Part shown: positions 1-64,000 of the stretch, piece by piece
How positions within the stretch are numbered: position 1 is the stretch's first letter
How the letters are laid out: each line of letters starts with the position of its first letter
From: Patescibacteria group bacterium
GTDB taxonomy: Bacteria; Patescibacteriota; Minisyncoccia; Portnoybacterales; UBA2143
Direction: 5' to 3'
DNA: 64,000 nt
NCBI GenBank assembly: GCA_018830295.1
Contig: JAHJSM010000001.1
Span: forward strand, 321,980 to 385,979
Translations under genes and position numbers: made by a program
The notes under the pieces: model-generated
What the model saw: the letters and a program-made list of their open reading frames with translations, nothing else
Told to the model about the DNA's origin: nothing
Database searches by the model: none

Positions 1-1
1 T

Positions 2-889
2 GTAGGCGGGGCTTTAATTAATTTTATTTTGGTCTTTCTTTTTACTCGCGAATTTATTCCCGTTTCCTTTCAGTTTGATTTTATTTTTTGGAAAAAAATA
101 CTAAAAGAATCTCTGCCCTTAGCCTTGGCGATTGTTTTTACTGTAATTTATTTTAAACTGGACACAATCATGCTTTCTTTAATGAAGTCGCCTGTTGATG
201 TCGGTATTTACAATCTTTCTTATAAACTTTTGGAAAGTTTGCTCTTTTTTCCGGCGATGTTTGTCGGGTTGATTATGCCCTTGATGTCCAGATACGCCAT
301 TTTTAAAAAAGATAAATTTAAAAAAATCACCCAAAAAACGCTTGATATCCTGCTAATTTTCATTTTTCCCATGATGGCGGGCATCTTTTTTCTTTCTTCT
401 AAAATAGTTGTTCTAATTGGCGGCGATGATTTTATTTTGTCTGGCGGCGTCTTAAATGTTTTAATTATCGCCGCAGGTGTAATTTTTTTGGGAGTTCTTT
501 TTTCCAATATAATTATTTCCTTAAAAAAACAAAAGGCGTTAACAGTTATTTATGGGTTCGGAGCAATTTTTAATTTGGCGGCCAACTTTATCTTTATCCC
601 TAAATATTCTTATTATGGGGCGGCGTGGACGACTGTTTTAACGGAATTAATTGTTACGGCGATGATGATTTTTATTGTTTATAAATCGTTAAATTATCTA
701 CATTCTTTCAAAATTATTTTTAAATGCGCGGCGGCCGTTCTAATCATGATTTTGCCGCTCTATTTTTTAAGCGATTGGCATTTGTTTATTTTGGCTCCTC
801 TCTCGGCCTTGATTTATTTCGTATGTCTTTGGCTTTTTAAAGGCGTCTCTTCGGAGGAAATAATGTTTTTAATCAAAAAAGATGCATAA
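2..889 (+). CDS. Polysaccharide biosynthesis / Wzx-MurJ (MOP superfamily) flippase-like membrane protein, C-terminal part (5-prime end outside window)
   Basis: Open frame runs from window edge with no stop; polytopic hydrophobic sequence typical of MOP-family flippase C-terminal half; directly upstream of two Wzy_C-like genes. Homology call is by eye only. Confidence 0.45.
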   Translation, partial: VGGALINFILVFLFTREFIPVSFQFDFIFWKKILKESLPLALAIVFTVIYFKLDTIMLSLMKSPVDVGIYNLSYKLLESLLFFPAMFVGLIMPLMSRYAIFKKDKFKKITQKTLDILLIFIFPMMAGIFFLSSKIVVLIGGDDFILSGGVLNVLIIAAGVIFLGVLFSNIIISLKKQKALTVIYGFGAIFNLAANFIFIPKYSYYGAAWTTVLTELIVTAMMIFIVYKSLNYLHSFKIIFKCAAAVLIMILPLYFLSDWHLFILAPLSALIYFVCLWLFKGVSSEEIMFLIKKDA

Positions 890-2156
890 TTGGTTTCTCT
901 TGCTAATCTTATACCTCCCCTTTCAGGTCGCCCTCAATCCGGCGCGCGGTTTTGATTTGTCTTCTTTGAGGGTTTTAATTGTTCTCTTTTTTCTTTTTTG
1001 GCTAGCGAAAAATTATAAAAAAATTTTTGAAACTATTCGCGAGGGAGTTTATCTTAAAAACATCCAAAGCGCGGGCTTAATTCTTTTTTTTGTCGCTGCT
1101 TTTCTGTCGCTAATTGGAGCGGAAAATGTTTTTTGGGGGTTGAGAAAAATTGTATTTTTTATGTCCGTCTTCCCGCTCTATTTTTTAACGCTTGCTTTGG
1201 TTAATAATTTAGAAAAAATTAAAAAAATAATTTTAATTTTAGTCGGAGGCGGCGCTGTTTTCGCGCTTGTCGGTTTGCTTCAGTTTCTATCTGTTTTCGT
1301 TTTTGGATTAGAAGGGGTCTATAATTTTTGGGCATGGAATGTTGTTCCAGTTTTTTCAGGGTTTAACTTTGGCGCGATGCTTTTATCTTACCCAAGCTGG
1401 CTGGTTAATGTGAACGGCGAGACCATTATGAGGGCATTTTCTTTATTTTCTGACCCTCATATGTTTTCTTTTTATGTAGGAATGCTTGCGCCACTGGCGG
1501 CGGTTTATTTTAATAGTTATATATTTTTCTTTTTAATGTTTGTTGGCTTACTTCTGTCTTTCGCGAGGGGCGCTTATTTGGCGATTATTGCGGCTTTTCT
1601 TTTTATGGGCGTTCTTTTTTGGTTTTTCGCTAAAAACAAAAAAGCGGCGGTCGCGCTTTGCTCGCTGATTTTGGTTTTTATTATTCCAATCACTCCAATT
1701 TCGGATAGATTTTATTCTTCCTTTGACGCAGATGAAGGTTCAAACTCTGGCAGGTTGGAAATGTGGCGACAATCAGGGCAAACGGGTCTTCAATATTTTT
1801 GGAGCGGGGTTGGATTGGGGAATTATTCTTCTGTTGTTGACTCGGGTTTTGGGTACAGAAATCCAATTACGGCGCACAATCTTTACTTAGACATCTTCTC
1901 GGAAATTGGGTTTCTGGGCTTGTTTTTTTGGCTTTTTTTACTCTTAGGAACTATTTGGCAGTTGTTTCAAAAGCTTAAAAAATCAGATAATACAAAAGAA
2001 AAGTACATTATTATCGGTCTGCTTGGTTCTCTTTCTTATTTTTTAGTCCATAGTTTTTTTGAAACGCCCGTCTATAACCCTTCGGTTTTATCTCTTTTAA
2101 TGGTCATTCTGGGAATTTCCAGCGCGATCATAATAGCGCCCAATAAACAACATTAA
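882..2156 (+). CDS. O-antigen ligase / Wzy_C-domain membrane protein (WaaL/PglL-like)
   Basis: About 10 TM helices plus large loop with motif ...RNPITAHNLYLDIFSEIGFLGL... typical of Wzy_C (O-antigen ligase) family; overlaps upstream gene by 8 nt (operon). Confidence 0.6.
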   Translation: MHNWFLLLILYLPFQVALNPARGFDLSSLRVLIVLFFLFWLAKNYKKIFETIREGVYLKNIQSAGLILFFVAAFLSLIGAENVFWGLRKIVFFMSVFPLYFLTLALVNNLEKIKKIILILVGGGAVFALVGLLQFLSVFVFGLEGVYNFWAWNVVPVFSGFNFGAMLLSYPSWLVNVNGETIMRAFSLFSDPHMFSFYVGMLAPLAAVYFNSYIFFFLMFVGLLLSFARGAYLAIIAAFLFMGVLFWFFAKNKKAAVALCSLILVFIIPITPISDRFYSSFDADEGSNSGRLEMWRQSGQTGLQYFWSGVGLGNYSSVVDSGFGYRNPITAHNLYLDIFSEIGFLGLFFWLFLLLGTIWQLFQKLKKSDNTKEKYIIIGLLGSLSYFLVHSFFETPVYNPSVLSLLMVILGISSAIIIAPNKQH

Positions 2157-3341
2157 ATGTTAGTTTTATCTTTTCAAAAAATTATTAACTTTGGGATTTA
2201 CTTGGTTGTTTTTTTAATTCCAACATACATTTTTTCTTTCAAAATTTGGCTTATTCCGACTAATCTTTTAGAAGCTCTTGTTAGTGTTTTGTTCCTCGCT
2301 TGGTTTATTGGAAATTTTAACAAAATACCTGAAATATCGCGCAGTATGTTTAAAAGTTCATTTTTCCCGCCGATTTTACTTATCTTTTTAGGCGCGAGCA
2401 TCTCAACTATTTTTTCGGATGATATTATCACAAGCGCTGGGATATGGAAGAGTTGGTTTATTGTTCCTTTGCTGTTTTTTGTTGTCGTTTTAAACGCGAT
2501 TAAAAATGGGAAACAGGTTCAAAAAATTATTTCATCCCTGTTCTTTTCTGGTTTTTGGGTCTCTTTAATCGCTCTTTTTTATTTTTTCAGTCATAATCTG
2601 ACTTATGATGGCCGATTGAAAGCATTTTACGAATCCCCCAACCACTTGGCGATGTATTTATCGCCTATTTTGATTTTATCTCTTTATTTATATTTTGTTT
2701 TTGATAAAAAAATTATTAAATTTTTCTTGTTTGCCGCTCACTGTTCATTACTTGTTGTTTTGTATTTAACTTATTCTTATGGCGCGTGGATTGGACTGAT
2801 CGCTTCTTTGTTTTTTCTTTTAGCGACGATAAAAAAACAGAAAAAGATTTTTTATTTAATAGGGATTATGTTTCTGATTGTCGCTTCTTTTTTCGCTTTT
2901 CAAATTAATAGCCAAAAATTTCAGGGAATGATTGATTTTTCTTATCCCTCTTTGTCTTCTCGTTTCGTAATCTGGCAAAGCGCTTGGGAGATAATAAAAG
3001 ACCATCCCTTTAATGGGATTGGTCCCGGACTATTTCAAGAATATTATTTGAAATACCAAGTAACCCTTGAACCCTATCTTGAATGGGCCGTTCCTCAGCC
3101 CCACAACCTCTTTCTGGCGTTCTGGCTCCAAACAGGGTTACTCGGCCTGCTCGGATTTATTTGGCTCTTATTTAGGTTCTTTAGAATAAAAATAAACTCA
3201 TTAGCCATTATTTTAATGGCGACGATGATTTGTGTTCTAATTCACGGATTAGTTGACACAACTTACTGGAAAAATGACTTGGCGGTTGTTTTTTGGCTGA
3301 TTATAGCTCTAAACTACAAAGCAATCCGTCTCTCTTATTAA
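2157..3341 (+). CDS. O-antigen ligase / Wzy_C-domain membrane protein, paralog 2
   Basis: Polytopic; motif ...PQPHNLFLAFWLQTGLLGLLGF... (H-N-x-aL/FL signature of Wzy_C); start codon immediately follows stop of previous gene. Confidence 0.6.
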   Translation: MLVLSFQKIINFGIYLVVFLIPTYIFSFKIWLIPTNLLEALVSVLFLAWFIGNFNKIPEISRSMFKSSFFPPILLIFLGASISTIFSDDIITSAGIWKSWFIVPLLFFVVVLNAIKNGKQVQKIISSLFFSGFWVSLIALFYFFSHNLTYDGRLKAFYESPNHLAMYLSPILILSLYLYFVFDKKIIKFFLFAAHCSLLVVLYLTYSYGAWIGLIASLFFLLATIKKQKKIFYLIGIMFLIVASFFAFQINSQKFQGMIDFSYPSLSSRFVIWQSAWEIIKDHPFNGIGPGLFQEYYLKYQVTLEPYLEWAVPQPHNLFLAFWLQTGLLGLLGFIWLLFRFFRIKINSLAIILMATMICVLIHGLVDTTYWKNDLAVVFWLIIALNYKAIRLSY

Positions 3342-4413
3342 TAAAGAAAAGATAATCTTCTTGCGGAGATAGAATTACCTTTTGAGCGTCATAACTATTT
3401 TCTAGATTGTCTTCTCCTTCAAAAATTTTAATTGCTTCTTCTGTGTCTGAATCAATTCTCCAAAAATCGTCAGAGAAAAGAATTTTGTTTTTGTAGTAAT
3501 CATCAGGCAAAACAGCTGAAGACGATATTTTTTTTGGAATGGCGCAAAAAATATTTCGGTTATCTTGGCTCCAAGCGCACTTTTCGGGCAATGAAATAAA
3601 ACTTAATTCTTTAATGGTTTGTTTATCCCAATCCATTATTTTTAATTTTAAGTTCTTGCCATCGCTGTTTGTCTCCGAAAAAAGTATTTTATTGCTATTG
3701 GGCGACCAAAGAACAGACATCCCGTATGCCTCGCCCAATATTTTTTCAATATTGTTGTTGGGCAAGTTAATCGCGTAAACAATGCTTTTAGCTAAGCCAC
3801 TGGGCCTGGTTCTAATTGAGATTTTGTTTCGACTCGGCCATTCTATAATTAGGTTTTTCATTCTCGTTGAAAAAACATTAACCCATTCGGAACCGTCGGG
3901 GTTGGATATGCTAATATTATTATCTTCGTTTTGGGAGTTATAGTATTGGTAAGCGATTTTATCCTCATCGGGTGACCAGGCAATCCAGCGGACTTGCGTC
4001 GCAAGAGGAGTGGTTATCTTTGTGGAGTAGTCGTAAAGATATTTTTTTGGCAATCCTCTTTCATCAAAAATGGCGATTACTTTATCTTTACTTGGCGACC
4101 AAAGAATTTCCAAAAGGTCCGTCAGAATATTTGACGAAACGCGCGTTTGATTTGAGCCGTCAAAATCGGATTCAAAAACATTGCCATTATTGGATGAATA
4201 ATATTTAATTTTTTGTCCGTCAACAGCCGCTCCCATTGCTGGTTCTTGAGAGATGGTCTTTATTTTATCGCTCCAATAGGACTGCGTTGCTTGTTCTGCT
4301 GCTCCATCAGATGGCTCCATTTCTTCTTTGAAGAAATAATTATAAATAAGCAAAAGAGTTGCCGACAAAACGAGCAAAACAATTAAAACTACGAGTATTT
4401 TTTTGAGAGGCAT
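3301..4413 (-). CDS. Membrane-anchored TolB-like WD40/beta-propeller protein
   Basis: N-terminal TM anchor (LVVLIVLLVLSATLLLIY) followed by repeated W-S-P-(D/N/S)-x-x-K-I-a-F/Y blades (WSPSKDKVIAIF, WSPDEDKIAY, WSPNSNKILF) as in TolB/DPP-IV N-terminal propellers. Confidence 0.5.
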   Translation of the reverse strand: MPLKKILVVLIVLLVLSATLLLIYNYFFKEEMEPSDGAAEQATQSYWSDKIKTISQEPAMGAAVDGQKIKYYSSNNGNVFESDFDGSNQTRVSSNILTDLLEILWSPSKDKVIAIFDERGLPKKYLYDYSTKITTPLATQVRWIAWSPDEDKIAYQYYNSQNEDNNISISNPDGSEWVNVFSTRMKNLIIEWPSRNKISIRTRPSGLAKSIVYAINLPNNNIEKILGEAYGMSVLWSPNSNKILFSETNSDGKNLKLKIMDWDKQTIKELSFISLPEKCAWSQDNRNIFCAIPKKISSSAVLPDDYYKNKILFSDDFWRIDSDTEEAIKIFEGEDNLENSYDAQKVILSPQEDYLFFINKRDGLLCSLEL

Positions 4414-4423
4414 AATTTTGTGA

Positions 4424-4789
4424 TTATAGTGTTATTGACCAATTGACTAAATTTGGATTGATTTTGCTTAAAATTAAATAAGCGGCGAGAATTAAAACTA
4501 ATCCAGAAAGCGCTCCCCAAATGTATTCTTTGGATTTCTCTTTTGTTGTCACGACATCAGAAAGCATATAGGAAAAACCTCCAATAACCAGCCCGCCCAA
4601 AGCGGCGACAATGACAAAACCTATTCCAAATGTGTAAAGATATCCGATATATTCAGGAAATGTGACTTCCTTGCCAGAGACCACATTAGGCAAAGCAATT
4701 TCTATTTTGTAGCCAGCTGAAGCGAAATCGGCGGCAAACAACAAGTAATAAGTGATGACAAATAAAATTTTATAAAGATTTTTTTTCAT
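4424..4789 (-). CDS. Small secreted two-TM protein, VirB2/TrbC-like pilin candidate
   Basis: 121 aa; signal peptide (…LLFAADFASA) then two hydrophobic helices separated by short loop (GIGFVIVAALGGLVIGGF … ALSGLVLILAAYLIL), the canonical T4SS pilin layout; sits at 3-prime end of the VirB4 operon. Confidence 0.35.
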   Translation of the reverse strand: MKKNLYKILFVITYYLLFAADFASAGYKIEIALPNVVSGKEVTFPEYIGYLYTFGIGFVIVAALGGLVIGGFSYMLSDVVTTKEKSKEYIWGALSGLVLILAAYLILSKINPNLVNWSITL

Positions 4790-5511
4790 GGTTTAAAATT
4801 TATTTCCGCGGTTAGGCGGGCTTTTTGAAGCGGATTGTTTTTGTTTTCCGCTTTGACGACTAAATTTCTCGTAAAAGAATTCACCAATTGTCCAATTTCA
4901 AGAGTAAGAATGTCAGGACTTTTCTCGTCTGTCAGAACGGCTTTTTCTTCGCCAAGTTCCCATTGGTAATTTAATTCCTCAATATTTTTAATGTTAAAAA
5001 AATATGGCTGAACGGAAAAAACAATTTTTTTATTAGAAGAGACCTGGTATTTTGGCGTAATTCCAAAATATCCGTTAAAAAGAGAGTTTGTTTTTAGAAT
5101 AATTTCTGGCTCTTGCGGTTTAATCACTAAATAATAAGGTTGTCCTATAGTCGCTCCTTCTTGGTTTTTAATTTCTAATTTAATAGATTTTTTAGCGGAA
5201 CTTCCTCCCATATTAAACCTAAAAATTTGTTTTCCCTCTCCTGAATTTTCGTTTTGAATACGGTCATCCAAAAACCAATTATAAACTAATTCTTGGGGAT
5301 TAACTTCTTGAGAAAAAATATTAGCGACTACCTCCACGGAGCTTTCTCTGTCAGGAAGGGCTTTCCCTGTATAAGTGGGGTGAGTATATGTATTGGTTGA
5401 CCAAGTAAGAACAACTTCTATATCTGAAGACTGTCCTTGAATTAAAGCAATAGGCAAAAGAAAAAAGACAAGAACTAATAAAAAATATAAATTTTTTTTA
5501 AAAATAATCAT
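4786..5511 (-). CDS. Secreted hypothetical protein (signal peptide), T4SS-cluster associated
   Basis: N-terminal signal peptide MIIFKKNLYFLLVLVFFLLPIALIQGQ; no recognisable catalytic motif; 4-nt overlap with downstream gene. Confidence 0.4.
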   Translation of the reverse strand: MIIFKKNLYFLLVLVFFLLPIALIQGQSSDIEVVLTWSTNTYTHPTYTGKALPDRESSVEVVANIFSQEVNPQELVYNWFLDDRIQNENSGEGKQIFRFNMGGSSAKKSIKLEIKNQEGATIGQPYYLVIKPQEPEIILKTNSLFNGYFGITPKYQVSSNKKIVFSVQPYFFNIKNIEELNYQWELGEEKAVLTDEKSPDILTLEIGQLVNSFTRNLVVKAENKNNPLQKARLTAEINFKP

Positions 5512-5804
5512 TTTTTTTGTTCAAAATACATACTTACCACAAAAATAGTCCAAGTTGGGGAAATATCGCCCACGATAGGAATAAGTTCAATTAGGAATGT
5601 TCCGCTAAATTTTCCGGCAGGAAACTTATGAAGGCGAAAATAGCACCAAAAACCAAGGATAAAAGCGGTCATCGTGTCAATCATTCTAAAAAAGAGCAAG
5701 TCCAATCCAAACCAATCGCAAAAATCATTCGCGAAAGCGATTAAGCCGATAATCGCGAACTCGGCGTCAGTAATGTTGCTAGAGGGCGCTTTTATTTTTT
5801 TCAT
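5508..5804 (-). CDS. Small membrane protein (possible VirB3-like component)
   Basis: 98 aa, 2-3 hydrophobic helices, translationally coupled immediately downstream of VirB4-like ATPase. Confidence 0.35.
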   Translation of the reverse strand: MKKIKAPSSNITDAEFAIIGLIAFANDFCDWFGLDLLFFRMIDTMTAFILGFWCYFRLHKFPAGKFSGTFLIELIPIVGDISPTWTIFVVSMYFEQKK

Positions 5805-7605
5805 TTTCTTTTTCTCTTTCTTCTTCTTCTCTTGCTAATTCTTCTTTTGCTTTTTCGATTTCCAATAATTGCGCTGGGTCGGATGTGATAATTTGGTCTT
5901 CTGTGTAAGAAGCGACTATTTGGATTGCGACATGTTTTGCTCCAACAAAGAAAATCCCCTCCCCGACAGCGCTTTCCAAAAGCATATATTTTTCTTGATT
6001 AGTTAAATTGAATGTTTCTTTAATAAGGTCTATTGAGGCGGGCGATTGTTTTAATAAAAGTTGGATAGATGAGTTCGTGACGATCGGCTTGCCATATTTG
6101 GATTGTATAAAATCGGCTACATCTTGTGTGATTGTGGTTAGTCCGAGATAATATTTGCGGCATCGCTTGGCAATTCCATAGAGAAAAGAAGCAGCGTCTT
6201 CGTGTTGCATCATCACCCACGCTTCGTCAACAACCATCATCCTCTTCTTTCTTTTTGTGCGGATAATGTTCCAAATATATCGCAAAATAATATACATTGC
6301 CAAAGGTCTTAATTCTTCTTCCATATCTCTAATACTAAAAACAACCAATTCTTTGTCTAATCTAACATTGGTTGGTTGATTAAAAAATCCCGCGTAACTT
6401 CCACTGACAAATTTTTCTAAGCGAACGACTAAACTTTCAGCTCCGGTCATTCCCTTTAAGATAGCTTGAAAATCTTGCATGAGCGGAGGAGCAATCGCGC
6501 TAAAATCGGAATCTACTGTAATATCTCTGGCGGCGTATGTCTCAGTCAACGCCTTATCTACAATCGCATCCTCTTCCGGTGTCAGTCCACCGAGCATAAT
6601 TCTTATTAATCCAACCAAACTAATAATATTATTTCTTAAAATATCAGATGGCTTTTCGTCTGGTCCCGGAACGGGCAGGTCAAATGGATTAAGATAATGC
6701 CTAGAAGAAAGAGAAATATTAATAAATGTTCCATCAACCGTTTCAGCCAAATATTTATACTCTTTTTCCGGGTCAACAACAATAACATCGGTTTCTTGCA
6801 TTAACGAACGCAATATCTCCAACTTTACGGAATAGCTTTTGCCAGATCCGCTTTTTGCGAATACGACCATATTCGCGTTTTCTAAACTGAAGCGGTCAAA
6901 CAAGATTAAGGAATTGTTATGGCGGTTGATGCCGTAAAGAATTCCTTTACTATCGCTTAAATCAGATGAAACAAAGGGAAATGTGGAAGAAAGAGGGCTG
7001 GTGTTAAAGTTATTATGGACAAGCAATTTGTCTTCTTGTAGAGGAAGCGTTGAAACAAATCCTTGTTCTTGCTGAAAAACGGCTGGTTTGGCGTGGACCA
7101 TCTGATTTTCCAAAAGCGCTCGGATTTTATTTTCAGCGCTATCAAGGTCTTTTGGAGAGTCGGCAAAGAAAGTGATATAAATCCCTAACTTAAATAAGCG
7201 TTCGTTCCCTTCTTGAAGTTTATCTCTAATATTTTCAACATTTCTTAGCGCTGACTCTAAAGCGGGATCGCGAACCTTCCCCTTTCCTTGCTGGAATGAT
7301 ATTTGAGATTGAATTTGCGCTGTTTTTTTTGTTAATTGTTTTAAGACGGCGCTTGTCTCAACTGGATGGATAAAGAGAGCGATGTTCATCTCTTGGTCAA
7401 GCGTGATGACAGGAGATAGCCAATTAGACACTATCGTTTGAGGGAAAGAGAAAACAAAAATTGTTCGCGCGTATTTTTCGCCGATTTGTAAATAATTAGA
7501 GTCAATCATCATTCCCGCAGGAGCGATTAAATCAATCGTTTCAGTCGGTTCTCCTGGGAGCAAGTCCTCCGATTTTGTTTCTTTTGTTTTTTTGAATAGG
7601 TTCAT
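5779..7605 (-). CDS. VirB4/TraC/TrbE/PrgJ-like type IV secretion ATPase
   Basis: 608 aa; Walker A VFAKSGSGKSY, Walker B hydrophobic-MMVVDEAWVMM (DEAW is the VirB4/TraC hallmark), C-terminal coiled acidic tail; size and motif spacing fit Gram-positive-type VirB4. Confidence 0.75.
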   Translation of the reverse strand: MNLFKKTKETKSEDLLPGEPTETIDLIAPAGMMIDSNYLQIGEKYARTIFVFSFPQTIVSNWLSPVITLDQEMNIALFIHPVETSAVLKQLTKKTAQIQSQISFQQGKGKVRDPALESALRNVENIRDKLQEGNERLFKLGIYITFFADSPKDLDSAENKIRALLENQMVHAKPAVFQQEQGFVSTLPLQEDKLLVHNNFNTSPLSSTFPFVSSDLSDSKGILYGINRHNNSLILFDRFSLENANMVVFAKSGSGKSYSVKLEILRSLMQETDVIVVDPEKEYKYLAETVDGTFINISLSSRHYLNPFDLPVPGPDEKPSDILRNNIISLVGLIRIMLGGLTPEEDAIVDKALTETYAARDITVDSDFSAIAPPLMQDFQAILKGMTGAESLVVRLEKFVSGSYAGFFNQPTNVRLDKELVVFSIRDMEEELRPLAMYIILRYIWNIIRTKRKKRMMVVDEAWVMMQHEDAASFLYGIAKRCRKYYLGLTTITQDVADFIQSKYGKPIVTNSSIQLLLKQSPASIDLIKETFNLTNQEKYMLLESAVGEGIFFVGAKHVAIQIVASYTEDQIITSDPAQLLEIEKAKEELAREEEEREKENEKNKSAL

Positions 7606-8249
7606 TGGTTTCTCATATCTTTAGATTTTTTAATTTCAGCGTCTTCTTTGGCGCTGGGGTTATACAGTTTATAAAAAAGTTCAATTAATTCGTCGGTTTT
7701 TAAGGGAATCGCTTTAACTCCCGCGCCGCGCAGACCAGAGACAACAAACTCTACTCTTTGCCAAAGGTCGTTTTTAATTTCTTGAAATTTTTGCTCTTTA
7801 GCGGAATGGTTTTGTTTACTTGAAAAAACATCAAAAAAGCTGGATTTTTTGACAATAGAAGGGCTATACGGAACAACCACATAAAACGATTCAGTCATAA
7901 TATTGGTTAATTCGGTCAAGCCCTTAACAAAATCAATGTATTCGTAAGATTGCATTTTTAAAAGTTGATTTTCTTGCTTTATTTGTTTTTGTTCCAAACT
8001 TTCAAGATATGGTTTAATGTTAAATCTTCGCGAAGCGGCGACAATTTGGATTGAGAAATCAAGCGAGTTAAGAAAGTTTTGGTATTGAAAAATAATCGCG
8101 TCCTGTTCGTCAACAGACCTTAAAGCGAAATTTAAACTTGTTGTCATTAAAACAGCGCGCATCCCGCCATTTTTAAGAAAAATAACATCATCTCTAATTT
8201 CTTTAATCTCTATATGTTTTTGAATAGAAGCGGCGTTTATTTTTTCCAT
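7602..8249 (-). CDS. Hypothetical protein, T4SS operon member
   Basis: 215 aa soluble protein, coupled (4-nt overlap) to VirB4-like gene; no recognisable motifs. Confidence 0.4.
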   Translation of the reverse strand: MEKINAASIQKHIEIKEIRDDVIFLKNGGMRAVLMTTSLNFALRSVDEQDAIIFQYQNFLNSLDFSIQIVAASRRFNIKPYLESLEQKQIKQENQLLKMQSYEYIDFVKGLTELTNIMTESFYVVVPYSPSIVKKSSFFDVFSSKQNHSAKEQKFQEIKNDLWQRVEFVVSGLRGAGVKAIPLKTDELIELFYKLYNPSAKEDAEIKKSKDMRNQ

Positions 8250-8512
8250 AAATATAATTTTGGTTTGACTGAATAAGTAATGAATGAATTCAGAAAATTA
8301 ACAAAAGGTCGTCCATTTACTTTGTAAAAAGCGAGAGACAACGCGAGAGCAATAACCGGAGCGGCAACAATAATAAACGCTCCCAAAGTTAAAACACTCC
8401 AAAGAAAAGCGACTGCCATTGCCCCTCCTCCCAAATATAAAAATTGCTTCAATGTCAGAGGGCCTATGATTTTATCTTCAATGTCAATTAATTGTGGAAC
8501 TTGAAATTGCAT
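8237..8512 (-). CDS. PrgI/VirB3-like small two-TM membrane protein
   Basis: 91 aa; pattern IGPLTLKQFLYLGGGAMAVAFLWSVL…IIVAAPVIALALSLAF resembles PrgI-family (VirB3 analogue) proteins that precede VirB4 in Gram-positive T4SS. Confidence 0.45.
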   Translation of the reverse strand: MQFQVPQLIDIEDKIIGPLTLKQFLYLGGGAMAVAFLWSVLTLGAFIIVAAPVIALALSLAFYKVNGRPFVNFLNSFITYSVKPKLYLWKK

Positions 8513-8515
8513 GAA

Positions 8516-8974
8516 TTATGAATTATGGGTTGCTTTTAAATTAACAATATTGCCTTCTAGCTTGGGTTCTATTGTTCTATTTGGCGCGTTTTGCTCCTCT
8601 TCTCTTGGCCATCGCGCGATATTATGAATTTTTTTAAGTTCTTCTTTAACGGGCAGAAAGACCGATTGATTAACATCGCGCGCGACTTGGCGAGCTGTTT
8701 CTTCATTTAATCCGCATTTGTCACGAATTTCTTTTACAAATTCAGTAATATTTGTCTCGCCCAAAAGAACCATCCCGACAATGTAAGAAAAGTCCCAAAG
8801 TTGGTTTTTGCTTAATTTGTTTTTTTCAGCCACCGCTCTTATTTTATCAGCTGTTTCCACAGAGGGAATTGTTTCTCTTAATTTTTGCGGAAGTTGAAGA
8901 AATTTTAAGTACCTTTTTTTTAATAAAGGATCTGGAATATCTTTTAACGCTTCCATTTGCGTTTGGTTAAGCAT
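8516..8974 (-). CDS. Hypothetical soluble protein, T4SS operon member
   Basis: 152 aa, no TM, between VirB6-like and PrgI-like genes. Confidence 0.4.
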   Translation of the reverse strand: MLNQTQMEALKDIPDPLLKKRYLKFLQLPQKLRETIPSVETADKIRAVAEKNKLSKNQLWDFSYIVGMVLLGETNITEFVKEIRDKCGLNEETARQVARDVNQSVFLPVKEELKKIHNIARWPREEEQNAPNRTIEPKLEGNIVNLKATHNS

Positions 8975-8984
8975 AAGTTAAAAA

Positions 8985-10868
8985 TTAAACTATCCCCAGC
9001 GCCTTTCCCGCGCTGCTTTCAACATAATTAGCTGTATCAGGCCTATCTTCTTTAAGTTTTTTCTTTTTTGCTTCATCTTGATATATTGGCTTGATGGCCT
9101 TTTCTGTAATATGGTTGGATAACGCAGGGTTGCTTTCATGTAATTTGGATAGCGTTGAGGGATTCATTTTTCCACCTTTTTCAGTTATGGATTTTTTAAT
9201 AAATCCTTGAACCGCCGCTTGACCGGAATTGGGACTTTCTCCGCCAAGCGATTCAGATTGTATCTTTGACAGTCCATCCTTTGTGAAAGAAATATATTTT
9301 TCAAGCGCCGCTTTTGCCGCTTCGTCTTTTTTCCCTAAAGGAGCGGCGTTAAATGCCATAGAAGCCGCGATATCCGGCCTGGCCGACAAAAGATCTCCTT
9401 CTTGTCCGTGTCTTTGGGCGATTTTAATCGCTTTTTGAATCTCTTCGTGGGTATAGCCCGTCTTTTCGTTTTCCTTAAACGCTTTTTTCTCGGCTAAAAT
9501 TTGAGCGATAGCCACTTTCGCTCTCCCGTCAACCGCCATGCTTGTCCGTTGAAGGTTGTCGGTGGTATAACTCTTGTATTTTTCTTTTTCTTTTCCTGTT
9601 GCCGCTCTTTCTATTTCTGAAAGAGAACGGAGTCCTCTGCCACCTTGCTTCATTAATGTCTTGGCTCCAGTTAATTTGCCCGTCCATCCCATTCGTTCGG
9701 CCGCGGCGCTCAACTTTTCTCCAGCCCAGCCAGATGGTATCGCGCCCGCTCTTAACGCTTTTCTCTTTCCCCAATCACCAGCTCCTTTTCCTGCGTTTTG
9801 CGCCATTTTTATTACTCCAGCGGCGCCATAAATGCTCAATTTTTGCGCGACGATAATTCCTCCAAAAAGAAATCCAGTGGCGGCTAAATATTGCATCAAC
9901 ACATTTGGTGAAGACATAAGACCATTCCAAAAAGTTTCTTTCCATCCTGTCGCCTCAACAATGCTTGCCATTTCATCATTAATAATATTAGAAAGCGAGT
10001 CGCTATTAGTCGCTTCAACCGCTAAATAGATAAAAAAGGCGTAAATAGGGGCGAAAAAAGACCATTTAAAAAAATTACTCCACCATTTTCTAAAAAGATC
10101 TTCTGTTGCGGGCAAAACCCACATAGCCCAAGCCATGGGCGCTAAAATTAACAAAATCCAAAGCGTAATCATTCTAACTATTAAAAAGAAAGCGCCTATG
10201 CCGACCGCGATTGAAGCAAGAAATAAAAAAACTACAGAGGCAAGCTGGGTAAAAATCAACATCAAAACCCCAGCTGCGCCGGCTGCTAATTTTTCTCCAG
10301 CATCGGCATTTTCATTTATAGACAAAGCGCTTGATACTTTCATAAGTTTTGCCAATTGCTCCGTAAAGCCCATTTCAGAAGTTACTTCCTCGTAAAAAAA
10401 ATGAGTTGCGACTTGAGTAAAATCAATAATTACGCCACCAATAACTAAACTAAAATTAATCAAAAGGGCGGCGATAATAAGTTTTGGCAGTAATTTTTTT
10501 ACATCATACGACTCTATTTTTAAGGCGGTCGCTCCAGCAATAATGATGAGTCCTATGACAAAAAGCATATTTGCCACATCGCGCGTAATTCCCCATCCTG
10601 TTTTCACAATACTAATATTTGTAAACTTTTCTAATCCAAAAGCCATTTCCAAAAGCATTGACGCGAGATAAAAAATGATGGAAAAAATAGAGGTAAATAC
10701 AACGCCAATCGCGCTGATAACGCCTGAAACAACTCCAAAAAAAGCATTTTCCGCCCAACTTGCCCTCGCCTCCCCCGCGCTAAAAACAAAAATACCAAAA
10801 GCGCTCACCGCCAAAATGAGCGACAAACTCGCGATAATTTTTTTGTGTTTTAGAAAGAAGTTAGACAT
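8985..10868 (-). CDS. VirB6/TrbL/PrgH-like polytopic T4SS inner-membrane channel protein
   Basis: 627 aa; signal/TM start, at least 7 TM helices in first 390 aa then a long hydrophilic G/A/K-rich C-terminal domain, the typical TrbL/VirB6 architecture; adjacent to VirB3/VirB4 analogues. Confidence 0.5.
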   Translation of the reverse strand: MSNFFLKHKKIIASLSLILAVSAFGIFVFSAGEARASWAENAFFGVVSGVISAIGVVFTSIFSIIFYLASMLLEMAFGLEKFTNISIVKTGWGITRDVANMLFVIGLIIIAGATALKIESYDVKKLLPKLIIAALLINFSLVIGGVIIDFTQVATHFFYEEVTSEMGFTEQLAKLMKVSSALSINENADAGEKLAAGAAGVLMLIFTQLASVVFLFLASIAVGIGAFFLIVRMITLWILLILAPMAWAMWVLPATEDLFRKWWSNFFKWSFFAPIYAFFIYLAVEATNSDSLSNIINDEMASIVEATGWKETFWNGLMSSPNVLMQYLAATGFLFGGIIVAQKLSIYGAAGVIKMAQNAGKGAGDWGKRKALRAGAIPSGWAGEKLSAAAERMGWTGKLTGAKTLMKQGGRGLRSLSEIERAATGKEKEKYKSYTTDNLQRTSMAVDGRAKVAIAQILAEKKAFKENEKTGYTHEEIQKAIKIAQRHGQEGDLLSARPDIAASMAFNAAPLGKKDEAAKAALEKYISFTKDGLSKIQSESLGGESPNSGQAAVQGFIKKSITEKGGKMNPSTLSKLHESNPALSNHITEKAIKPIYQDEAKKKKLKEDRPDTANYVESSAGKALGIV

Positions 10869-10882
10869 TAATGCAAATCGTC

Positions 10883-12799
10883 TTAATTATCTCGCGCTGC
10901 TGCCGCGAGGCGATTTTTTTCGTCAATACACGCAGTTGCTTTTGCTTTGGCTTCTTCTATTATTTCATTGGCAGCTTCTAATTCAGCGTAAATCGTGCCG
11001 GAATTAGGATAGGTTGGGTCTCCTATTTCTCCCGCGAGATCAGAGTACAACATTAGCACTTCCGTAAGAGCGTCATAAATTTCATCGGACAAGTCATCAA
11101 TTCTAGTCGCTGTTTCGTTAAGATTAACAGAGGTTAGAAGAGGGTTTAATACTATTAAAATATCTTGGACATCTCCAATAACAACCTCTTTCGCGACATC
11201 AATATCATCTTGCGCCGCGATTATTTCATCTGTTTCTATTCCTGAACTTTCTTCGTACAGAGCTTCCCATTCTCTTATTTCAACAATTAAATCTTCAACG
11301 GAAAACATAGCAACGCTAACTAATGAAATTGCTTCGTTAGCATTAAAAATATCTTCTTCTAATTGATTAATTTCTTCTTCAATAGAAGGCAAGATATTAT
11401 TAATAATTTCTGCTTTTGTGCTTGAAGCCCAAGTGTAATTATCTGCGATCACACCTGAACATTCCGCCATGGTTGTTTCCAAGAAAGGAATAGCGTCTTC
11501 ATAAGCGTCATAGACCAAATTCCACGCGACCAAGGTTTCTTCTTGCTTCGGAATGAGGTAATCATCAAGCGTTTCTTCAAGAGAATTTAAGTTAGTTATT
11601 AATTCGTTGGCGGACGCTTCAGCCGTGTAATTGTCCTCTGTGTCTACGATTTCAGGCAAATTTTCTGATTCGCCCGTATCGCCGTATTTGGGCGAAGGCA
11701 CAGCATCCGCCTGAAGAAGCCCTTTGCCTTCGGTAAGAATTCGGTTAATTAAAGCGTCGGCGATTGCTTGGATATATACCGCGTAAGGTCCTGTTTTTGA
11801 CAATGCCGCTCCTATATATGTGTTCATTTTATCAAAAGCGGTAGTGACTGATTTACTGGCAACATCCTTTACCACCGAAGCAGGAGTATTGATTTGGCAT
11901 ATTTTAGAACAAGGCGCGGTGTATCCTGCTGTAGTAAACCCTTTATTATTTGGGTCTGGCTGGCAATCACTAGGCAGAGACGGCGAACCCCAGACATCTG
12001 TTTGCGTTTCAACTAAATCTCCATCCGCGCTATACCAATAGCAATCCTTGGGACTTAAAAATCCTTCGCCCATTTCTAAATCCTTTTGCGCGTTATTTAT
12101 TTCTTGCGTCATAACTCTTACTTTTTCGTCTTTGGCGAGTAGATAAGCTCCCGCAAAAGTGTTTTGCGGTTTCGTCAATTCAATCCATCCCTTCCATCCG
12201 CCGGTCGTAAAGTCGTCATAAAAATCATCTATATTATCCACAATATCCGTAAGCGTGCATTCGGCTTCGGTTTCAAATGTTGGCACATCCCTTAAAGCGA
12301 TTTTTATATCCAGATCAAACGGTTCGCAAAGCCACCCCGCGCCTAAATATTGGTCAACAAAATTTCCACCAGCGTTATTAGCCGCTCTTCCTAGCCAATC
12401 ATCCAGCCCTTCAGATAAAAATCTTGGTTCTGTCCCGTTTTGAATCCACGCGGTAATATCGTTCGTTAATTGGGCGAGTATTTGATGCAAAAGGACATTC
12501 AAGAGAACCGCGGCCGCCCAGGTAATAAGATCTTGCGCTTTCTTCCAAATAGTCCAAGCCGCTATTGTTTTTAAAGAAAGATCGGACAATTTGTCGTACG
12601 AGCTTTTGATATAATTCCACACATTGTCCAATACGGTTTGGAAGACGGTTGTCCATGACAATGACTCGGTATTTGTAACGGGTATTGCCGCCGCTTTTTT
12701 AGGAATAAGAAAAACTGCTCCCATTACTGAAAAAAGCAAGCAAACAATTAAAGCTGTGGAAGTAAATTTTTGTAAAATTGTTTTTTGAAAAAATATCAT
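10883..12799 (-). CDS. Large secreted Cys-rich protein (candidate T4SS surface/adhesin or channel-tip component)
   Basis: 638 aa; N-terminal TM/signal (LIVCLLFSVMGAVFLIPKKAAA); about 12 Cys in paired arrangement (WLCEPFD, AECTLTD, DCYWY, DCQPD, APCSKICQ); acidic coiled-coil C-terminal third. Confidence 0.45.
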   Translation of the reverse strand: MIFFQKTILQKFTSTALIVCLLFSVMGAVFLIPKKAAAIPVTNTESLSWTTVFQTVLDNVWNYIKSSYDKLSDLSLKTIAAWTIWKKAQDLITWAAAVLLNVLLHQILAQLTNDITAWIQNGTEPRFLSEGLDDWLGRAANNAGGNFVDQYLGAGWLCEPFDLDIKIALRDVPTFETEAECTLTDIVDNIDDFYDDFTTGGWKGWIELTKPQNTFAGAYLLAKDEKVRVMTQEINNAQKDLEMGEGFLSPKDCYWYSADGDLVETQTDVWGSPSLPSDCQPDPNNKGFTTAGYTAPCSKICQINTPASVVKDVASKSVTTAFDKMNTYIGAALSKTGPYAVYIQAIADALINRILTEGKGLLQADAVPSPKYGDTGESENLPEIVDTEDNYTAEASANELITNLNSLEETLDDYLIPKQEETLVAWNLVYDAYEDAIPFLETTMAECSGVIADNYTWASSTKAEIINNILPSIEEEINQLEEDIFNANEAISLVSVAMFSVEDLIVEIREWEALYEESSGIETDEIIAAQDDIDVAKEVVIGDVQDILIVLNPLLTSVNLNETATRIDDLSDEIYDALTEVLMLYSDLAGEIGDPTYPNSGTIYAELEAANEIIEEAKAKATACIDEKNRLAAAARDN

Positions 12800-13809
12800 T
12801 TTTGACGACTTTCTAAATCTACCACTATCTCCTCAATCAAACTGCGTAAGTTTTTAGCAGTTTCTTCAAATTTTTTCAAAATAAGTATTCCCTTAAGAGG
12901 GTCTTTTTCATGTTCAGGAATATGCTGATAAACTTTAGACATTGACCAAAAAACAGAAAGCGTCTTTTTGTGAATATCAACCCAGTCCAAAGGAATTGGC
13001 TCGTTTAATATTGCTTGGTATGATTGTAAATAACTTTCCGCCAAGCAATCAGCTCCCTCAAAATTATTTGTTTCAATAAATTTTTGAATAATATCGGCAT
13101 CGTCCCCAATGCTTACTATTGGGCATTTCACGATATCTTTTGTCCTGTCTTGAAGTCGTCCGGCATAATTGCGAATAGCGTCTAAATTATTCTCTTTTGT
13201 GGTTTGGAATTCAAAACCTTCCTTTTGGTAAGAAGGGATAAACTCTGATAAAAAATTAGCGGAGGATTTTCGTAGGGCTTTAGCGACATTTTCATCTGCC
13301 GCTTCTTCAACTGTTTTTTCTAACAAAGCGAGATCTTGAATATTGGGCAAACCAAAAGAATCATTGCTCATTTGTTTGCCTATAAGATAAGTCAACATTT
13401 GGCTTAAATTTCCAGGGTCTGGTCTTTCCATTTTTTTGCTGTCGCTTTTATCCGCGCTCGCTAATTTATCATCAGGCGCTTTTTTGAGTGGGTCGTATCC
13501 GGAGGCAACTTCTTCTCCGTCCGAATAACCGTCTCCATCCGTATCTGGATTGCGAGGGTCTGTTTTATGAATTTTTTCTTCCCAGTCATCTAACCCGTCA
13601 TGGTCTGGGTCATTAGTCATGCTTTCAGCGCTTAAATTTTGGGTGATAAGTTGTTCAAGAAAATTAGCCCGGCTTGATTTGCTTTTCAAAACCAAATATC
13701 CGCCGACGGATATGCCCGCTAGCAATGTCAAAACGACCGCAATGATATAAAACTTTCTTTTAAACTGGTTCATTGATAGTATTATACAATACTTTACAGC
13801 ATTTCCCAA
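12796..13809 (-). CDS. Membrane-anchored protein with thrombospondin type-3-like Ca-binding repeats
   Basis: N-terminal TM (YIIAVVLTLLAGISVGGYLVL); DPDHDGLDDWEE…DPRNPDTDGDGYSDGEE (DxDxDGxxD motifs of TSP3 repeats); first gene of the minus-strand T4SS operon. Confidence 0.5.
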   Translation of the reverse strand: MGNAVKYCIILSMNQFKRKFYIIAVVLTLLAGISVGGYLVLKSKSSRANFLEQLITQNLSAESMTNDPDHDGLDDWEEKIHKTDPRNPDTDGDGYSDGEEVASGYDPLKKAPDDKLASADKSDSKKMERPDPGNLSQMLTYLIGKQMSNDSFGLPNIQDLALLEKTVEEAADENVAKALRKSSANFLSEFIPSYQKEGFEFQTTKENNLDAIRNYAGRLQDRTKDIVKCPIVSIGDDADIIQKFIETNNFEGADCLAESYLQSYQAILNEPIPLDWVDIHKKTLSVFWSMSKVYQHIPEHEKDPLKGILILKKFEETAKNLRSLIEEIVVDLESRQK

Positions 13810-13870
13810 GTTCGTTCTTTTTACTTATCCACAGCGTGACAAGGAAAAATTCATTTTTGGGTCGCGGGGC

Positions 13871-13900
13871 TTGACAAAACATTGCTCTTGCGGTTATAAT
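13871..13900 (+). promoter_or_regulatory. Sigma70-like promoter (TTGACA-18-TATAAT)
   Basis: Perfect -35 TTGACA and -10 TATAAT hexamers with 18-nt spacer about 45 nt upstream of the 13948 ORF. Confidence 0.45.
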
Positions 13901-13947
13901 AAGGAAAATAAATTTTCTTTAACATTTTACATAAGGAGGCGGAGACA

Positions 13948-14625
13948 ATGGATAGATTAATAAAAAGATTTTCGTTTTTAGTTTTTTTGGCGCTTTTGCC
14001 TTTAGTAATAACGGGCTGCGCTGAAACACTTCTTGCCACCAGTTTGGGAGTAGCCGCGTGGCAAGGACATCGGATAGAAACTGATGCTGACGCGGAAGAT
14101 GTGGCTAAAGTCGACATAGATCAGACCGAAACGGCGGCGATGGCGGTTGCTGAAGAAATGGGAATTACCATATCAGGAAGAGAACAGGAAAAAATAGGAG
14201 AAGTTTTGCTTATCGGAAGTTCGCCTCGTCATGAGAAAGTTCATATTATCCTTTCGTCGTTTTCTAATAAAATGACGAAAGTTCAAGCCAGGGCGAGAAA
14301 AAGCAAAATAGGTATCCCTTTTACTCGTAACAAGGACTATACTTACGCGGAAGAAATCGTTAAAGCGATTAAGGAAAAATGTCGCGGTGGAACAATCGCT
14401 AATAAAGGCGATTCTGATGTTGTTGACGCAGTCACAGGGGCGACAATTCAAATCAGCAATATCCGCGAAGGACCGGGCGCGAATTACAAAATTGTCGCGG
14501 TCGCGCCGAAGGGCGCCGAGTTAATTTTCCTCAATGAAGAGGGAAATTGGCTAAAAGTTAAATTAGTAAAAACTGGACGAATCGGGTATATTTACAATAC
14601 TCTTGTTCGTCCAAACGGGATTTAA
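13948..14625 (+). CDS. Lipoprotein with C-terminal bacterial SH3 (SH3b) domain
   Basis: Lipobox LALLPLVITGC; C-terminal …GPGANYKIVAVAPKGAELIFLNEEGNWLKVKLVKTGRIGYIYNTLV matches SH3b fold signature; RBS AAGGAGG 8 nt upstream. Confidence 0.55.
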   Translation: MDRLIKRFSFLVFLALLPLVITGCAETLLATSLGVAAWQGHRIETDADAEDVAKVDIDQTETAAMAVAEEMGITISGREQEKIGEVLLIGSSPRHEKVHIILSSFSNKMTKVQARARKSKIGIPFTRNKDYTYAEEIVKAIKEKCRGGTIANKGDSDVVDAVTGATIQISNIREGPGANYKIVAVAPKGAELIFLNEEGNWLKVKLVKTGRIGYIYNTLVRPNGI

Positions 14626-14641
14626 TGGAATCGGTTAATAG

Positions 14642-14676
14642 GCGCTGGGATTCAAAAAAATCATCCCAGCGCTTTT
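14642..14676 (+). terminator. Rho-independent terminator
   Basis: GGCGCTGGGAT-loop-ATCCCAGCGC hairpin followed by TTTTTCATTTT. Confidence 0.5.
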
Positions 14677-14767
14677 TCATTTTCTATTTTTCTTGACATA
14701 TTCATTAAAATACTGTATGACTAAACCAGTAACTTAACAACTAAACTTAAGAAAAGGGGGTATAGAT

Positions 14768-15370
14768 ATGAAAAGATTAAGATTTTTGACAATAGCAGCA
14801 ATAGTGGCAATGGCGCTTTTCCCAATTTATTGTTTCGCGGGAGGTCTCCCCTCCCCAAAGCCGGGGATGGTTATTATCGCGAACGCGACAAAAGCAGATA
14901 GAGAAATATGGCTTTTCGCTGGCTCTTACGGCGTTGACGACCTAAAGACCTGCGACGAAAGAGGGAATCAGGTCTTTGCTGTTTCTCCTTTGAAATTGCT
15001 TCAAATAGGAGGAAGAGACCTTATCTTCAAGTCGGAGGAAATTATTTCTCCCCAAACGCGAGGACAATGGAGGAGTAATTTCATTCTTCCTTGTAGTTAT
15101 ATGAGATTTAAGGGCGGCAAAATGGCGAGTCAAACGGCTGTTGTTTATCTCAAGCCGAACAGTCGCTATACTCTTTATGTCCGCGACTTGCGGGTAAACG
15201 GCGCGTTTTTAGGCGAGAGGGCGATTTTTGTTAAGACAAGTTATAACGCCACTCGTGATTCGTGCAAATCCTACCTCGGAACAATTTGGGCAGACGAAAT
15301 CATTGACTTGCCCGATGTCGACACAAGCGGTCCAGCGAGATTCGGAATTAAAATCCAAATTGAACCGTAA
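14768..15370 (+). CDS. Secreted hypothetical protein
   Basis: Signal peptide (IAAIVAMALFPIYCFAG); RBS GGGGG upstream; no known motifs. Confidence 0.45.
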   Translation: MKRLRFLTIAAIVAMALFPIYCFAGGLPSPKPGMVIIANATKADREIWLFAGSYGVDDLKTCDERGNQVFAVSPLKLLQIGGRDLIFKSEEIISPQTRGQWRSNFILPCSYMRFKGGKMASQTAVVYLKPNSRYTLYVRDLRVNGAFLGERAIFVKTSYNATRDSCKSYLGTIWADEIIDLPDVDTSGPARFGIKIQIEP

Positions 15371-15385
15371 AAAAGGAGGTAAAAA

Positions 15386-15910
15386 ATGAAAAGCATTCTC
15401 GTGATATTTTTTCTTGGTTGTTTCGCGGCGTGCGCTTATCAGTCGCCACCAATCATATACAAATCGCAAAACCCGAGGATTGTTATTAAAGAAATTCCTA
15501 CAGGCGAAAAAGCAGAACAGAAGGAAGAATTTTTTGAGACATCTTATGTTTATCCAGACCTAACGAGGGGATGTATAGAAAATCAGGCGTTCCCGTATAT
15601 TCCGAAGGTTTTTCTAATAGCAAACGGGCAAAGAATTACCCTAATCGGACCAGAAACAGGTCCGCCAGAATTCAATCCAAACGAAATCAGAGAATTCAAT
15701 CTTCCTCCCGGCGAGCACTTTCTCCACATTGAGAGATGGCAATATTTTTCCGCCTACGGAGGATGGAAAAAAATTCCAAAAACGGAAATAATTAAAGTTT
15801 CAGTCGCTCAATTTAAAGAGGACGATTTAAGCAGATGGGCGACCGAGTACTACGGCTGGCGCGTGATTGTCTATGACAAGCGCACAACCGTTTACGGTGG
15901 GTACCAATAA
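15386..15910 (+). CDS. Hypothetical lipoprotein
   Basis: Lipobox FFLGCFAAC; RBS AAGGAGG; coupled to upstream gene. Confidence 0.45.
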   Translation: MKSILVIFFLGCFAACAYQSPPIIYKSQNPRIVIKEIPTGEKAEQKEEFFETSYVYPDLTRGCIENQAFPYIPKVFLIANGQRITLIGPETGPPEFNPNEIREFNLPPGEHFLHIERWQYFSAYGGWKKIPKTEIIKVSVAQFKEDDLSRWATEYYGWRVIVYDKRTTVYGGYQ

Positions 15911-15920
15911 CAGGCGATTA

Positions 15921-15953
15921 AGGGACAGTCCCTCGCGACGAGGGACTGTCCCT
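15921..15953. repeat. Family B palindromic element (GGGACAGTCCC-loop-GGGACTGTCCC)
   Basis: Inverted 11-12 nt arms with 9-nt loop tcgcgacga; same element at 9 other positions in window. Confidence 0.85.
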
Positions 15954-15962
15954 GTCATAATC

Positions 15963-15999
15963 TTTAGCCCTGATTTGGCAGAATAAATCAGGGCTTTTT
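15963..15999 (+). terminator. Rho-independent terminator
   Basis: AGCCCTGATTT-loop-AAATCAGGGCT hairpin followed by TTTTTTTATTTT. Confidence 0.5.
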
Positions 16000-16086
16000 T
16001 TATTTTCTTATTTGGCAGTTTTAAACAAAGGTGATAAAATTTAAATCCAAGGTCAGATCTCAAGTGTATAATTGAGATTATAGAAT

Positions 16087-16746
16087 ATGTCATCTTTTTC
16101 CCTTAAAATTATCGCCGTAATTACTATGGTCGCGGACCATGTCGGTTTTTTGTTCTTTCCTCATATATTATGGCTAAGAATTATAGGAAGAATTTCATTG
16201 CCAATTTTTGCGTTTCTTATAGGCGAAGGCTATGAAAAAACGAGCAATGTAAAAAAATATTTTTTTCGTCTTGCAATATTTGCCCTTATCTCTTTTGTGC
16301 CGCATTATTTCCTTTTTAAGGTCGGCAGCGCTCCGTACTCAGGAGGATTTAATATATTTTTTACGCTTACCGCTGGATTATTAGGACTAATTGCATTAAA
16401 TCGATACTCTACTTTTACGGGCATAACCGCGCTAATTGGGATAGCAACAGTTGCAGAGTTGCTGCGGTTTGATTACGGAGCATACGGAGTGCTCCTTATC
16501 TGCGCTTTGCGCGGGTTTAGACGCCACAAGATTAGAGATATTGCTTTTGTTGTTATTTTAATCGCGATTTCAGTCTCATTCAAAATTCCACCTGGAACAA
16601 ATTCACTGCAATATTTTTCTCTATTTGCTTTACTCCCTATTTTTTTCTACAACGGCGCTCACGGTATGCGTTTTCCCCGCATGTGGTTTTACTGGTTCTA
16701 TCCGGCGCACATTCTAATTCTTATATTCTTAAAAATTTATATGTAA
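16087..16746 (+). CDS. TraX-family membrane protein (F-pilin N-acetylation-like)
   Basis: N-terminus LKIIAVITMVADHVGFLFFP matches TraX signature (hydrophobic-K-aIA-x3-M-x2-DH-aG); about 6 TM helices, 219 aa; TATAAT at 16063. Confidence 0.55.
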   Translation: MSSFSLKIIAVITMVADHVGFLFFPHILWLRIIGRISLPIFAFLIGEGYEKTSNVKKYFFRLAIFALISFVPHYFLFKVGSAPYSGGFNIFFTLTAGLLGLIALNRYSTFTGITALIGIATVAELLRFDYGAYGVLLICALRGFRRHKIRDIAFVVILIAISVSFKIPPGTNSLQYFSLFALLPIFFYNGAHGMRFPRMWFYWFYPAHILILIFLKIYM

Positions 16747-17565
16747 TAATCCAATCCAATCTTCAATCGTTAACCTTTCGGCCCTGATTTGAACATCTAA
16801 ACCAAGTTCAATCAGGGCTTTTTTTATTTCCTCTTTATTAATTTTTAGCTTTTCCGATAAATTATTCGCCAACTGCTTGCGCGGTCTGGAAAATCCCGCT
16901 TTAACTAAGCGGAAAAATTTTTTCATATCAATATCTTTTGGCTTGCGGATATCGCTAATTTTGACAACAGCCGAATCAACTTTTGGTTTGGGCCAAAACG
17001 ATTGTTTTGGAACATCATAAAGAAGTTCAGGACGGCTATATATTTGAACGGAGACCGAGAGCAGGGTCATTTTACCTTGTGAGGCGCATATTCTCCGCGC
17101 GACTTCTCTTTGCATTAAGAAAATAATTGTTCGCGGAGGATTTTCCGATTCCAGCAATTTTCTAATAAGAAAAGAAGTTAAATAATATGGAATATTAGCG
17201 ACAATTTTGTAGGGCGCGGAGATAATGGGGGCTGCCCCCGCGGCGGGGGCAGCCCCCATTATCTTCAAAATATCACCAACTATAATTTCTACATTATCCA
17301 AATCGCCCAAATTTTCTTTTAGTATCTCGGCGACTTTTTTATCTTTTTCCACGGCGATTACTTTTTTCGCTTTTTGGGCTATTTTCCTCGTCAAGGCGCC
17401 TAAGCCAGGTCCGACCTCCAGAACAATATCCTCCGAAGAAATTTCGGCCGCCTTAACCATCTGGTCAACCACTCCTTCGTCAACCAAAAAATTCTGCCCC
17501 AGGACTTTGTTGGGACGGATGTTGTATTGTTTGAGGAGTTTTTTAATATTATTTTTAGTTTTCAT
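16729..17565 (-). CDS. rsmA: 16S rRNA (adenine1518/1519-N6)-dimethyltransferase RsmA/KsgA, carrying in-frame repeat insertion
   Basis: LGQNFLVDEGVVDQMV…VLEVGPGLGALT SAM-binding motif; …NIPYYLTSFLIRKL; the segment MGAAPAAGAAPII is encoded by the family A palindrome. Confidence 0.85.
   Translation of the reverse strand: MKTKNNIKKLLKQYNIRPNKVLGQNFLVDEGVVDQMVKAAEISSEDIVLEVGPGLGALTRKIAQKAKKVIAVEKDKKVAEILKENLGDLDNVEIIVGDILKIMGAAPAAGAAPIISAPYKIVANIPYYLTSFLIRKLLESENPPRTIIFLMQREVARRICASQGKMTLLSVSVQIYSRPELLYDVPKQSFWPKPKVDSAVVKISDIRKPKDIDMKKFFRLVKAGFSRPRKQLANNLSEKLKINKEEIKKALIELGLDVQIRAERLTIEDWIGLLHINF
17221..17263. repeat. Family A palindromic element (GATAATGGGGGCTGCCCCC-GCGGC-GGGGGCAGCCCCCATTATC) inside ksgA
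   Basis: Two 19-nt perfectly inverted arms; G5-CWG-C5 cores also at 51259-51289, 28742-28769, 33522-33533, 59299-59313. Confidence 0.85.
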
Positions 17566-19483
17566 ATCTATATTCTACCAATTCTTCCGGAATGTTGGAA
17601 ATAAATCGCGAGGGCGGGTTCGCCATCGTTTGTCCATAGAGGCATCGGCGCGCGGCGAAGGTTAGATACGCCTTTTGTTTGGCTCGGGTAATTCCGACAT
17701 AGCAGAGCCGCCTTTCTTCTTCTATTTGTTCGGTCGCCAGCAAACTTCTTGAATGGGGAAAAATTCCTTCTTCGCAGCCGACAATAAAAACAACGGGAAA
17801 TTCCAATCCTTTAGCGCAATGGAGGGTCATTAAATTGATTATTCCCTTCTCTCGCGAGAGTTCATCCGCCCCAGTGAGCAAAATAATTTCTTCTAAAAAT
17901 TGTTCTAGTCCTTTTTCTTTTTCAAGCGAATCATATTTGCCAGCAATCGTAAGGAGTTCTTGAATATTTTCCCATCGTCTCTCCCCTTCTTCCGTTGTCG
18001 GCGAAATCTTTCTGACATAATTTTCGTATTCGGTCTTGTTAATAATTATTTTAATCAATTCTGTCAGCGGTTCTTTTTGGCTCGCGTCTTTGAGTTCGTT
18101 GATTAGTTGAGCGAAATTTTTAATTTTGGCGTTTTTGCTTTCAAAAACCATGCTCGCTCTATCGGAAATTTCCTTTTGGACGGTAATTTTGCCGATGCCT
18201 CGCGGCGGAGTATTGATAACTCTTTTCAATCCAGCCAAGTCATCTGGGTTGGAGATTATTTTCAAGTAAGCCAAAATGTCTTTAACCTCTTTTCTTTCGT
18301 AAAACCTGACAGAGCCAACAATTTTATAAGGTAAGCCCGCCTTAAGAAATGCCTCTTCAATCGCGCGTGATTGGGCGTTGGTTCTGTAAAGGACAGCAAA
18401 GTCGTTTAAATTAAGCCCTTCCGCGCTCATCAATCCCACTATTTCCTCAATTAAAAAATCGCCTTCTTCTGTTTCGTTATTTGTTTGAATGATATTAATG
18501 AGCGCGCCTTCTGGATTTCTGGTCCAAAGTTTTTTTTCTTTGCGTTGAGTGTTTTTGGCAATAATGTGATGGCTCGCTTCTAAAATATTTTTAGTTGAAC
18601 GATAATTTTCTTCAAGCAAGACCAATTTTGCTTCAGGATAATTCTTTTCAAAATTAAGAATATTTCTAAAATCAGCTCCGCGCCAACTATAAATACTTTG
18701 GTCAGTGTCGGCGATAAACCAAAGATTTTTGTGCTTTTCGGCAAGCATTTTTATGAGCGCGTATTGGCTAAAATTCGTGTCATGCGCCTCGTCAACCGAA
18801 AGATACTGCCATTTGTTTTGGTATTTTTCCAAAACCGATGGGTTTTCTCTCAAGAGTTTTTCGGTCAGCATAATTAAGTCGTCAAAATCAAGGGCGTTGG
18901 ATTTTTTGAGCGCCGCTTGATACGCTAAATATATTTTAGCGACGGTTTTTGGAAAATATTCTCGCGCTTGTTCCGCGTAAGAGTTGGCGTCTATTAATTC
19001 ATCTTTGGCGCGCGAAATCGCCGCTTGAACGGAGGCGGGTTTGAATTGGTCAGGGCTAATTTCCAAGTCCTTAATTGCTTTTTTAATTAAAGAAAGTTGA
19101 TCGGTCGTGTCATAAATAACAAAATTATTTTTGTATCCCTCTTTACCGTCAAGAGAAAGTTTGCCGATGTCTCGTCTCAAAATTCTTAAACAAATAGAAT
19201 GAAAAGTGCCGATAGTGGGTTCGGGGACAGTCCCCTTTCTTGGGGACTGTCCCCAGTCGTCAAGTAATTTCCTTACCCGATCCCTCATTTCTTCGGCGGC
19301 CTTGTTGGTAAAAGTAACGGCTAATATATTTTCTGGGTAAATTCCTTTTTGAATTAAATAAACAATGCGATGAGTCAGGCATCTTGTTTTACCCGAACCA
19401 GGACCCGCGATAACTAAAACCGGCCCCCTTGTCGCGGCGGCCGCCTCCCTCTGTTTTGGATTGAGAGATGATAAAATATCCAT
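17555..19483 (-). CDS. pcrA: ATP-dependent DNA helicase UvrD/PcrA family, carrying in-frame family B repeat
   Basis: VLVIAGPGSGKTRCLTHRI (Walker A, helicase motif I), TFHSICLRIL (motif Ia), DEAHD; start placed at internal Met (MDILSSLNPKQREA) to avoid overlap, ORF track allows 19555. Confidence 0.85.
   Translation of the reverse strand: MDILSSLNPKQREAAAATRGPVLVIAGPGSGKTRCLTHRIVYLIQKGIYPENILAVTFTNKAAEEMRDRVRKLLDDWGQSPRKGTVPEPTIGTFHSICLRILRRDIGKLSLDGKEGYKNNFVIYDTTDQLSLIKKAIKDLEISPDQFKPASVQAAISRAKDELIDANSYAEQAREYFPKTVAKIYLAYQAALKKSNALDFDDLIMLTEKLLRENPSVLEKYQNKWQYLSVDEAHDTNFSQYALIKMLAEKHKNLWFIADTDQSIYSWRGADFRNILNFEKNYPEAKLVLLEENYRSTKNILEASHHIIAKNTQRKEKKLWTRNPEGALINIIQTNNETEEGDFLIEEIVGLMSAEGLNLNDFAVLYRTNAQSRAIEEAFLKAGLPYKIVGSVRFYERKEVKDILAYLKIISNPDDLAGLKRVINTPPRGIGKITVQKEISDRASMVFESKNAKIKNFAQLINELKDASQKEPLTELIKIIINKTEYENYVRKISPTTEEGERRWENIQELLTIAGKYDSLEKEKGLEQFLEEIILLTGADELSREKGIINLMTLHCAKGLEFPVVFIVGCEEGIFPHSRSLLATEQIEEERRLCYVGITRAKQKAYLTFAARRCLYGQTMANPPSRFISNIPEELVEYRYEN
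19223..19254. repeat. Family B palindromic element inside uvrD/pcrA CDS (translated as …GQSPRKGTVPE…)
   Basis: GGGGACAGTCCCC-tttcttg-GGGGACTGTCCCC within helicase ORF, length keeps frame. Confidence 0.85.
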
Positions 19484-19490
19484 TGCTAAT

Positions 19491-20765
19491 TTACTCAACT
19501 TCCCGCCAATTCTCGGCGCGGCGGCTGCCTCCTGGTCCGCTGGTGAAATTAACATTTTCTAAGCCCGTTTCATAACTAATAACCGCGTTGTTATCTAAAG
19601 CAATCTGGTAGGCGGTCGCTTCTCTGATTAAAATATTGTTATGCAAATGGATTAGGCCTTGCGAAGCGTAGAAAATCGCTCCCTGGGCGTTATTACTCAC
19701 ATCAACGGCTGGACTAGCTATATCCAAAGAATTATTAGTAGAAAGAAGCATAATAAAGCTTCCTTCTTGTCCCGAGCCCTGTAAATTGGCGTTGTTTCCC
19801 ACAGTAATTCTGCCATCGCTAATAATTATTCCGCTCGTTGAGCCAAAACTATCGTCTAATTTAACTGTCGCTTTATTTCTGATAATAATATCTCCTTCCA
19901 CATAAATCAATCCCGTAATGTTCAAAATAGAACTGTTGTCAATAATCATATTACCCGTAATTTTAATCGGTCCTAAAGAATCCGCTCCTCCATCAAGAAG
20001 GTAATCGCCAGAAAATGTTTCGCTCTCCGCCCCGTCGTTTTTCCAATTGTCTATTTGCTCTTGAGAAATAGGTAGGTCTTTGGCTTCAATTTCATTAGGT
20101 CCCATATCTTCAGAACTTCCGTAATCGCAATTAACAATACTGCCGCCTGAAACATAGTGGAGAACGCCCGTAATGTCAGAGTCCTGACAGGAATGCGTAT
20201 AAAGATCACCTCCGACATTAACGCTGTCAATTTTGTTTCCATTAATGGCGATCGTGACTGTGTCGGTTATTTCGCTTACCCCTCCTCCGAGCGGGAGAAT
20301 ACTTCCATTAGAAAAAACGTTGCCTTCAACGCGGCTATTATTGCCCATAATCATTCCTCCTTCGCCGACTTGAGCGCCATAAAAGAAAGAAACATCATCG
20401 GTCGTCACAAGATAAGCAACGCTTAGTTTTCTAATTCGTCCGTCGGCGTTGCCTCGCGAAGTTATTGTTTGAGAGCCGCCGATTAAATCCGATATTTCAA
20501 CAACGGTTGAATTGTTTTCTACTGATAAACTATTTGGGCTGGGAAAAAGCATTCCTTCTTTGAGGCGCAGCAAACTATCTTCAAGGCCTGATTCGGCGGC
20601 GTAATAACTTTCAATTGATTTGATTTTATCCCGCGCGCTAATCAAACTATTAAACGCTGAAAAACTTAAGCCAGAACCAACAATTAAGCCGATTGATAAA
20701 ATCAGCATAATGCTTAACAACAAAGCCCCTCCTTTTTCTCGCGCGTTTATTTTTATTATTTTAGT
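19491..20765 (-). CDS. Large pilus-associated protein with N-terminal TM (PilX/PilY-like minor pilin or tip protein candidate)
   Basis: N-terminal hydrophobic segment ALLLSIMLILSIGLIVGSGLSF after a short charged region, then Gly/Asn/Ser-rich beta-rich domain; last gene of pilin operon; start chosen at internal Met to give ATGA overlap with upstream gene. Confidence 0.4.
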   Translation of the reverse strand, partial: TKIIKINAREKGGALLLSIMLILSIGLIVGSGLSFSAFNSLISARDKIKSIESYYAAESGLEDSLLRLKEGMLFPSPNSLSVENNSTVVEISDLIGGSQTITSRGNADGRIRKLSVAYLVTTDDVSFFYGAQVGEGGMIMGNNSRVEGNVFSNGSILPLGGGVSEITDTVTIAINGNKIDSVNVGGDLYTHSCQDSDITGVLHYVSGGSIVNCDYGSSEDMGPNEIEAKDLPISQEQIDNWKNDGAESETFSGDYLLDGGADSLGPIKITGNMIIDNSSILNITGLIYVEGDIIIRNKATVKLDDSFGSTSGIIISDGRITVGNNANLQGSGQEGSFIMLLSTNNSLDIASPAVDVSNNAQGAIFYASQGLIHLHNNILIREATAYQIALDNNAVISYETGLENVNFTSGPGGSRRAENWREVE

Positions 20766-21294
20766 CATTGCGTAAATTGGCTGAAGAAACCAATGTGGTT
20801 GTCGCTTGGTAAGCGATTTTTCCACTTGGGCTGTTATAGGCGGCTGATAGTTCGATTCTAATCGATTCGCCTCCGCTGGTTGTTAAACGGCTAAACGATA
20901 AATTATTTATTTTAATATTTTCCGCGGTGAGTGCTTCTGCTTCAACACCTTCTCTTTTTAAGCAAATCCGATTGTTTTCGTCTAAATAAAAATCAAGATA
21001 AGTTATTTCTTCGCCAAAAGGAGCGTTTTCAGTCGTTTTCAAAGAGAGTTGGCCTGGATGGCTGTCAAAAAAACTGGTTGATGAGTATACATCTTGAGCG
21101 CGTCTAATCTCCCAAAGCATTATTTCCATAGATCGTTGGCTATTTTCCAAAACTTCTCTGCTAATTCTAATTTTCGCTTGGACATTAATTAAATTAAAAA
21201 CAAATAAAGTCAGCAAACTAACCACAATACCTAAAACGGCCACATAAATAATCAGTTCAATTAAAGTAAATCCTTTTTTGTTGTTCATTTCCAA
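20761..21294 (-). CDS. Prepilin-type (type IV pilin/pseudopilin) protein
   Basis: N-terminal class III signal MEMNNKKGFTLIELIIYVAVLGIVV (G-F-T-L-I-E motif for PilD cleavage/N-methylation). Confidence 0.6.
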   Translation of the reverse strand: MEMNNKKGFTLIELIIYVAVLGIVVSLLTLFVFNLINVQAKIRISREVLENSQRSMEIMLWEIRRAQDVYSSTSFFDSHPGQLSLKTTENAPFGEEITYLDFYLDENNRICLKREGVEAEALTAENIKINNLSFSRLTTSGGESIRIELSAAYNSPSGKIAYQATTTLVSSANLRND

Positions 21295-21761
21295 TTGGTT
21301 AGATAAGTTGTTAGATTAATTTGTTCCGTTTTTTCTCGGTTATTCCACTCAACCGTAGCCGTTATTTTTTTAGTTAGAAAATCTTCCGCGCCTAAGGAAC
21401 CAATATTGTCATTCGCGTCTCTATAAACCCTTTCCAAAACAAACCAACGATCGTAAATTCCATTAATTGAACCAGGGTTAGTTGGGGTTAATGTCCATTT
21501 ATTTTCCGAAATAATCGGGTAATATCTTGTTTCAAAAGACAAATTGGCGAGATTGTCCCAATTTTCGTCTCGCGCGGCGCGAACAGCTTCTATTGTTTCA
21601 CTAGCTAAGCCGCTTGCTTCTATTTTCGCTTGACTCTCTTCTTGAATTTTTAGACCGAATTTGGCCAATTCCAAAAACCCCCAAAAAGCCGTAGTAATGA
21701 CAGCCAAACTAACAATCACTTCAATCATACCAATCCCTTTTTGTTGTTTGTAATTTTTCAT
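21285..21761 (-). CDS. Prepilin-type protein
   Basis: N-terminal KGIGMIEVIVSLAVITTAF (G-x-x-x-x-E prepilin motif). Confidence 0.55.
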   Translation of the reverse strand: MKNYKQQKGIGMIEVIVSLAVITTAFWGFLELAKFGLKIQEESQAKIEASGLASETIEAVRAARDENWDNLANLSFETRYYPIISENKWTLTPTNPGSINGIYDRWFVLERVYRDANDNIGSLGAEDFLTKKITATVEWNNREKTEQINLTTYLTNWK

Positions 21762-22636
21762 TGCGCTTTAATAGTTCCTCCGTAGACGCCGACAGAAATT
21801 TCTCCTTCGGCTGTATAGGAAATGATGTCTTTACCGTCCATGAGAACTTGCAAGGGCTTGTTATTTGTATCTTGAGCGCGGTGAACGCAGAGTGTCGTCT
21901 CAAACGCGTCTAAAAAATGCGTGTGAATGCGCAATTCTTGATTTTCTCCATTAACATCAATTGATCCCGACCAGTCAAATTCTGTCTGGTCTAAATTAAA
22001 ATAGTCAGCCATAGCGATATTAACTGTTTTTTCTGGTGTATCCGGGAAATACAACGACAAAACAGAGGCGCCCTGGATGCTCCAAATTAATTCTGAATGA
22101 ATGTGTCTAGTATCAGTTAATCTATTAGCGATACAGCAAGCGTCAAGAATTGTTCCTAATTCAACTTGTCCAGAAGGGTGAATATTGATGGTTTTATTTT
22201 CGTCTGGTTGGGAAATAATTCTTAATTCAACAACGCCGCCTTGTTGAGTGGTTCCGCTGATTCGTTGAAAGACAGTGCTGCTTGCCGCGCCAGTCAAATC
22301 AATATTATAGATTTCTAAACGAGATGGTAATTGATAGACCTTATTATCACCCGCTTCTTCTTGATAGACATCTCCTTTGAATAAAATATATTTATCCTGT
22401 TCAAAATGTATTCCATATTGAGAAGCGTCCTCCGAAGCCAAGGTCTTAGTTCTAGCAAGCTCAAGAATAGTTAAAATATTTTGGCTATGGTTTTGCAATT
22501 CTGTCTTTCTCTCAAAAAGACGAAACCCAACAACAGCCATGCCAATCAAAATCCCCGCAATCCCCAAAACAACCAAAACTTCAACCAGCGAAAAACCACT
22601 ATTATCTACAAAATAATTTTTATTTTTTTTAATCAT
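21758..22636 (-). CDS. Prepilin-type protein (larger, minor-pilin-like)
   Basis: N-terminal NSGFSLVEVLVVLGIAGILIGMAV (G-F-S-L-V-E). Confidence 0.55.
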   Translation of the reverse strand: MIKKNKNYFVDNSGFSLVEVLVVLGIAGILIGMAVVGFRLFERKTELQNHSQNILTILELARTKTLASEDASQYGIHFEQDKYILFKGDVYQEEAGDNKVYQLPSRLEIYNIDLTGAASSTVFQRISGTTQQGGVVELRIISQPDENKTINIHPSGQVELGTILDACCIANRLTDTRHIHSELIWSIQGASVLSLYFPDTPEKTVNIAMADYFNLDQTEFDWSGSIDVNGENQELRIHTHFLDAFETTLCVHRAQDTNNKPLQVLMDGKDIISYTAEGEISVGVYGGTIKAQ

Positions 22637-23856
22637 ACGCTTCCCATCATTGAGTACATCGGCTGGATCATCGAAACGGCGAAGAAACCGACAGCGGCTC
22701 CGACAACTAACATAATAATTGGCTCAATGATTGAGGAGAGATTTTTTGTAATATTATCTATTTCTTCCTCGTAAAAATCGGCTAAATTATTTAAAATACC
22801 CGCCAAATCGCCTGTTTTCTCGCCGACGCTAGTCATTTGGATAATCATTGGCGCGTAAAGGTTTGTATAGCATGACAGGGTTTCGCTTAATTCTTTCCCC
22901 TTTTTTACTTGTTGCGCGGAAGCGATGAGGGATTCTTTGAAGTATAAATTAGATAAAGTCCCAGCCGTTATTTCCAGCGATTTTACGATCGCCACTCCGC
23001 TTTCAACCAAAGAGCTGAAATTTCGAGCGAATCTGGCGGAATTAATTTTTCTGGAAAGGGAGCCGAAAATAGGCAGATGCAAGATAATATTGTGCAGAAA
23101 TTTTTTGACAGATTTAATTCTCATTGATAATCGCGCGAAAAAAATAAAAACAGATAAAAAAATAAAACTAAAAATAAGATTGTGCTGTAAAAAATTGCTC
23201 ACGCCGATAATGACTCGCGTGCTGAGCGGCAATTCTATTTTCATTTCAACGAAGACCTCCGTTAGTTTCGGAACCACCACAATCATCATAATAATTCCGA
23301 TGCCGATCATAGCTGCGATAATGACCGCGGGATAAATCATCGCTCCCCTAACCCTGCTAATTAAATCATGGTCTTTTTTCATCTGTTCAGCGAGGCTTCG
23401 AAGAATTTCATTGAGATTCCCGCTTGTCTCGCCGATTTTAACCATATTCACATACAAATCGTTAAAAACGCCAGAATGTTTCGCGAGCGATTCGCTAAAT
23501 GATTTTCCTTGCTGAATGTCTGTCGCGACTTGGTTGATGATTTTTTTAAATTTGGGGCTTTTTGTTTGTTGCGCCAAAACATCAAGCGCTTGGTTAAGAG
23601 AGAGACCGGCTTTAATCATAATCGCGAGATTTCGGCTGAACATCATTTTTTCAACTAACGAAATGTGCCCAAATTGTTCAACAAATTTTTTAAAATTAAA
23701 TCGGTCGGTCGTTTCTTCAATTTCGGCCAATTTAGCTGAAATCAAAACAAGCCCTTGTTTTCGCAAAAAGGCGGCTAATTCATAATCGTTCGCCGCTTCC
23801 GATTGACCCGCCTCGGTCTCACCCTCTTTGGTTTTAGCGGTGTAGATGTAAAGCAT
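22633..23856 (-). CDS. pilC: Type IV pilus assembly platform protein PilC (GspF family)
   Basis: 407 aa, two GspF-type repeats each followed by TM helices, N-terminal MLYIYTAKTKEGETEAGQ typical of PilC; adjacent to PilB. Confidence 0.8.
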   Translation of the reverse strand: MLYIYTAKTKEGETEAGQSEAANDYELAAFLRKQGLVLISAKLAEIEETTDRFNFKKFVEQFGHISLVEKMMFSRNLAIMIKAGLSLNQALDVLAQQTKSPKFKKIINQVATDIQQGKSFSESLAKHSGVFNDLYVNMVKIGETSGNLNEILRSLAEQMKKDHDLISRVRGAMIYPAVIIAAMIGIGIIMMIVVVPKLTEVFVEMKIELPLSTRVIIGVSNFLQHNLIFSFIFLSVFIFFARLSMRIKSVKKFLHNIILHLPIFGSLSRKINSARFARNFSSLVESGVAIVKSLEITAGTLSNLYFKESLIASAQQVKKGKELSETLSCYTNLYAPMIIQMTSVGEKTGDLAGILNNLADFYEEEIDNITKNLSSIIEPIIMLVVGAAVGFFAVSMIQPMYSMMGSV

Positions 23857-23860
23857 AATT

Positions 23861-25609
23861 CTATTCTTTCGTTACTCTTAGAATTTCCTCAATAGAAGTT
23901 AGACCCTGCGCTGCCTTAATCATTCCGTCTTCAAGCATCGTGAGCATTCCCTCTTTTTGGGCTTGTTCTTGAATATTATCCGCGTCGGCTTCTTTTACGA
24001 TTAAGTCCTTAATCGCTTCGCTCACTTCAAGAACTTCAAAAATACCGACTCTTCCTTTGTATCCCTCGTCGTTTTTTTCCGTCTTGCCTGGACGATAAAA
24101 TTCTATGTCCGTCCAGTCATAATTCGGCTTGATAATTTTTTCTTTTTTTAGAACCTTAAGAATTTTGCTCATATCAAATTCTTTTTCTAAACTTTTAATT
24201 TCATCTTGGCTTAGGGTGTATTTTTTCTTGGTTTCGGGAATAAGGCGGCGAACTAGCCGTTTGGCGATAATAATATTTGTCGTTGAAGCGATTAAAAACG
24301 GCTCGGCGCCCATATCAATCAGGCGCGGGAAAGAGCCGGCGGCGCTGTTGGTGTGCAGCGTGGAAAGAACTAAGTGGCCGGTCAAAGCGGCGTTAATCGC
24401 GAGACCTGCCGTTTCTTCGTCTCTAATTTCCCCGACTAAAATAATGTCTGGGTCCTGGCGAACTAAAGCGCGCAATCCATTGGCGAACGAAAGACCGATT
24501 TGGGGCATGACCTGCGTTTGGTTGATTCTTGGCATGCGATATTCAATTGGGTCTTCTACACTTGAGATATTAACGCCTGGTTCGTTAAGAATATCCATAA
24601 TTGTGTAAAGGGCGGTTGTCTTGCCGCAACCAGTTGGTCCGGTAACTAAAATTAATCCATTTGGTTTTTTAACGCTCTGGTGAACCTTTTCCAATGCTTC
24701 GCCTCTCAACCCTAATTTTTCCAAAGTCAGACCCTTGGCGTCTTCGGGCAACAACCGCAAGACAATTTTTTCGCCGTCATAAACGGGCAGAATTGAGACC
24801 CTAAAAGATATTTTGTAATCCTTGGTTTCAATTTTGAAGCGACCATCTTGAGGTAGGCGATGTTCGTCTAATTTTAGATTTGACAAAACTTTGATGCGGG
24901 CGACAACGCCAGAAGTAATGTTTTTAGGAAGAGTCATTGCGTCATGTAAGATGCCGTCAATTCGATAGCGGACAATAACTTCTTTTTCAAGTGGTTCTAT
25001 GTGAATATCCGAGGCCTGCTGTAAAATAGCATGCTTTAAAAGGGTCTCGACAATTTTAATAATCGGCATTTGTTCAGCTGCTTCCTTAAGGTCTTTGTGG
25101 CTTTCTTCTTTCCCTTTTTCAGGCAAGATGGCTATTTCGGCCTCTTTTTTAATTAAATCGCTAAACTCCGCTTTGAGCGTTTTTTGGTATTGCGCGAGAG
25201 CGTTCTTGATACTAATAGGATTAGTTAGCCGCGGTAGAATTTTAAGGTCGGATTTTTTCTTAATAAATTCAATTGTTTGAATATCCTCCGGATTTAGCAT
25301 CGCTACCTCCAATTCTCTGCCTTTCTTTCTAAAAGCGATAATGTTATGTCTCCGCGCAATAGGTTCGGGGATGATTTGAAGAATTTCATCAGGGATGGTC
25401 TCTTTTTCTAAATTGACGAAAGGAATTCCCAAAATGTACGCTTCTAATCTAATTAATTGTTCTTGGGTGATTAATTTTTCTTTAACCAAAAAATGGGCCA
25501 ATTGTTCTTTGGTTTCTTTTGCTTTTTTTTCGGCCTCCTTTAAATTTTCTTTAGCGATCAATCCTGCGTCAAGAATAAAGGCCTTTAATTGCGAATCTTC
25601 AACATGCAT
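23861..25609 (-). CDS. pilB: Type IV pilus assembly ATPase PilB (GspE family)
   Basis: N-terminal GSPII_E_N-like domain, Walker A LVTGPTGCGKTT, Asp box, His box …LSTLHTNSAAG; 582 aa. Confidence 0.85.
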   Translation of the reverse strand: MHVEDSQLKAFILDAGLIAKENLKEAEKKAKETKEQLAHFLVKEKLITQEQLIRLEAYILGIPFVNLEKETIPDEILQIIPEPIARRHNIIAFRKKGRELEVAMLNPEDIQTIEFIKKKSDLKILPRLTNPISIKNALAQYQKTLKAEFSDLIKKEAEIAILPEKGKEESHKDLKEAAEQMPIIKIVETLLKHAILQQASDIHIEPLEKEVIVRYRIDGILHDAMTLPKNITSGVVARIKVLSNLKLDEHRLPQDGRFKIETKDYKISFRVSILPVYDGEKIVLRLLPEDAKGLTLEKLGLRGEALEKVHQSVKKPNGLILVTGPTGCGKTTALYTIMDILNEPGVNISSVEDPIEYRMPRINQTQVMPQIGLSFANGLRALVRQDPDIILVGEIRDEETAGLAINAALTGHLVLSTLHTNSAAGSFPRLIDMGAEPFLIASTTNIIIAKRLVRRLIPETKKKYTLSQDEIKSLEKEFDMSKILKVLKKEKIIKPNYDWTDIEFYRPGKTEKNDEGYKGRVGIFEVLEVSEAIKDLIVKEADADNIQEQAQKEGMLTMLEDGMIKAAQGLTSIEEILRVTKE

Positions 25610-25626
25610 AAGTAAAATTAAAAATT

Positions 25627-25992
25627 TTACTTTAAAACTTCTTCTATTTTCTTAACAATCTCGCTTAGCTCATAGTTGGCCTTGACTAAGTAGGTTTTGG
25701 CTCCCAGCGAAATGGCTTTTTCAACATCCACACTTCCCTCTAAGTTAGTTAAAACGATAACAGGAATGTTTTTAGTCGCTTCGTCTCTTTGAAGTTCTTC
25801 AAGAACTTCAAAGCCATTCATTTTAGGCAGAATTAGATCAAGAAGAATTATATCTGGCTGAAATTTCTTGGCCATTTTAATACCCAGCTCGCCATCCATA
25901 GCGCCTTTTATTTCATAGCCGGAGTTTTCTAAAAACTTATCAACTGTCTTTTGCAAAGTTGGCTCATCCTCAATGAAAAGAATTTTTTTCAT
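25627..25992 (-). CDS. Single-domain response regulator (CheY/PilH-like receiver)
   Basis: 121 aa; KILFIEDEP…DIILLDLILPKMNGFEVLEEL…VIVLTNL…KANYELSEI receiver signature (phospho-Asp in LLDLIL). Confidence 0.8.
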   Translation of the reverse strand: MKKILFIEDEPTLQKTVDKFLENSGYEIKGAMDGELGIKMAKKFQPDIILLDLILPKMNGFEVLEELQRDEATKNIPVIVLTNLEGSVDVEKAISLGAKTYLVKANYELSEIVKKIEEVLK

Positions 25993-26062
25993 AAAATATA
26001 ATACTAATCTACAAATTTATTCGAATATTGCGAATAAATCATTCGCGCTATTCGCATTTCAT

Positions 26063-27049
26063 TCATAAATTCGCATTTTGTTTAATTTGTTTTTTGTTTA
26101 CAATTGGCAATTCAAACCAAAAAGTTGTTCCTTTATTTTCTTGACTCTTAAATCCCATTTTCCCCTTTGAGGCGTTAATGATGGATTTTGCGATAAAAAG
26201 GCCCAATCCCGTTCCCTGGGTTTGATACTTCATAACATTTTGGCTTCGGAAGAATTTTTGAAAAATTCTTTTTTGGTCATCTTTAGGAATTCCCACCCCT
26301 TGGTCTTGAATTTCGTATCTAATAAAATTTCCTTTTTCGGTTAGTCGGATTTTTACATCTCCTCCCCCTTTGGTGTATCTAATCGCGTTATCCATTAAAT
26401 TTCGTAAAACTAATTCTATCCCTTGGCGGTCGGTAAAAGCGGGCTTTAAATTTTTTTTAAATGTGAAAAACAATTTAACATTGTTGGCTTTTGAAAATTC
26501 TTTATATTCCTTAACTAAATCCTGAATAATTTTTTCTAAATGAACGGGTCCTGGCTCCATATTCAACCGTCCCTGTTCAACGCGAGAGATATTAAGGAGA
26601 TCGTTGACCAAGTTTATCATCCGCTGATTGTTTTCTTCAATCATTTCCAATTTTCTGTTTTGCTCGCCTGTCAAAGGAAATGTCGTCTCATTCTTCATTA
26701 AGTTAATTGTCCACTTAATGCCCGTCAATGGCGTTCTTAATTGATGTGAAGCGATGCTGACAAATTCTGTTTTTAATCGGTTGGCCTCAACCAATCTTTC
26801 AAATCCCTGAACAATCAAATAGTTGAAGATCATTAGGACGGCGGCCATGGCGAGAACAATCAAAGCGACAATCTCGGGGCTGGCATATTTGATCGCGACA
26901 ACATAAGTGCTAATTGTGACAATTAAAGTTACTATACCTGTTAGAAAAGTTAAAAAACTGGGACATTGCCAAATGCTTAAATTATATTTTTGACACTGTT
27001 TGGAGAAATTAAATTGCTCGCAAACATTTTTTAAAATTGTATTTTCCAT
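26063..27049 (-). CDS. Sensor histidine kinase (two TM, HisKA + HATPase_c)
   Basis: H-box FVSIASHQLRTPLTGIKW; N, G1 (IQDQGVGIP), G2 (GTGLGLFIAKSII) boxes. Confidence 0.8.
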   Translation of the reverse strand: MENTILKNVCEQFNFSKQCQKYNLSIWQCPSFLTFLTGIVTLIVTISTYVVAIKYASPEIVALIVLAMAAVLMIFNYLIVQGFERLVEANRLKTEFVSIASHQLRTPLTGIKWTINLMKNETTFPLTGEQNRKLEMIEENNQRMINLVNDLLNISRVEQGRLNMEPGPVHLEKIIQDLVKEYKEFSKANNVKLFFTFKKNLKPAFTDRQGIELVLRNLMDNAIRYTKGGGDVKIRLTEKGNFIRYEIQDQGVGIPKDDQKRIFQKFFRSQNVMKYQTQGTGLGLFIAKSIINASKGKMGFKSQENKGTTFWFELPIVNKKQIKQNANL

Positions 27050-27099
27050 TGCTTTAAATTATATCACAAATTTAAAAAACAATCTATCAACAGCAAAGA

Positions 27100-27332
27100 T
27101 AGGTCTCGATTTCGTAATTAAAGGTCAGACCTTTCAAAACTGAAAAGGTCTGACATCACGAGTAGCGACATTTCTTAAGGTCGCGCTCGAGAGGTCGGAC
27201 CTTTGGAACCCGACGAAAGACTTTCTTAACTGCGCAAAATCAAGGTCAGACCTTCTGAGCGAAACCTTAAGAAAGGTCTCTACTCCGAATGTCTGACCTT
27301 GTCGCAGGATAAAGGTCTGACCTTTAATTAAA
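27100..27332. repeat. Family C MITE-like composite element (terminal inverted repeats TTAAAGGTCAGACCTTT / AAAGGTCTGACCTTTAA with internal modules)
   Basis: Contains GGTC(A/T)GACC cores several times plus module GAGTAGCGACATTTCTTAAGGTCGCGCTCG shared with copies at 31861, 33707, 44858. Confidence 0.8.
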
Positions 27333-27370
27333 TTGACTTCTCTTGTGTATTTATCTACAATACCATCACA

Positions 27371-27446
27371 TCGGGGCGTGGCCTAGCGGCTTAGGGCGCG
27401 GCGCTTGGGTCGCCGAGATCGCAGGTTCAAATCCTGTCGCCCCGAC
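27371..27446 (+). tRNA. tRNA-Pro (anticodon TGG)
   Basis: Cloverleaf folded by eye: acceptor CGGGGCG/CGCCCCG, anticodon loop CTTGGGT, T-loop TTCAAAT. Confidence 0.8.
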
Positions 27447-27484
27447 TTGGTTTTAGCGGGCTTGCCCGCCGAAGCCTTGCGAAG

Positions 27485-27556
27485 GCGGGTATCGTATAGT
27501 GGCTATTACCACAGATTTCCAATCTGTTGACGCGGGTTCGATTCCCGCTACCCGCT
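27485..27556 (+). tRNA. tRNA-Gly (anticodon TCC)
   Basis: Acceptor GCGGGTA/TACCCGC, anticodon stem ACAGA/TCTGT with loop TTTCCAA, T-loop TTCGATT. Confidence 0.75.
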
Positions 27557-27609
27557 CATGATTTTTCTCAAAATTTGACAAAATTTTTTGATTTATCTAA
27601 TATATAAAT

Positions 27610-27861
27610 ATGCTTACAGGATATATTTCACAAAAACTAAATAAAGCGCAATATAAGATTTTAGAAGACGGGGTTTATTTTGGAGAAATTCCAGGACTAA
27701 AAGGCGTCTGGGCTTCAGAGAAAAACTTAGAAGAATGCCGCGAAACCCTCCGTGAGGTATTGGAAGAGTGGTTGATTTTGAAATTGCAAGACGGAGATAA
27801 AATTCCAGATTTTCCAAAAGCAAAAGCTGCTCATAGATCTCCTATTTTAAGACATGCCTAA
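27610..27861 (+). CDS. hicB: HicB-family antitoxin (type II TA)
   Basis: 83 aa; YFGEIPGLKGVWASEKNLEECRETLREVLEEWL matches HicB N-terminal domain consensus; overlaps hicA by 8 nt. Confidence 0.7.
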   Translation: MLTGYISQKLNKAQYKILEDGVYFGEIPGLKGVWASEKNLEECRETLREVLEEWLILKLQDGDKIPDFPKAKAAHRSPILRHA

Positions 27862-28066
27862 AAATATCTCCTGGAGAAAATTAGTTAAGAATTTCAGGAA
27901 ACTTGGTTTTGACGGTCCATACAGCGGCGGCAAACATCAGTTTATGGCAAAAGATTCTTTAAAAGTTCATATCCCATCTAAACATCAAGGCGATATCAGC
28001 GCGGGATTAGTCAGTGAAATTCTCCGTCAAGCAGGAATAAATAAAAAAGAATGGGATAAATTTTAA
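27854..28066 (+). CDS. hicA: HicA-family mRNA interferase toxin (type II TA)
   Basis: 70 aa; WRKLVKNFRKLGF…GGKHQFM…VHIPSKHQGDISAGLVSEILRQAGI fits YcfA/HicA dsRBD-like toxin pattern. Confidence 0.75.
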   Translation: MPKNISWRKLVKNFRKLGFDGPYSGGKHQFMAKDSLKVHIPSKHQGDISAGLVSEILRQAGINKKEWDKF

Positions 28067-28217
28067 TTTCATAACCAACAAGAGCAATAAAAAGGTGAGG
28101 AATTCCTTGCCTTTTTTAATTTGATTCAAGGACACCCCTTGCCAAAGAAAATACAACTGAAATTTATATTTTAAATGAACAAAGTTGGAAAGGGGTGTCC
28201 TTTTCTTGACACAACTA

Positions 28218-28246
28218 TTGACAAGTTATTGTTTTTGTGCTAATTT
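28218..28246 (+). promoter_or_regulatory. Sigma70-like promoter (TTGACA-17-TAATTT)
   Basis: Preceded by a 12-bp inverted repeat (AGGACACCCCTT…AAGGGGTGTCCT, 28124-28200) that could be an operator or terminator of the TA pair. Confidence 0.35.
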
Positions 28247-28318
28247 GGGGGTGGTTGTAATGGAGTTTATGGGAGCAAAGAATTGTTATTTAACATAAAA
28301 ACATAGAGGAGGGGGGAT

Positions 28319-28636
28319 ATGAAGCCAACGAGGATAACTATAGGCGGGACAATATTTATTGTCCTTATGCTGTCTTTGTTTATAGGAATTTGTTTTGATG
28401 TAGAAATAGCAAAGGCAAGATACGAACTACAGCAAATATCGCAAGAAAAATCTGAAAAACCTTATGATGATGATGGTCTGGGGATGATGATAATAAAGGA
28501 ATGGAACACCTGTCTTATAAAAGAGGGATATCTTCAATGGAAAAAAGACTATCCTGAACGGGCAAAAAAAATTATCAGCATCGCTGTTAGCGGGGGTGGA
28601 AGTAATTATTTTATGTTGATTTATGAAACGGAATAG
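28319..28636 (+). CDS. Hypothetical small membrane-anchored protein
   Basis: Strong RBS GAGGAGGGGGG; N-terminal TM; 105 aa. Confidence 0.4.
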   Translation: MKPTRITIGGTIFIVLMLSLFIGICFDVEIAKARYELQQISQEKSEKPYDDDGLGMMIIKEWNTCLIKEGYLQWKKDYPERAKKIISIAVSGGGSNYFMLIYETE

Positions 28637-28655
28637 GCGCGTAACGCAAAAACAA

Positions 28656-28709
28656 AAACCGATGGTTGTGGTGTTGAAGTAAAACACCAAAAACAACCAT
28701 CGGTTTTTT
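28656..28709. terminator. Bidirectional rho-independent terminator
   Basis: AAAACCGATGGTTGT…ACAACCATCGGTTTTTT 15-bp stem flanked by A-run/T-run on both sides; second hairpin AAAATCCCGATT-TAAT-CGGGATTTT at 28778-28808 terminates hup on minus strand. Confidence 0.6.
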
Positions 28710-28828
28710 AATTTGCGGAGGTTCAACCTCCGAATGAATCCGGGGGCAGCCCCCGCAAAGATGCCCCCGAAGACAAAATAAAATCCCGATTTAATCGGGA
28801 TTTTATTTATGCTTTTGAAAGCGGTTCT

Positions 28829-29098
28829 TTACTTCACTGCGTCTTTTAACGCTTTGCCTGCTTTGAATTTCGGAACTGTTGTCGCGGCGATTTGAAGTTT
28901 TTCGCCGGTTCTTGGGTTGACTCCCATGCGGGCGGCTCTTTTTGAAACGCTGAATTTTCCAAAACCGGTCAAAACCACATCATTGCCTTTTGATAACGCG
29001 CTCGTGATAGTGTCGAGCATCGCGTTAACCGCTTCTGACGCTTCTTTTTTTGAACAGCAGTTGCCAGCAACCGCTTCAATTAATTCATCTTTAGTCAT
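28829..29098 (-). CDS. hup: HU-family nucleoid-associated DNA-binding protein
   Basis: 89 aa; MTKDELIEAVA…GFGKFSVSKRAARMGVNPRTGEKLQIAATTVPKFKAGKALKDAV typical HU/IHF. Confidence 0.85.
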   Translation of the reverse strand: MTKDELIEAVAGNCCSKKEASEAVNAMLDTITSALSKGNDVVLTGFGKFSVSKRAARMGVNPRTGEKLQIAATTVPKFKAGKALKDAVK

Positions 29099-29212
29099 TT
29101 TATATTAGCGAATAGCGGATAGTGAACAGCGAACAAAATTATTCACCGTCCATTGTCCATTATTCGTTTTTAATTACTTTCTCGACCTTTGCTTATTCTA
29201 ACAACTAAACTG

Positions 29213-29998
29213 CTATAAATCAACAATTTTTTGAATTCTTTCAATTTTATTAGCTTTTCCGTTTTTTCCTGTTCCTATTAAAACAGCGTCCACTTCTACT
29301 GGCCCCTCAGCAACTTCCAATCTTATATTGCCTTGCGTTAAATATCTTTTAATCGCGTCTTCTTTTCTTCTTCCTAAACTTGAGTCCCTTACGCCAACCA
29401 TTCCAACATCGGAGATATAGGCGGTGCCGTTAGGCAGAACTCTTTCGTCGGCGGTCGGAACATGGGTATGCGTTCCCAAGACAGCCGTCACTCGCCCGTC
29501 TAAATACCATCCTAAACAAACCTTTTCGGCTGTCGCTTCAGCGTGCCAGTCAACAATAATAATGTCGGCTTCTTCAGACATCGCTTTTAGGATTTTATCC
29601 GCTTTCCTAAAAGGGTCGTCGTATTGCTGCCGCATAAAGACCCGCCCGATTAAATTAATGACTAAAACCTTTTTAGTCCTTATTTCAATCAAACGATAGC
29701 CCTTTCCAGGCAAACCGGGCGGGAAATTAGCGGGACGAATTAAAGGAATTTTTTTATCTTCCAAAAGACCTGCTATTTCCTTGTGTTTCCAAGTATGGTC
29801 GCCTGAAGTGACTAAGTCAATACCTGCCCCCAAGACCTCTTCTAAACTATTTCGAGTAATCCCCGCGCCGTGAGCCATATTTTCTCCATTGGCGATTATC
29901 AGGTCCGGTTCAAATTCATCGCGCCAAAGCGGAATAACTTTCTTAAGCGCTTCCCGCCCCGGCCGTCCAACAATATCTCCCAAGAATAAGATTTTCAT
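29213..29998 (-). CDS. ymdB: YmdB-like metallophosphoesterase (2',3'-cyclic-nucleotide phosphodiesterase, TIGR00282 family)
   Basis: MKILFLGDIVGRPGR…NGENMAHGAGIT…VDWHAEATAEK…GTHTHVPTADE; start chosen at canonical MKILF (ORF track allows 30025). Confidence 0.8.
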   Translation of the reverse strand: MKILFLGDIVGRPGREALKKVIPLWRDEFEPDLIIANGENMAHGAGITRNSLEEVLGAGIDLVTSGDHTWKHKEIAGLLEDKKIPLIRPANFPPGLPGKGYRLIEIRTKKVLVINLIGRVFMRQQYDDPFRKADKILKAMSEEADIIIVDWHAEATAEKVCLGWYLDGRVTAVLGTHTHVPTADERVLPNGTAYISDVGMVGVRDSSLGRRKEDAIKRYLTQGNIRLEVAEGPVEVDAVLIGTGKNGKANKIERIQKIVDL

Positions 29999-30151
29999 AA
30001 TTTTCAATTTCCAATTCTCAAGCAATTTTCAATTTTCAAAATAATATTCTGACTTCTTAATTTCCAAATTTGTTTTTTCTTATTCTTTATCTTATTTGAA
30101 AATTAATTCATTGAAAATTATTTGAAAATTGAAAATTAGAAATTGAAAATT

Positions 30152-31684
30152 CTACTTCGCGTATTCCACTGATCTTGTTTCTCTAATCACATTAACTTTA
30201 ATTTCCCCAGGGTACTTTAAGTCATGATGAATCTGTTCAGCGATATTTTTAGCTAACTTGTTCGCCGCGAGGTCGTCTATCTCTTCTGGATTAACGAAAA
30301 CGCGCACTTCTCTTCCGGCTTGGATTGCATAGACCTTTTTAACTCCAGGGAACGCTCCGGCGAGATCTTCCAATTCTTTCAGTCGTTTTAAATACGCCTC
30401 AAGGGTGTCTTTTCTGGCGCCTGGCCTGGCTCCGGAGATGGCGTCGGCGACTTGAACAATGATCGATTCCAAACTGGTGTAAGGATATTCCTCGTGGTGC
30501 GCTTGCATTGCTTCAATCACTTTTTCGTCCACATCAAATTTTTTGAGAATTTTTCTTCCGATCTCAACATGAGAACCCTGAATTTCATGGTCAACCGCTT
30601 TTCCAATATCGTGAAACAAACCCGCTTTTTTAGTCAAATCAACATTGGCGCCCAATTCTGAGGCGATCGCGCCTGCAATATGAGCCACTTCCAATGAGTG
30701 CAAAAGAATATTTTGTCCGTAACTTGTTCTAAATCTAAGCCGTCCTAAAAGTTTAATCAATTGCGGATTAATTCCCGCGACGCCGACATCATAGACAGTC
30801 GCCTCTCCCGCTTCAATAACTTTCTTATTGATTTCCTCCGAAGCGGCTTCTACCATTTCTTCAATGCGGCTTGGTTGAATTCTTCCGTCAAGAATTAGTT
30901 TTTCCAAAGCGATTTTAGCGATTTGACGGCGAACAGGGTCAAAGCCAGAGATGACAATCGCGCCGGGCGTATCATCAACTAAAATTTCCACGCCCGTGAG
31001 TTTTTCCAGCGTCTTAATATTTCGTCCCTCTTTTCCGATAATTCTTCCTTTCAAATCGTCGCTCGGCAAACGAACGGTTGAAGAAGTCGTTTCGCTTGAT
31101 TGCGAAGCGGCGTATCTTTGCATCGCCAAAGCGATGATTTTTTGCGCTTTCTTGTCTAATTCTTCTTTGCCTTCTTTTTCTAATTTACTCAATCGTTCTA
31201 AGAGCGCTTGTTGGTGTTCTTTTTCGGCGACAGCGAGAAGTTCTTCTTTCGCTTGGTCTTGCGAATATTGCGCGATTTTTTCTAACTTCTCTATTTGCTC
31301 TTGGCGTAATACATTGAGCCCTTCTTTAATTTTTTTAACCTTGCGGACTTTTGTTTTTAACTCGTCATATTTTTCCTCAAATTGGACGCCTTTTTGGTCC
31401 AAGTCCTGCTCTTTTCTCAATAACCGCTCTTCCATCCGAGTCAGTTGTTTTTGCCTGTCTCTTTCTTGCGCTTTGATTTCTTCAAGCACTTGGCCCGCTT
31501 TTTCTTTCGCTTGAAGTAGTGTTTCTTTCGCTTCGTCTTTCGCTTCGCTGATTAACTTATTTAGTTTTGACTCAATAGTCCCCGCCTGTTTTTTAGCAAT
31601 GGTCTGTCTGGTGTAATATCCCAAGATTGAGCCAAATGCTAAAGCGCCGATAAGTATAACGGCATCCAAAATTAAATTGTTCAT
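30152..31684 (-). CDS. rny: Ribonuclease Y
   Basis: N-terminal TM, coiled coil, KH domain (IGKEGRNIKTLEKLTGV), HD domain (HSLEVAHIAGAIASELG…FHDIGKA); rny-ymdB synteny as in Firmicutes. Confidence 0.9.
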   Translation of the reverse strand: MNNLILDAVILIGALAFGSILGYYTRQTIAKKQAGTIESKLNKLISEAKDEAKETLLQAKEKAGQVLEEIKAQERDRQKQLTRMEERLLRKEQDLDQKGVQFEEKYDELKTKVRKVKKIKEGLNVLRQEQIEKLEKIAQYSQDQAKEELLAVAEKEHQQALLERLSKLEKEGKEELDKKAQKIIALAMQRYAASQSSETTSSTVRLPSDDLKGRIIGKEGRNIKTLEKLTGVEILVDDTPGAIVISGFDPVRRQIAKIALEKLILDGRIQPSRIEEMVEAASEEINKKVIEAGEATVYDVGVAGINPQLIKLLGRLRFRTSYGQNILLHSLEVAHIAGAIASELGANVDLTKKAGLFHDIGKAVDHEIQGSHVEIGRKILKKFDVDEKVIEAMQAHHEEYPYTSLESIIVQVADAISGARPGARKDTLEAYLKRLKELEDLAGAFPGVKKVYAIQAGREVRVFVNPEEIDDLAANKLAKNIAEQIHHDLKYPGEIKVNVIRETRSVEYAK

Positions 31685-31860
31685 ATATTGTTTTCAATTC
31701 AAATTTCATTGCAAGTCCAAATAACCCCGATAAGGGCGATTGGGCTAAAATATTCCGATTAATAATCAAACTTCGCAACATAACCAATGAAAATTTGTAA
31801 TTTAGTTAATGACTTTCAAAATCGTATCAAAGAAAAGCCTAGATGTCAATTGGGACGGCC

Positions 31861-32062
31861 AAAAAGGTCCGACCTCTCAAGCGCGACCTTAAGAAATGTC
31901 GCTACTTGCGATGTCAGACCTTCTCGGTTCTAAAAGGTTTCTAAAAGGTCAGACCTTTCAAGACAACAACTCGTAACAGTTTATTTTCTCGTGACAAACT
32001 GATGGAAAGGTCTGACCTTTTATTTCTTTCTAAAGGTCGCGCTCATAGGTCGAACCTTTTCT
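31861..32062. repeat. Family C MITE-like composite element
   Basis: AAAAGGTCCGACC…AGCGCGACCTTAAGAAATGTCGCTACTTGCGATGTCAGACCTT…AAAAGGTCAGACCTTTC…GACAAACTGATGG…AAAGGTCTGACCTTTT. Confidence 0.8.
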
Positions 32063-32075
32063 TTTTCAATATTTT

Positions 32076-32106
32076 AGGGACAGTCCCTGTTGCGGGGACT
32101 GTCCCT
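32076..32106. repeat. Family B palindromic element
   Basis: AGGGACAGTCCC-tgttgcg-GGGACTGTCCCT. Confidence 0.85.
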
Positions 32107-32162
32107 AAAATATCCCCAAAATAAAAAGAACTGTCCTTTTACAGACAGTCCATTTTATTTAT

Positions 32163-33500
32163 CTATTTTTCTTTTTTCTTAACTTTCTTTTTTTCTTTTT
32201 TATCAGGTGTTTTTTCGCTTTTCTCTGCTTTTTTCTCTTTCTTCTCCTTCATTTCTTTCTTAACTTCTTTTTTAATTACTTTCTTTTTTTTCTTTTCTTC
32301 TTTTTCTTCCTTCGGCTTTTCTTTCTCCGCGGCGACAATATCAATTTTCCATCCCGTTAATTTGGCGGCTAATCGGACATTTTGCCCCTTAACGCCGATT
32401 GCCAAAGAAAGTTGGTCCTCGGGCACAGCCACTTCGGCTTGTCCTTTCTCTTTGTCTATTTTAACATTAACCACTTTAGCAGGAGAAAGCGCGTGGCTTA
32501 TAAACTTAAAAGGGTCTTCCGCCCATTGGACAATATCAATTTTTTCGCCAGATAATTCGTTAATTACGGCTTGGACGCGCGTTCCTTTTTGCCCAATCAT
32601 TGAGCCAATCGGGTCAACTCTCTCTTCCGTTGAAGCAACGGCGATTTTAGTGCGAGAACCCGCTTCTCTCGCGATTGATTTAATCACAACCGTTTCTGCG
32701 GCAATTTCAGGGACTTCAAGCGCGAAAAGTTTGCTCACCATTTTAGGATGCGCTCTTGAAAGAGTTACCATCGGGCCGCGCGAATCCTTGTGCGCTTCAA
32801 CGATATAAACCCTTAATCGCTGGCCAATTCGGTAATATTCGCGAGGGATTTGCTCCTCCGGGAACATTACGCCCGTCGCTTTGCCAATATCCAAAAAGAC
32901 ATTATTATTCTCTATCCTTTGGACAATACCGCTCGCGATGTTTCCTTCTTTGTCTTTGTATTCTTCGTAAATCGCTTCTCTTTCCGCTTCTCTGATGCGC
33001 TGGATAATGACTTGCTTAGCGGTTTGGGCGGCAATCCGTCCAAAATCGCCCGCGACTTCCAAAGGAAATTCAATTTCATCTCCCGGCTTTATTTTCTCTT
33101 TTATTTTTTCGGTTAATTTTTTCCCTTTGAAAATCGGCTTTTCTTTCAAATTAATATCTTTGACTTCTTCAATTAAAATGTGTTTTTCTGGATTAAGTCG
33201 AATTTTTCTCTCGGTTTCCCCTCCTTCGCCTTTAACTTCGTTCCTTTCTTCCGTTTCAATTTCCCCTTCCTCGCCTTCATCTGTCTTTAACATTGACTTA
33301 TCAACAACAAGTTTAATTTGAAAGACCTTCATTTCTTTTTCCAAATTAAAATCAACCCGAATATTCTGGTTTTTGCGGCCATATTCTTTCTTATAGGCGG
33401 CCGCCAAAGCCATTTCCACGGTCTCCATAACCCTTTCTCTGGAAATGCCCTTCTCCTCGCAAATTTGTTCAATTGCTGAAGCAAATGGTTGTTTCTCCAT
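32163..33500 (-). CDS. nusA: Transcription termination/antitermination factor NusA with acidic insertion and Lys-rich C-terminal tail
   Basis: N-terminal MEKQPFASAIEQICEEKGISRERVMETVEMALAAAYKK, S1 and two KH domains (IGQKGTRVQAVINELSGEKIDIV; IGVKGQNVRLAAKLTGWKIDIV); about 50-aa E-rich insert and KEKK-repeat tail. Confidence 0.9.
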   Translation of the reverse strand: MEKQPFASAIEQICEEKGISRERVMETVEMALAAAYKKEYGRKNQNIRVDFNLEKEMKVFQIKLVVDKSMLKTDEGEEGEIETEERNEVKGEGGETERKIRLNPEKHILIEEVKDINLKEKPIFKGKKLTEKIKEKIKPGDEIEFPLEVAGDFGRIAAQTAKQVIIQRIREAEREAIYEEYKDKEGNIASGIVQRIENNNVFLDIGKATGVMFPEEQIPREYYRIGQRLRVYIVEAHKDSRGPMVTLSRAHPKMVSKLFALEVPEIAAETVVIKSIAREAGSRTKIAVASTEERVDPIGSMIGQKGTRVQAVINELSGEKIDIVQWAEDPFKFISHALSPAKVVNVKIDKEKGQAEVAVPEDQLSLAIGVKGQNVRLAAKLTGWKIDIVAAEKEKPKEEKEEKKKKKVIKKEVKKEMKEKKEKKAEKSEKTPDKKEKKKVKKKEK

Positions 33501-33639
33501 AATAGTAAATATTTGATATTTGGGGGCAGCCCTCGATTAGTTAAAAAAATCCGTTTTGAAAAACGGATACTCTCCTCCCACTCCCATCCAAATCATCACT
33601 ATCTTATCACAACTCCAAATCCCTTGTCAAACGAAATTT

Positions 33640-33670
33640 GGGGACAGTCCCCGCAACAGGGACTGTCCCC
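33640..33670. repeat. Family B palindromic element
   Basis: GGGGACAGTCCCC-gcaaca-GGGACTGTCCCC. Confidence 0.85.
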
Positions 33671-33706
33671 AAATAACCCAAATGCCTTGACCTTTCGCCT
33701 GAAAGA

Positions 33707-33798
33707 AATTAAAGGTCAGACCTCTCAAGCGCGACCTTCGGAAATGTCGCTACTTGCGATGTCAGACCTTCTTGGTTCTTAAAGGTCTGACCTTTAAT
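33707..33798. repeat. Family C MITE-like element
   Basis: ATTAAAGGTCAGACC…AGCGCGACCTTCGGAAATGTCGCTACTTGCGATGTCAGACCTT…AAAGGTCTGACCTTTAAT. Confidence 0.8.
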
Positions 33799-33864
33799 TT
33801 CTTGACTGTCCCCAAATGCCTTGACCTTTCGCCTCGTTTTTTATATAATTTCAACTAGGAAATC

Positions 33865-33897
33865 GGGGACAGTCCCTCGCCGCGAGGGACTGTCCCC
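33865..33897. repeat. Family B palindromic element (identical to copy at 34222-34254)
   Basis: GGGGACAGTCCC-tcgccgcga-GGGACTGTCCCC. Confidence 0.9.
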
Positions 33898-33941
33898 AAA
33901 CAAACTTAGTTTCTTAACATTCTAAAAAAAGGGGGTGCGGA

Positions 33942-34145
33942 ATGAAATTAAACGAAAGAGATAAAAAAATATTATTAAATGCTTTGAGACATTATTTAGG
34001 GAAGACACTCCGCGTAGATAAGGCCGCTGATGTAATGCGGTTGATGAAAAGAATAGAAGGAAAAGAAGATATACAAAACAAGTTAAGGAATCATCCAGAT
34101 TTCGTTAAAGATTTTAAAAATATTGGCGCGCTTATATTTTCTTAG
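33942..34145 (+). CDS. Small hypothetical protein (67 aa) in repeat-flanked cassette
   Basis: Strong RBS AAAGGGGGTG 6 nt upstream; helical basic protein; followed by terminator hairpin CCCTCC-caaaaa-GGAGGG TTTT (34184-34210). Confidence 0.35.
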   Translation: MKLNERDKKILLNALRHYLGKTLRVDKAADVMRLMKRIEGKEDIQNKLRNHPDFVKDFKNIGALIFS

Positions 34146-34221
34146 ATGGTTAATAAGCGCAGAGTCCCAAACCTCTAAACAAAAAACCCTCCCAAAAAGG
34201 AGGGTTTTAAATTTGTTTCTT

Positions 34222-34254
34222 GGGGACAGTCCCTCGCCGCGAGGGACTGTCCCC
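34222..34254. repeat. Family B palindromic element (identical to 33865-33897)
   Basis: GGGGACAGTCCC-tcgccgcga-GGGACTGTCCCC. Confidence 0.9.
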
Positions 34255-34264
34255 GGTATTTCTT

Positions 34265-35158
34265 TCATTCCTTAACATTCCTCAAATACTTATAAACCCC
34301 GGTGGCGGCGACTGCCCCTTCGGCGCAGGCGGTGATAATTTGTTTGAGAGGGTTGTTGGTAATATCCCCTGCCGCGAAAACGCCTGGGACATTGGTTGCT
34401 TGTTCTTTATTGACGGCAATAAAATTATTATCCATTTCTATTTTCAATTCGCCGCATAAATGGACATTTGGCACGCCGCCAACTTCAATAAAAAGTTCGT
34501 TAAGTTTCACTTCGTTCCCGTTATTGAGAATAATTTTCTCAAGCGATTTTTTGCCCTTCGCTTCGGCGACTTGGGCGCAATAAAGAATTTCAATATTCTC
34601 CTTCTTTTCCGCTTTTTTAACCAAACTTGGCGCTCCCCGAAATTCGTCTCGGCGGAGAATTATGTACGCTTTTTTAGCGTAATCAGAGACCTTTAACACA
34701 AGAGTTAACGCGCTGTCTCCTCCTCCAACCACGGCGACAGTTTTGTTTTTTAGCGTGGAAATATCAGGCGCGCAATACGAAATTCCTTTATTTAAAAATT
34801 TATCTTCGTTTTTTATCCCCAACTTTCGCATTTTCATTCCCAATCCCAAAATTAACGATTTGGCTTGATACCTTCCTTTATCGGTTACCACTTCAAAAAT
34901 GGGGGACTTAACCCCACTTTTTGTCAACTTTACAACTTGTTCGTTTTTGGTTTTGGCATTGAAATGTTCGTAAAATTTCTTTGCCAAATCAGGTCCCGAA
35001 ATGGACTTAAATCCCAAATAGTTATCAACAATATGGGCTTCATTGACAGTTCCGCCCTTTATTTGCCCGATAACTAAAAAATTAATCCCATACCTTCGGG
35101 CGTATATCCCAGCTGACAAACCAGCCGGTCCTCCGCCAATGATAATCAAATCATACAT
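34265..35158 (-). CDS. Thioredoxin-reductase-like FAD/NAD(P) oxidoreductase lacking the CxxC redox motif
   Basis: [20 protein letters not shown] (FAD GxGxxG), VAVVGGGDSAL (NADPH site), GVFAAGD; position of canonical CATCDG reads YCAPDIS. Confidence 0.7.
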   Translation of the reverse strand: MYDLIIIGGGPAGLSAGIYARRYGINFLVIGQIKGGTVNEAHIVDNYLGFKSISGPDLAKKFYEHFNAKTKNEQVVKLTKSGVKSPIFEVVTDKGRYQAKSLILGLGMKMRKLGIKNEDKFLNKGISYCAPDISTLKNKTVAVVGGGDSALTLVLKVSDYAKKAYIILRRDEFRGAPSLVKKAEKKENIEILYCAQVAEAKGKKSLEKIILNNGNEVKLNELFIEVGGVPNVHLCGELKIEMDNNFIAVNKEQATNVPGVFAAGDITNNPLKQIITACAEGAVAATGVYKYLRNVKE

Positions 35159-36293
35159 ATTTTTTAATTTCCGCAGCTATTTTTTTGACGACTCTTTTAT
35201 CAAAGACGGCGGGGATGATTTTGTTTGGATTTGGATTTTTAACCAAATCGGCGAGCGATTGGGCAGCGGCTAATTTCATTTTTTCCGTCACTTTTTTAAC
35301 CCGGGCGTCTAAAAGACCTCGGAATATTCCGGGAAAAGCCAAAACATTATTGATTTGGTTTTTGAAATCGCTTCGACCCGTGGCGATAATGAAAGCGCCC
35401 GCCTTTTTCGCTTCATCAGGCATAATTTCAGGAGTGGGGTTAGCCATGGCGAAGATAATAGATTGAGGCGCCATTTTTGCCGCCCATTCCTTTTTGAGAG
35501 CGCCCGCGACCGAGATTCCGATAAATACATCGCTTCCCTCAATCGCCTCGCTTAAACCGCCTTTTAATCTTTCCAAATTAGTTATTTGAGCCATCTTTTC
35601 TTTTTCCGAGTTTAACCCTTCTCTGCCTTTGTAAATCGCTCCGACGCTGTCAATTAAAATCATATTTTTAAATCCATAAGCCAAGAGGAGTTTCGCGATG
35701 GCAATGCCCGCCGCGCCGGCTCCATTGAGAATAATTTTCGCCTCGCTTATTTTCCTCTTGGTTATTTTACAGGCGTTGATTAAAGCGGCAAGAGAAACAA
35801 TCGCTGTTCCGTGTTGGTCATCGTGAAAAACGGGAATGTCCAACTCCTTAATAAGCCGTTCCTCAATTTCAAAACAATCAGGCGCCTTGATGTCTTCCAG
35901 ATTAATTCCGCCAAATCCGGGCGAAATTAGTTTCACCGTTCTGATAATTTCTTCGTTGTCTAATGTATCCAAACAAATAGGATAAGCGTCAATATTGGCG
36001 AATTTCTTGAACAAAAGGCACTTCCCTTCCATCACGGGCAAAGCGGCTTTGGCGCCAATATTACCCAGTCCCAAAACAGCCGTCCCGTTCGTCACAACCG
36101 CGACGCTATTCCCCTTAATTGTGTATTTATACACATTTTCCGGGTTTTTATGTATCTCCCGACATGGCTCCGCGACGCCAGGAGTATAGGCGATGCTCAA
36201 ATCATCCTTATTCTTCAAAGAAACCTTTGATTTGATTTCCATCTTCCCCTTATTTTTCTCATGCATTTTTAACGATTCTTTGTAATAATTCAT
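35151..36293 (-). CDS. NAD(P)-dependent malic enzyme (small form)
   Basis: [53 protein letters not shown] Rossmann motif. Confidence 0.8.
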
Positions 36294-36308
36294 AATATTT
36301 TTGTTTAG

Positions 36309-36382
36309 TCGGAGCGACAGGATTTGAACCTGCGATCTCGGCGATCCGAACGCCGCGCCTTAAGCCGCTAGGCCACGCTCCG
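36309..36382 (-). tRNA. tRNA-Pro (anticodon CGG)
   Basis: Reverse complement folds as cloverleaf; anticodon loop TTCGGAT; body near-identical to tRNA-Pro(TGG) at 27371. Confidence 0.8.
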
Positions 36383-36410
36383 TTTTGACTATTGAAAGGC
36401 AAAAGAGAAA

Positions 36411-36493
36411 TTAAAGGTCAGACCTTCCCATCAGTTTGTCACTAAACAATAAGCAGTCGCGATAATGTCGTTTTGAAAGGTCTGACCTTTAAT
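36411..36493. repeat. Family C MITE-like element
   Basis: TTAAAGGTCAGACCTTCC-CATCAGTTTGTCAC-…AAGCAGTCGCGATAATGTCGTTTTG-AAAGGTCTGACCTTTAATT. Confidence 0.85.
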
Positions 36494-36595
36494 TCTCTTG
36501 CTATGTTTCTTTTTTATATCCAAATCTGAATTGCAGCCCCGCAATTCTGCGGGGCACTAATTTTTGAAACCAAATCAGAATTTGGACAAAAATTG

Positions 36596-36666
36596 TGGAC
36601 CCAGCGAGAGTCGAACTCGCGTTTCCGCAATGCGAATGCGGTGTACTGCCACTATACGATGGGCCC
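36596..36666 (-). tRNA. tRNA-Ala (anticodon CGC)
   Basis: Reverse complement GGGCCCA…TTCGCAT anticodon loop…TGGGTCCA; G3:U70 wobble pair (alanine identity element). Confidence 0.7.
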
Positions 36667-36674
36667 TGAATCTT

Positions 36675-36708
36675 GGGGACTGTCCCTATAATTATAGGGA
36701 CAGTCCCC
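36675..36708. repeat. Family B palindromic element (opposite arm order; loop TATAATTATA)
   Basis: GGGGACTGTCCC-tataattata-GGGACAGTCCCC. Confidence 0.85.
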
Positions 36709-36719
36709 GTGTTTTTGGC

Positions 36720-37709
36720 TTATTTTACCACTTTATCAAACAACTGATATAACAACTTGATTCTTGTTTCTTTTTCTTTTCTTGGTCTTTCGGCGGCGCA
36801 GATGTCGGCTAAAATTGCTCCCATTATTCTTTCCGCTAAGCAGGCTTTCATTAAAGAATCAAAATTTTTGATTTTAAGTTTTTGGGCTGTTTTGCTAATC
36901 AGCGCGAGCCATTCATTGACCCCTTTTTCCCAACTGGCAAAATTCATTTTCCAGTTCGCCTCCATGAGCCAGTCCGACCAAATAATAAAAGACAACTCGT
37001 AGCCCTCGGGATACATTTTGTTATGCCCGAAATCAATTAGATAATATCCGCTTTCGCCTTTGAAAATCTTGGTCGGGTTAAAGAGCCCGTGGCAGTAAAT
37101 CATCTTTCTGTTTTTGAATTCTTTTTCAATCAGGTCCAATACTTTAAGATATCGCGGAATAAACTCTTTTGGCTTGATAATGGGCTTTTTGCCTGCCATA
37201 GAGAGTTCGGCTTCTTTGTTATGCGCTAATTGAAACCATCGGGCTATTCTGAAAATATGAAACTTATTCGCGGGTAGATTTTCAGCGAGTTCCAGTTTTC
37301 GTTCTGGCTTGGTTGGGAAATTCTTGCGATATTCCAAATACGCGTTAAGAAATTCTTCTCTTTGCCCGGGGTTAAGCGGTCTTTTGAATGACTCTCGCAA
37401 AGGCAATTTCTCCATTATCAACCATCCTCTGTTTGGCGATTCCATTTGGTAATCGTATACTTCCGCCGCTTTCAGAATATTGCTTTTATTCTGCTTGTTA
37501 AATCTGATTTGCGCGAGTGGCTCATCCGTGATTCTCGGGTCGTCGTAAATTTTCAAAATCGCTGGTTTGTCTTTGTATTCTCCCTCAAAAATCAAATCGC
37601 GGATATTATTTTTGGAATAATAAATTCCCCTTTTGATTTCTTTTTTAGGAATAAAACCCGTTTTTTTGAAAATCTCTTCCGCCCAAATATCTAATTTTGT
37701 TTGTTTCAT
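36720..37709 (-). CDS. Protein-kinase-fold phosphotransferase (APH/choline-kinase-like) family protein
   Basis: Catalytic-loop-like CHGLFNPTKIF and Mg-binding YLIDFGHN arrangement as in aminoglycoside/choline kinase family. Confidence 0.45.
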   Translation of the reverse strand: MKQTKLDIWAEEIFKKTGFIPKKEIKRGIYYSKNNIRDLIFEGEYKDKPAILKIYDDPRITDEPLAQIRFNKQNKSNILKAAEVYDYQMESPNRGWLIMEKLPLRESFKRPLNPGQREEFLNAYLEYRKNFPTKPERKLELAENLPANKFHIFRIARWFQLAHNKEAELSMAGKKPIIKPKEFIPRYLKVLDLIEKEFKNRKMIYCHGLFNPTKIFKGESGYYLIDFGHNKMYPEGYELSFIIWSDWLMEANWKMNFASWEKGVNEWLALISKTAQKLKIKNFDSLMKACLAERIMGAILADICAAERPRKEKETRIKLLYQLFDKVVK

Positions 37710-37727
37710 ATTACCTCCTTTTTTGGC

Positions 37728-39179
37728 TTATTTAACCCAATATTTGCCTTTCATCTCTGAGTCAACTTCTTCTTTTTTTTCTTTTATCTTTTTATCTCTC
37801 GTTTTTAATTCTTTGTCGGAGAGTTTGTTTAGTTCTTTGGCTATTTCGGAGAGTTTCTTTTTTGTGTTGATTTTTGGGTTTTCTAACGCTTCAGAGAGGA
37901 GGGCGTTAAGGATTAGTCCTAATTTTGGTCCGGGTTTGGTTTCTAAAATTTTCATTAAATCGTCCCCGTTGATTTTGAGCATCTTGACGGAGATAGGATC
38001 TTTGGAAACCTTTTCAATTAGATATTCTAAATGTCTTAATTTGTAAGGAACCGCCTTTGGGCATCCGCTTCCCAATCTATCAGTTATTCGCAATTTGAGC
38101 AAGTCCCCCATATTCTCGCGCCCAACCCGCCTCAAAAGCCGCCTTACGCCCGTTTCGCTCACCTCGTCCACGCCGTAAACAAACATGTGGTTGCGGACTA
38201 AATGCGCGACTTTTTCAATTGTTTTTTTGGGAAATCTCAATCGTTGGAGAATGTTGGCGGCGAATCGGGCGCCGACAATATCGTGGTTGTAAAAGGTGGA
38301 ATATTCCCCTTGACCTCTTTTTGTTTGCGGTTTGGCAATGTCATGCAAAAGAGCGGCGAGGCGGACTTCCAGCCCGTACTTTCTTTTTGCGCCGAATTTC
38401 AAAGCCAAAACGCAATGGCGATAAATGCTGTAAATGTGATGCCTGTTTTGCGCGACGCCAATCCCCTTTTCCAATTCTGGAATAATATATTTTAGCAGAC
38501 CTGTTTCTCGCAATAATTCAATCGCCTCTTCTGGTTCATCCGCCATAATCATTTTAATCAGTTCATCGCGGATTCGTTCTTTAGCGATTGCTTGAAGCCA
38601 GGCAGCGTTCTTTTTAATCGCTTCCAGCGTCTGGGTTTCAATTTGCCATTTTCCGGCGGGCGAACCCAACTCCGCCGTGAAACGGATGGCTCTCAACATT
38701 CTCAAGGCGTCTTCGCCAAATCTGTTGTCCGCCTTCCTTACGGCTTTAATAAGCCGTTTTTTAATGTCTTCTTGCCCGCCAAAAAGGTCAATCAATTCTC
38801 CTTTTTTATTTAAAGCGAGCGCGTTAATCGTGAAGTCGCGGCGCGAAAGGTCTTTTTCTACGCGGATGGTGAAACTGACTTTATCGGGATGTCGCTTGTC
38901 GGTGTATCTTTGTTCCGTTCGAAAAGTGGTGATTTCAACCTCTTTCAACGCCCTTTCCTCGCTTTCCGTCTTGACTGTGACTGTTCCAAATTTGTTCGCG
39001 TAAAAACTGTCAGGAAATATGCCTTGAATTTCTTCGGGCTTCGCTTTGGTTGTAATATCCCAATCCTTTGGCTTTTTGCCAAGCAGAATGTCGCGAACGC
39101 AGCCGCCCACCGCGTATGCCTCAAATCCCCCCTTTTCCAATTTCCCTAAAATATCTTTTATTTCCTTCGGAAGTTTCAT
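37728..39179 (-). CDS. cca: CCA-adding tRNA nucleotidyltransferase with C-terminal HD domain
   Basis: GGCVRDILLGKKPKDWDITT (PolB-type NTase motif), RRDFTINALA, HD domain (HHIYSIYRHC…LLHDIAKP). Confidence 0.8.
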   Translation of the reverse strand: MKLPKEIKDILGKLEKGGFEAYAVGGCVRDILLGKKPKDWDITTKAKPEEIQGIFPDSFYANKFGTVTVKTESEERALKEVEITTFRTEQRYTDKRHPDKVSFTIRVEKDLSRRDFTINALALNKKGELIDLFGGQEDIKKRLIKAVRKADNRFGEDALRMLRAIRFTAELGSPAGKWQIETQTLEAIKKNAAWLQAIAKERIRDELIKMIMADEPEEAIELLRETGLLKYIIPELEKGIGVAQNRHHIYSIYRHCVLALKFGAKRKYGLEVRLAALLHDIAKPQTKRGQGEYSTFYNHDIVGARFAANILQRLRFPKKTIEKVAHLVRNHMFVYGVDEVSETGVRRLLRRVGRENMGDLLKLRITDRLGSGCPKAVPYKLRHLEYLIEKVSKDPISVKMLKINGDDLMKILETKPGPKLGLILNALLSEALENPKINTKKKLSEIAKELNKLSDKELKTRDKKIKEKKEEVDSEMKGKYWVK

Positions 39180-39269
39180 GGTCTCATCATAACGCGATTA
39201 GATTTTTTCCGCAATCTATCCCTAGACAATTTGACCGAGGGGCGGTTTTGGTTTAGAGTGGTGGTAGAT

Positions 39270-39342
39270 GCGCCCGTAGCTCAACGGATAGAGTATCGCG
39301 CTTCGGACGCGAGGGTTGGGGGTTCGAGTCCCTCCGGGCGCA
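39270..39342 (+). tRNA. tRNA-Arg (anticodon TCG)
   Basis: Acceptor GCGCCCG/CGGGCGC, anticodon stem TCGCG/CGCGA, loop CTTCGGA. Confidence 0.7.
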
Positions 39343-39353
39343 CATAAACATTC

Positions 39354-39425
39354 GCGCTCATAGCTCAATGGTAGAGCAGTTGCCTCTTAAGCAATTGGTT
39401 CCAGGTTCAAATCCTGGTGGGCGCA
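39354..39425 (+). tRNA. tRNA-Lys (anticodon CTT)
   Basis: Acceptor GCGCTCA/TGGGCGC, anticodon loop CTCTTAA, T-arm CCAGG TTCAAAT CCTGG. Confidence 0.75.
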
Positions 39426-39472
39426 CAAGTTTTAATTTGCTTTTTTTTGTTTTGTCTGATAGAATAGGGGAT

Positions 39473-39742
39473 ATGTTAAAACCAAGTAAAAAGTCAAAAA
39501 TAATTGGCGATTATAAGACGCATGAGAATGATACTGGCTCTTCGGAGGTTCAGATTGCTATTCTCACTAAGCAGATTGAAGAACTCGCCAAGCATCTTAA
39601 GACGCATACCAAAGACAACCACTCTCGCAGAGGGCTTTTGAAAATGGTCGCCAAAAGAAAAAAACTTCTTGACTATTTAAAAAAAGAAAACGAAAAAAGT
39701 TATAAGAAGGTTACCAAAAAGTTGGGGCTGAAGACAAAATAA
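39473..39742 (+). CDS. rpsO: 30S ribosomal protein S15
   Basis: [69 protein letters not shown]; upstream part of ORF-track frame overlaps tRNA-Lys and is not coding. Confidence 0.85.
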
Positions 39743-40278
39743 TGCCTATTCTTAAACATAAAGAACAGAGGGTTGCTGTTTTAGTTGATGTTCAAAATAT
39801 GTATCACTCCGCCAAAAACCTTTACGGGGCGAGAGCGAACTTTAACGAGATTTTGAAGGCGGCGGTCGGGCAGAGGAAGTTGATTCGGGCGATCGCTTAC
39901 ACAACAAGAACGGAAACACCTGAAGAAAAAACCTTTTTTGACGCTTTGGAGAAGGCTGGTTTTGAGGTCAAAACAAAGGATTTGCAGATTTTTCCGGGCG
40001 GAATGAAAAAGGGGAATTGGGATGTTGATATCGTAATTGACGCGATTAAATTTTCTAACGCAGTTGACGCGATTGTTTTAGTGACAGGGGATGGCGATTT
40101 CGTGCCTTTAGTTGAATATCTTAAATTAACTCGTGGCGTTCAAACGGAAGTCATTGCTTTTGAGCGAAGCGCTTCCGCTAAATTAAAGGAGGCATCAGAC
40201 GATTTCATTGATTTGAGCGAGAATAAGGGCAAGTATTTAATCAGAAGCGGCGGCGGGAAGAAGAATATCAAAAAATAA
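39742..40278 (+). CDS. NYN-domain (LabA/DUF88-like) putative ribonuclease
   Basis: VAVLVDVQNMYHS…DVDIVIDAIK…IVLVTGDGDFVPLVEYLK, acidic residues in NYN/PIN-like arrangement; located between rpsO and pnp. Confidence 0.6.
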   Translation: MPILKHKEQRVAVLVDVQNMYHSAKNLYGARANFNEILKAAVGQRKLIRAIAYTTRTETPEEKTFFDALEKAGFEVKTKDLQIFPGGMKKGNWDVDIVIDAIKFSNAVDAIVLVTGDGDFVPLVEYLKLTRGVQTEVIAFERSASAKLKEASDDFIDLSENKGKYLIRSGGGKKNIKK

Positions 40279-40348
40279 ATTCGGCCTTTAGACAGGCAGT
40301 GTATTAATTAAAATTATTAATATTCTGAAGTTTGAAGGCCATAATAAG

Positions 40349-42502
40349 ATGGAACATAAAAAATTTCAGATGGATTTGGCGGGTCGGGAATTGAAGATTG
40401 AAGTCGGTCAAATGGCGACGCGCGCCGGCGGTTCGGTTTTGTTGACTTATGGAGGGACGACTGTTTTGGCGACGGCGACCATGGACAAAAGAGCGAGAGA
40501 TGTTGATTATCTGCCCCTCATGGTTGATTACGAGGAGAAGTTTTACGCGGCCGGTAAAATCAAGAGCGGCCGTTTTATGAAAAGAGAAGGGCGCGCTTCG
40601 GATGAGGCGATTTTGACGGGAAGAATGATCGACCGAGTTTTAAGGCCTCTTTTTAACCAAAAGATTAGGAATGAGATTCAAGTTATTTTGACGGTCTTGT
40701 CTTTTGACGGAGAAAACGATTCGGATGTTCCCTCTTTGCTTGCCGCTTCTTTGGCGCTGGGGATTTCCAATATTCCGTGGAATGGTCCTGTCGCCGGTTT
40801 TAGAATCGGGCGGACGACTGTTGGAGAAGCCGGTCCTGAACAGGATTGGGTTCTTAATCCGACTTACGAGGCGAGAGAAAAAAGCGACTTTGACTTGATT
40901 GCCGCTGGACGCGAGGGAAGAATTAATATGATTGAAGGAGGCGCCGAGCAGGTCCCAGTAGAGGTTCTGTTGTCCGCGATTGAGTTCGCGCAGCCGCAAA
41001 TTAAAAATGTGATTCAGTTTCAAAAAGACATTATTAAAGAATTAAATGTGGTCAAGGCAGATTTAGCTCTTTCAGAAACAGATAAGGCATTGGTTGAAGA
41101 AGTTAAAAAATGGTTAGGTGATAAATTAGAAAAAGCCATTTTTCAGCCGGAAAACGCGGACAGAATGGACGACGCGAATGATTTGAAAAGGGAAATGATT
41201 GAGACATTGGCTGAAAAGTTAGTGGAATCAGGCGCGGAAAAGTCGGAAATAGAAGCGAAAAAAAGGCAGATGGACGAAATTTTTGAAGAAGAAATTAACC
41301 GAATTGTTCACGACGGAGTTCTAAAAGCGCCCGCTGGACAAGAAAAAAGACCCGATGGAAGAAAATTAGACGAGGTCAGAGAAATTAAATGCAAAGTTGG
41401 TTTTTTGCCTCGCACTCACAGTTCGGCTCTTTTTGAAAGAGGAGCGACGCAAGCGCTTTCTACAGTCACATTGGGTTCTCCGGGAGATGAGCAGACAATT
41501 GAAAACATGCGAATGGATGCTAAAAAGCCTTTTTTCCATCATTACAATTTTCCTCCTTTCTGCGTTGGCGAGGTGCGTCCGATGCGCGGTCCCGGACGGC
41601 GAGACATTGGGCATGGCGCTTTGGCGGAAAGAGCGCTTTTGCCTCTTATCCCCGAAAGAGAAAAATTCCCCTATACGATTCGTTTGGTTTCGGAAGTGCT
41701 TACCTCTAACGGTTCATCTTCAATGGCTTCGGTTAGCGGCTCAAGTTTGGCCTTAATGGACGCGGGAGTTCCCATTAAGAGCCATATCAGCGGCATCGCG
41801 ATGGGGCTGATGATGGACTCGCCCGAAAATTACAAAGTTTTGACCGACATTCAAGGGCCGGAAGACCACCACGGTGATATGGACTGCAAAATCGCGGGGA
41901 CGAGGGCGGGGGTGACAGCTTGCCAAATGGATGTTAAGATAGATGGAGTTACGGTGGAAATGTTGAGAGATGTTTTCGCGGGAGCGAAGAAGGCGAGACT
42001 GCATATTATTGGCGAGATGGAAAAAGCAATTAGCGAACCGAGGGCGGAACTTTCACCTTACGCTCCGAGAATTTTAACGATTAGGATTAACCCAGAAAAA
42101 ATCGGAAAAGTTATCGGTCCTGGAGGCAAAATGATTAACGAGATTATCGCCGAAACAGGAGCCAAAATTGATATTGAAGACGATGGATTAGTAAGTATCA
42201 CCGCGGTTAATGGAAGCGATGGAGAAGCGGCTCTTCAACGAGTGAAAGACCTAACGCGTGAAGCGAAACCGGGCGAGATTTTCAAAGGAAAAGTGGTTAA
42301 AATTATGGACTTTGGCGCTTTTGTTGAAATTTTTCCGGGGCAAGACGGACTGGTCCATATTTCTGAAATATCTAATGAGCGGGTCAATCGAGTAGAGGAT
42401 GTTTTGAGTTTAGGGCAAGAGATTTCCGTCAAAGTAAAAGAAATTGATAATACGGGGAGAATTAGTTTGACTTTAAGGGGAGTAAATGACGAAACGCGAT
42501 AG
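40349..42502 (+). CDS. pnp: Polynucleotide phosphorylase (PNPase)
   Basis: Two RNase PH domains, KH (IGKVIGPGGKMINEI) and S1 (GEIFKGKVVKIMDFGAFVEI) domains; 717 aa. Confidence 0.9.
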   Translation: MEHKKFQMDLAGRELKIEVGQMATRAGGSVLLTYGGTTVLATATMDKRARDVDYLPLMVDYEEKFYAAGKIKSGRFMKREGRASDEAILTGRMIDRVLRPLFNQKIRNEIQVILTVLSFDGENDSDVPSLLAASLALGISNIPWNGPVAGFRIGRTTVGEAGPEQDWVLNPTYEAREKSDFDLIAAGREGRINMIEGGAEQVPVEVLLSAIEFAQPQIKNVIQFQKDIIKELNVVKADLALSETDKALVEEVKKWLGDKLEKAIFQPENADRMDDANDLKREMIETLAEKLVESGAEKSEIEAKKRQMDEIFEEEINRIVHDGVLKAPAGQEKRPDGRKLDEVREIKCKVGFLPRTHSSALFERGATQALSTVTLGSPGDEQTIENMRMDAKKPFFHHYNFPPFCVGEVRPMRGPGRRDIGHGALAERALLPLIPEREKFPYTIRLVSEVLTSNGSSSMASVSGSSLALMDAGVPIKSHISGIAMGLMMDSPENYKVLTDIQGPEDHHGDMDCKIAGTRAGVTACQMDVKIDGVTVEMLRDVFAGAKKARLHIIGEMEKAISEPRAELSPYAPRILTIRINPEKIGKVIGPGGKMINEIIAETGAKIDIEDDGLVSITAVNGSDGEAALQRVKDLTREAKPGEIFKGKVVKIMDFGAFVEIFPGQDGLVHISEISNERVNRVEDVLSLGQEISVKVKEIDNTGRISLTLRGVNDETR

Positions 42503-42535
42503 GGCTTATTAAGTTTTGCGCGTTTTGTATTATTT

Positions 42536-43723
42536 ATGGAGGATAACAATTCAAATTTGGCGGCAACACTTAAAGTTAAGCCCGTTCCTGAAGTGATGAC
42601 CGAAATGAAGAAAGAAACGGTTATCAGGACGATGCAAAAAGACATTGATTCTTTGCGCGGGCATATCGCGAAAGAAAGCGTAATAAAAGAGGTTAGGAAA
42701 GCGCCGCAAGAAAAAAAGAAAGATAGTTTAATTAAACGGATTATTTTGAGATTTAGAAAATCGGAAGAGACCCTCTTAAAAGAAAAAGAGCGAAAAAAAG
42801 ACGAAGAACAGAAATTTATTGAAGAACAGAAACAGAAGGAAGAGCATAAAAAAATAAGGGAAGAGCAACAGAAAATAGCCGAAGAGCGGAAGAAAGCGGA
42901 GAAAAAAACAGTTGTTCAAAAAGAAAAAAACAATTTGCCAAAATTAATTGTTTCAGCTTTGGCGATTATCTTGATTTTAATAAGCACAGGAGGAGTTCTT
43001 TACTGGTGGAATTATGTCAGAACAGTTGTTCCACCAGTTATAGCGACATATTATCAATGTCAGGATTTTCAATGCGTTAGCGTTGAAGGAGAAGGGGTGG
43101 ACCAATGCCAAATGAGCCAGGATTGTCAGCCGACGGAACCGGATATTCCGCAATCGCTCATCCCAACAAGCGGGACAGAATTGATTGTGTTAGAAGCTGG
43201 ATATGAAGACGCGTTTATTCAAGAACTAAAATTGATTTTAGCTAAAGAAAAAGAGGAAGGCGCGCTTGAAAGTATTTTAATAAAAATTACCAGCCAGACG
43301 GAAATAAGATACGCTAGTTTGAGCGATTTTATTTCATTTTTAGGGATTAATTTGCCAACGGAAATTATCCAATCTAATTACACTTTTTTTTCGTATCGCC
43401 AACCCGAAGGCGCGCGGCTCGGGCTCGTAATTCAACTTAAAGAAGGAGCTGATTTGAGCGAAACCCTTAATCTTTGGGAAACGAACATTCAAGAAGACCT
43501 CAAAGCGCTTTTTATCGGCTTAAACGAACAAGATGTTTTAACGGCGGCAACTGAAGAATTTCAAGACAATACTTATAATGAGATCGCCATCCGTTATCTT
43601 AATTTTCCAAGTTCTGACTTAAGCATTGATTACGCGGTTGTGGACGACAAACTCATTATCGCGACCTCAAAAAAGAGCATGTACGCGGCGATTAACGCGT
43701 TGATGCCGATTGAATATGAATAA
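42536..43723 (+). CDS. Membrane-anchored hypothetical protein with K/E-rich cytoplasmic coiled region and Cys-motif ectodomain
   Basis: KE-rich segment, single TM (LIVSALAIILILISTGGVLYWW), then YYQCQDFQCVSVEGEGVDQCQMSQDCQ. Confidence 0.4.
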   Translation: MEDNNSNLAATLKVKPVPEVMTEMKKETVIRTMQKDIDSLRGHIAKESVIKEVRKAPQEKKKDSLIKRIILRFRKSEETLLKEKERKKDEEQKFIEEQKQKEEHKKIREEQQKIAEERKKAEKKTVVQKEKNNLPKLIVSALAIILILISTGGVLYWWNYVRTVVPPVIATYYQCQDFQCVSVEGEGVDQCQMSQDCQPTEPDIPQSLIPTSGTELIVLEAGYEDAFIQELKLILAKEKEEGALESILIKITSQTEIRYASLSDFISFLGINLPTEIIQSNYTFFSYRQPEGARLGLVIQLKEGADLSETLNLWETNIQEDLKALFIGLNEQDVLTAATEEFQDNTYNEIAIRYLNFPSSDLSIDYAVVDDKLIIATSKKSMYAAINALMPIEYE

Positions 43724-44423
43724 AGTTAATATTAAAATAAAGAAAGGCGAATGTTCGCCGAACCAAATCGCGGATAATTTGAAAGTTGATTTAAGAGAAG
43801 ATCTAAACGCTAAAAAAAGACAGCCGTTCAAAAGGTGGCTGTTTTTGTTTATTGCTTTATTTTTGTTGGTCTTAATTTTTACTGTCTGCCAAAATACTTT
43901 TTTTTCCGATAAAACGTCTTTTAACCGTCTAATCCCCAAAGAAGCGGTTGTTTTTGGATTAATTGACCAGGCCTCGCTTTATAATCAAACAGCTCCCTTT
44001 TATGGGCTGTTAAAAGAAAGCAATTTTTACGGTCAAAACGCGCTTTCTAAAATGGGCGGATACTTCAATCAAGCGAATTTAGACATTCAAAATGACTTTC
44101 AGCCGCTTTTTAAGCAAGAAGCCGCTTTTATTCTGATGCCTTCTAATTCAGAAACATCTTTTCCTTTTGCTGTCATATTTAAGAAAAACCAGCCATCGTC
44201 CGAAGTAGAGCGAATTTTGTCTAAAATTGAACCAAAATTAAAAGAGGACTACAATTTTTCAACTGAAAAATACAGACAGATTAAAACGACATTTTTGCGG
44301 CCGATTTCCTCTGTTTCGGGCGCTTTGCCTGATTTATATGCCTACGCTCAAATAGATGGATATTTTATTATTTGCAACTCAAAAAAAACGATAGAAGCGT
44401 TTATTAACTCAATTATTGACTAA
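43710..44423 (+). CDS. Membrane-anchored hypothetical protein
   Basis: Basic N-terminus, single TM (WLFLFIALFLLVLIFTV), 14-nt overlap with upstream gene. Confidence 0.4.
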   Translation: MNMNKVNIKIKKGECSPNQIADNLKVDLREDLNAKKRQPFKRWLFLFIALFLLVLIFTVCQNTFFSDKTSFNRLIPKEAVVFGLIDQASLYNQTAPFYGLLKESNFYGQNALSKMGGYFNQANLDIQNDFQPLFKQEAAFILMPSNSETSFPFAVIFKKNQPSSEVERILSKIEPKLKEDYNFSTEKYRQIKTTFLRPISSVSGALPDLYAYAQIDGYFIICNSKKTIEAFINSIID

Positions 44424-44857
44424 TTAAGAGGTCTATGGGGACAAACTGTGGATAAGTAGGGGTTGACAGGGATAACTTTTAAATTGTAAAATAGTAGTAA
44501 GTTTTTTGCTGGCTATTGTCGGCTAGTTCTTTAATAAAAAAGTCCTCGGAGGGAGGACTAATAGACAGCAAAAGATAAATGTTTTTCTGTAAGAAAATAA
44601 AATATAAAAAAGATGATGGTTATCCTATAAGAGATGGAGGGTGATAGGGTAATATCTCTACATTATAGAAAAACAAGAGAGGATTTGATCCTAAAAAATA
44701 AAAAAAACGAGGCATCAAATCCTCTCTAATATATATCACATATTTAGAGAATAGTCAGTAGTTTTCATAAGTTAGCGGCCACTTGGTCGTTTTTTTTGTT
44801 TGATTGATTTGTCTCGGCGGTTGGGGTAAAATAAGAGAGATGGATTGGTAAGCAAAG

Positions 44858-44915
44858 AGGTTTGACATAAAGAGTAGCGACATTTCTTAAGGTCGCGCTC
44901 GTAGGTCAAACCTCG
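44858..44915. repeat. Family C variant element (TIR GAGGTTTGAC…GTCAAACCTC around module GTAGCGACATTTCTTAAGGTCGCGCTCG)
   Basis: Shares internal module with 27100 and 31861 copies. Confidence 0.7.
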
Positions 44916-44923
44916 TCAAGATT

Positions 44924-46171
44924 ATGGAAGATTATATTTGGATATTTATTTTAATAGGATTTTTTATACTTTGGGGTTTAATTTCATGGATTCGTGAGAC
45001 GATTTCCAATTCAAAAAAATATTTAGAATTAAAACCAAAGTTAGACAACTTGGAAAATTCAATAAAAGAACACGAATCAAAAATTGATAAAGATAGAGAG
45101 GAATGGAGATTAAAAGTAAAAACATGGAATGAAAAAATAAAGAACGATAAAAAAGAGATTCAAAAAATAGCCAGACAGAAATCAATGGGATTTCCTTGGC
45201 TCGCAGAAGCATATGCTGATTATTTTGCGTTAAAAGATGGCGAATTAGAAGAATATTTAAAGTATAAAAAACATCCAGCATATACTGCCGCAGAAAATGT
45301 AAAAATTATCAAAAACGCAAAAAGAGAATTAGTTAGAGAAAATAAAATAATAAGTTATAAGATTAATTATTTTGAAAAACTATTTCCTTGGTTGTCGGAA
45401 TTAATAGCAGAAAATGAAGATGAAGAAATTCCCGTTCGAATTGATGATAATCTGGAAAATAAAGACGACGATAAAGATAGGGTTAAAGATTTTCTTACAC
45501 AGGAAGAATATAGAAAGTTGCCCTCCGTTGAGAGAAATCAAATGGCATTAGATAGATATTTAAAAAATAGATATAAATCAAAATGGGCAATTGGGAGAGA
45601 TTACGAAATGTATGTTGGGTATTTATATGAACAAAAAGGGTATTCCGTTGAATATACGGGGATTATTGATGGTTTTGCAGATCTTGGCAGAGATGTCATT
45701 GCTACAAAAGACGATGAGGTATGTATTATTCAGTGCAAGCGATGGGCGTGTTGGAAAGAAATGCGTGAAAAACATATTTTTCAATTATTCGGAACAACAA
45801 TGGAATATTGGATTAAAAATTTTAAAAACCATAGAAAACCAAAAAATTTCGAAGAATTTGCCAAATTTTTAAACGAAAATAAACTCAGACCAATATTTTT
45901 TACTTCAACAAATTTATCTAATAAAGCAAAAGAAATGGCGAATGCATTAAGTGTTGAAATAATAGAAAACGAGCCACTTGGTGAATTCCCAAGAATTAAG
46001 TGTAATATAAATAATGATGAATTTGGCTCACAAACAAAGATATATCATTTACCCATAGATCAACAATATGATAGAACAATAATCGGTAATCGAGCCGGAG
46101 AATTTTACGCTTTTACTGTCAAAGAAGCGGAGGAAGCTGGTTTTAGAAGAGCATTTAAACATAGTTATTAG
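44924..46171 (+). CDS. TM + coiled-coil protein with Mrr-like PD-(D/E)xK restriction-endonuclease domain
   Basis: N-terminal TM (IWIFILIGFFILWGLISWI), long K/E coiled region, then YEMYVGYLYEQKGYSVEYTGIIDGFADLGRDVIATKDDEVCIIQCKRWA… matching Mrr_cat core (D…D/E-x-QCK). Confidence 0.5.
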   Translation: MEDYIWIFILIGFFILWGLISWIRETISNSKKYLELKPKLDNLENSIKEHESKIDKDREEWRLKVKTWNEKIKNDKKEIQKIARQKSMGFPWLAEAYADYFALKDGELEEYLKYKKHPAYTAAENVKIIKNAKRELVRENKIISYKINYFEKLFPWLSELIAENEDEEIPVRIDDNLENKDDDKDRVKDFLTQEEYRKLPSVERNQMALDRYLKNRYKSKWAIGRDYEMYVGYLYEQKGYSVEYTGIIDGFADLGRDVIATKDDEVCIIQCKRWACWKEMREKHIFQLFGTTMEYWIKNFKNHRKPKNFEEFAKFLNENKLRPIFFTSTNLSNKAKEMANALSVEIIENEPLGEFPRIKCNINNDEFGSQTKIYHLPIDQQYDRTIIGNRAGEFYAFTVKEAEEAGFRRAFKHSY

Positions 46172-46219
46172 AAATTTGAAATTAACAATTCGGATGAAAA
46201 AATAAATAAAAAATAATTT

Positions 46220-46249
46220 GGGGACTGTCCCCTCTTGGGGACAGTCCCC
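46220..46249. repeat. Family B palindromic element
   Basis: GGGGACTGTCCCC-tcttg-GGGACAGTCCCC. Confidence 0.85.
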
Positions 46250-46419
46250 CTTTGGGATAGGGGAAAAAGGCGTCAGGAATCTTTTTGGAACAGATAAAAA
46301 ATCATTCGGCTATCGGAAAGCCGAATAAGGGAATAAAATAGAAGATAAAGATTTGGCATTGTTGATTTTTCGCTTTTTTGTGATAAAATGGAAGGAGTGA
46401 AGTTATTAAAAATAAAGAT

Positions 46420-46956
46420 ATGGATAAAATTTCAATTAAATCGCAAAGACAGAAAAAGGGGAGTTGCCAGCCCCGCGGACCTAAGTCAAACAAAGAAGAG
46501 GCCGAGTTTGGGCCTGGGAAGGTTAATGTTTTAATGTGTAAGGATTGCGACGCGGTTTATTTCCGCAAGAGTTGGCATCATTGTTTGAAAGAAGGCAAGG
46601 AGATTTCAGAAGATAAGCCGGCGAGGATTGTCATCTGTCCGGCTTGCCAAATGATTAAGGACAAAATGTTTGAAGGTCAGATAATTTTAAAAAACGCGCC
46701 AGCGGATAAAAAAGGCGAAGTTTTAAACTTGGTCAAAAATGTTGGCAGACGCGCCTTTGAAAGAGATCCAATGGACAGGATTATATCTGTCAAGGAACAA
46801 GGCGGGGAGATAGAGATTTTGACGACCGAAAATCAATTGGCGGCCAGCATTGCCAAACAAATTAAACGGGCCTTCAAAGGGGAAACCGAGAAGATGAAAA
46901 TTTCATGGTCGCATCAGGAAAGCGTCGTGAGGATTGTTTTAAATTTCAAACTTTAA
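46420..46956 (+). CDS. Hypothetical zinc-ribbon protein
   Basis: CKDCDAVYF…ICPACQ four-Cys motif; 178 aa. Confidence 0.4.
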   Translation: MDKISIKSQRQKKGSCQPRGPKSNKEEAEFGPGKVNVLMCKDCDAVYFRKSWHHCLKEGKEISEDKPARIVICPACQMIKDKMFEGQIILKNAPADKKGEVLNLVKNVGRRAFERDPMDRIISVKEQGGEIEILTTENQLAASIAKQIKRAFKGETEKMKISWSHQESVVRIVLNFKL

Positions 46957-46978
46957 AAATAAACGTAAGATTATAAAT

Positions 46979-47344
46979 ATGGATAAAAAAACATTAGAAC
47001 AATTTAATAAGAAATTAGAGGCGGAGAAGAATAAATTAACGAAAGAGTTAAAAACATTCGCCCGAAAAGACCCAAAAATAAAAGGGAACTGGTTGACGCG
47101 TTTTCCGTTTTTTAACGCGAATCGTTCGCGTCCAGACGAAAGAGCGGAAGAAAGAGAGGACTACGAGAATCTTCTGCCTGTTGAGTACGCTCTTGAAACG
47201 CGCCTAAAAGACATTGATGAAGCGTTAGAGAGGATTAAGAAAGGAACTTATGGCAATTGCGCCAATTGCGGAAAAGAAATTCGAATTAAACGCCTTGAAA
47301 TAGTCCCTGAAGCAAAACTCTGCTCGGTCTGCGGAAGGAGGTAA
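46979..47344 (+). CDS. DksA/TraR-family C4 zinc-finger protein
   Basis: Coiled-coil N-terminus then CANCGKEI…CSVCGRR (C-x2-C-x17-C-x2-C). Confidence 0.7.
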   Translation: MDKKTLEQFNKKLEAEKNKLTKELKTFARKDPKIKGNWLTRFPFFNANRSRPDERAEEREDYENLLPVEYALETRLKDIDEALERIKKGTYGNCANCGKEIRIKRLEIVPEAKLCSVCGRR

Positions 47345-47350
47345 TTTTAG

Positions 47351-48388
47351 TTAAAAATAGATATATCCCTTAATCCTCCAATCGTCAACGCGAAGGGTTC
47401 GGACACTCTTAATGCCCCAACCCGCGTGATTCATTTCTGAAAAAGTAACCCAACTACCATTGACGGCTTCCACATATCCGACATGGCCATACCAACTTTC
47501 GTTAGTAGTGATAATTGACCCGACTCGAGCCGTGGTTCCTGTTTGTCGGCCATAAGCCCGCGCATTAGATAGCCATGATTTAGCGTGGCCAGCCCAAGGA
47601 ACAATTATTTTTTGCGCGACATACCAAGTACACTGTCCATAAGGGAAATTGTGACTCTTTCCTGTTCCCGCGCCAGTGACATAGCTTTTTGGCGCGACAT
47701 AAGTTATTTTTGGCGCTACTGGCGTTGGCATTCTTCCATCTGGGACAACTAATCTTTCTCCAATTTGGATGTTTCCGTCGGCGTTTAACCCGTTAAAGGC
47801 GATAATTTCTTTGGCGTCGGCGTCGTAATAGTTAGCAATCCATCCGATCGTTTGGTTGTCCTTAACGCGGCAAATTACGCCCGTGATAGGCGGGACCGTC
47901 AGCACATCGCCTGGGCGGATAATACTTATTTCTTTAAGTTCGTTTGCCCAAAGTAGAGTATTAACGCTAATGCCAAACGAGGCGGCAATGCTTGAAATGG
48001 TGTCGCCCTCTTGGACTGTATAATCAATAATTCCTGTTCGTGGCTCTTGGCTAATAAAAGTGACAGGACTATTTTGAACTAAAAAAACGCTTTCATGAAG
48101 CGTAGCGAAAGAAGCGCCTTCTTCGTTTAGGTTTTGTTCTTGGACGGACAAACTTGCCAAAGTGTTGGCTGATAAATAAGTGTCTCCAGTTGAAGGGCTT
48201 TCTAAAACGCAAGGAATTTCGCTTAAGTTCTTTTCAGTAGTTGTTTCGCCGCGATTTAAATAAAGAGAAGCAAATATTAAGCCAAATAAAATAACTGCCG
48301 CTAAGAGCAGTTTTCTTTTCTTTAAAAGACATTGTTTAATCGTACTCATGTACAGAATTATACTAACAAAACCGTTTCCTTGTGTCAA
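47351..48388 (-). CDS. Secreted peptidoglycan hydrolase: 2x LysM + C-terminal CHAP domain
   Basis: Signal/TM anchor; LysM (YTVQEGDTISSIAASFGISVNTLLWAN; WIANYYDADAKEIIAFNGL); CHAP catalytic Cys/His (YGQCTWYVAQK … YGHVGYVEAV). Confidence 0.7.
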   Translation of the reverse strand: MTQGNGFVSIILYMSTIKQCLLKKRKLLLAAVILFGLIFASLYLNRGETTTEKNLSEIPCVLESPSTGDTYLSANTLASLSVQEQNLNEEGASFATLHESVFLVQNSPVTFISQEPRTGIIDYTVQEGDTISSIAASFGISVNTLLWANELKEISIIRPGDVLTVPPITGVICRVKDNQTIGWIANYYDADAKEIIAFNGLNADGNIQIGERLVVPDGRMPTPVAPKITYVAPKSYVTGAGTGKSHNFPYGQCTWYVAQKIIVPWAGHAKSWLSNARAYGRQTGTTARVGSIITTNESWYGHVGYVEAVNGSWVTFSEMNHAGWGIKSVRTLRVDDWRIKGYIYF

Positions 48389-48410
48389 TAAGAAGTATCC
48401 ACAATTAAAA

Positions 48411-48494
48411 TTAAAGGTCAGACCTTTCCATCAGTTTGTTGCTAGATAATAAGCAGTCGTGATGATGTCGTTTTGAAAGGTCTGACCTTTAATT
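48411..48494. repeat. Family C MITE-like element
   Basis: Near-identical to 36411-36493 copy (CATCAGTTTGT, AAGCAGTCGTGATGATGTCGTTTTG modules). Confidence 0.85.
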
Positions 48495-48500
48495 TCTTAA

Positions 48501-48761
48501 CTATATTTTCTGAATGGCTTTTGTTAGGCGTGATTTTTTTCGGTTCGCCGTATTTTTTTTGATTACTCCCCGCTTGACCGCTTTATCAATAGCTTTGTAA
48601 GATTCTGGAAGAAGTTTAAGCGCTTCTTCTTTCTTTTTGTCTTTAATAAGCGTTTTGGCTTGCTTGATTAAAGATTTCATCTTATTGACGCGGCGTTGGT
48701 TAAAAACCCGCCTGCGGTTGCTCTGTAAGAGAGATTTTTTTGCTGATTTAATAATAGGCAT
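48501..48761 (-). CDS. rpsT: 30S ribosomal protein S20
   Basis: MPIIKSAKKSLLQSNRRRVFNQRR…; start set at MPIIKS. Confidence 0.8.
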   Translation of the reverse strand: MPIIKSAKKSLLQSNRRRVFNQRRVNKMKSLIKQAKTLIKDKKKEEALKLLPESYKAIDKAVKRGVIKKNTANRKKSRLTKAIQKI

Positions 48762-48819
48762 AGTACGGAAAGTATAAATCAAACTTTCAAATTAAGCAAG
48801 GGTATGGTAGTATTTTTGT

Positions 48820-49386
48820 ATGCTTGCTTTTCTTGAAGGGAAAATTGAATTAAAAACGGAGAAGTTTGCCATTATTAATGTTGGCGGCGTTGGGTATAAG
48901 GTTTTTGGCGTGGCATCGGTCTTGGATAAATTATCTAAAGGCAAAGAGGCAAAACTTTTTGTTCATCTTTACACGCGCGAAAATATTTTGGATTTATACG
49001 GTTTTTTGTCTTTTGAGAGCCTGGAATTTTTTGAAACCCTTATTTCCGTCAGGGGCATTGGTCCCAAGGCGGCGCTTTCAATTATGGCCATTGCGTCAGT
49101 TGCGACTCTTAAACAAGCGATTGCTAGTGGGCAAAAAGCGCTCTTAACTAAGGTTTCTGGAATTGGTCAAAGAACGGCGGAGCGTGTTATTCTAGAATTA
49201 AAAGATAAAATCGTCGCGCCTATCGCCGATATTAAAAGATTGAGTTCGGATAGCGACGCGATAGATGCTTTAGTCAGTTTGGGTTATACTATCCAACAAG
49301 CGAGGGGAGCGCTTGAACAAGTGTCCGCAAAAACCAAAGGCGCGGCAAGCAGAGTCAGAGAAGCGCTAAAACTTTTAGGAAAATAA
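48820..49386 (+). CDS. ruvA: Holliday junction branch-migration protein RuvA
   Basis: MLAFLEGKIELKTEKFAIINVGGVGYKV…, HhH motifs (GIGPKAALSIMA; GIGQRTAERVILELK). Confidence 0.85.
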   Translation: MLAFLEGKIELKTEKFAIINVGGVGYKVFGVASVLDKLSKGKEAKLFVHLYTRENILDLYGFLSFESLEFFETLISVRGIGPKAALSIMAIASVATLKQAIASGQKALLTKVSGIGQRTAERVILELKDKIVAPIADIKRLSSDSDAIDALVSLGYTIQQARGALEQVSAKTKGAASRVREALKLLGK

Positions 49387-49387
49387 T

Positions 49388-50314
49388 ATGAAAGAAGAAT
49401 GGAATCGTTTTATTATTAAGAATGGTGGGGGCTTTTTGCAGTCGTATCAGTGGGGAGAATTTCAGAAAGCGTTCGGTAGGAAGATTTGGCGCGTTGAGAT
49501 AGGAAACGATTTGAAAGCGTTGGTTATTAAACACAGATTGCCTTTGCGGCGTAATTATTTATATTGTCCGCGCGGACCCGTAATTCAGCGAACAATAAAT
49601 TTGTTTTTAGAAAAAGTTAGGGAAATAGGGAAAAGAGAAGGAAGTATTTTTTTGAAAACTGAACCGTTTTTTAATTCTAAAATTTTAGGAAATGACTTTA
49701 TTAAGTCGGAAAAAGAAATTCAGCCGTCGCGAACAATAATTTTAGATATTTCAAAATCAGAGGAGGATTTGCTAGAGCAAATGAGCCAGAAAACAAGGTA
49801 TAATATTAGATTATCCCAACGCAAAGGAGTGATTATTAAAGAGGCGGCGAGTGATAAGGCATTAGCGATAAATTCTTTTTTAAAATTATTAAAAAAAACG
49901 ACAGAGAAGGATGGTTTTCGCGCTCATCCGGAAAAATATTATCAAAAAATGTTTGATTTTTTAGGCAAAGAGGGTTCCGTAAAATTATTCTTAGCGAAAC
50001 ATAGAAAAAAGGTTGTCGCCGCCGCGCTTTTTTCTTTTTTTGGGGAAACGGCTGTTTACTTGCACGGCGCTTCGGATTATGACGCGCGCCAATTAATGGC
50101 GCCGCATCTAATCCAATGGCAGGCTATTTTGGAAGCAAAAAAAAATGGATTAAAATACTACGATTTTGGCGGAATTGATGAAAAAAAATGGCCCGGAGTG
50201 ACCCGATTTAAAAAGGGGTTTGGAGGACAAGAAACTGTCTACCCCGGCGCGTTTGACTTGATTTTTAAGCCGTGGTGGTATAGTGTTTATAATATAGCAA
50301 GGAAGGTCTTGTAG
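49388..50314 (+). CDS. FemAB-family peptidoglycan peptide-bridge aminoacyltransferase-like protein
   Basis: FemAB-like N-terminus FLQSYQWGEF…, GNAT-like C-terminal half; adjacent to Mur ligase. Confidence 0.55.
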   Translation: MKEEWNRFIIKNGGGFLQSYQWGEFQKAFGRKIWRVEIGNDLKALVIKHRLPLRRNYLYCPRGPVIQRTINLFLEKVREIGKREGSIFLKTEPFFNSKILGNDFIKSEKEIQPSRTIILDISKSEEDLLEQMSQKTRYNIRLSQRKGVIIKEAASDKALAINSFLKLLKKTTEKDGFRAHPEKYYQKMFDFLGKEGSVKLFLAKHRKKVVAAALFSFFGETAVYLHGASDYDARQLMAPHLIQWQAILEAKKNGLKYYDFGGIDEKKWPGVTRFKKGFGGQETVYPGAFDLIFKPWWYSVYNIARKVL

Positions 50315-50354
50315 TTTTTTAACAATTTTTTAAAAATAGAAAAAAGGGGGTAAT

Positions 50355-50543
50355 ATGTCAGATGAAATAAAAGAATGTCCAGATCCAAGATGTAGAAGAG
50401 GATATATTTTTTGCGAAGGGATGCATGTCGTTTGCATGACTTGCAAGGGAGTAGGCGAAGGAACGGAGGAATTTTTTAAAAAGAACAAAGAAGAAGCGGA
50501 AAAGTTGAGACGCGAAATTTTTGCTGACGCCTGCGCTTCGTAG
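50355..50543 (+). CDS. Small Cys-rich hypothetical protein (62 aa)
   Basis: RBS AAAAGGGGG; CPDPRC…CMTCKG zinc-ribbon-like. Confidence 0.3.
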   Translation: MSDEIKECPDPRCRRGYIFCEGMHVVCMTCKGVGEGTEEFFKKNKEEAEKLRREIFADACAS

Positions 50544-50632
50544 TTCGTAGGCGGAAGGATTTTAAAGAGCCAAAGCAAAATGCTTTTGGCTCTTTTATTT
50601 TCCGCCGAAAACTGGTATTGTGTTAATAATTT

Positions 50633-50662
50633 GGGGACTGTCCCCAAGAGGGGACAGTCCCC
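50633..50662. repeat. Family B palindromic element
   Basis: GGGGACTGTCCCC-aagag-GGGACAGTCCCC. Confidence 0.85.
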
Positions 50663-50677
50663 AAATAACAAATTATT

Positions 50678-51937
50678 ATGAAAAATACAATTAAAAAAAT
50701 TACTCCCAACTCTCTTTTAAGCGCCTATCATTTCCTGCTTTCTTTTTTGGGCGCGGTTTTTTATGGCTTTCCCTCGCGAAAACTAAAAATAATCGGGGTG
50801 ACAGGGACGAATGGCAAGTCAACGACAGTGTTTTTAATCAATCAGATTTTAGAAAAGGCGGGATATAAGACGGCTTCTTTGTCGTCTATCTATTTTACAA
50901 CCAACGGCGATATTGAGCTAAACAATCTAAAAATGACCATGCCTGGTCGTTTTAAAATCCATAAGTTTTTGAGGCGGGCGGTTGAGGCGGGATGTCAATA
51001 CGCCGTTTTGGAAATAACTTCAGAGGGGATTAAACAGCATCGCCATCGTTTTATTGGTTTTGATACGGCTGTTTTCACTAATCTTACGCCTGAACATATA
51101 GAAAGCCACGGCGGATTTGAGAATTATAAAAAAGCGAAAGGAAAACTTTTTCAATCGCTTAAGCCAAATGGTAAATCAATTGTTAATTTAGACGACCCAA
51201 ACAGCCATTATTTCTTGCGATTCGCGGCGAAAGAAAAATGGGGATACACATTACAACAGGGGGCTGCCCCCGTGGCGGGGGCAGCCCCCGTCGTAAAAGG
51301 AGAGAAAATCGAGATAAAAAAATCTTATTCTTCATTCTTCATTAATAATTCATTATTCATAATTCATCTTTTAGGCAAATTTAATATTTCTAACGCCTTG
51401 GCGGCGATTGCGGTTGGAACGGCGGAAGGAATTTCTTTAGAGAAAATGAAGTTGGCTTTAGGGGAAATAAAAGGCATTCCCGGTCGTTTAGAAATAGTTA
51501 CTAAGGAACTATTTACAGTAATTGTTGATTACGCTCATACGCCAGACGCTTTAGAAAAGGTCTATCAAACCGCGCGAAAAATGTCTGATGGAAAATTAAT
51601 AGGCGTTCTTGGTTCGGCGGGCGGAGGCAGAGACAAATGGAAAAGACCTGAAATGGGAAAAATCGCGGAAAAATATTTGGATATGATTATTATTACTAAC
51701 GAAGACCCTTACGACGAAGACCCGAGCCAGATTATTAGCGAAATCGTTGAAGGGATAAAAAATAAAGAGGTTAAAAAAATTATTGACCGCAGAGAAGCAA
51801 TTCGCTACGCTCTAAAAATAGCGGAAAAAGACGATGTGGTTATTATTACGGGCAAAGGATGCGAATTATGGATGTGCGTTGAAGGAAATAAAAAAATCCC
51901 TTGGGATGACAGGAAAGTAGTTAAGGAGGAGATTTAA
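50678..51937 (+). CDS. Mur ligase family protein (MurE-like UDP-MurNAc-tripeptide synthetase), carrying in-frame family A repeat
   Basis: IIGVTGTNGKSTTVFL P-loop, DYAHTPDAL, ligase C-terminal domain; QQGAAPVAGAAPVV encoded by the palindrome. Confidence 0.7.
   Translation: MKNTIKKITPNSLLSAYHFLLSFLGAVFYGFPSRKLKIIGVTGTNGKSTTVFLINQILEKAGYKTASLSSIYFTTNGDIELNNLKMTMPGRFKIHKFLRRAVEAGCQYAVLEITSEGIKQHRHRFIGFDTAVFTNLTPEHIESHGGFENYKKAKGKLFQSLKPNGKSIVNLDDPNSHYFLRFAAKEKWGYTLQQGAAPVAGAAPVVKGEKIEIKKSYSSFFINNSLFIIHLLGKFNISNALAAIAVGTAEGISLEKMKLALGEIKGIPGRLEIVTKELFTVIVDYAHTPDALEKVYQTARKMSDGKLIGVLGSAGGGRDKWKRPEMGKIAEKYLDMIIITNEDPYDEDPSQIISEIVEGIKNKEVKKIIDRREAIRYALKIAEKDDVVIITGKGCELWMCVEGNKKIPWDDRKVVKEEI
51259..51289. 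repeat. Family A palindromic element inside Mur ligase CDS
   Basis: GGGGGCTGCCCCC-gtggc-GGGGGCAGCCCCC. Confidence 0.85.
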
Positions 51938-51950
51938 TAAGCATACAATT

Positions 51951-53216
51951 ATGATTTTCTTAGAAAAAATATTTTTTTATCTTTTGGTTTTCTGTTTGCC
52001 CTTCCAAACGCGTAAAGTGATTTGGCAGTGGGGTGAGAATGGTTTTAATGAGTGGACGAGCGCTTTTCTTTATTTAACCGATATTTTAATTTTAATTCTT
52101 TTTCTTTTTTGGTTTTTGAGGAACAGAGAAAAAAGATTTTTTAAGAATGGGATTAAGATGGCGAGGGGAGCAGTCGCAAGAGGCGGTTTTTGGCTGATTG
52201 TTTTTTTGGCGATTGCTTTGGTTTCTCTGATTCAGGCGCGTAATATTCAATTAGGTTTCTATTCTTGGCTTAAACTTTTAGAATTTGCTCTTTTGTTTTT
52301 CTATCTAAAAAATAATTTTAAAGATTTATTTAATTTTACCCGCCTTTCCCAAGCGCTTGTAATGAGTGGGTTTGCTCAGTCGTTGATTGTTTTATGGCAA
52401 TACGCGGGGCAAAAAGGGCTGGAGATAAACGGCGTCGCTAAAATTATTGTTGATGGAGTGACACTTATGCGCCCTTACGGTTCTTTTCCTCACCCAAATG
52501 TTTTGGCGGCTTTTCTTTTACTCTGTATTTTTTGCCTCTATTCTCTCTGGCTCGCGAAAAAACGATCTTTTGTTTGGAATTGTCTTTTGATTATTGCTGG
52601 ATTTTTAATAATATTCGCTTTTTGGCTCTCTTTTTCGCGAACCGCCCTTTTAGTTTTTTTAATCACAATCCCTCTTTATTTTATCCTTCTATTAAAACAA
52701 AAAAGAAATATCCTTATCTTTCTCTTTATTGTTTTCTGCAGCGTTCTTTTTGTTTTTTTGGCCGGGGCGGAAGTTTCGTCTCGGTTCGCGATTTCAACAT
52801 CAGAGCAAGCGGTTGGATTGCGCGCTTTTTATAATGAAACGGCTCTTTCTATTATCAATCAATATCCTCTATTCGGAGTAGGTCAGGGAAATTTTGTTTG
52901 GGAAATCAGCAAAGCGCTTGATTTAATGTCTGCCTGGCTCTATCAGCCGGTCCATAATATCTATTTGCTTATCGCCAGCGAAACAGGGTTGTTCGGGTTG
53001 ATCGCTTTTCTTATGTTTCTTTTTTTGATTTTGTCTGAGATATTTGGGGACTGTCCCCGTTGCGGGGACAGTCCCCAAATAATAGGGCTTGTCATTGTTT
53101 TCTTCGGATTTCTATTTATGGCTCTATTTGACCACTACTTCTGGACAATTCAGCAAGGGCAGTTAATGTTTTGGTTGGTCTTGGGCGTTATCGCAAGCAA
53201 TTCGGCTATCCGATAG
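51951..53216 (+). CDS. O-antigen ligase / Wzy_C-domain membrane protein, paralog 3, carrying in-frame family B repeat
   Basis: Polytopic, PVHNIYLLIASETGLFGL Wzy_C motif; the repeat is translated as GDCPRCGDSPQ. Confidence 0.55.
   Translation: MIFLEKIFFYLLVFCLPFQTRKVIWQWGENGFNEWTSAFLYLTDILILILFLFWFLRNREKRFFKNGIKMARGAVARGGFWLIVFLAIALVSLIQARNIQLGFYSWLKLLEFALLFFYLKNNFKDLFNFTRLSQALVMSGFAQSLIVLWQYAGQKGLEINGVAKIIVDGVTLMRPYGSFPHPNVLAAFLLLCIFCLYSLWLAKKRSFVWNCLLIIAGFLIIFAFWLSFSRTALLVFLITIPLYFILLLKQKRNILIFLFIVFCSVLFVFLAGAEVSSRFAISTSEQAVGLRAFYNETALSIINQYPLFGVGQGNFVWEISKALDLMSAWLYQPVHNIYLLIASETGLFGLIAFLMFLFLILSEIFGDCPRCGDSPQIIGLVIVFFGFLFMALFDHYFWTIQQGQLMFWLVLGVIASNSAIR
53046..53076. repeat. Family B palindromic element inside CDS
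   Basis: GGGGACTGTCCCC-gttgc-GGGGACAGTCCCC. Confidence 0.85.
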
Positions 53217-53228
53217 CCGAACAAGATT

Positions 53229-53255
53229 AAACCCCGACGGTTTTGTCGGGGTTTG
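53229..53255 (+). terminator. Rho-independent terminator (hairpin family D: CCCCGACGG…GTCGGGG)
   Basis: AACCCCGAC-ggttttg-TCGGGGTTT followed by GGTTG; related hairpin at 59477-59511. Confidence 0.45.
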
Positions 53256-53429
53256 GTTGAAGTCGGTCAGTGCCCGCATCCGCAATCACATCGGCAGCCG
53301 CAATTTGCGACGCGACGAATAATAAAACGAACTAAGCGCGCATACCTCAAACCCTTGTCCATACTCTCACCTCCTTTAAAAGAACTATTTATAGATTACC
53401 AAAAAAGAAACAAAAGTCAATCTATTTCC

Positions 53430-53501
53430 GTCCCCATAGCTTAACGGATAAAGCGCGGCCCTCCGGAGGCCGAAATCGAGGTTCGATTCCCCGTGGGGAC
53501 A
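53430..53501 (+). tRNA. tRNA-Arg (anticodon CCG)
   Basis: Acceptor GTCCCCA/TGGGGAC, anticodon stem CGGCC/GGCCG, loop CTCCGGA, T-loop TTCGATT. Confidence 0.65.
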
Positions 53502-53592
53502 CCCGTTTTTAAAAATTTGACTTTATTCTATAAAAATGTTAAAGTCCTTTGAATTAGTTCATTAACTTTTTCATAAAAAAAGGGGTGGTGAA

Positions 53593-53820
53593 ATGGAAAA
53601 TATTAATATGGATAATGCTTATAATTACTATGCCAATATGGGGGTGTATGCTTATGTCCACTCTTGTGGTAGCGGAGACTTAAAATTTCTTGGGCTCTCC
53701 GGAGAACATAACGAGAATGTTGATTTCTTTTGTAATGAATGTAAAAGAAATTTCTCGGTAGAATGCAAGGGAGGATATTTAAAAAGTAAGGGACAAATTT
53801 TGACAATGCTGTATCCATAA
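53593..53820 (+). CDS. Small zinc-ribbon hypothetical protein (75 aa)
   Basis: Strong RBS AAAAGGGGTGGTG; HSCGSGD…CNECKRNFSVEC. Confidence 0.35.
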   Translation: MENINMDNAYNYYANMGVYAYVHSCGSGDLKFLGLSGEHNENVDFFCNECKRNFSVECKGGYLKSKGQILTMLYP

Positions 53821-53908
53821 TTCATTTCAACAAAAAGCCACTGCGAAAAAACGCGGCGGCTTTTTATATTATATGGATATGATATAATGAAATAAGATAT
53901 GCAATAAA

Positions 53909-53964
53909 TTAAAAGTCAGACCTTTCCATCAGTTTGTCACTTTTGAAAGGTCTGACCTTTAATT
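53909..53964. repeat. Family C MITE-like minimal element
   Basis: TTAAAAGTCAGACCTTTC-CATCAGTTTGTCAC-TTTTGAAAGGTCTGACCTTTAATT. Confidence 0.85.
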
Positions 53965-53972
53965 TATAACAC

Positions 53973-54191
53973 ATGAAAAATATTGTTTTAATTTTAATCA
54001 AAATTTACCAGAAAACCATTTCTCCCGACCATGGTTTTTTTCCTGTTTTGAAGTTTTTGGGCGGATGCCGCCACAACCCAACTTGCTCGCAATACACTCA
54101 TGAAGCGGTCAAAGAAAAAGGGGCATTAAAGGGGGTATGGTTGGGAATAAAAAGAATTTCTAATTGTCATCCTTGGGGGAAAGAATTATGA
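53973..54191 (+). CDS. yidD: Membrane protein insertion efficiency factor YidD
   Basis: LIKIYQKTISPDHGFF…CRHNPTCSQYTHEAVKEKGALKGVWLGIKRISNCHPWG matches the YidD family. Confidence 0.8.
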   Translation: MKNIVLILIKIYQKTISPDHGFFPVLKFLGGCRHNPTCSQYTHEAVKEKGALKGVWLGIKRISNCHPWGKEL

Positions 54192-54230
54192 AACAAATCA
54201 ATAAAGTTATAAAGGTTTTAATTTTATCGG

Positions 54231-54815
54231 ATGTCGCTTTGGCGGGCGGGGTTGGGTTTTATGGCGCCTATTTTCGCGATTTTTTTGACCGAAAAAATTC
54301 AGGGAGGCAATATCGCGGTTGTTGGATACGCGGCCGCTATCTATTGGATTATTTTGTCATTGGTTGTGATTCCTTTTGGGCGATATTTAGATAAAAACCA
54401 TGGCGAGAAAGATGATATTTGGTTTATTATTCTCGGTAATTTTTTAGCCGCCTTAGCTGTTTGCGGGTATCTTCTTTCTTTTCTTCCTTGGCACATTTAC
54501 CTCTGTCAAGTGATTTACGCTATTGGTATGGGGATGAATATTCCCGGCTATACAGCTATTTTCACTCGCCATATTGATAGAGGCAAAGAAGCGTTTGACT
54601 GGAGCGTTCGCGCCGCTTTAATCGGTTTTGGAAGCGGAATCGCTGGCGCCTTAGGTGGAGTGGTCGCTAATCGTTTTGGTTTTTATATTCTCTTTATCGG
54701 AGTCATAGTTTTCCTTTTAATCAGCGCTTTTTTGCCTCTTTTAATCAGAAAAGAATTATCTTCAAAAGATAAAAAAATAATTAGAACGCCAGCAGGCAAA
54801 ATTTATCCAAAGTAG
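54231..54815 (+). CDS. Polytopic membrane protein (MFS-half-like); possible frameshifted/truncated gene together with 54164-54394 frame
   Basis: Six hydrophobic helices; the upstream 76-aa ORF in another frame overlaps over LSDVALAGGVGF, so the true N-terminus is uncertain. Confidence 0.3.
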   Translation: MSLWRAGLGFMAPIFAIFLTEKIQGGNIAVVGYAAAIYWIILSLVVIPFGRYLDKNHGEKDDIWFIILGNFLAALAVCGYLLSFLPWHIYLCQVIYAIGMGMNIPGYTAIFTRHIDRGKEAFDWSVRAALIGFGSGIAGALGGVVANRFGFYILFIGVIVFLLISAFLPLLIRKELSSKDKKIIRTPAGKIYPK

Positions 54816-54827
54816 CGCGTTAGAAAA

Positions 54828-56543
54828 ATGAAGAATTTGGAATTGTCTCAAATTTTTTATAGCATCTCCGACTTGCTTGAAATGCAGGGGTTGCCTTTTC
54901 GCGCGATTGCTTTTGCCCGCGTCGCTCGCGTTTTGGAATTTTTGGAAAAAGACATAGAGGAAATTTATCGCGAGGGCGGGATAAAAGCGTTAATGGATAT
55001 TCCCGGCGTTGGCGAGGGGATCGCCCGACGAATGGAGGAGTTTGTTAAAACAGGCGAGGTTAAGGATTATCAAAAACTTAAGAGGAAATGTCCGGTTGAT
55101 TTGGAAGGATTAAGAGCCGTTGAAGGGCTCGGCTCTAAAAGAATAAAAATTCTTTACGAAAAATTAAAAGTTAAAAATTTAAAGGATTTAAAAAAGGCGG
55201 CCCAAGCGGGGAAGATAGGAAAATTGGAGGGCTTTGGCGCCAAAAGCGAAAAAAATATCTTGCAGGCGATTGATTTCGCGGCGGAGGGCAAAGGGAGATT
55301 TTTGCTTGGTTTGGTTTTGCCGAGGGTTAGGCGAATTATTGGCGAACTTGGAAAACTTCCTCAAATTAGCAGAGTTAGCATGGCTGGTTCAATTAGGCGG
55401 ATGAAAGAAACGGTGGGTGATGTTGATATTCTCGCGACTTCATCAAAACCAAAGGAAGTTATGGATTTTTTCATAGGAATGCCGGGGATAACCAAGGTTT
55501 GGGCGAAAGGCCCGACAAAATCGTCAATTCGTTTTAGAGACGGGTTGGATTGTGATTTGCGAATTGTGGGAAAAGAAAGTTTTGGCGCGGCTTTGCAGTA
55601 TTTCACGGGAAGCAAAGAGCATAATATTTTAACTAGACGAATTGCTAGAAAAAAAGGGCTGAAATTAAACGAATACGGAGTTTACAAGGGAGAGAGAAAA
55701 ATAGCGGGCGAGACAGAGGAAGGGGTTTACGAAGCAATTGGCTTTCCATATATCGCGCCGGAATTAAGGACAAACACGGGCGAAATTGAAGCGGCTTTAT
55801 CAGGTAAATTGCCGAAGTTGGTTAATCTCGGTGACATCAGAGGAGATTGCCATTGTCACACCAATTGGAGCGACGGCTCGCAGACAATTGAAGAAGCGGC
55901 AAAAATCGCTCAAAAAATGGGTTATCAATATCTAGCGATTACTGACCACGCCGGTTTTTTGAAAATAGCTGGCGCGTTGGATGAGAAAAAACTTCTCAAA
56001 CAAATGGCGGTAATAGATAAAATCAACAAACGGCTTTCAGGGATTAAAATTTTGAAAGGATGCGAGGTTGATATTAAAAAAGACGGCGAATTGGCGATTA
56101 AAGATGAGGTCTTGGCGAAGGCCGACTTGGTCTTGGCGGCCGTTCATTCAAATTTCAAAATGACGAAAAGGGATATGACAAAACGGCTGGTTAACGCGAT
56201 TAAAAATCCGTTTGTCAATATTATTACCCATCCAACAGGCAGAGTTATCCGCAAAAGAGAGGAATACAGTTTTGATTTTGACGCGGTCTTCAAAACGGCG
56301 CGTGAAAACAAAACTGCCTTAGAAGTCAACGCTCATTTCAAGCGATTGGACTTAAGGGATATCTATATTAGAAAGGCGACCGACGCGGGAGTTAAATTGG
56401 TCATCAATACAGACGCGCACAATTCCGTGGAATTTTCAATGATGGAATTCGGCGTTGCGACCGCTCGTCGCGGTTGGGCTGAAAAAAAAGACATCCTCAA
56501 CACCCGCTCGGCAGATAAACTTTTAGAATATTTTAATAAATAA
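54828..56543 (+). CDS. polX: DNA polymerase X family protein (Pol beta-like NTase domain + C-terminal PHP phosphoesterase domain)
   Basis: HhH motifs (IPGVGEGIARRM; GLGSKRIKIL), GSIRRMKETVGDVDIL NTase motif, PHP domain CHCHTNWSDG…TDHAG. Confidence 0.8.
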   Translation: MKNLELSQIFYSISDLLEMQGLPFRAIAFARVARVLEFLEKDIEEIYREGGIKALMDIPGVGEGIARRMEEFVKTGEVKDYQKLKRKCPVDLEGLRAVEGLGSKRIKILYEKLKVKNLKDLKKAAQAGKIGKLEGFGAKSEKNILQAIDFAAEGKGRFLLGLVLPRVRRIIGELGKLPQISRVSMAGSIRRMKETVGDVDILATSSKPKEVMDFFIGMPGITKVWAKGPTKSSIRFRDGLDCDLRIVGKESFGAALQYFTGSKEHNILTRRIARKKGLKLNEYGVYKGERKIAGETEEGVYEAIGFPYIAPELRTNTGEIEAALSGKLPKLVNLGDIRGDCHCHTNWSDGSQTIEEAAKIAQKMGYQYLAITDHAGFLKIAGALDEKKLLKQMAVIDKINKRLSGIKILKGCEVDIKKDGELAIKDEVLAKADLVLAAVHSNFKMTKRDMTKRLVNAIKNPFVNIITHPTGRVIRKREEYSFDFDAVFKTARENKTALEVNAHFKRLDLRDIYIRKATDAGVKLVINTDAHNSVEFSMMEFGVATARRGWAEKKDILNTRSADKLLEYFNK

Positions 56544-56912
56544 ATGAATAAAAAGATTAAGAAATGGGGGTTGGTTTTTTTGTGGGCTGGTTTGATTTTC
56601 TTTTTGTCGCATCAGCCGGGGTTGAAGTCGGGTCTGCCTAATGAGTGGGATTTTGTTTTGCGCAAGTTGGCTCATATTTCGGAGTATTTTGTTTTGACGC
56701 TTCTTTTAATTAACGCTTTGAAAGAGCATTGTTTGAGCAAAAAGAAAATTATTGTTTTTGCCGTTTTGCTTGCTTTCGCTTATGCCTGTTCTGATGAATA
56801 TCATCAAACATTTATTAACGCCCGCGAAGGAGCGGCACGCGATGTTTTAATAGACAGCGGTGGGATATTGCTTGCTTCATATTTTTTGGACGGAAAAAGA
56901 AAAAAATGGTAG
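56544..56912 (+). CDS. VanZ-like family membrane protein
   Basis: 122 aa, 3-4 TM, RKLAHISEYFVLTLLL…DEYHQTFI…DVLIDSGGILLA. Confidence 0.6.
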   Translation: MNKKIKKWGLVFLWAGLIFFLSHQPGLKSGLPNEWDFVLRKLAHISEYFVLTLLLINALKEHCLSKKKIIVFAVLLAFAYACSDEYHQTFINAREGAARDVLIDSGGILLASYFLDGKRKKW

Positions 56913-56921
56913 AATAGCATT

Positions 56922-57947
56922 ATGTTTGATTTTTCGAAAAAAATGGCTTTTGGATTAGACTTGAGCGATCGGTCTCTTAAGATTATTCAATTTAAAAAAC
57001 AAAAAGGCGAGTTTTCTTTGTCTGGCTTTGCTACGCAAGATATTCCGAGTGGCCTTATCCAGAACGGAGAAATCAAAAAAGAAAAAGAATTAGCCAGTGT
57101 TTTAAAAAGCGCGCTAGCGGAAGCGAAAAAGAGAGGAGTGACTGGCAATCGGGTTGTTTGTAATTTGCCGGAAGAAAAAGTTTTTATTCGCGTTATTCAA
57201 TTGCCTCGAATGAAAGAGGAAGAAATAGCGCAGGCGATCCGATGGGAAGTGGAAGCGCATATCCCCATGAGTATTAACGAGGTCTATATGGATTGGCAAG
57301 TAATAGAGCCGATAGTTGTGTCTTCTAAACATATTGATGTTCTGATCGCCGCCGCTCCGCGCGATTTAGTTGATAGTTATTCAAGTTTTCTAAAAAGAGG
57401 CGGGCTTCATCCAATTGCTTTGGAGCCGGAATCAGTCGCCGTTGTCAGAAGTTTAATTAAATCAAAAGATCACAAGCCGTCCGTTATTATTGACTTGGGG
57501 GCGACGGGAACCAACTGCGTGGTTTTCGCGGCTGAAGCGATTCGTTTTACTTCTCATATCCGCGCTTCAGGACGGCTTTTTACCGAAGCGATAGAGAAGG
57601 ACTTAAAGGTTAGCGAGAAAGAAGCTAATCAATTAAAGATTAAAATTGGGTTAGACAAAACAAAGAAGCAAGGCAAAGTTTATCGCGCCTTAAAACCAAT
57701 TGTTAACGATCTTGCTAAGCAAATTAGCGAATATATTGATTTCTATGAAGAAAATAAGGTCGCGCAGATTATACTTTGCGGAGGCGATTCACTTTTAATC
57801 AATCTTCCCTTTGAACTTGAGAGCGCGCTTAAGATTCCAGTTAAATTAGGCAATCCGTTGGAAGGGATTTTGGAAAAAATTGTTTTGCCTAAAAAGGAAA
57901 TTCTTGCCTATAATACGGCTATAGGATTGGCTTTAGGAAATTATTAA
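56922..57947 (+). CDS. pilM: Type IV pilus assembly protein PilM (actin-like ATPase fold)
   Basis: FGLDLSDRSLKIIQFKKQKGEF…, VIIDLGATGTN…, ILCGGDSLLINL. Confidence 0.8.
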   Translation: MFDFSKKMAFGLDLSDRSLKIIQFKKQKGEFSLSGFATQDIPSGLIQNGEIKKEKELASVLKSALAEAKKRGVTGNRVVCNLPEEKVFIRVIQLPRMKEEEIAQAIRWEVEAHIPMSINEVYMDWQVIEPIVVSSKHIDVLIAAAPRDLVDSYSSFLKRGGLHPIALEPESVAVVRSLIKSKDHKPSVIIDLGATGTNCVVFAAEAIRFTSHIRASGRLFTEAIEKDLKVSEKEANQLKIKIGLDKTKKQGKVYRALKPIVNDLAKQISEYIDFYEENKVAQIILCGGDSLLINLPFELESALKIPVKLGNPLEGILEKIVLPKKEILAYNTAIGLALGNY

Positions 57948-57951
57948 ATAA

Positions 57952-58491
57952 ATGATTAAACTTAATCTTTTATCACCCGAAGAAAAAAAAGAAGCTCAAT
58001 TAACTAATTTTATTCATTGGTTAGCGTTTTTAGTCGTTCCGATTTCCGCCTTTTTAATAGTTTTTATTCTATTTTTACTTGGTTCTTTTTTCTCGCTTTC
58101 CATAATGCTCAAAGCGCAAGATGAGGCGATAGTACTTCAAAGGAGCGATTCGAGGACGCAGGAATTGCTTAAGATTGAGGAAAGAATTCAAAAAACAAAC
58201 AAAATTCTTGACCAAATTTATCTTAAACAAAACAAAATGGTTTCTTGGACGCTCGCGCTAATAGAAATATCGGAAATTATGCCAGACGCGGCGCGCCTTA
58301 ATAATTTCTCTTATCGGAAAAGCGACAATACGCTTAATTTAATTGGCTGGGCGGCGGAACGAAAAGACATTTTATCGCTAGAGGAGTCCTTGAAAGAAAG
58401 TTCTCTTTTTGACCAAGTCAATTCTCCTTTATCTAATTTGATTAAACAGGAGAATGTAGATTTTAGTTTTACATTTAAGCCGATTCAATGA
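57952..58491 (+). CDS. pilN: PilN-like type IV pilus inner-membrane component
   Basis: Short cytoplasmic N-terminus, single TM (WLAFLVVPISAFLIVFILFLLG), coiled-coil periplasmic domain; position after pilM. Confidence 0.5.
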   Translation: MIKLNLLSPEEKKEAQLTNFIHWLAFLVVPISAFLIVFILFLLGSFFSLSIMLKAQDEAIVLQRSDSRTQELLKIEERIQKTNKILDQIYLKQNKMVSWTLALIEISEIMPDAARLNNFSYRKSDNTLNLIGWAAERKDILSLEESLKESSLFDQVNSPLSNLIKQENVDFSFTFKPIQ

Positions 58492-59027
58492 TAACCTTTT
58501 TCCAAAAAAAAATTATATTTATGATTGCTTTGGGGATCATTATTCTCGCGCTTGTTTTTGTTTCGGTAATTTATCCTTTGGTCAATAAAATCGCGGATTA
58601 TTCTTATCGGTATTTATCAAACAAAGAGATTCTATCTGGTCTGAGCAAAAGAGAATCCCTCGCTAAGGAATTGCGGAATGATTTTCAAGAAAAGCAGGAT
58701 GCTTTATCAAGAATTGAAGGCGCGCTTCTTGGAGCGGAAGAAACAGTTGGTTTTATATCCACGATTGAAAGCATCGCGCAAGAAACAGGCAACCTCTTTG
58801 AAATAAAAACAGCCAGTCCGTCGCTCCTGACTTCCGAAGGAGAGCCGTTTCTTTTTTTGAGCGTTGTTCTTTGGGGCGATTTTTCGGAACTGTTGAATTT
58901 TATCGCTAACATAGAAGATAGTCCTTATCCGCCTTATCGTTTAATGGAAATTGAAGGGATAAATATTAAAAGATTATTAGAGGGGGATATAGAGACCAAT
59001 TTAGAAATTAAAATTTATACGAAATGA
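58488..59027 (+). CDS. pilO: PilO-like type IV pilus inner-membrane component
   Basis: Single TM then coiled coil; coupled (4-nt overlap) to pilN-like gene. Confidence 0.45.
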   Translation: MITFFQKKIIFMIALGIIILALVFVSVIYPLVNKIADYSYRYLSNKEILSGLSKRESLAKELRNDFQEKQDALSRIEGALLGAEETVGFISTIESIAQETGNLFEIKTASPSLLTSEGEPFLFLSVVLWGDFSELLNFIANIEDSPYPPYRLMEIEGINIKRLLEGDIETNLEIKIYTK

Positions 59028-59293
59028 CGAAAATTTCAATTGAAAAAACGCATATTTTTTTGGAGAAATATTGCTGCTGGATTTTGGGAGCGATTTTAAT
59101 TTCACTTCTTTTTTGTAACGCCTTTATTTATTATAAATATATCTATTTGGCGACCACGGCCGAAATTACTTTAACGATTGAGAAAACGGTCGTTAACGAA
59201 GAAATGTTGAATGAGGTTTTGAGGGAAATAGAAAATAGGGAAGAGACCCTTATCCGAGTCCAAACAAGTAAATACGCCGACCCGTTTAATTAA
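59024..59293 (+). CDS. Small single-TM protein (PilP-position gene)
   Basis: 89 aa, one TM helix, coupled to pilO-like gene. Confidence 0.3.
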   Translation: MTKISIEKTHIFLEKYCCWILGAILISLLFCNAFIYYKYIYLATTAEITLTIEKTVVNEEMLNEVLREIENREETLIRVQTSKYADPFN

Positions 59294-59361
59294 AATGCGG
59301 GGGGGCTGCCCCCTAATTTCTTTACTTTTCTGTGTTTTTCGTTATAATACCACAGCTAAAT

Positions 59362-59434
59362 GTCCCCGTAGCTCAACGGACAGAGCGACGGTTTTCTAAA
59401 CCGCAGGTTGCAGGTTCGATTCCTGCCGGGGGCA
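59362..59434 (+). tRNA. tRNA-Arg (anticodon TCT)
   Basis: Acceptor GTCCCCG/CGGGGGC, anticodon loop TTTCTAA, T-arm GCAGG TTCGATT CCTGC. Confidence 0.65.
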
Positions 59435-59476
59435 CGCGTTTTTTGTCCAAAATTTATTTTGGCAACAAAAAACAGC

Positions 59477-59511
59477 GCCCCGACGGATGTCGGGGCTTCC
59501 AAATGTTTTTT
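59477..59511 (+). terminator. Hairpin + T-run between tRNAs (family D: GCCCCGAC-ggat-GTCGGGGC)
   Basis: 8-bp GC stem followed by TTCCAAATGTTTTTTT; may be terminator or processing signal. Confidence 0.35.
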
Positions 59512-59514
59512 TAT

Positions 59515-59586
59515 GGCGGCTATAGTTTAGTGGTAAAACTCCTCTTTGTGGAAGAGGTATCGAGAGTTCGATTCTCTCTAGCCGCC
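59515..59586 (+). tRNA. tRNA-His (anticodon GTG) with genome-encoded G-1
   Basis: Extra 5-prime G pairs with discriminator C73; anticodon loop TTGTGGA; CCA end not encoded. Confidence 0.7.
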
Positions 59587-59670
59587 CAGTATTAGATTGA
59601 CAGAAGATAAAAAGTAGTTTATCTTTATTTTAGGTTTTATCTTAAGGGCCTCCTTGCGGAGGTTTTATAT

Positions 59671-61458
59671 ATGGAAATTAGAAACATTGCTATTATCGCC
59701 CATGTTGACCATGGGAAGACGGCTATTACCGACGCTTTGATGCGGCAGACGGGGATGGTTGGCGACGAATCGGTTGGAATGGATAGCGACACCCTTGAAC
59801 AGGAAAGGGGAATTACGATTTATTCCAAAAACGCGTCGCTTTTCTACAAAGACACGAAAATCAATATCGTTGACACGCCAGGACACGCCGATTTTGGGTC
59901 GGAGGTTGAACGCGTGCTTCGGTCCATTGACTCAGTTCTTTTAGTTGTAGACGCGCAGGAAGGTCCGATGCCTCAAACCAAGTTTGTTTTGAAAAAGTCA
60001 TTGGAACTTGGGCTGAAACCGATTGTCATTTTGAATAAAATTGACAAACCCGCCGCAAACCCCGCCCTTGCGCACGAGCAGGTCTTGGAACTTTTTATGG
60101 ATCTTGGCGCGAATGAAGAGCAACTAAACTTTAAGGTTATTTACGCCATTGGTCGGGATGGAATTGCCAAGAGAAATTTAGAGGACGAATCAAAGGATTT
60201 AACTCCTCTTTTAGATATGATTTTAGAGGAGGTTCCGGCGGCGCTGTCTGATACATCGCTTCCTTTTAGAATGCAGCCGTTTAACTTGGCTTATGACGAT
60301 TTTTTGGGGCGGCTTGCGATCGGGAGAATTTACGAGGGAGTGATTAAGCCGGGCTCGAAAGTGATTGTTAAAAAACCGAACGGCGAAACGCGACACGCGT
60401 CAATTACGAGAATTAACACATTTCAAGGGATAGAAAGAAAAGAAACCGAGGAGGCCGTCGCGGGGGATATTGTTATGATCGCGGGCATCCCCGACATCTA
60501 TATTGGAGAAACGATTTGCGCCAATGTTGACCAAGAGCCGCTTCCAGCGATTGTTGTGGACGAGCCGACTATCTCCGCGAATTTTTTAGTTAACAATTCT
60601 CCTTTCGCGGGCCGAGAAGGAAAATTCGTAACAACGCGTCATATTAAAGAACGGTTGGAAAAAGAATTGGAAGTTAATGTCGGCTTAAGAGTTGATTTTT
60701 CCGCGAATGATATTTTTCGGGTCTTTGGAAGAGGAGAAATGCATTTGGCGATTCTTCTTGAAAATATGCGTCGCGAAGGATACGAACTTCAGATTTCTCA
60801 ACCGCAAGTTATTATTAAAGTAGAAGACAGAGTTAAAAAAGAGCCATTTGAAGAAGTTATTATTGATGTTCCAGATGAGTTTTTGGGGACAATCATTGAG
60901 AATATGTCAAAGCGGAAAGGTATGATGCGGGAGATGAAATCAGAAAACGGAAATACGCGGCTGATTTTTGAAGCTCCGACTCGCGGAATTCTTGGCTACA
61001 GAAACGAGTTTGTTATTATCACGAAAGGAGAGGGAATTTTATGCTCGCGCGCGCTTGAATTCAGGCCATACGCGGGGGAGATTGAAAAAAGAAGCGTTGG
61101 TTCAATGGTTTCTATGGCGACAGGAAAGGCGCTTGGCTTTTCTCTTTTTAACCTGCAAAGTCGAGGCGCTATTTATATTGACCCCAATATTGAGGTTTAT
61201 GAAGGAATGGTCATCGGAAACACTTCCAAAGGAGAATCTTTATCTGTTAATCCGACTAAGGGAAAAAATTTAACAAATGTGCGCGCTTCCGGTTCGGACG
61301 ACGCCTTAAAACTTGTCCCTCCTTTGAAATTGACTTTAGAAAGAGGAATGGAAATTATGTCGGAAGACGAGTATTTGGAAATAACGCCCAAAAGCATCCG
61401 CCTTCGAAAAAAATTCCTCACAGGAATTGAAAGAACAAGAGCGAAGAGGAAAAGTTAA
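59671..61458 (+). CDS. typA: Translational GTPase TypA/BipA
   Basis: [19 protein letters not shown] (G1), DTPGHADF (G3), NKID (G4); 595 aa with EF-G-like domains but shorter than EF-G. Confidence 0.85.
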
Positions 61459-61504
61459 TTGAAGATTTGACATTGTTGATATAATTTGATAACTTGTTTA
61501 AGTA

Positions 61505-61966
61505 ATGCCTACGATTCATCAATTAATTAAGAGGCCGAGGAAGACGGCGAAGAGGAAACCAAAAGCCCCGGCTCTTTGGAAAAGTTTTAATTCGCTTAAG
61601 AATAAGCCGAGCACTATTTCGTCTCCGTTTAAACGGGGTGTTTGTGTTCAAGTTAAAACGATGACGCCGAAGAAGCCGAACTCGGCTATGCGAAAAGTGG
61701 CGAGAGTTCGTCTGACTAATGGAATGGAAGTGACTGCGTATATTCCTGGCGAGGGACACAAGTTACAAGAACACTCGGTTGTTTTAATCAGAGGCGGACG
61801 GGCGAAGGATTTGCCCGGAGTTCGTTATCGTGTCGTGAGAGGTGTTTTAGATACTGGAGGCGTGGAAGGGCGAAGGCAAAAGAGAAGCCGTTACGGAGCG
61901 AAGAGACCAAAGGCCGGAGCTCCCGCAAAGGGAGGAGAAGCGGCGGCCGCGCCAGCGGAGGAATAA
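61505..61966 (+). CDS. rpsL: 30S ribosomal protein S12 with internal insertion and Ala-rich C-terminal extension
   Basis: MPTIHQL…KRGVC…[60 protein letters not shown]; 153 aa versus about 124 usual. Confidence 0.9.
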
Positions 61967-61971
61967 AATAT

Positions 61972-62442
61972 ATGCGTAGAAAAAGAAACATAAAAAGAGA
62001 AATTAATCCTGACCCTAAATATGGGAATGCTTTGGTTGCTAAGTTTATTTCTTATCTAATGAAAGATGGAAAAAAATCTATCGCGCAGAGTATTTTTTAC
62101 GGCGCGTTTGATATTATTAAAGAAAAAGTAAAAGACAAAGACCCTTTGGATGTTTTTGACCAAGCGATTAAAAACGCTTCTCCCGAAGTTGAAGTGAGAA
62201 CGAAACGGGTTGGAGGCGCGCGCTATCAAGTGCCGCGCGAAGTGCGAGGGGAGAGGAAAATCGCTTTGGCCTCAAGATGGCTTATTGGTTCGGCTAAAAA
62301 GAAAAAAGGCAAACCAATGGCGGAAAAACTTGCTGAAGAATTAATGGAAGCGGCGAGGAATGAAGGCGTTGCTGTAGGCAAGAAGCAAGAAACGCACAAA
62401 ATAGCCGACGCCAATAAGGCCTTCGCTCATTTTAGATGGTAG
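61972..62442 (+). CDS. rpsG: 30S ribosomal protein S7
   Basis: Conserved S7 core VEVRTKRVGGARYQVPREVRGERKIALASRWLI…; rpsL-rpsG-fusA order. Confidence 0.9.
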   Translation: MRRKRNIKREINPDPKYGNALVAKFISYLMKDGKKSIAQSIFYGAFDIIKEKVKDKDPLDVFDQAIKNASPEVEVRTKRVGGARYQVPREVRGERKIALASRWLIGSAKKKKGKPMAEKLAEELMEAARNEGVAVGKKQETHKIADANKAFAHFRW

Positions 62443-62460
62443 TTTTTTGATTTATTTTTA

Positions 62461-64000
62461 TGCGAGAGTATCCAATTGAAAAAGTTAGAGATATTGGCAT
62501 TATTGCCCATATCGACGCCGGGAAAACGACCGTATCCGAACGGATTCTTTTTTATACTGGAATTTCTCATAAAATTGGAGAGGTTCACGAAGGCGAAGCG
62601 ATTATGGACTGGATGGAGCAAGAAAGAGAAAGAGGAATTACGATTACTTCGGCGGCAACGACTTGTTTTTGGAATCCGAGAGAATATTTTGCTGGCGGAG
62701 AAAAGAAAAATAAATATCAAATTAATATCATTGATACTCCCGGACACATTGATTTTACCGTTGAAGTCCAGCGTTCTTTAAGAGTTCTTGACGGGGCGGT
62801 GGTTGTTTTTGATGGAGTAGCTGGAGTTGAGCCGCAGTCAGAAACCGTTTGGCGGCAAGCGGACAAATTTAATGTGCCGCGAATTTGTTTTGTTAATAAA
62901 CTTGATAGAATGGGAGGGAATTTTGAAACGAGTTTGCGCTCGATTTGGGAGCGGCTTACGCCTCACGCGATTGCGATGCAACTTCCTATTGGTTCCGAGG
63001 AAAATCTTGAGGGCGTGATTGATTTAATTAAAATGAAGGCGTTTAAGTTCGTCGGCAAGAGCGGAGAGGAAGTGACTGAAGAAGAAATTCCAGAGGACTT
63101 GAAAGAGAAAAGCGCGGAATACAGAAACAAAATGGTTGAAAAAATTGTTGAGCAAGAAGACGCTTTAATGGAAAAGTATTTAGGCGGAGAAGAAATTGGA
63201 GAAGATGATTTAAGACGCGTTTTACGGAAGGCGGTTATTGGATATAAATTAGTTCCTGTTTTTTGCGGTTCGGCTTTGAAGAATAAGGGGGTTCAACTTT
63301 TACTTGACGCGGTTGTTGATTACTTGCCGTCTCCGGCTGATTTGCCGCCGGTTGAAGGGTTTGATATGAGGGACGAAGAAAAAATGATGACCCGAGAGAA
63401 CAAAGACGAGGAGCCATTTGCCGCTTTGGCTTTTAAGATGGCGACTGATCCGTTTGTTGGACAGTTGGCTTATGTCCGCGTCTATTCGGGTATTTTAACG
63501 AGCGGTTCGTATGTTCTTAATTCAATTACAGACAAAAAAGAAAGAATTGGGCGGATTTTAATGATGCATTCCAATAAAAGAGAAGAGGTTAAAGAAGTTT
63601 ACGCTGGTGGCATTGCTGCTGTTGTTGGGTTGAAAAGCACGACCACGGGCGATACTTTGACTGATCCCGACCACCCAATTGTTTTGGAGAAAATTACTTT
63701 CCCTGAACCAGTTATTTCTATCGCGATTGAACCAAAGACTAAAGCAGACCAAGAAAAGATGGGCTTTGCATTGAAGAAATTAGCCGATGAAGATCCGACT
63801 TTCAGAATTAAGGGCGATATTGAGACAGGACAGACAATTATTTCAGGAATGGGTGAATTACATTTAGAAGTTCTTGTTGATAGAATGATGCGAGAATTTG
63901 GCGTTGACGCGAATGTCGGGCAACCGCAGGTTGCGTACAAAGAAACAGTCAAAAAACCTGCCAAAGCGGAAGGGAAATATGTTCGCCAAACGGGCGGACG
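62461..64000 (+). CDS. fusA: Elongation factor G (3-prime end beyond window)
   Basis: [30 protein letters not shown]…[29 protein letters not shown]…NKLDR; absent from ORF track because no stop in window; a listed ORF at 62476 is the wrong frame; insertion [21 protein letters not shown] relative to canonical EF-G. Confidence 0.9.

Follow-up and report, generated by a model that had tools for sequence, protein, structure and literature searches.

REP/REPIN-like extragenic palindromes in a Patescibacteria genome, probably mobilised in trans by a RAYT transposase

REPINs and their RAYT transposases have been described in Pseudomonas fluorescens SBW25 and its relatives (Bertels & Rainey 2011, PMC3116915; Bertels et al. 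2017, PMC5581495), and a related system is formed by the REP/BIME repeats of E. coli with TnpA_REP (RayT/YafM; PDB 4ER8) (Messing 2012, PMC3479197; Ton-Hoang 2012). REP dimers inserted in longer palindromes have also been reported, together with RAYT-like 'TIRYT' genes bordered by long inverted repeats, which belong to families of moderate abundance; that work lists GTAG repeats from Proteobacteria, Cyanobacteria, Chloroflexi and the PVC superphylum, Patescibacteria not being among them (Di Nocera et al. 2013, PMC3733652). Here we characterise a repeat family, family C, in a 64-kb stretch (the window) of a Patescibacteria genome. REPIN/RAYT is a known kind of element, for which we found no earlier description in Patescibacteria; our literature search returned nothing joining REP, REPIN or RAYT to Patescibacteria or CPR in substance.

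A preliminary description of the window had listed seven intergenic loci of a MITE-like element, and all seven hold what it described (Table 1). The sequence AAGGTCWGACCTT, allowing at most one mismatch, matches 14 times where 100 shuffles predict 0.06, and all 14 matches are intergenic, in a window of which 11% is intergenic. The commonest 16-mer of the window is AATTAAAGGTCAGACC (9 copies). A looser scan placed 21 of 23 cores within the seven loci, the other two (17407, coding; 16050, intergenic) being isolated. Family C occupies seven of the 30 spacers of at least 50 bp, with about 12 units of two types, and copies inside the window diverge by ~8-13%, with no cloud of identical copies. Proximity to tRNAs, put forward as a common setting, applies to three loci only (27100, 36411 and, at ~400 bp, 53909) and not to the others. 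The family is not confined to this region, as related copies lie at unrelated loci on other contigs. An 18-mer scan of 185,579 species-representative genomes gave only 3 matches, one of them a solo palindrome in a Patescibacteria MAG, and contig L003 carries a solo 23-nt palindrome between convergent genes. Elsewhere in the window, the GC skew switches at approximately 39.5 kb, and the 39-44 kb region, considered as a str operon, was ruled out as such and comprises rpsO, an NYN-domain gene and pnp.

Table 1 Family C loci and their component units in the window.
Position	Strand	Element	Setting and remarks
27117..27328		BIME-like composite cluster with outer cores at 27120-27134 (A in the centre) and 27311-27325 (T in the centre)	Histidine-kinase start (27049) on one side, tRNA-Pro promoter (TTGACT, 27333) on the other
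27144-27204	GTAG on +	Type II GTAG unit inside the cluster	Opposed to the following unit
27241-27301	GTAG on -	Type II GTAG unit inside the cluster	Opposed to the preceding unit
31863..32059		Three-part composite	Between nusA terminator and rny promoter
31863-31923	GTAG on -	Part 1: type II GTAG unit	
31944-32020	-	Part 2: type I variant doublet	
32032-32059		Part 3: truncated type II unit	
33703..33803		Doublet with full arms AAGAAATTAAAGGTC...GACCTTTAATTTCTT	Upstream of nusA promoter; predicted ssDNA fold -26.3 kcal/mol, z -7.4
33711-33771	GTAG on -	Type II GTAG unit inside the doublet	
36403..36499	+	Type I, about 83 bp between cores, plus outer arms	tRNA-Ala/tRNA-Pro spacer; fold z -6.2
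44857..44915	+	Solitary type II GTAG unit, variant arms GAGGTTTGAC / GTCAAACCTC	Ends 9 bp upstream of Mrr-like ORF; fold z -7.2
48407..48498	+	Type I	Takes up most of the 112-bp spacer from rpsT stop to LysM/CHAP gene start; fold z -9.3; 87% identical to the 36408-36508 copy
53904..53967	+	Short type I, 28-nt internal deletion	Ends 6 bp upstream of yidD start; fold z -6.4
59294..59313		Empty site, only AATGCGGGGGGGCTGCCCCC in the window	Type I element here in L021 (91% identical)

The core is a perfect 15-nt palindrome, AAAGGTC-W-GACCTTT, around a single central base, which in all simple copies is A in the left core and T in the right. The inverted repeat usually extends outward beyond it as (G)AAAGAAATTAAAGG, and core plus outer arm (GAAAGAAATT) make up the basic REP unit. 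What had been read as the core of a terminal inverted repeat is therefore itself a palindrome. Type I units (about 83 bp) consist of two inverted cores around a 50-nt spacer, and type II units (about 60 bp) of two inverted cores around a GTAG-tagged hairpin, nested between two AAGGTCNGACCTT arms. GTAG is invariant in 12 of 12 type II copies (10 distinct rows), where it lies partly within the stem, its two G bases paired and the TA between them bulged. Type I elements lack it, as do the doublets beside the RAYT genes of L024 and L037. Pairing in the type II hairpin reaches 97.9% of cells, whereas shuffles reach 90% and slid controls 20-49%; five pairs are altered on both sides, and several G-U pairs occur, on the GTAG strand only. 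Folded as single-stranded DNA, every unit is predicted to form a long hairpin (z -5 to -9), with -15 to -26 kcal/mol (z -6 to -9) for the inverted doublets. Units nest or abut to give BIME-like mosaic clusters at 27117-27328 and 31863-32059, and also in L010, L016 and L024. The three internal modules recognised previously are real, the third being present in both orientations.

The TTAA-like ends, which had been suggested as target-site duplications, are part of the inverted repeat, TTAA/AATT being symmetric. In 20 of 21 doublets the longest direct matches between flanks are 4-8 nt, at inconsistent positions. This lack of target-site duplication is as expected for Y1 transposition. The remaining doublet, the 33707 copy, has an atypical direct duplication of 24-31 bp at its flanks, which simple Y1 transposition does not predict.

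Comparison with relatives showed that the elements vary in presence. L034 (98-99% identical) is without them at both nusA flanks; as this is a short MAG contig, an artefactual clean loss of repeats is possible, though unlikely. Its empty junction for a 233-bp block at ~31853-32085, which also includes a second-family doublet, reads TTTTATTTTG/CTT/CAATTGACA. The same block is missing in L035 and L036, and the 33703..33803 doublet in L034 and L036. The outgroup L036 (roughly 78% identical) has no elements at four orthologous spacers, its equivalents of 27117..27328 and 36403..36499 being spacers of 96 bp and 25 bp, respectively. A relative at 85% identity (L016) has the same cluster as 27117..27328 with a different central spacer, and in L021 the equivalent of 59294..59313 is a G/C palindrome whose two halves are separated by the type I element. 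This presence/absence polymorphism against 98%- and 91%-identical strains upholds the original proposal of a modular, non-autonomous mobile family. Since elements are absent at the same genes in L034 and L036, the neighbouring genes do not need them.

Within the 64-kb window, neither Pfam analysis of 67 ORFs nor tblastn detected a transposase or RAYT. A candidate enzyme was identified in L024, where ORF 1125-1730 matches Y1_Tnp (E 1.8e-14) and has as its top NCBIfam family the REP-associated tyrosine transposase, with a score of 68.4 bits that falls under the equivalog cut-off of 80. Its HUH and tyrosine motifs are MPNHIHLL and SSYIHLNP, and the gene is flanked by an AGGTCWGACCT doublet on the 3' side and a single arm on the 5' side. 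L032 has the same 5' flank and a RAYT fragment 92% identical. The RAYT gene of L037 (74% identical) has perfect same-core doublets to either side, and three nearby spacers hold them too, giving 12 cores in 9.2 kb. A distant contig, L005, encodes a RAYT of 34% identity that is core-flanked too. Linkage between RAYT and core extends over three related contig lineages (L024, L032, L037-L039) and one distant contig (L005), all from related organisms; L024 shares one sample with the 91%-identical L021 and may belong to the same organism.

All 25 aligned members of this family match NCBIfam REP_Tyr_transpos (best E 5.7e-25), and three match the IS200 transposase family, weakly. A single-sequence search against the PDB gave no solved relative; with a profile, the best was 4ER8 (E. 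coli TnpA_REP), which aligned along the full domain (E 8.7e-5). The orthologues lie in a conserved order (giant LTD/beta-helix protein, RAYT, NTP_transferase, ECF sigma, DUF5667) that is kept in six lineages, with tnpB not adjacent on these contig fragments. Each is flanked by lineage-specific palindromes of the same architecture, which also fill neighbouring spacers. The RAYT locus is probably fixed and vertically inherited.

Family C shares with the SBW25 system its inverted doublets of short extragenic palindromes, which fold into one long hairpin, as well as repeats that rank among the commonest oligomers, REP sequences that are lineage-specific, and a RAYT (here in relatives) that is flanked by the same repeats, here at a probably fixed and vertically inherited locus. 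It differs in its host, Patescibacteria with tiny genomes, whereas the REPIN/RAYT studies considered here concern Proteobacteria such as Pseudomonas and Enterobacteria, in its core, a perfect 15-nt dyad with one base at the centre, in RAYT-flanking doublets without a 5' GTAG, and in a RAYT clade scoring under the NCBIfam equivalog cut-off. The E. coli repeats resemble it in their mosaic clusters of alternating palindromic units with conserved linker modules (27117-27328, 31863-32059), in an invariant GTAG beside a hairpin, here in type II units, and in that the associated transposase family has TnpA_REP as its best homologue of known structure. Similarity to TnpA_REP shows at profile level only, and, unlike in E. 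coli REPs, GTAG here is not a free 5' tail but lies partly inside the stem, and the stems are A/T-rich. As in the GTAG REPs of Di Nocera et al. (2013), the type II hairpin is nested within longer arms, the L021 type I copy lies within a G/C-rich palindrome, and the 33703-33803 copy abuts one half of a GGGGACWGTCCCC palindrome, but the sequences are unrelated to those GTAG REPs and 'TIRYT' families.

Taken together, family C is most likely a REP/REPIN-type population of a Portnoybacteria-like Patescibacteria genome that a RAYT mobilises in trans, and REP/REPIN/BIME-like, not MITE, is the fitting name. Each REPIN comprises two inverted REPs and a spacer, forming one long hairpin when single-stranded. 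We infer that this genome possesses a RAYT: a single-copy Y1/HUH, IS200-like enzyme encoded elsewhere, itself bracketed by same-core doublets, would move the non-coding elements. By analogy with E. coli TnpA_REP and the IS200/IS605 transposases, it may recognise the hairpin once the DNA is single-stranded, as it might be at replication forks, cleave beside it via a 5'-phosphotyrosine link and reinsert it without target duplication. Insertions would go into intergenic spacers, several of them at the centre of another palindrome or just beside it. The elements may also have a secondary role in transcription or mRNA stability.

Classical bacterial MITEs, such as the Correia elements of Neisseria and pneumococcal RUP, are small intergenic elements that encode nothing and carry terminal inverted repeats; they are strain-variable, can affect neighbouring transcription, show target-site duplications and derive from insertion sequences with DDE transposases. 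Family C matches them in being small, non-coding, intergenic and strain-variable, with perfect inverted termini of 15-28 nt, but neither a target-site duplication nor a DDE-transposase IS origin was found. If family C were a deleted IS derivative whose DDE-type transposase acts on duplex GGTCAGACC termini and duplicates a TTAA or TA target, direct repeats should flank its copies, yet they flank none of the 21 doublets save one atypical 24-bp case. Beside copies in 20 metagenome loci there is no transposase other than the Y1 RAYT, the window has none, and no full-length parent IS with the same termini occurs in the window or in 39 fetched loci. The sole gene found bracketed by the termini is the RAYT, at its conserved syntenic locus. 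The associated enzyme in relatives is a Y1/HUH transposase of the RAYT type, and such enzymes act on single-stranded hairpins and not on duplex termini. The MITE model does not fit; we regard it as very improbable, and the MITE details of the preliminary description are not upheld.

The repeats might alternatively be reiterated functional sites under selection, whether operators for a dimeric protein, bidirectional terminators or mRNA-stabilising hairpins. The perfect 15-nt dyad, the position of copies at gene ends or between terminators and promoters, and the L003 palindrome would suit such sites, and REPs of other bacteria have secondary roles of this sort (PMC3733652). Their absence at the same genes in a 98%-identical strain and from four spacers of the outgroup argues otherwise. 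A terminator scan flagged next to nothing in family C: only the arm pair at 27124-27154 fits the rho-independent terminator pattern, separate conventional terminators exist, and upstream copies are as frequent as downstream ones, several lying directly upstream of starts or promoters, unlike 3'-end terminators. Selection on function would also leave unexplained why the central base is strictly A on the left and T on the right and why the repeats are linked to a RAYT, and we consider it very unlikely. Duplicated small structured RNA genes or cis-regulatory RNA motifs have in their favour the strong folds, the compensatory changes in the type II hairpin and its strand-specific G-U pairs, although a single-stranded DNA hairpin read by a Y1 enzyme would show the same covariation. 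Rfam at gathering thresholds returned nothing but tRNAs for the window, the units point either way with respect to adjacent genes, and the near-perfect long duplex is typical of inverted-repeat DNA, not of functional RNA, which makes an RNA origin highly doubtful.

Within the preferred REP/REPIN interpretation, a broader and more tentative proposal is that Patescibacteria carry an old, vertically inherited RAYT clade fixed beside an ECF sigma-factor operon, whose cognate REPs might be short, perfect dyads with a single base in the middle (AGGTC-W-GACCT, TGGAGC-W-GCTCCA, GGGGAC-W-GTCCCC and others) in place of GTAG-tailed imperfect hairpins. Such REPs might co-diversify with the enzyme and prefer the centres of other palindromes, giving 'palindromes of palindromes'. 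If true, this would set apart a RAYT group that recognises DNA by a different rule, and would offer a natural series from which to read the RAYT-REP specificity code.

The elements explain breakpoints in short-read MAGs of this organism, contigs of GCA_018820055.1 ending inside family C elements, and they are strain markers that distinguish 98%-identical genomes. Lying between terminators and promoters of nusA, rny, rpsT, yidD and tRNA genes, they could alter expression. Orthologous RAYTs with differing flanking palindromes provide material on how such enzymes choose their DNA. For host range, REPIN/RAYT systems, on which most work has dealt with Pseudomonas and enterobacteria, appear also to be active in Patescibacteria genomes of ~1 Mb, where non-coding DNA is scarce.

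Re-reading the sequence recovered the content attributed to family C by the preliminary description at all seven coordinate ranges. With at most one mismatch, AAGGTCWGACCTT occurs 14 times in the window, against 0.06 matches expected from dinucleotide-preserving shuffles. A looser scan resolves 21 cores across the seven loci (27.1-54.0 kb), with only two matches elsewhere, at 17407 (coding) and 16050 (intergenic), and the commonest 16-mer of the window is AATTAAAGGTCAGACC. Family C occupies 7 of the 30 spacers that measure 50 bp or more, the intergenic share of the window being only 11%. Copies were also found in metagenome contigs whose surroundings are unrelated to the window (L007, L008, L009, L011, L012, L017 and L023). 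Family C therefore extends beyond this region; a restriction to it is what the preliminary description had named as a ground for refutation.

The core taken for a terminal inverted repeat is a dyad in its own right, AAAGGTC-W-GACCTTT. Its central base is A in the left core and T in the right core of all simple copies, which makes each core a true inverted copy of the other; in most cases the repeat extends outward as (G)AAAGAAATT. There are two unit types. Type I, with two inverted cores around a 50-nt spacer, has the consensus AAAGAAATTAAAGGTCAGACCTTTCCATCAGTTTGTCACTAAATAATAAGCAGTCGCGATAATGTCGTTTTGAAAGGTCTGACCTTTAATTTCTTT in an alignment of twelve copies from the window and metagenome contigs. 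Type II, also represented by twelve copies, five of them inside the window, follows the pattern AAGGTCTGACAT-N5-GTAG-NGAC-loop-GTNNCGCT-N4-AGGTCNGACCTT, with GTAG unchanged in every unit. In the proposed type II hairpin 97.9% of cells are paired, compared with 90% in shuffles and 20-49% in slid controls, and five pairs carry double-sided changes; the GTAG hairpin is under structural constraint. Single-stranded DNA folding gives a long hairpin for every unit (z -5 to -9). The modular sharing described at the outset holds, and two of the loci are mosaics of these units.

Composite and deleted family C units, and copies of a second palindrome-doublet family, in the window
Feature	Position	Remark
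Family C mosaic	27117-27328	units in both orientations
Family C mosaic	31863-32059	units in both orientations
Family C type I	53904-53967	internal deletion
Second family	15921-15953	
Second family	17227-17257	
Second family	32076-32106	missing from 98%-identical strain L034
Second family	33640-33670	missing from L034
Second family	33865-33897	missing from L034
Second family	34222-34254	missing from L034
Second family	36674-36709	
Second family	46220-46250	
Second family	50632-50662	
Second family	51259-51289	
Second family	53046-53076	

The second family in the table consists of GGGGACWGTCCCC-N4-6-GGGGACWGTCCCC doublets, with the variant GGGGGCWGCCCCC, and shares the design of family C, namely a dyad around one central base arranged in inverted pairs. 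They probably form another REPIN family, served by a RAYT of its own.

The window derives from a Patescibacteria MAG: GCA_018820055.1 contains exactly its NusA, and the nearest homologue of that protein, at 98%, carries the annotation Candidatus Portnoybacteria. Comparison with relatives points to recent gain and loss of family C elements. The contig of a closely related strain, L034 (GCA_022013995.1), is 98-99% identical to window positions 30159-34812 and carries no family C core. Where the window has a 233-bp block separating the nusA terminator from the rny -35, the L034 sequence is TTTTATTTTG-CTT-CAATTGACA; on the upstream side of nusA the 33703-33803 element is missing from L034 as well, together with its neighbours. 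The outgroup contig L036 (~75-81% identity) is without elements at all four orthologous spacers, so the elements represent gains; the distance from tRNA-Ala to tRNA-Pro, for example, is 25 bp in L036 and 212 bp in the window. Conversely, L021, 91% identical to window positions 57044-59699, carries a type I element between the two halves of the palindrome AATGCGGGGGGGCTGCCCCC, which stands alone in the window. The 27.1-kb mosaic is common to the window and L016, a contig of 85% identity, so some clusters persist.

Other differences accompany these. A 24-nt exact direct repeat, CCCAAATGCCTTGACCTTTCGCCT, flanks the 33703-33803 element (33676-33700 and 33811-33834) and reaches about 31 nt if an indel is allowed; the empty strain L034 has a single related copy, AAAAGGTCAAGG. 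A normal target duplication would be very much shorter than these 24-31 bp. NusA has 445 aa in the window and 421 aa in the 98%-identical strain, the ~24 extra residues lying in its Lys/Glu-rich C-terminal tail (window 32163-32300), and a 72-bp stretch upstream of rny (31709-31779) is missing from L034; both add to the indels that separate near-identical strains. In L016 (479-1685) unrelated sequence of similar length takes the place of window 27576-28743, where a HicB/HicA toxin-antitoxin pair (27610-28066) and a neighbouring ORF lie; this resembles a variable cassette, situated next to tRNA-Pro/tRNA-Gly and the repeat mosaic.

Two further features of the window were recorded. A possible replication origin region lies at ~39000-40000, where cumulative GC skew is lowest and the sign of the skew switches. 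On one side stands the CCA-adding enzyme gene (- strand), on the other tRNA-Arg/tRNA-Lys/rpsO/pnp (+ strand), so that the direction of the genes reverses there too. Positions 5779-7605, 16087-16746, 20761-25609 and 56922-57947 code for a VirB4/TraG-like ATPase, for TraX and for a type IV pilus/T2SS-like set (PilB-like ATPase, PilC-like T2SSF, pseudopilins and PilM). Such genes are typical of Patescibacteria episymbionts.

What kind of element family C represents was weighed against several readings. No target-site duplication was found at any copy: the TTAA-like duplications suggested when the elements were called MITE-like belong to the inverted repeat itself (TTAA/AATT). The 64-kb window holds no gene for a transposase of whatever type, the kind that would recognise the terminal repeat included. 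As to structured RNAs, Rfam returned only tRNAs over the window. The elements also misfit the pattern of intrinsic terminators, which the preliminary description had considered; conventional terminators and promoters adjoin them.

A candidate enzyme is found in related contigs. An 18-mer scan of metagenome contigs gave 19 loci, and one contig, L024, contains a 201-aa ORF with a Pfam Y1_Tnp match (E 1.8e-14) whose top NCBIfam family is the REP-associated tyrosine transposase, at 68 bits and below the cut-off of 80. The ORF has HUH (MPNHIHLL) and Tyr (SSYIHLNP) motifs and is bracketed by AGGTCWGACCT cores, a doublet on the 3' side and a single arm on the 5' side, with family C mosaics a few hundred bases away. 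L032, from a different sample, holds a RAYT fragment 92% identical to that of L024 with the same 5' flank. The orthologue in L037, 74% identical, is accompanied by perfect doublets, AGGTCAGACCT-TTTTGATACAACC...GGTTGTATCAAAA-AGGTCTGACCT, on both gene sides and in three neighbouring spacers, with 12 cores within 9.2 kb. In these contigs of relatives the family C core is tied to a RAYT. The AGGTCWGACCT core also borders, unchanged, a distant RAYT in L005 (CAYHPU010000110.1, 1514-2266) that shares only 34% identity with the Patescibacteria enzyme. The bin of this contig is labelled 'uncultured Gammaproteobacteria'; mis-binning, horizontal transfer or convergence may explain the finding.

The RAYT has 1,902 homologues at E ≤1e-10, some of which JGI names RayT. 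The NCBIfam RAYT model matched 25 of 25 sampled members, IS200 matched 3 of 25 weakly, and the best solved relative of the family profile is E. coli TnpA_REP (4ER8); by these profile matches the family resembles RAYT more than IS200/IS605 TnpA. Its locus order is conserved: a giant LTD/beta-helix protein, RAYT, NTP_transferase, ECF sigma and DUF5667. The palindromes flanking it differ per lineage (e.g. TGGAGCWGCTCCA, AGGTTNAACCT, AAGGACGTCCTT, AAGGCCTGGCCTT), share a common design and recur in nearby spacers, which is the defining pattern of REP/REPIN-RAYT systems (PMC3116915, PMC5581495, PMC3733652).

This one neighbourhood, in which the LTD/beta-helix protein is a surface protein, occurs in every lineage sampled (L024, L025-L030, L033, L037-L039), with an additional LAGLIDADG-like ORF inserted in L037-L039. 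In L035 (3079-3224), from a species ~77% identical, non-self-complementary variant cores, AGGTCTAACCT and AGGTTAGACCT, each preceded by AAAAAAGGTTCGACTAAAA, flank the orthologous tRNA-Ala; identical variants occur in L010, so that the core shows sequence drift from lineage to lineage.

Family C thus comprises hairpin-forming doublets without target duplication, and we consider it likely to be a REPIN/RAYT system. Elements of this type are a known kind. A literature search pairing REPIN/RAYT with Patescibacteria, and repetitive extragenic palindromes with the Candidate Phyla Radiation, gave no description of such elements in the group; the phyla named in the broad surveys consulted are others. 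By analogy with TnpA_REP and the IS200/IS605 enzymes (PMC3479197, PMC6006769), the RAYT would recognise the folded single strand of the element, its tyrosine would cut beside the fold, and the enzyme would then move or copy the element.

What the first reader, a model, noticed from the sequence alone, without database searches (positions are those of the whole stretch)
44430..46260. Repeat-bracketed island: structured non-coding region plus TM/coiled-coil protein fused to an Mrr-like nuclease domain
A 415-aa protein has an N-terminal TM helix, about 250 aa of K/E-rich coiled coil and a C-terminal region matching the Mrr_cat PD-(D/E)xK core (YEMYVGYLYEQKGYSVEYTGIIDGFADLGRDVIA…EVCIIQCKRW). It is preceded by a family C variant repeat (44858-44915) and followed by a family B palindrome (46220-46249). 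A 490-bp non-coding stretch lies upstream. Membrane-anchored Mrr-type nucleases are uncommon. This could be a defense (abortive infection or restriction) or DNA-uptake nuclease, which would make sense next to the pilus/T4SS genes elsewhere in the window; the function is inference.
Basis: partly seen in the sequence, partly recalled or inferred. Interest (0 to 1): 0.55.

Follow-up and report, generated by a model that had tools for sequence, protein, structure and literature searches.

The report
Membrane-tethered Mrr-type nuclease, acquired gene
A horizontally acquired single gene in a Patescibacteria genome encodes a DNA-cutting enzyme predicted to be tethered to the inner face of the cell membrane; its relatives sit in the immunity slot of prophages, so it most likely defends against invading DNA in the manner of the recently described SNIPE nuclease, using different protein parts.

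Summary
ORF 44924-46171 (+) encodes 415 aa: an N-terminal TM helix, a long helix, a conserved helical module, an acidic linker, an Mrr_cat PD-(D/E)xK core (E228, D257, Q270-x-K272 invariant in 51 diverse relatives) and a small C-terminal 'sunset'-like domain.

The interpretation needs correcting in two places.
- The upstream "structured non-coding region" is not part of the island. It is an ancestral ncRNA gene of about 300 nt with its own promoter and terminator. It is conserved with covariation in 8 related genomes and matches no Rfam family.
- The gene is a ~1.5-kb insertion (~44801-46298). Five syntenic relatives lack it. Two others hold different cargo at the same site: a type III Mod methylase and an SDH protease.

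The protein family is large, uncharacterised and spread across phyla at 65-86% identity. It keeps ~30% GC and is under strong purifying selection. In 79 IMG/VR prophage loci, distant relatives lie between the cI-type repressor and the integrase.

Best reading: a solitary, cytoplasm-facing, membrane-tethered defence endonuclease. It is an analogue of SNIPE, not a homologue. A DNA-uptake role is disfavoured. Function remains an inference.

The parts
44924..46171 (+). Gene for the 415-aa membrane-tethered Mrr-type nuclease (stop codon included)
   Evidence: ORF; 100% identical protein annotated 'restriction endonuclease' in a Patescibacteria MAG; dN/dS 0.02-0.16 against 17 homologues
44930..44995 (+). 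N-terminal transmembrane helix (residues 3-24); acidic N-terminus MED, K/R-rich C-terminal side, so N-out and bulk in the cytoplasm (predicted)
   Evidence: Hydropathy scan. 112 of 143 full-length family representatives have an N-terminal TM segment; 108 of those have more K/R after it than before it.
44996..45181 (+). K/E-rich long helix (stalk, to residue 86); poorly conserved and variable in length across the family
   Evidence: AF2 helix 2-86. Columns are unalignable and lengths range 380-680 aa. Occasional DivIC/FtsB-like, RNase Y-like or SMC-like weak hits in members.
45182..45421 (+). Conserved helical module (residues ~87-166; motifs GFPWLA, HPA, YYE-LFPWL); no Pfam family; tandemly duplicated in 587-607-aa members
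   Evidence: Alignment A1; AF2 helices 91-114, 120-153 and 155-159; duplication in P0002/P0004/P0017; no DUF4041 hit in 51 members
45422..45478 (+). Acidic, disordered linker (residues ~167-185)
   Evidence: pLDDT below 50 for residues 167-182; acid-rich but variable in the alignment
45479..45964 (+). Pre-nuclease helices plus PD-(D/E)xK (Mrr_cat) catalytic core, residues 186-347. Catalytic E228 (45605-45607), D257 (45692-45694), Q270 (45731-45733), K272 (45737-45739).
   Evidence: Pfam PF04471 E=1.6e-9. E228, D253, D257, Q270 and K272 are invariant in 51 sequences of 34-77% identity. Foldseek hits: AF1548 (1y88, E=1.5e-4), MspJI, Cdn1, EndoMS/NucS, AspBHI, Hjc.
45965..46168 (+). C-terminal small beta-rich domain (residues ~348-415), 'sunset'-like; invariant K359, C360, H375, P377, D379, Y382, D383, R408, R409
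   Evidence: NCBIfam NF051437 E=9.4e-6, 25.6 bits, just under the 27-bit cut-off; 46 of 51 members match at E<=0.01; no solved structure found by sequence
44804..44832 (+). Promoter-like site (TTGATT-17-TAAAAT) upstream of the nuclease gene. The ~45 bp after the ncRNA terminator, including this site, is shared with relative L118, where it precedes a different cargo gene.
44858..44915 (.). Family C dispersed repeat copy (hairpin-forming) in the 5' leader of the gene; lies inside the inserted segment
   Evidence: Other copies at 27116-27204, 27241-27316, 31863-31938 and 33711-33786.
46220..46249 (.). Family B GC-rich palindrome (GGGGACTGTCCCC...GGGGACAGTCCCC), probably a bidirectional terminator; lies inside the inserted segment
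   Evidence: Two public assemblies of the same genome break at or near it.
44801..46298 (.). Approximate extent of the insertion relative to the empty site of syntenic relative L114
   Evidence: In L114 the hairpin and dksA-type promoter that correspond to window 46299-46392 begin 4 nt after the ncRNA terminator. Empty sites also occur in L115, L116, L119 and L033.
44463..44800 (+). NOT part of the island: ancestral ncRNA gene. Promoter TTGACA-18-TAAAAT at 44463-44492; RNA at ~44493-44797; terminator hairpin at 44774-44791 plus T-run.
   Evidence: Conserved in 8 relatives (alignments A2/A3). 73 consensus pairs, 26 with compensatory changes. 90.8% of cells paired against 44-53% for slid controls; 0 of 500 shuffles reach this. 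No Rfam match.

Best explanation
The gene is a horizontally acquired, solitary accessory gene. Its product is predicted to be anchored in the cytoplasmic membrane by one N-terminal helix, with everything else in the cytoplasm. The cytoplasmic part consists of a variable helical stalk, a conserved helical module, an acidic linker, an active Mrr-type PD-(D/E)xK DNA endonuclease and a small C-terminal domain.

Its most likely role is defence against invading DNA, that is phages or other mobile elements. The membrane tether would keep the nuclease away from the chromosome and place it where foreign DNA enters the cell. Entering DNA would then be cut at or soon after entry, which is the logic shown experimentally for SNIPE. 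Prophages carry relatives in the repressor-integrase slot, presumably as superinfection immunity.

Shown here: architecture, intact catalytic residues, nuclease fold, purifying selection, insertion against empty sites, foreign composition, cross-phylum spread, prophage slot, lack of a partner gene. Inferred: topology (positive-inside rule), DNA as substrate, defence function, and the entry-site mechanism.

Of the 0.55 confidence given to 'defence nuclease', roughly 0.3-0.35 falls on the specific SNIPE-like entry-interception mechanism.
For: Nuclease:
- Mrr_cat is above the Pfam threshold.
- E228, D257 and Q270-x-K272 are invariant across 51 members.
- The confident AF2 model matches AF1548, MspJI, AspBHI, EndoMS and Hjc.
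- dN/dS is 0.02-0.16.

Membrane tether facing the cytoplasm:
- TM at residues 3-24.
- 112 of 143 representatives have an N-terminal TM; 108 of those show a K/R excess after it.

Accessory and acquired:
- Absent at the syntenic site in L114, L115, L116, L119 and L033.
- Gene GC is 0.28-0.35 in 17 of 20 hosts whose flanks are 0.30-0.46.
- Homologues of 65-86% identity occur in Patescibacteria, Gammaproteobacteria, Desulfobacterales, Planctomycetota, Omnitrophota and Elusimicrobia, with no shared neighbours.

Defence context:
- The same hotspot holds a type III RM Mod methylase in L117 (PADLOC MTase_III, 4e-102).
- Fic/DOC genes flank the gene in 3 loci, and a weak TIR-like neighbour occurs in one.
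- The Spartinivicinus copy is the terminal gene of an IMG/VR-called P2-like prophage.
- In 79 prophage loci, a cI-type repressor lies within 2 genes upstream on the same strand in 51, an integrase lies downstream in 41, and both occur in 36. Abi_2 or ImmA genes are sometimes interleaved.

Parallel with SNIPE (PMC13190303):
- N-terminal TM with a cytoplasmic bulk.
- A hypervariable N-terminal region with FtsB/DivIVA-like coiled coils.
- A conserved middle module and the most-conserved C-terminal nuclease.
- A minority of members lack a TM.
Against: - No experiment exists for any family member. I found no paper on the family.
- There is no hit to any PADLOC model, so there is no homology-based link to a validated defence system.
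- The prophage-slot evidence comes from relatives of only 36-45% identity. The window copy itself sits among housekeeping genes with no prophage nearby.
- Topology is predicted only by a crude hydropathy and K/R count.
- No methyltransferase or other partner lies in the window. A non-specific nuclease would therefore need some other self/non-self control, which is unknown here.
- A cytoplasm-facing membrane nuclease in a nucleotide-scavenging CPR bacterium could also process imported DNA.
Confidence: 0.55

Rival explanations
1. Abortive-infection or toxin effector. The tether and the acidic linker keep the nuclease inactive. Infection, such as membrane perturbation or proteolysis, releases or activates it to degrade the host's own DNA as well as phage DNA, killing the cell.
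For: Same contextual evidence as for defence. Abi_2 genes lie next to some prophage copies. A SNIPE variant lacking its TM is toxic through chromosome cleavage, which shows that such nucleases can kill. The disordered acidic linker could be a cleavage site or an autoinhibitory DNA mimic (inference).
Against: There is no partner sensor, antitoxin or protease in the window or conserved across loci. Nothing here distinguishes this reading from direct defence.
Confidence: 0.17
2. A membrane-tethered type IV (modification-dependent) restriction enzyme in the strict Mrr sense. It would recognise modified foreign DNA through the C-terminal or pre-nuclease domains.
For: The catalytic domain belongs to Mrr_cat and Mrr_cat_2. 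The best structural matches include the modification-dependent enzymes MspJI and AspBHI. The gene is solitary with no cognate methylase, as expected for type IV.
Against: The N-terminal Mrr_N-type DNA-reading domain is absent, and its place is taken by a TM helix and a stalk. No SRA or winged-helix reader was detected. Membrane tethering has no known role in type IV enzymes.
Confidence: 0.1
3. A selfish nuclease gene, either homing-endonuclease-like or the transposase of a minimal element, that spreads by cutting target sites. This would explain its cross-phylum spread as a lone ORF.
For: It occurs as a lone ORF in unrelated contexts in many phyla, at high identity and with retained AT-rich composition. 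Some copies are decayed or truncated: L028 is frameshifted, and L030 and L031 are partial.
Against: No terminal inverted repeats or target duplications travel with the ORF, and DNA similarity ends at the ORF. dS is about 1 or saturated, so that test is weak. There is one copy in the window. A TM anchor is unexplained for a homing enzyme. In prophages the gene keeps a fixed regulatory slot rather than sitting at random sites.
Confidence: 0.05
4. A cellular DNA-processing enzyme: a DNA-uptake or competence nuclease, nucleotide salvage of imported DNA, or a membrane-associated junction resolvase.
For: CPR bacteria depend on imported nucleic acids (general knowledge). The window carries type IV pilus genes. 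Hjc-type resolvases are among the structural matches.
Against: Five syntenic relatives lack the gene. It has foreign GC. There is no linkage to pilus or competence genes in any of 24 loci. The predicted topology is cytoplasmic, so it is not an extracellular EndA/NucA type. It is common in prophage lysogeny modules.
Confidence: 0.05

Closest known systems
SNIPE / PD-lambda-1 (Saxton et al., Nature 2026, PMC13190303)
   Same: Single-gene system. N-terminal membrane anchor with the rest in the cytoplasm. Hypervariable, coiled-coil-like N-terminal region. Conserved middle module. The C-terminal nuclease is the most conserved part. A minority of members lack a TM. Wide and patchy phylogenetic spread.
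   Different: The nuclease is PD-(D/E)xK (Mrr_cat), not GIY-YIG. No DUF4041 is detected in 51 members. There is no hit to the PADLOC PD-Lambda-1 model or any other PADLOC model. This family has an extra C-terminal 'sunset'-like domain and an acidic linker. No functional data exist.
E. coli Mrr and other Mrr_cat type IV restriction enzymes; MspJI/AspBHI
   Same: Same catalytic domain family and motif (E...D...QxK). Solitary gene without a methylase.
   Different: Lacks the N-terminal DNA-reading domain (Mrr_N, or SRA-like in MspJI). Has a TM anchor, a stalk and a helical module instead. Modification dependence is unknown.
Prophage superinfection-exclusion genes of the int-sie-cI slot (e.g. lactococcal Sie2009, S. 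thermophilus Ltp; from general knowledge)
   Same: Distant relatives lie between the cI-type repressor and the integrase, co-oriented with both. They are membrane-anchored.
   Different: Sie and Ltp are small non-enzymatic proteins that act outside or within the membrane to block injection. This protein carries a cytoplasmic nuclease. The window copy is not in a prophage.
RNase Y (architecture only)
   Same: N-terminal TM helix, long coiled coil and a C-terminal nuclease.
   Different: RNase Y has KH and HD domains and is a housekeeping RNase. This genome has its own RNase Y at 30152-31684.

Membership tests
PD-(D/E)xK superfamily, Pfam Mrr_cat (PF04471) | Profile match above the curated threshold | tested here: met
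   38.3 bits against a cut-off of 21, E=1.6e-9, residues 225-294. 45 of 51 family members match Mrr_cat and 46 of 51 match Mrr_cat_2 at E<=1.
PD-(D/E)xK superfamily, Pfam Mrr_cat (PF04471) | Catalytic acidic residues and lysine (E ... D ... (E/Q)xK) conserved | tested here: met
   E228, D253, D257, Q270 and K272 are invariant in 51 sequences of 34-77% identity.
PD-(D/E)xK superfamily, Pfam Mrr_cat (PF04471) | Restriction-endonuclease-like alpha/beta fold | tested here: met
   AF2 model with pLDDT 88.3. Foldseek hits to 1y88 (E=1.5e-4), MspJI, AspBHI, EndoMS and Hjc.
PD-(D/E)xK superfamily, Pfam Mrr_cat (PF04471) | Metal-dependent nuclease activity | not testable with these tools
   Needs biochemistry.
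Mrr-type type IV restriction enzyme | N-terminal DNA-binding/modification-reading domain (Mrr_N winged helix) | tested here: not met
   No Pfam hit N-terminal of residue 225 other than a chance-level DUF5089 match. The N-terminus is a TM helix followed by helices.
Mrr-type type IV restriction enzyme | Cleavage depends on DNA modification | not testable with these tools
   Needs assays.
SNIPE (PD-lambda-1) | N-terminal membrane anchor, remainder cytoplasmic | tested here: met
   By prediction only. TM at residues 3-24; 112 of 143 representatives have a TM; 108 of 112 have a K/R excess after it.
SNIPE (PD-lambda-1) | DUF4041 middle domain | tested here: not met
   No DUF4041 hit in any of 51 members at E<=1. 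A profile-profile or structural comparison could not be run.
SNIPE (PD-lambda-1) | GIY-YIG (T5orf172) nuclease domain | tested here: not met
   The nuclease is Mrr_cat. No PADLOC model matches.
SNIPE (PD-lambda-1) | Cleaves phage DNA during injection; interacts with tape-measure protein | not testable with these tools
   Needs experiments.
Prophage lysogeny-module accessory (sie-slot) gene | Located between cI-type repressor and integrase, co-oriented | tested here: inconclusive
   Met for distant relatives: among 79 IMG/VR loci, 51 have the repressor, 41 the integrase and 36 both. Not met for the window copy, which sits in a chromosomal hotspot.
NCBIfam 'sunset' domain (NF051437) | Profile match above the curated threshold | tested here: inconclusive
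   25.6 bits against a cut-off of 27, E=9.4e-6. 46 of 51 members match at E<=0.01.
Any Rfam family (for the upstream ncRNA) | Covariance-model match | tested here: not met
   Nothing relevant at E<=10 in window 44350-46500, nor at E<=1 in five relatives.

The most novel reading that the evidence does not exclude
This family is a second, independently assembled class of membrane-tethered 'entry-interception' nucleases. It would be a PD-(D/E)xK counterpart of SNIPE that tells self from non-self by location rather than by sequence or modification. It is carried both by prophages, as superinfection immunity, and by chromosomal hotspots. It is unusually mobile across phyla, including the small-genome Patescibacteria.
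Probability: 0.3. Interest if true: 0.75.

Novelty: new variant of a known kind. Interest (0 to 1): 0.6.

Why it matters
- If the family works as proposed, spatial self/non-self discrimination by membrane-bound nucleases is a convergent and general strategy, not a peculiarity of one GIY-YIG family.
- It would add a large, unannotated single-gene family to defence catalogues. The family has about 850 clusters at 50% identity with E<1e-30 and 3261 clusters at 90%. These are currently labelled only 'restriction endonuclease'.
- It would also give Patescibacteria a compact single-gene defence that fits their minimal genomes.
- The family is directly testable: it is a single gene with clear catalytic residues, a removable anchor and prophage-borne relatives.
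- Separately, the neighbouring ~300-nt RNA is a well-supported, unclassified structured RNA of this lineage.

Tried and rejected
- PADLOC: no hit.
- PDB sequence searches with the protein, the family profile and a C-terminal-domain profile: only chance or coiled-coil hits.
- INPHARED isolated phages: no hit. Plasmids: only 4 Hymenobacter plasmids at 41-44% identity.
- Conserved neighbours: none across 24 genomic loci. An apparent split Fic gene in L013 proved to be two separate Fic genes.
- I first read 'DNA similarity stops exactly at the ORF ends' as evidence for an ORF-sized mobile unit. I rejected this because dS is about 1 or saturated, so neutral flanks would be unalignable anyway.
- Short contigs around the gene reflect assembly breaks at the local repeats, not multi-copy status.
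- RNase P, 6S, SRP and tmRNA identities for the upstream RNA: no Rfam or ARAGORN support.
- A DnaA-box cluster or oriC at the locus: only one perfect box there.
- A SNIPE protein sequence for direct profile comparison was not available in the paper or its supplements.
- Literature searches found no description of this family.
Full report
**What is there**

The window comes from a Patescibacteria MAG. The identical protein is on a 744-kb contig and in GCA_018820055.1. ORF 44924-46171 (+) encodes 415 aa. Pfam places Mrr_cat at residues 225-294 (E=1.6e-9, 38.3 bits, cut-off 21). NCBIfam places a 'sunset' domain at residues 360-410, just under its cut-off. PADLOC has nothing.

An AlphaFold2 model built on 51 diverse relatives is confident (mean pLDDT 88.3). 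It shows these parts:
- one helix over residues 2-86, whose first ~22 residues are hydrophobic;
- a helical module at 91-159;
- a disordered acidic linker at 167-182;
- an alpha/beta core at 220-347;
- a small beta-rich domain at 358-404.

Foldseek against the PDB returns AF1548, MspJI, Cdn1, EndoMS/NucS, AspBHI and Hjc. These are Mrr/Hjc-type PD-(D/E)xK nucleases. In the 51-sequence alignment (34-77% identity to the query), E228, D253, D257, Q270 and K272 are invariant. So are K359, C360, H375, P377, D379, Y382, D383, R408 and R409 in the C-terminal domain.

**Repeats and composition**

The family C copy (44858-44915) and the family B palindrome (46220-46249) are real. Both belong to families scattered over many intergenic regions of this window. 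They are not ends that travel with the gene. The gene is the most AT-rich kilobase of the window: GC 0.297 and GC3 0.214, against 0.397 overall.

**The upstream non-coding region is a separate, ancestral RNA gene**

I fetched syntenic relatives through the upstream 237-aa neighbour. All eight share the same element downstream of that gene:
- a near-consensus promoter (TTGACA-18-TAAAAT, window 44463-44492);
- a 305-405-nt transcribed region;
- a terminator.

RNAalifold gives 73 pairs, 26 of them with compensatory changes. In that structure 90.8% of cells pair, against 44-53% when partners are slid, and 0 of 500 shuffles reach the observed values. No Rfam family matches in the window or in five relatives. 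The RNA is present in genomes that lack the nuclease gene, so it is not part of the island. The window copy lacks a ~55-nt 5' hairpin that six relatives have.

**The gene is an insertion in a variable hotspot**

Relatives L114, L115, L116, L119 and L033 keep the order pnp - 395-aa - 237-aa - ncRNA - dksA-like - LysM/CHAP - rpsT - ruvA. They have no nuclease gene.

In L114, the hairpin and dksA-type promoter that match window 46299-46392 start 4 nt after the ncRNA terminator. This places the insertion at about 44801-46298. At the same site L117 carries a type III RM Mod methylase (PADLOC MTase_III, 4e-102), and L118 carries an SDH/ClpP-like protease. L118 shares with the window the ~45 bp after the terminator, including a promoter-like site, and then diverges.

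The window holds no methyltransferase. It holds no PADLOC system apart from a UvrD-like cross-hit.

**The family**

The word-indexed search finds 3261 clusters at 90% identity. The exhaustive search finds 1967 clusters at 50% identity, 846 of them with E<1e-30.

Homologues of 65-86% identity occur in many Patescibacteria. They also occur in a complete Spartinivicinus ruber chromosome, other Pseudomonadota, Desulfobacterales, Planctomycetota/Scalindua, Omnitrophota and Elusimicrobia. Every one sits in a different neighbourhood. In most hosts the gene keeps ~30-33% GC while the flanks are 36-46%.

dN/dS against 17 homologues is 0.02-0.16, with dS about 1 or saturated. The protein is therefore under strong constraint, and the transfers are not very recent. 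This also explains why DNA similarity stops at the ORF ends. That pattern says nothing about a mobile unit.

Conservation starts at about residue 85. The N-terminal ~85 residues vary in sequence and length. Some members of 587-607 aa have duplicated the stalk plus helical module. Of 143 full-length representatives, 112 have an N-terminal TM segment, and 108 of these have more K/R after it than before it. By the positive-inside rule, the nuclease faces the cytoplasm.

**Prophage context**

Isolated-phage genomes have no hit, but 155 IMG/VR contigs do. Across 79 loci:
- an HTH_3/Phage_CI_repr repressor lies within two genes upstream on the same strand in 51;
- a tyrosine or large serine integrase lies within five genes downstream in 41;
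- both occur in 36.

ImmA/IrrE or Abi_2 genes are sometimes interleaved. This is the slot that temperate phages of Firmicutes use for superinfection-exclusion genes (general knowledge). The one close viral hit (78% identity) is the Spartinivicinus copy, which is the last gene of an IMG/VR-called P2-like prophage.

**Mechanism**

The closest functional precedent is SNIPE (PMC13190303). SNIPE is a single protein with an N-terminal TM, a cytoplasmic bulk, a hypervariable N-terminal region with FtsB/DivIVA-like coiled coils, a middle DUF4041 and a C-terminal GIY-YIG nuclease. It cuts phage DNA during injection and is toxic when untethered.

The present family has the same layout and the same conservation gradient. 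Its parts differ. The nuclease is Mrr_cat. No DUF4041 is found in 51 members. No PADLOC model matches. It has an extra 'sunset'-like C-terminal domain. I therefore class it as an analogue of SNIPE, not a member.

I favour a defence role (0.55). The specific entry-interception mechanism is the leading sub-hypothesis at about 0.3. Rivals, in order, are:
- an abortive-infection effector;
- a true modification-dependent type IV enzyme;
- a selfish nuclease gene;
- a cellular DNA-uptake or repair enzyme, disfavoured by the absence from sister genomes, the foreign composition, the predicted cytoplasmic topology and the lack of linkage to pilus or competence genes.

**Limits**

- No family member has been tested, and I found no paper on the family.
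- Topology rests on a simple hydropathy and charge count.
- The prophage-slot evidence comes from relatives of 36-45% identity.

Noticed in passing
window 44463-44800 (+); relatives L114:5632-6029, L115:2933-3319, L116:1960-2394, L117:5763-6150, L118:2054-2477, L119:5722-6083, L033:1607-1983: Conserved, unclassified structured ncRNA (~305-405 nt) with its own near-consensus promoter and terminator. 26 of 73 consensus pairs show compensatory changes, and no Rfam family matches. The window copy lacks a ~55-nt 5' hairpin present in six relatives. One hairpin loop reads GGAGG(G) in most copies.
   Followed up: yes
window 44447-44455 (-): A perfect DnaA-box sequence (TTATCCACA) sits just upstream of the ncRNA promoter and is conserved in 7 of 8 relatives. 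It is not part of a box cluster, so it is probably regulatory rather than an origin.
   Followed up: partly
window ~44801-46298; L117:6531-8758; L118:2550-3419: The gap between the ncRNA terminator and the dksA-type promoter is a cargo hotspot in this lineage. It holds the nuclease here, a type III Mod methylase in L117 and an SDH/ClpP-like protease in L118. It is empty in five relatives.
   Followed up: yes
window 46420-46956 (+): A 178-aa NMD3-family ORF lies between the dksA-type promoter (46362-46389) and the dksA-like gene (46979-47344). It is absent from all syntenic relatives, so it looks like a second, separate insertion.
   Followed up: partly
window 39432; L032:84-1335: A strain-level relative (97-99% DNA identity) has a 1.25-kb insertion directly after tRNA-Lys that encodes a 380-aa AAA-type ATPase-like ORF.
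   Followed up: partly
window ~39000-40000: Cumulative GC skew reaches its minimum here, and gene orientation switches from mostly minus to mostly plus. This fits a replication origin or terminus nearby.
   Followed up: no
window 15921-53968 (many sites, e.g. 27116-27316, 31863-32112, 33633-33897, 34222-34254, 36408-36508, 48408-48508, 50625-50668, 53038-53096, 53906-53972): Several families of short dispersed intergenic repeats occur: GGGGACWGTCCCC palindromes, AAAGGTCAGACCTTT units and a ~76-nt composite element. They often lie next to tRNA genes. Public assemblies of this genome break at them.
   Followed up: partly
proteins P0002, P0004, P0017 (587-607 aa): Some family members carry a tandem duplication of the stalk plus the conserved helical module (the GFPWLA...LFPWL motif appears twice). 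This lengthens the tether.
   Followed up: partly
L013:13-1002 and 2622-3182; L012:5917-7017; L031:4773-5927: Fic/DOC-family genes directly flank the nuclease gene in three unrelated Patescibacteria loci.
   Followed up: partly
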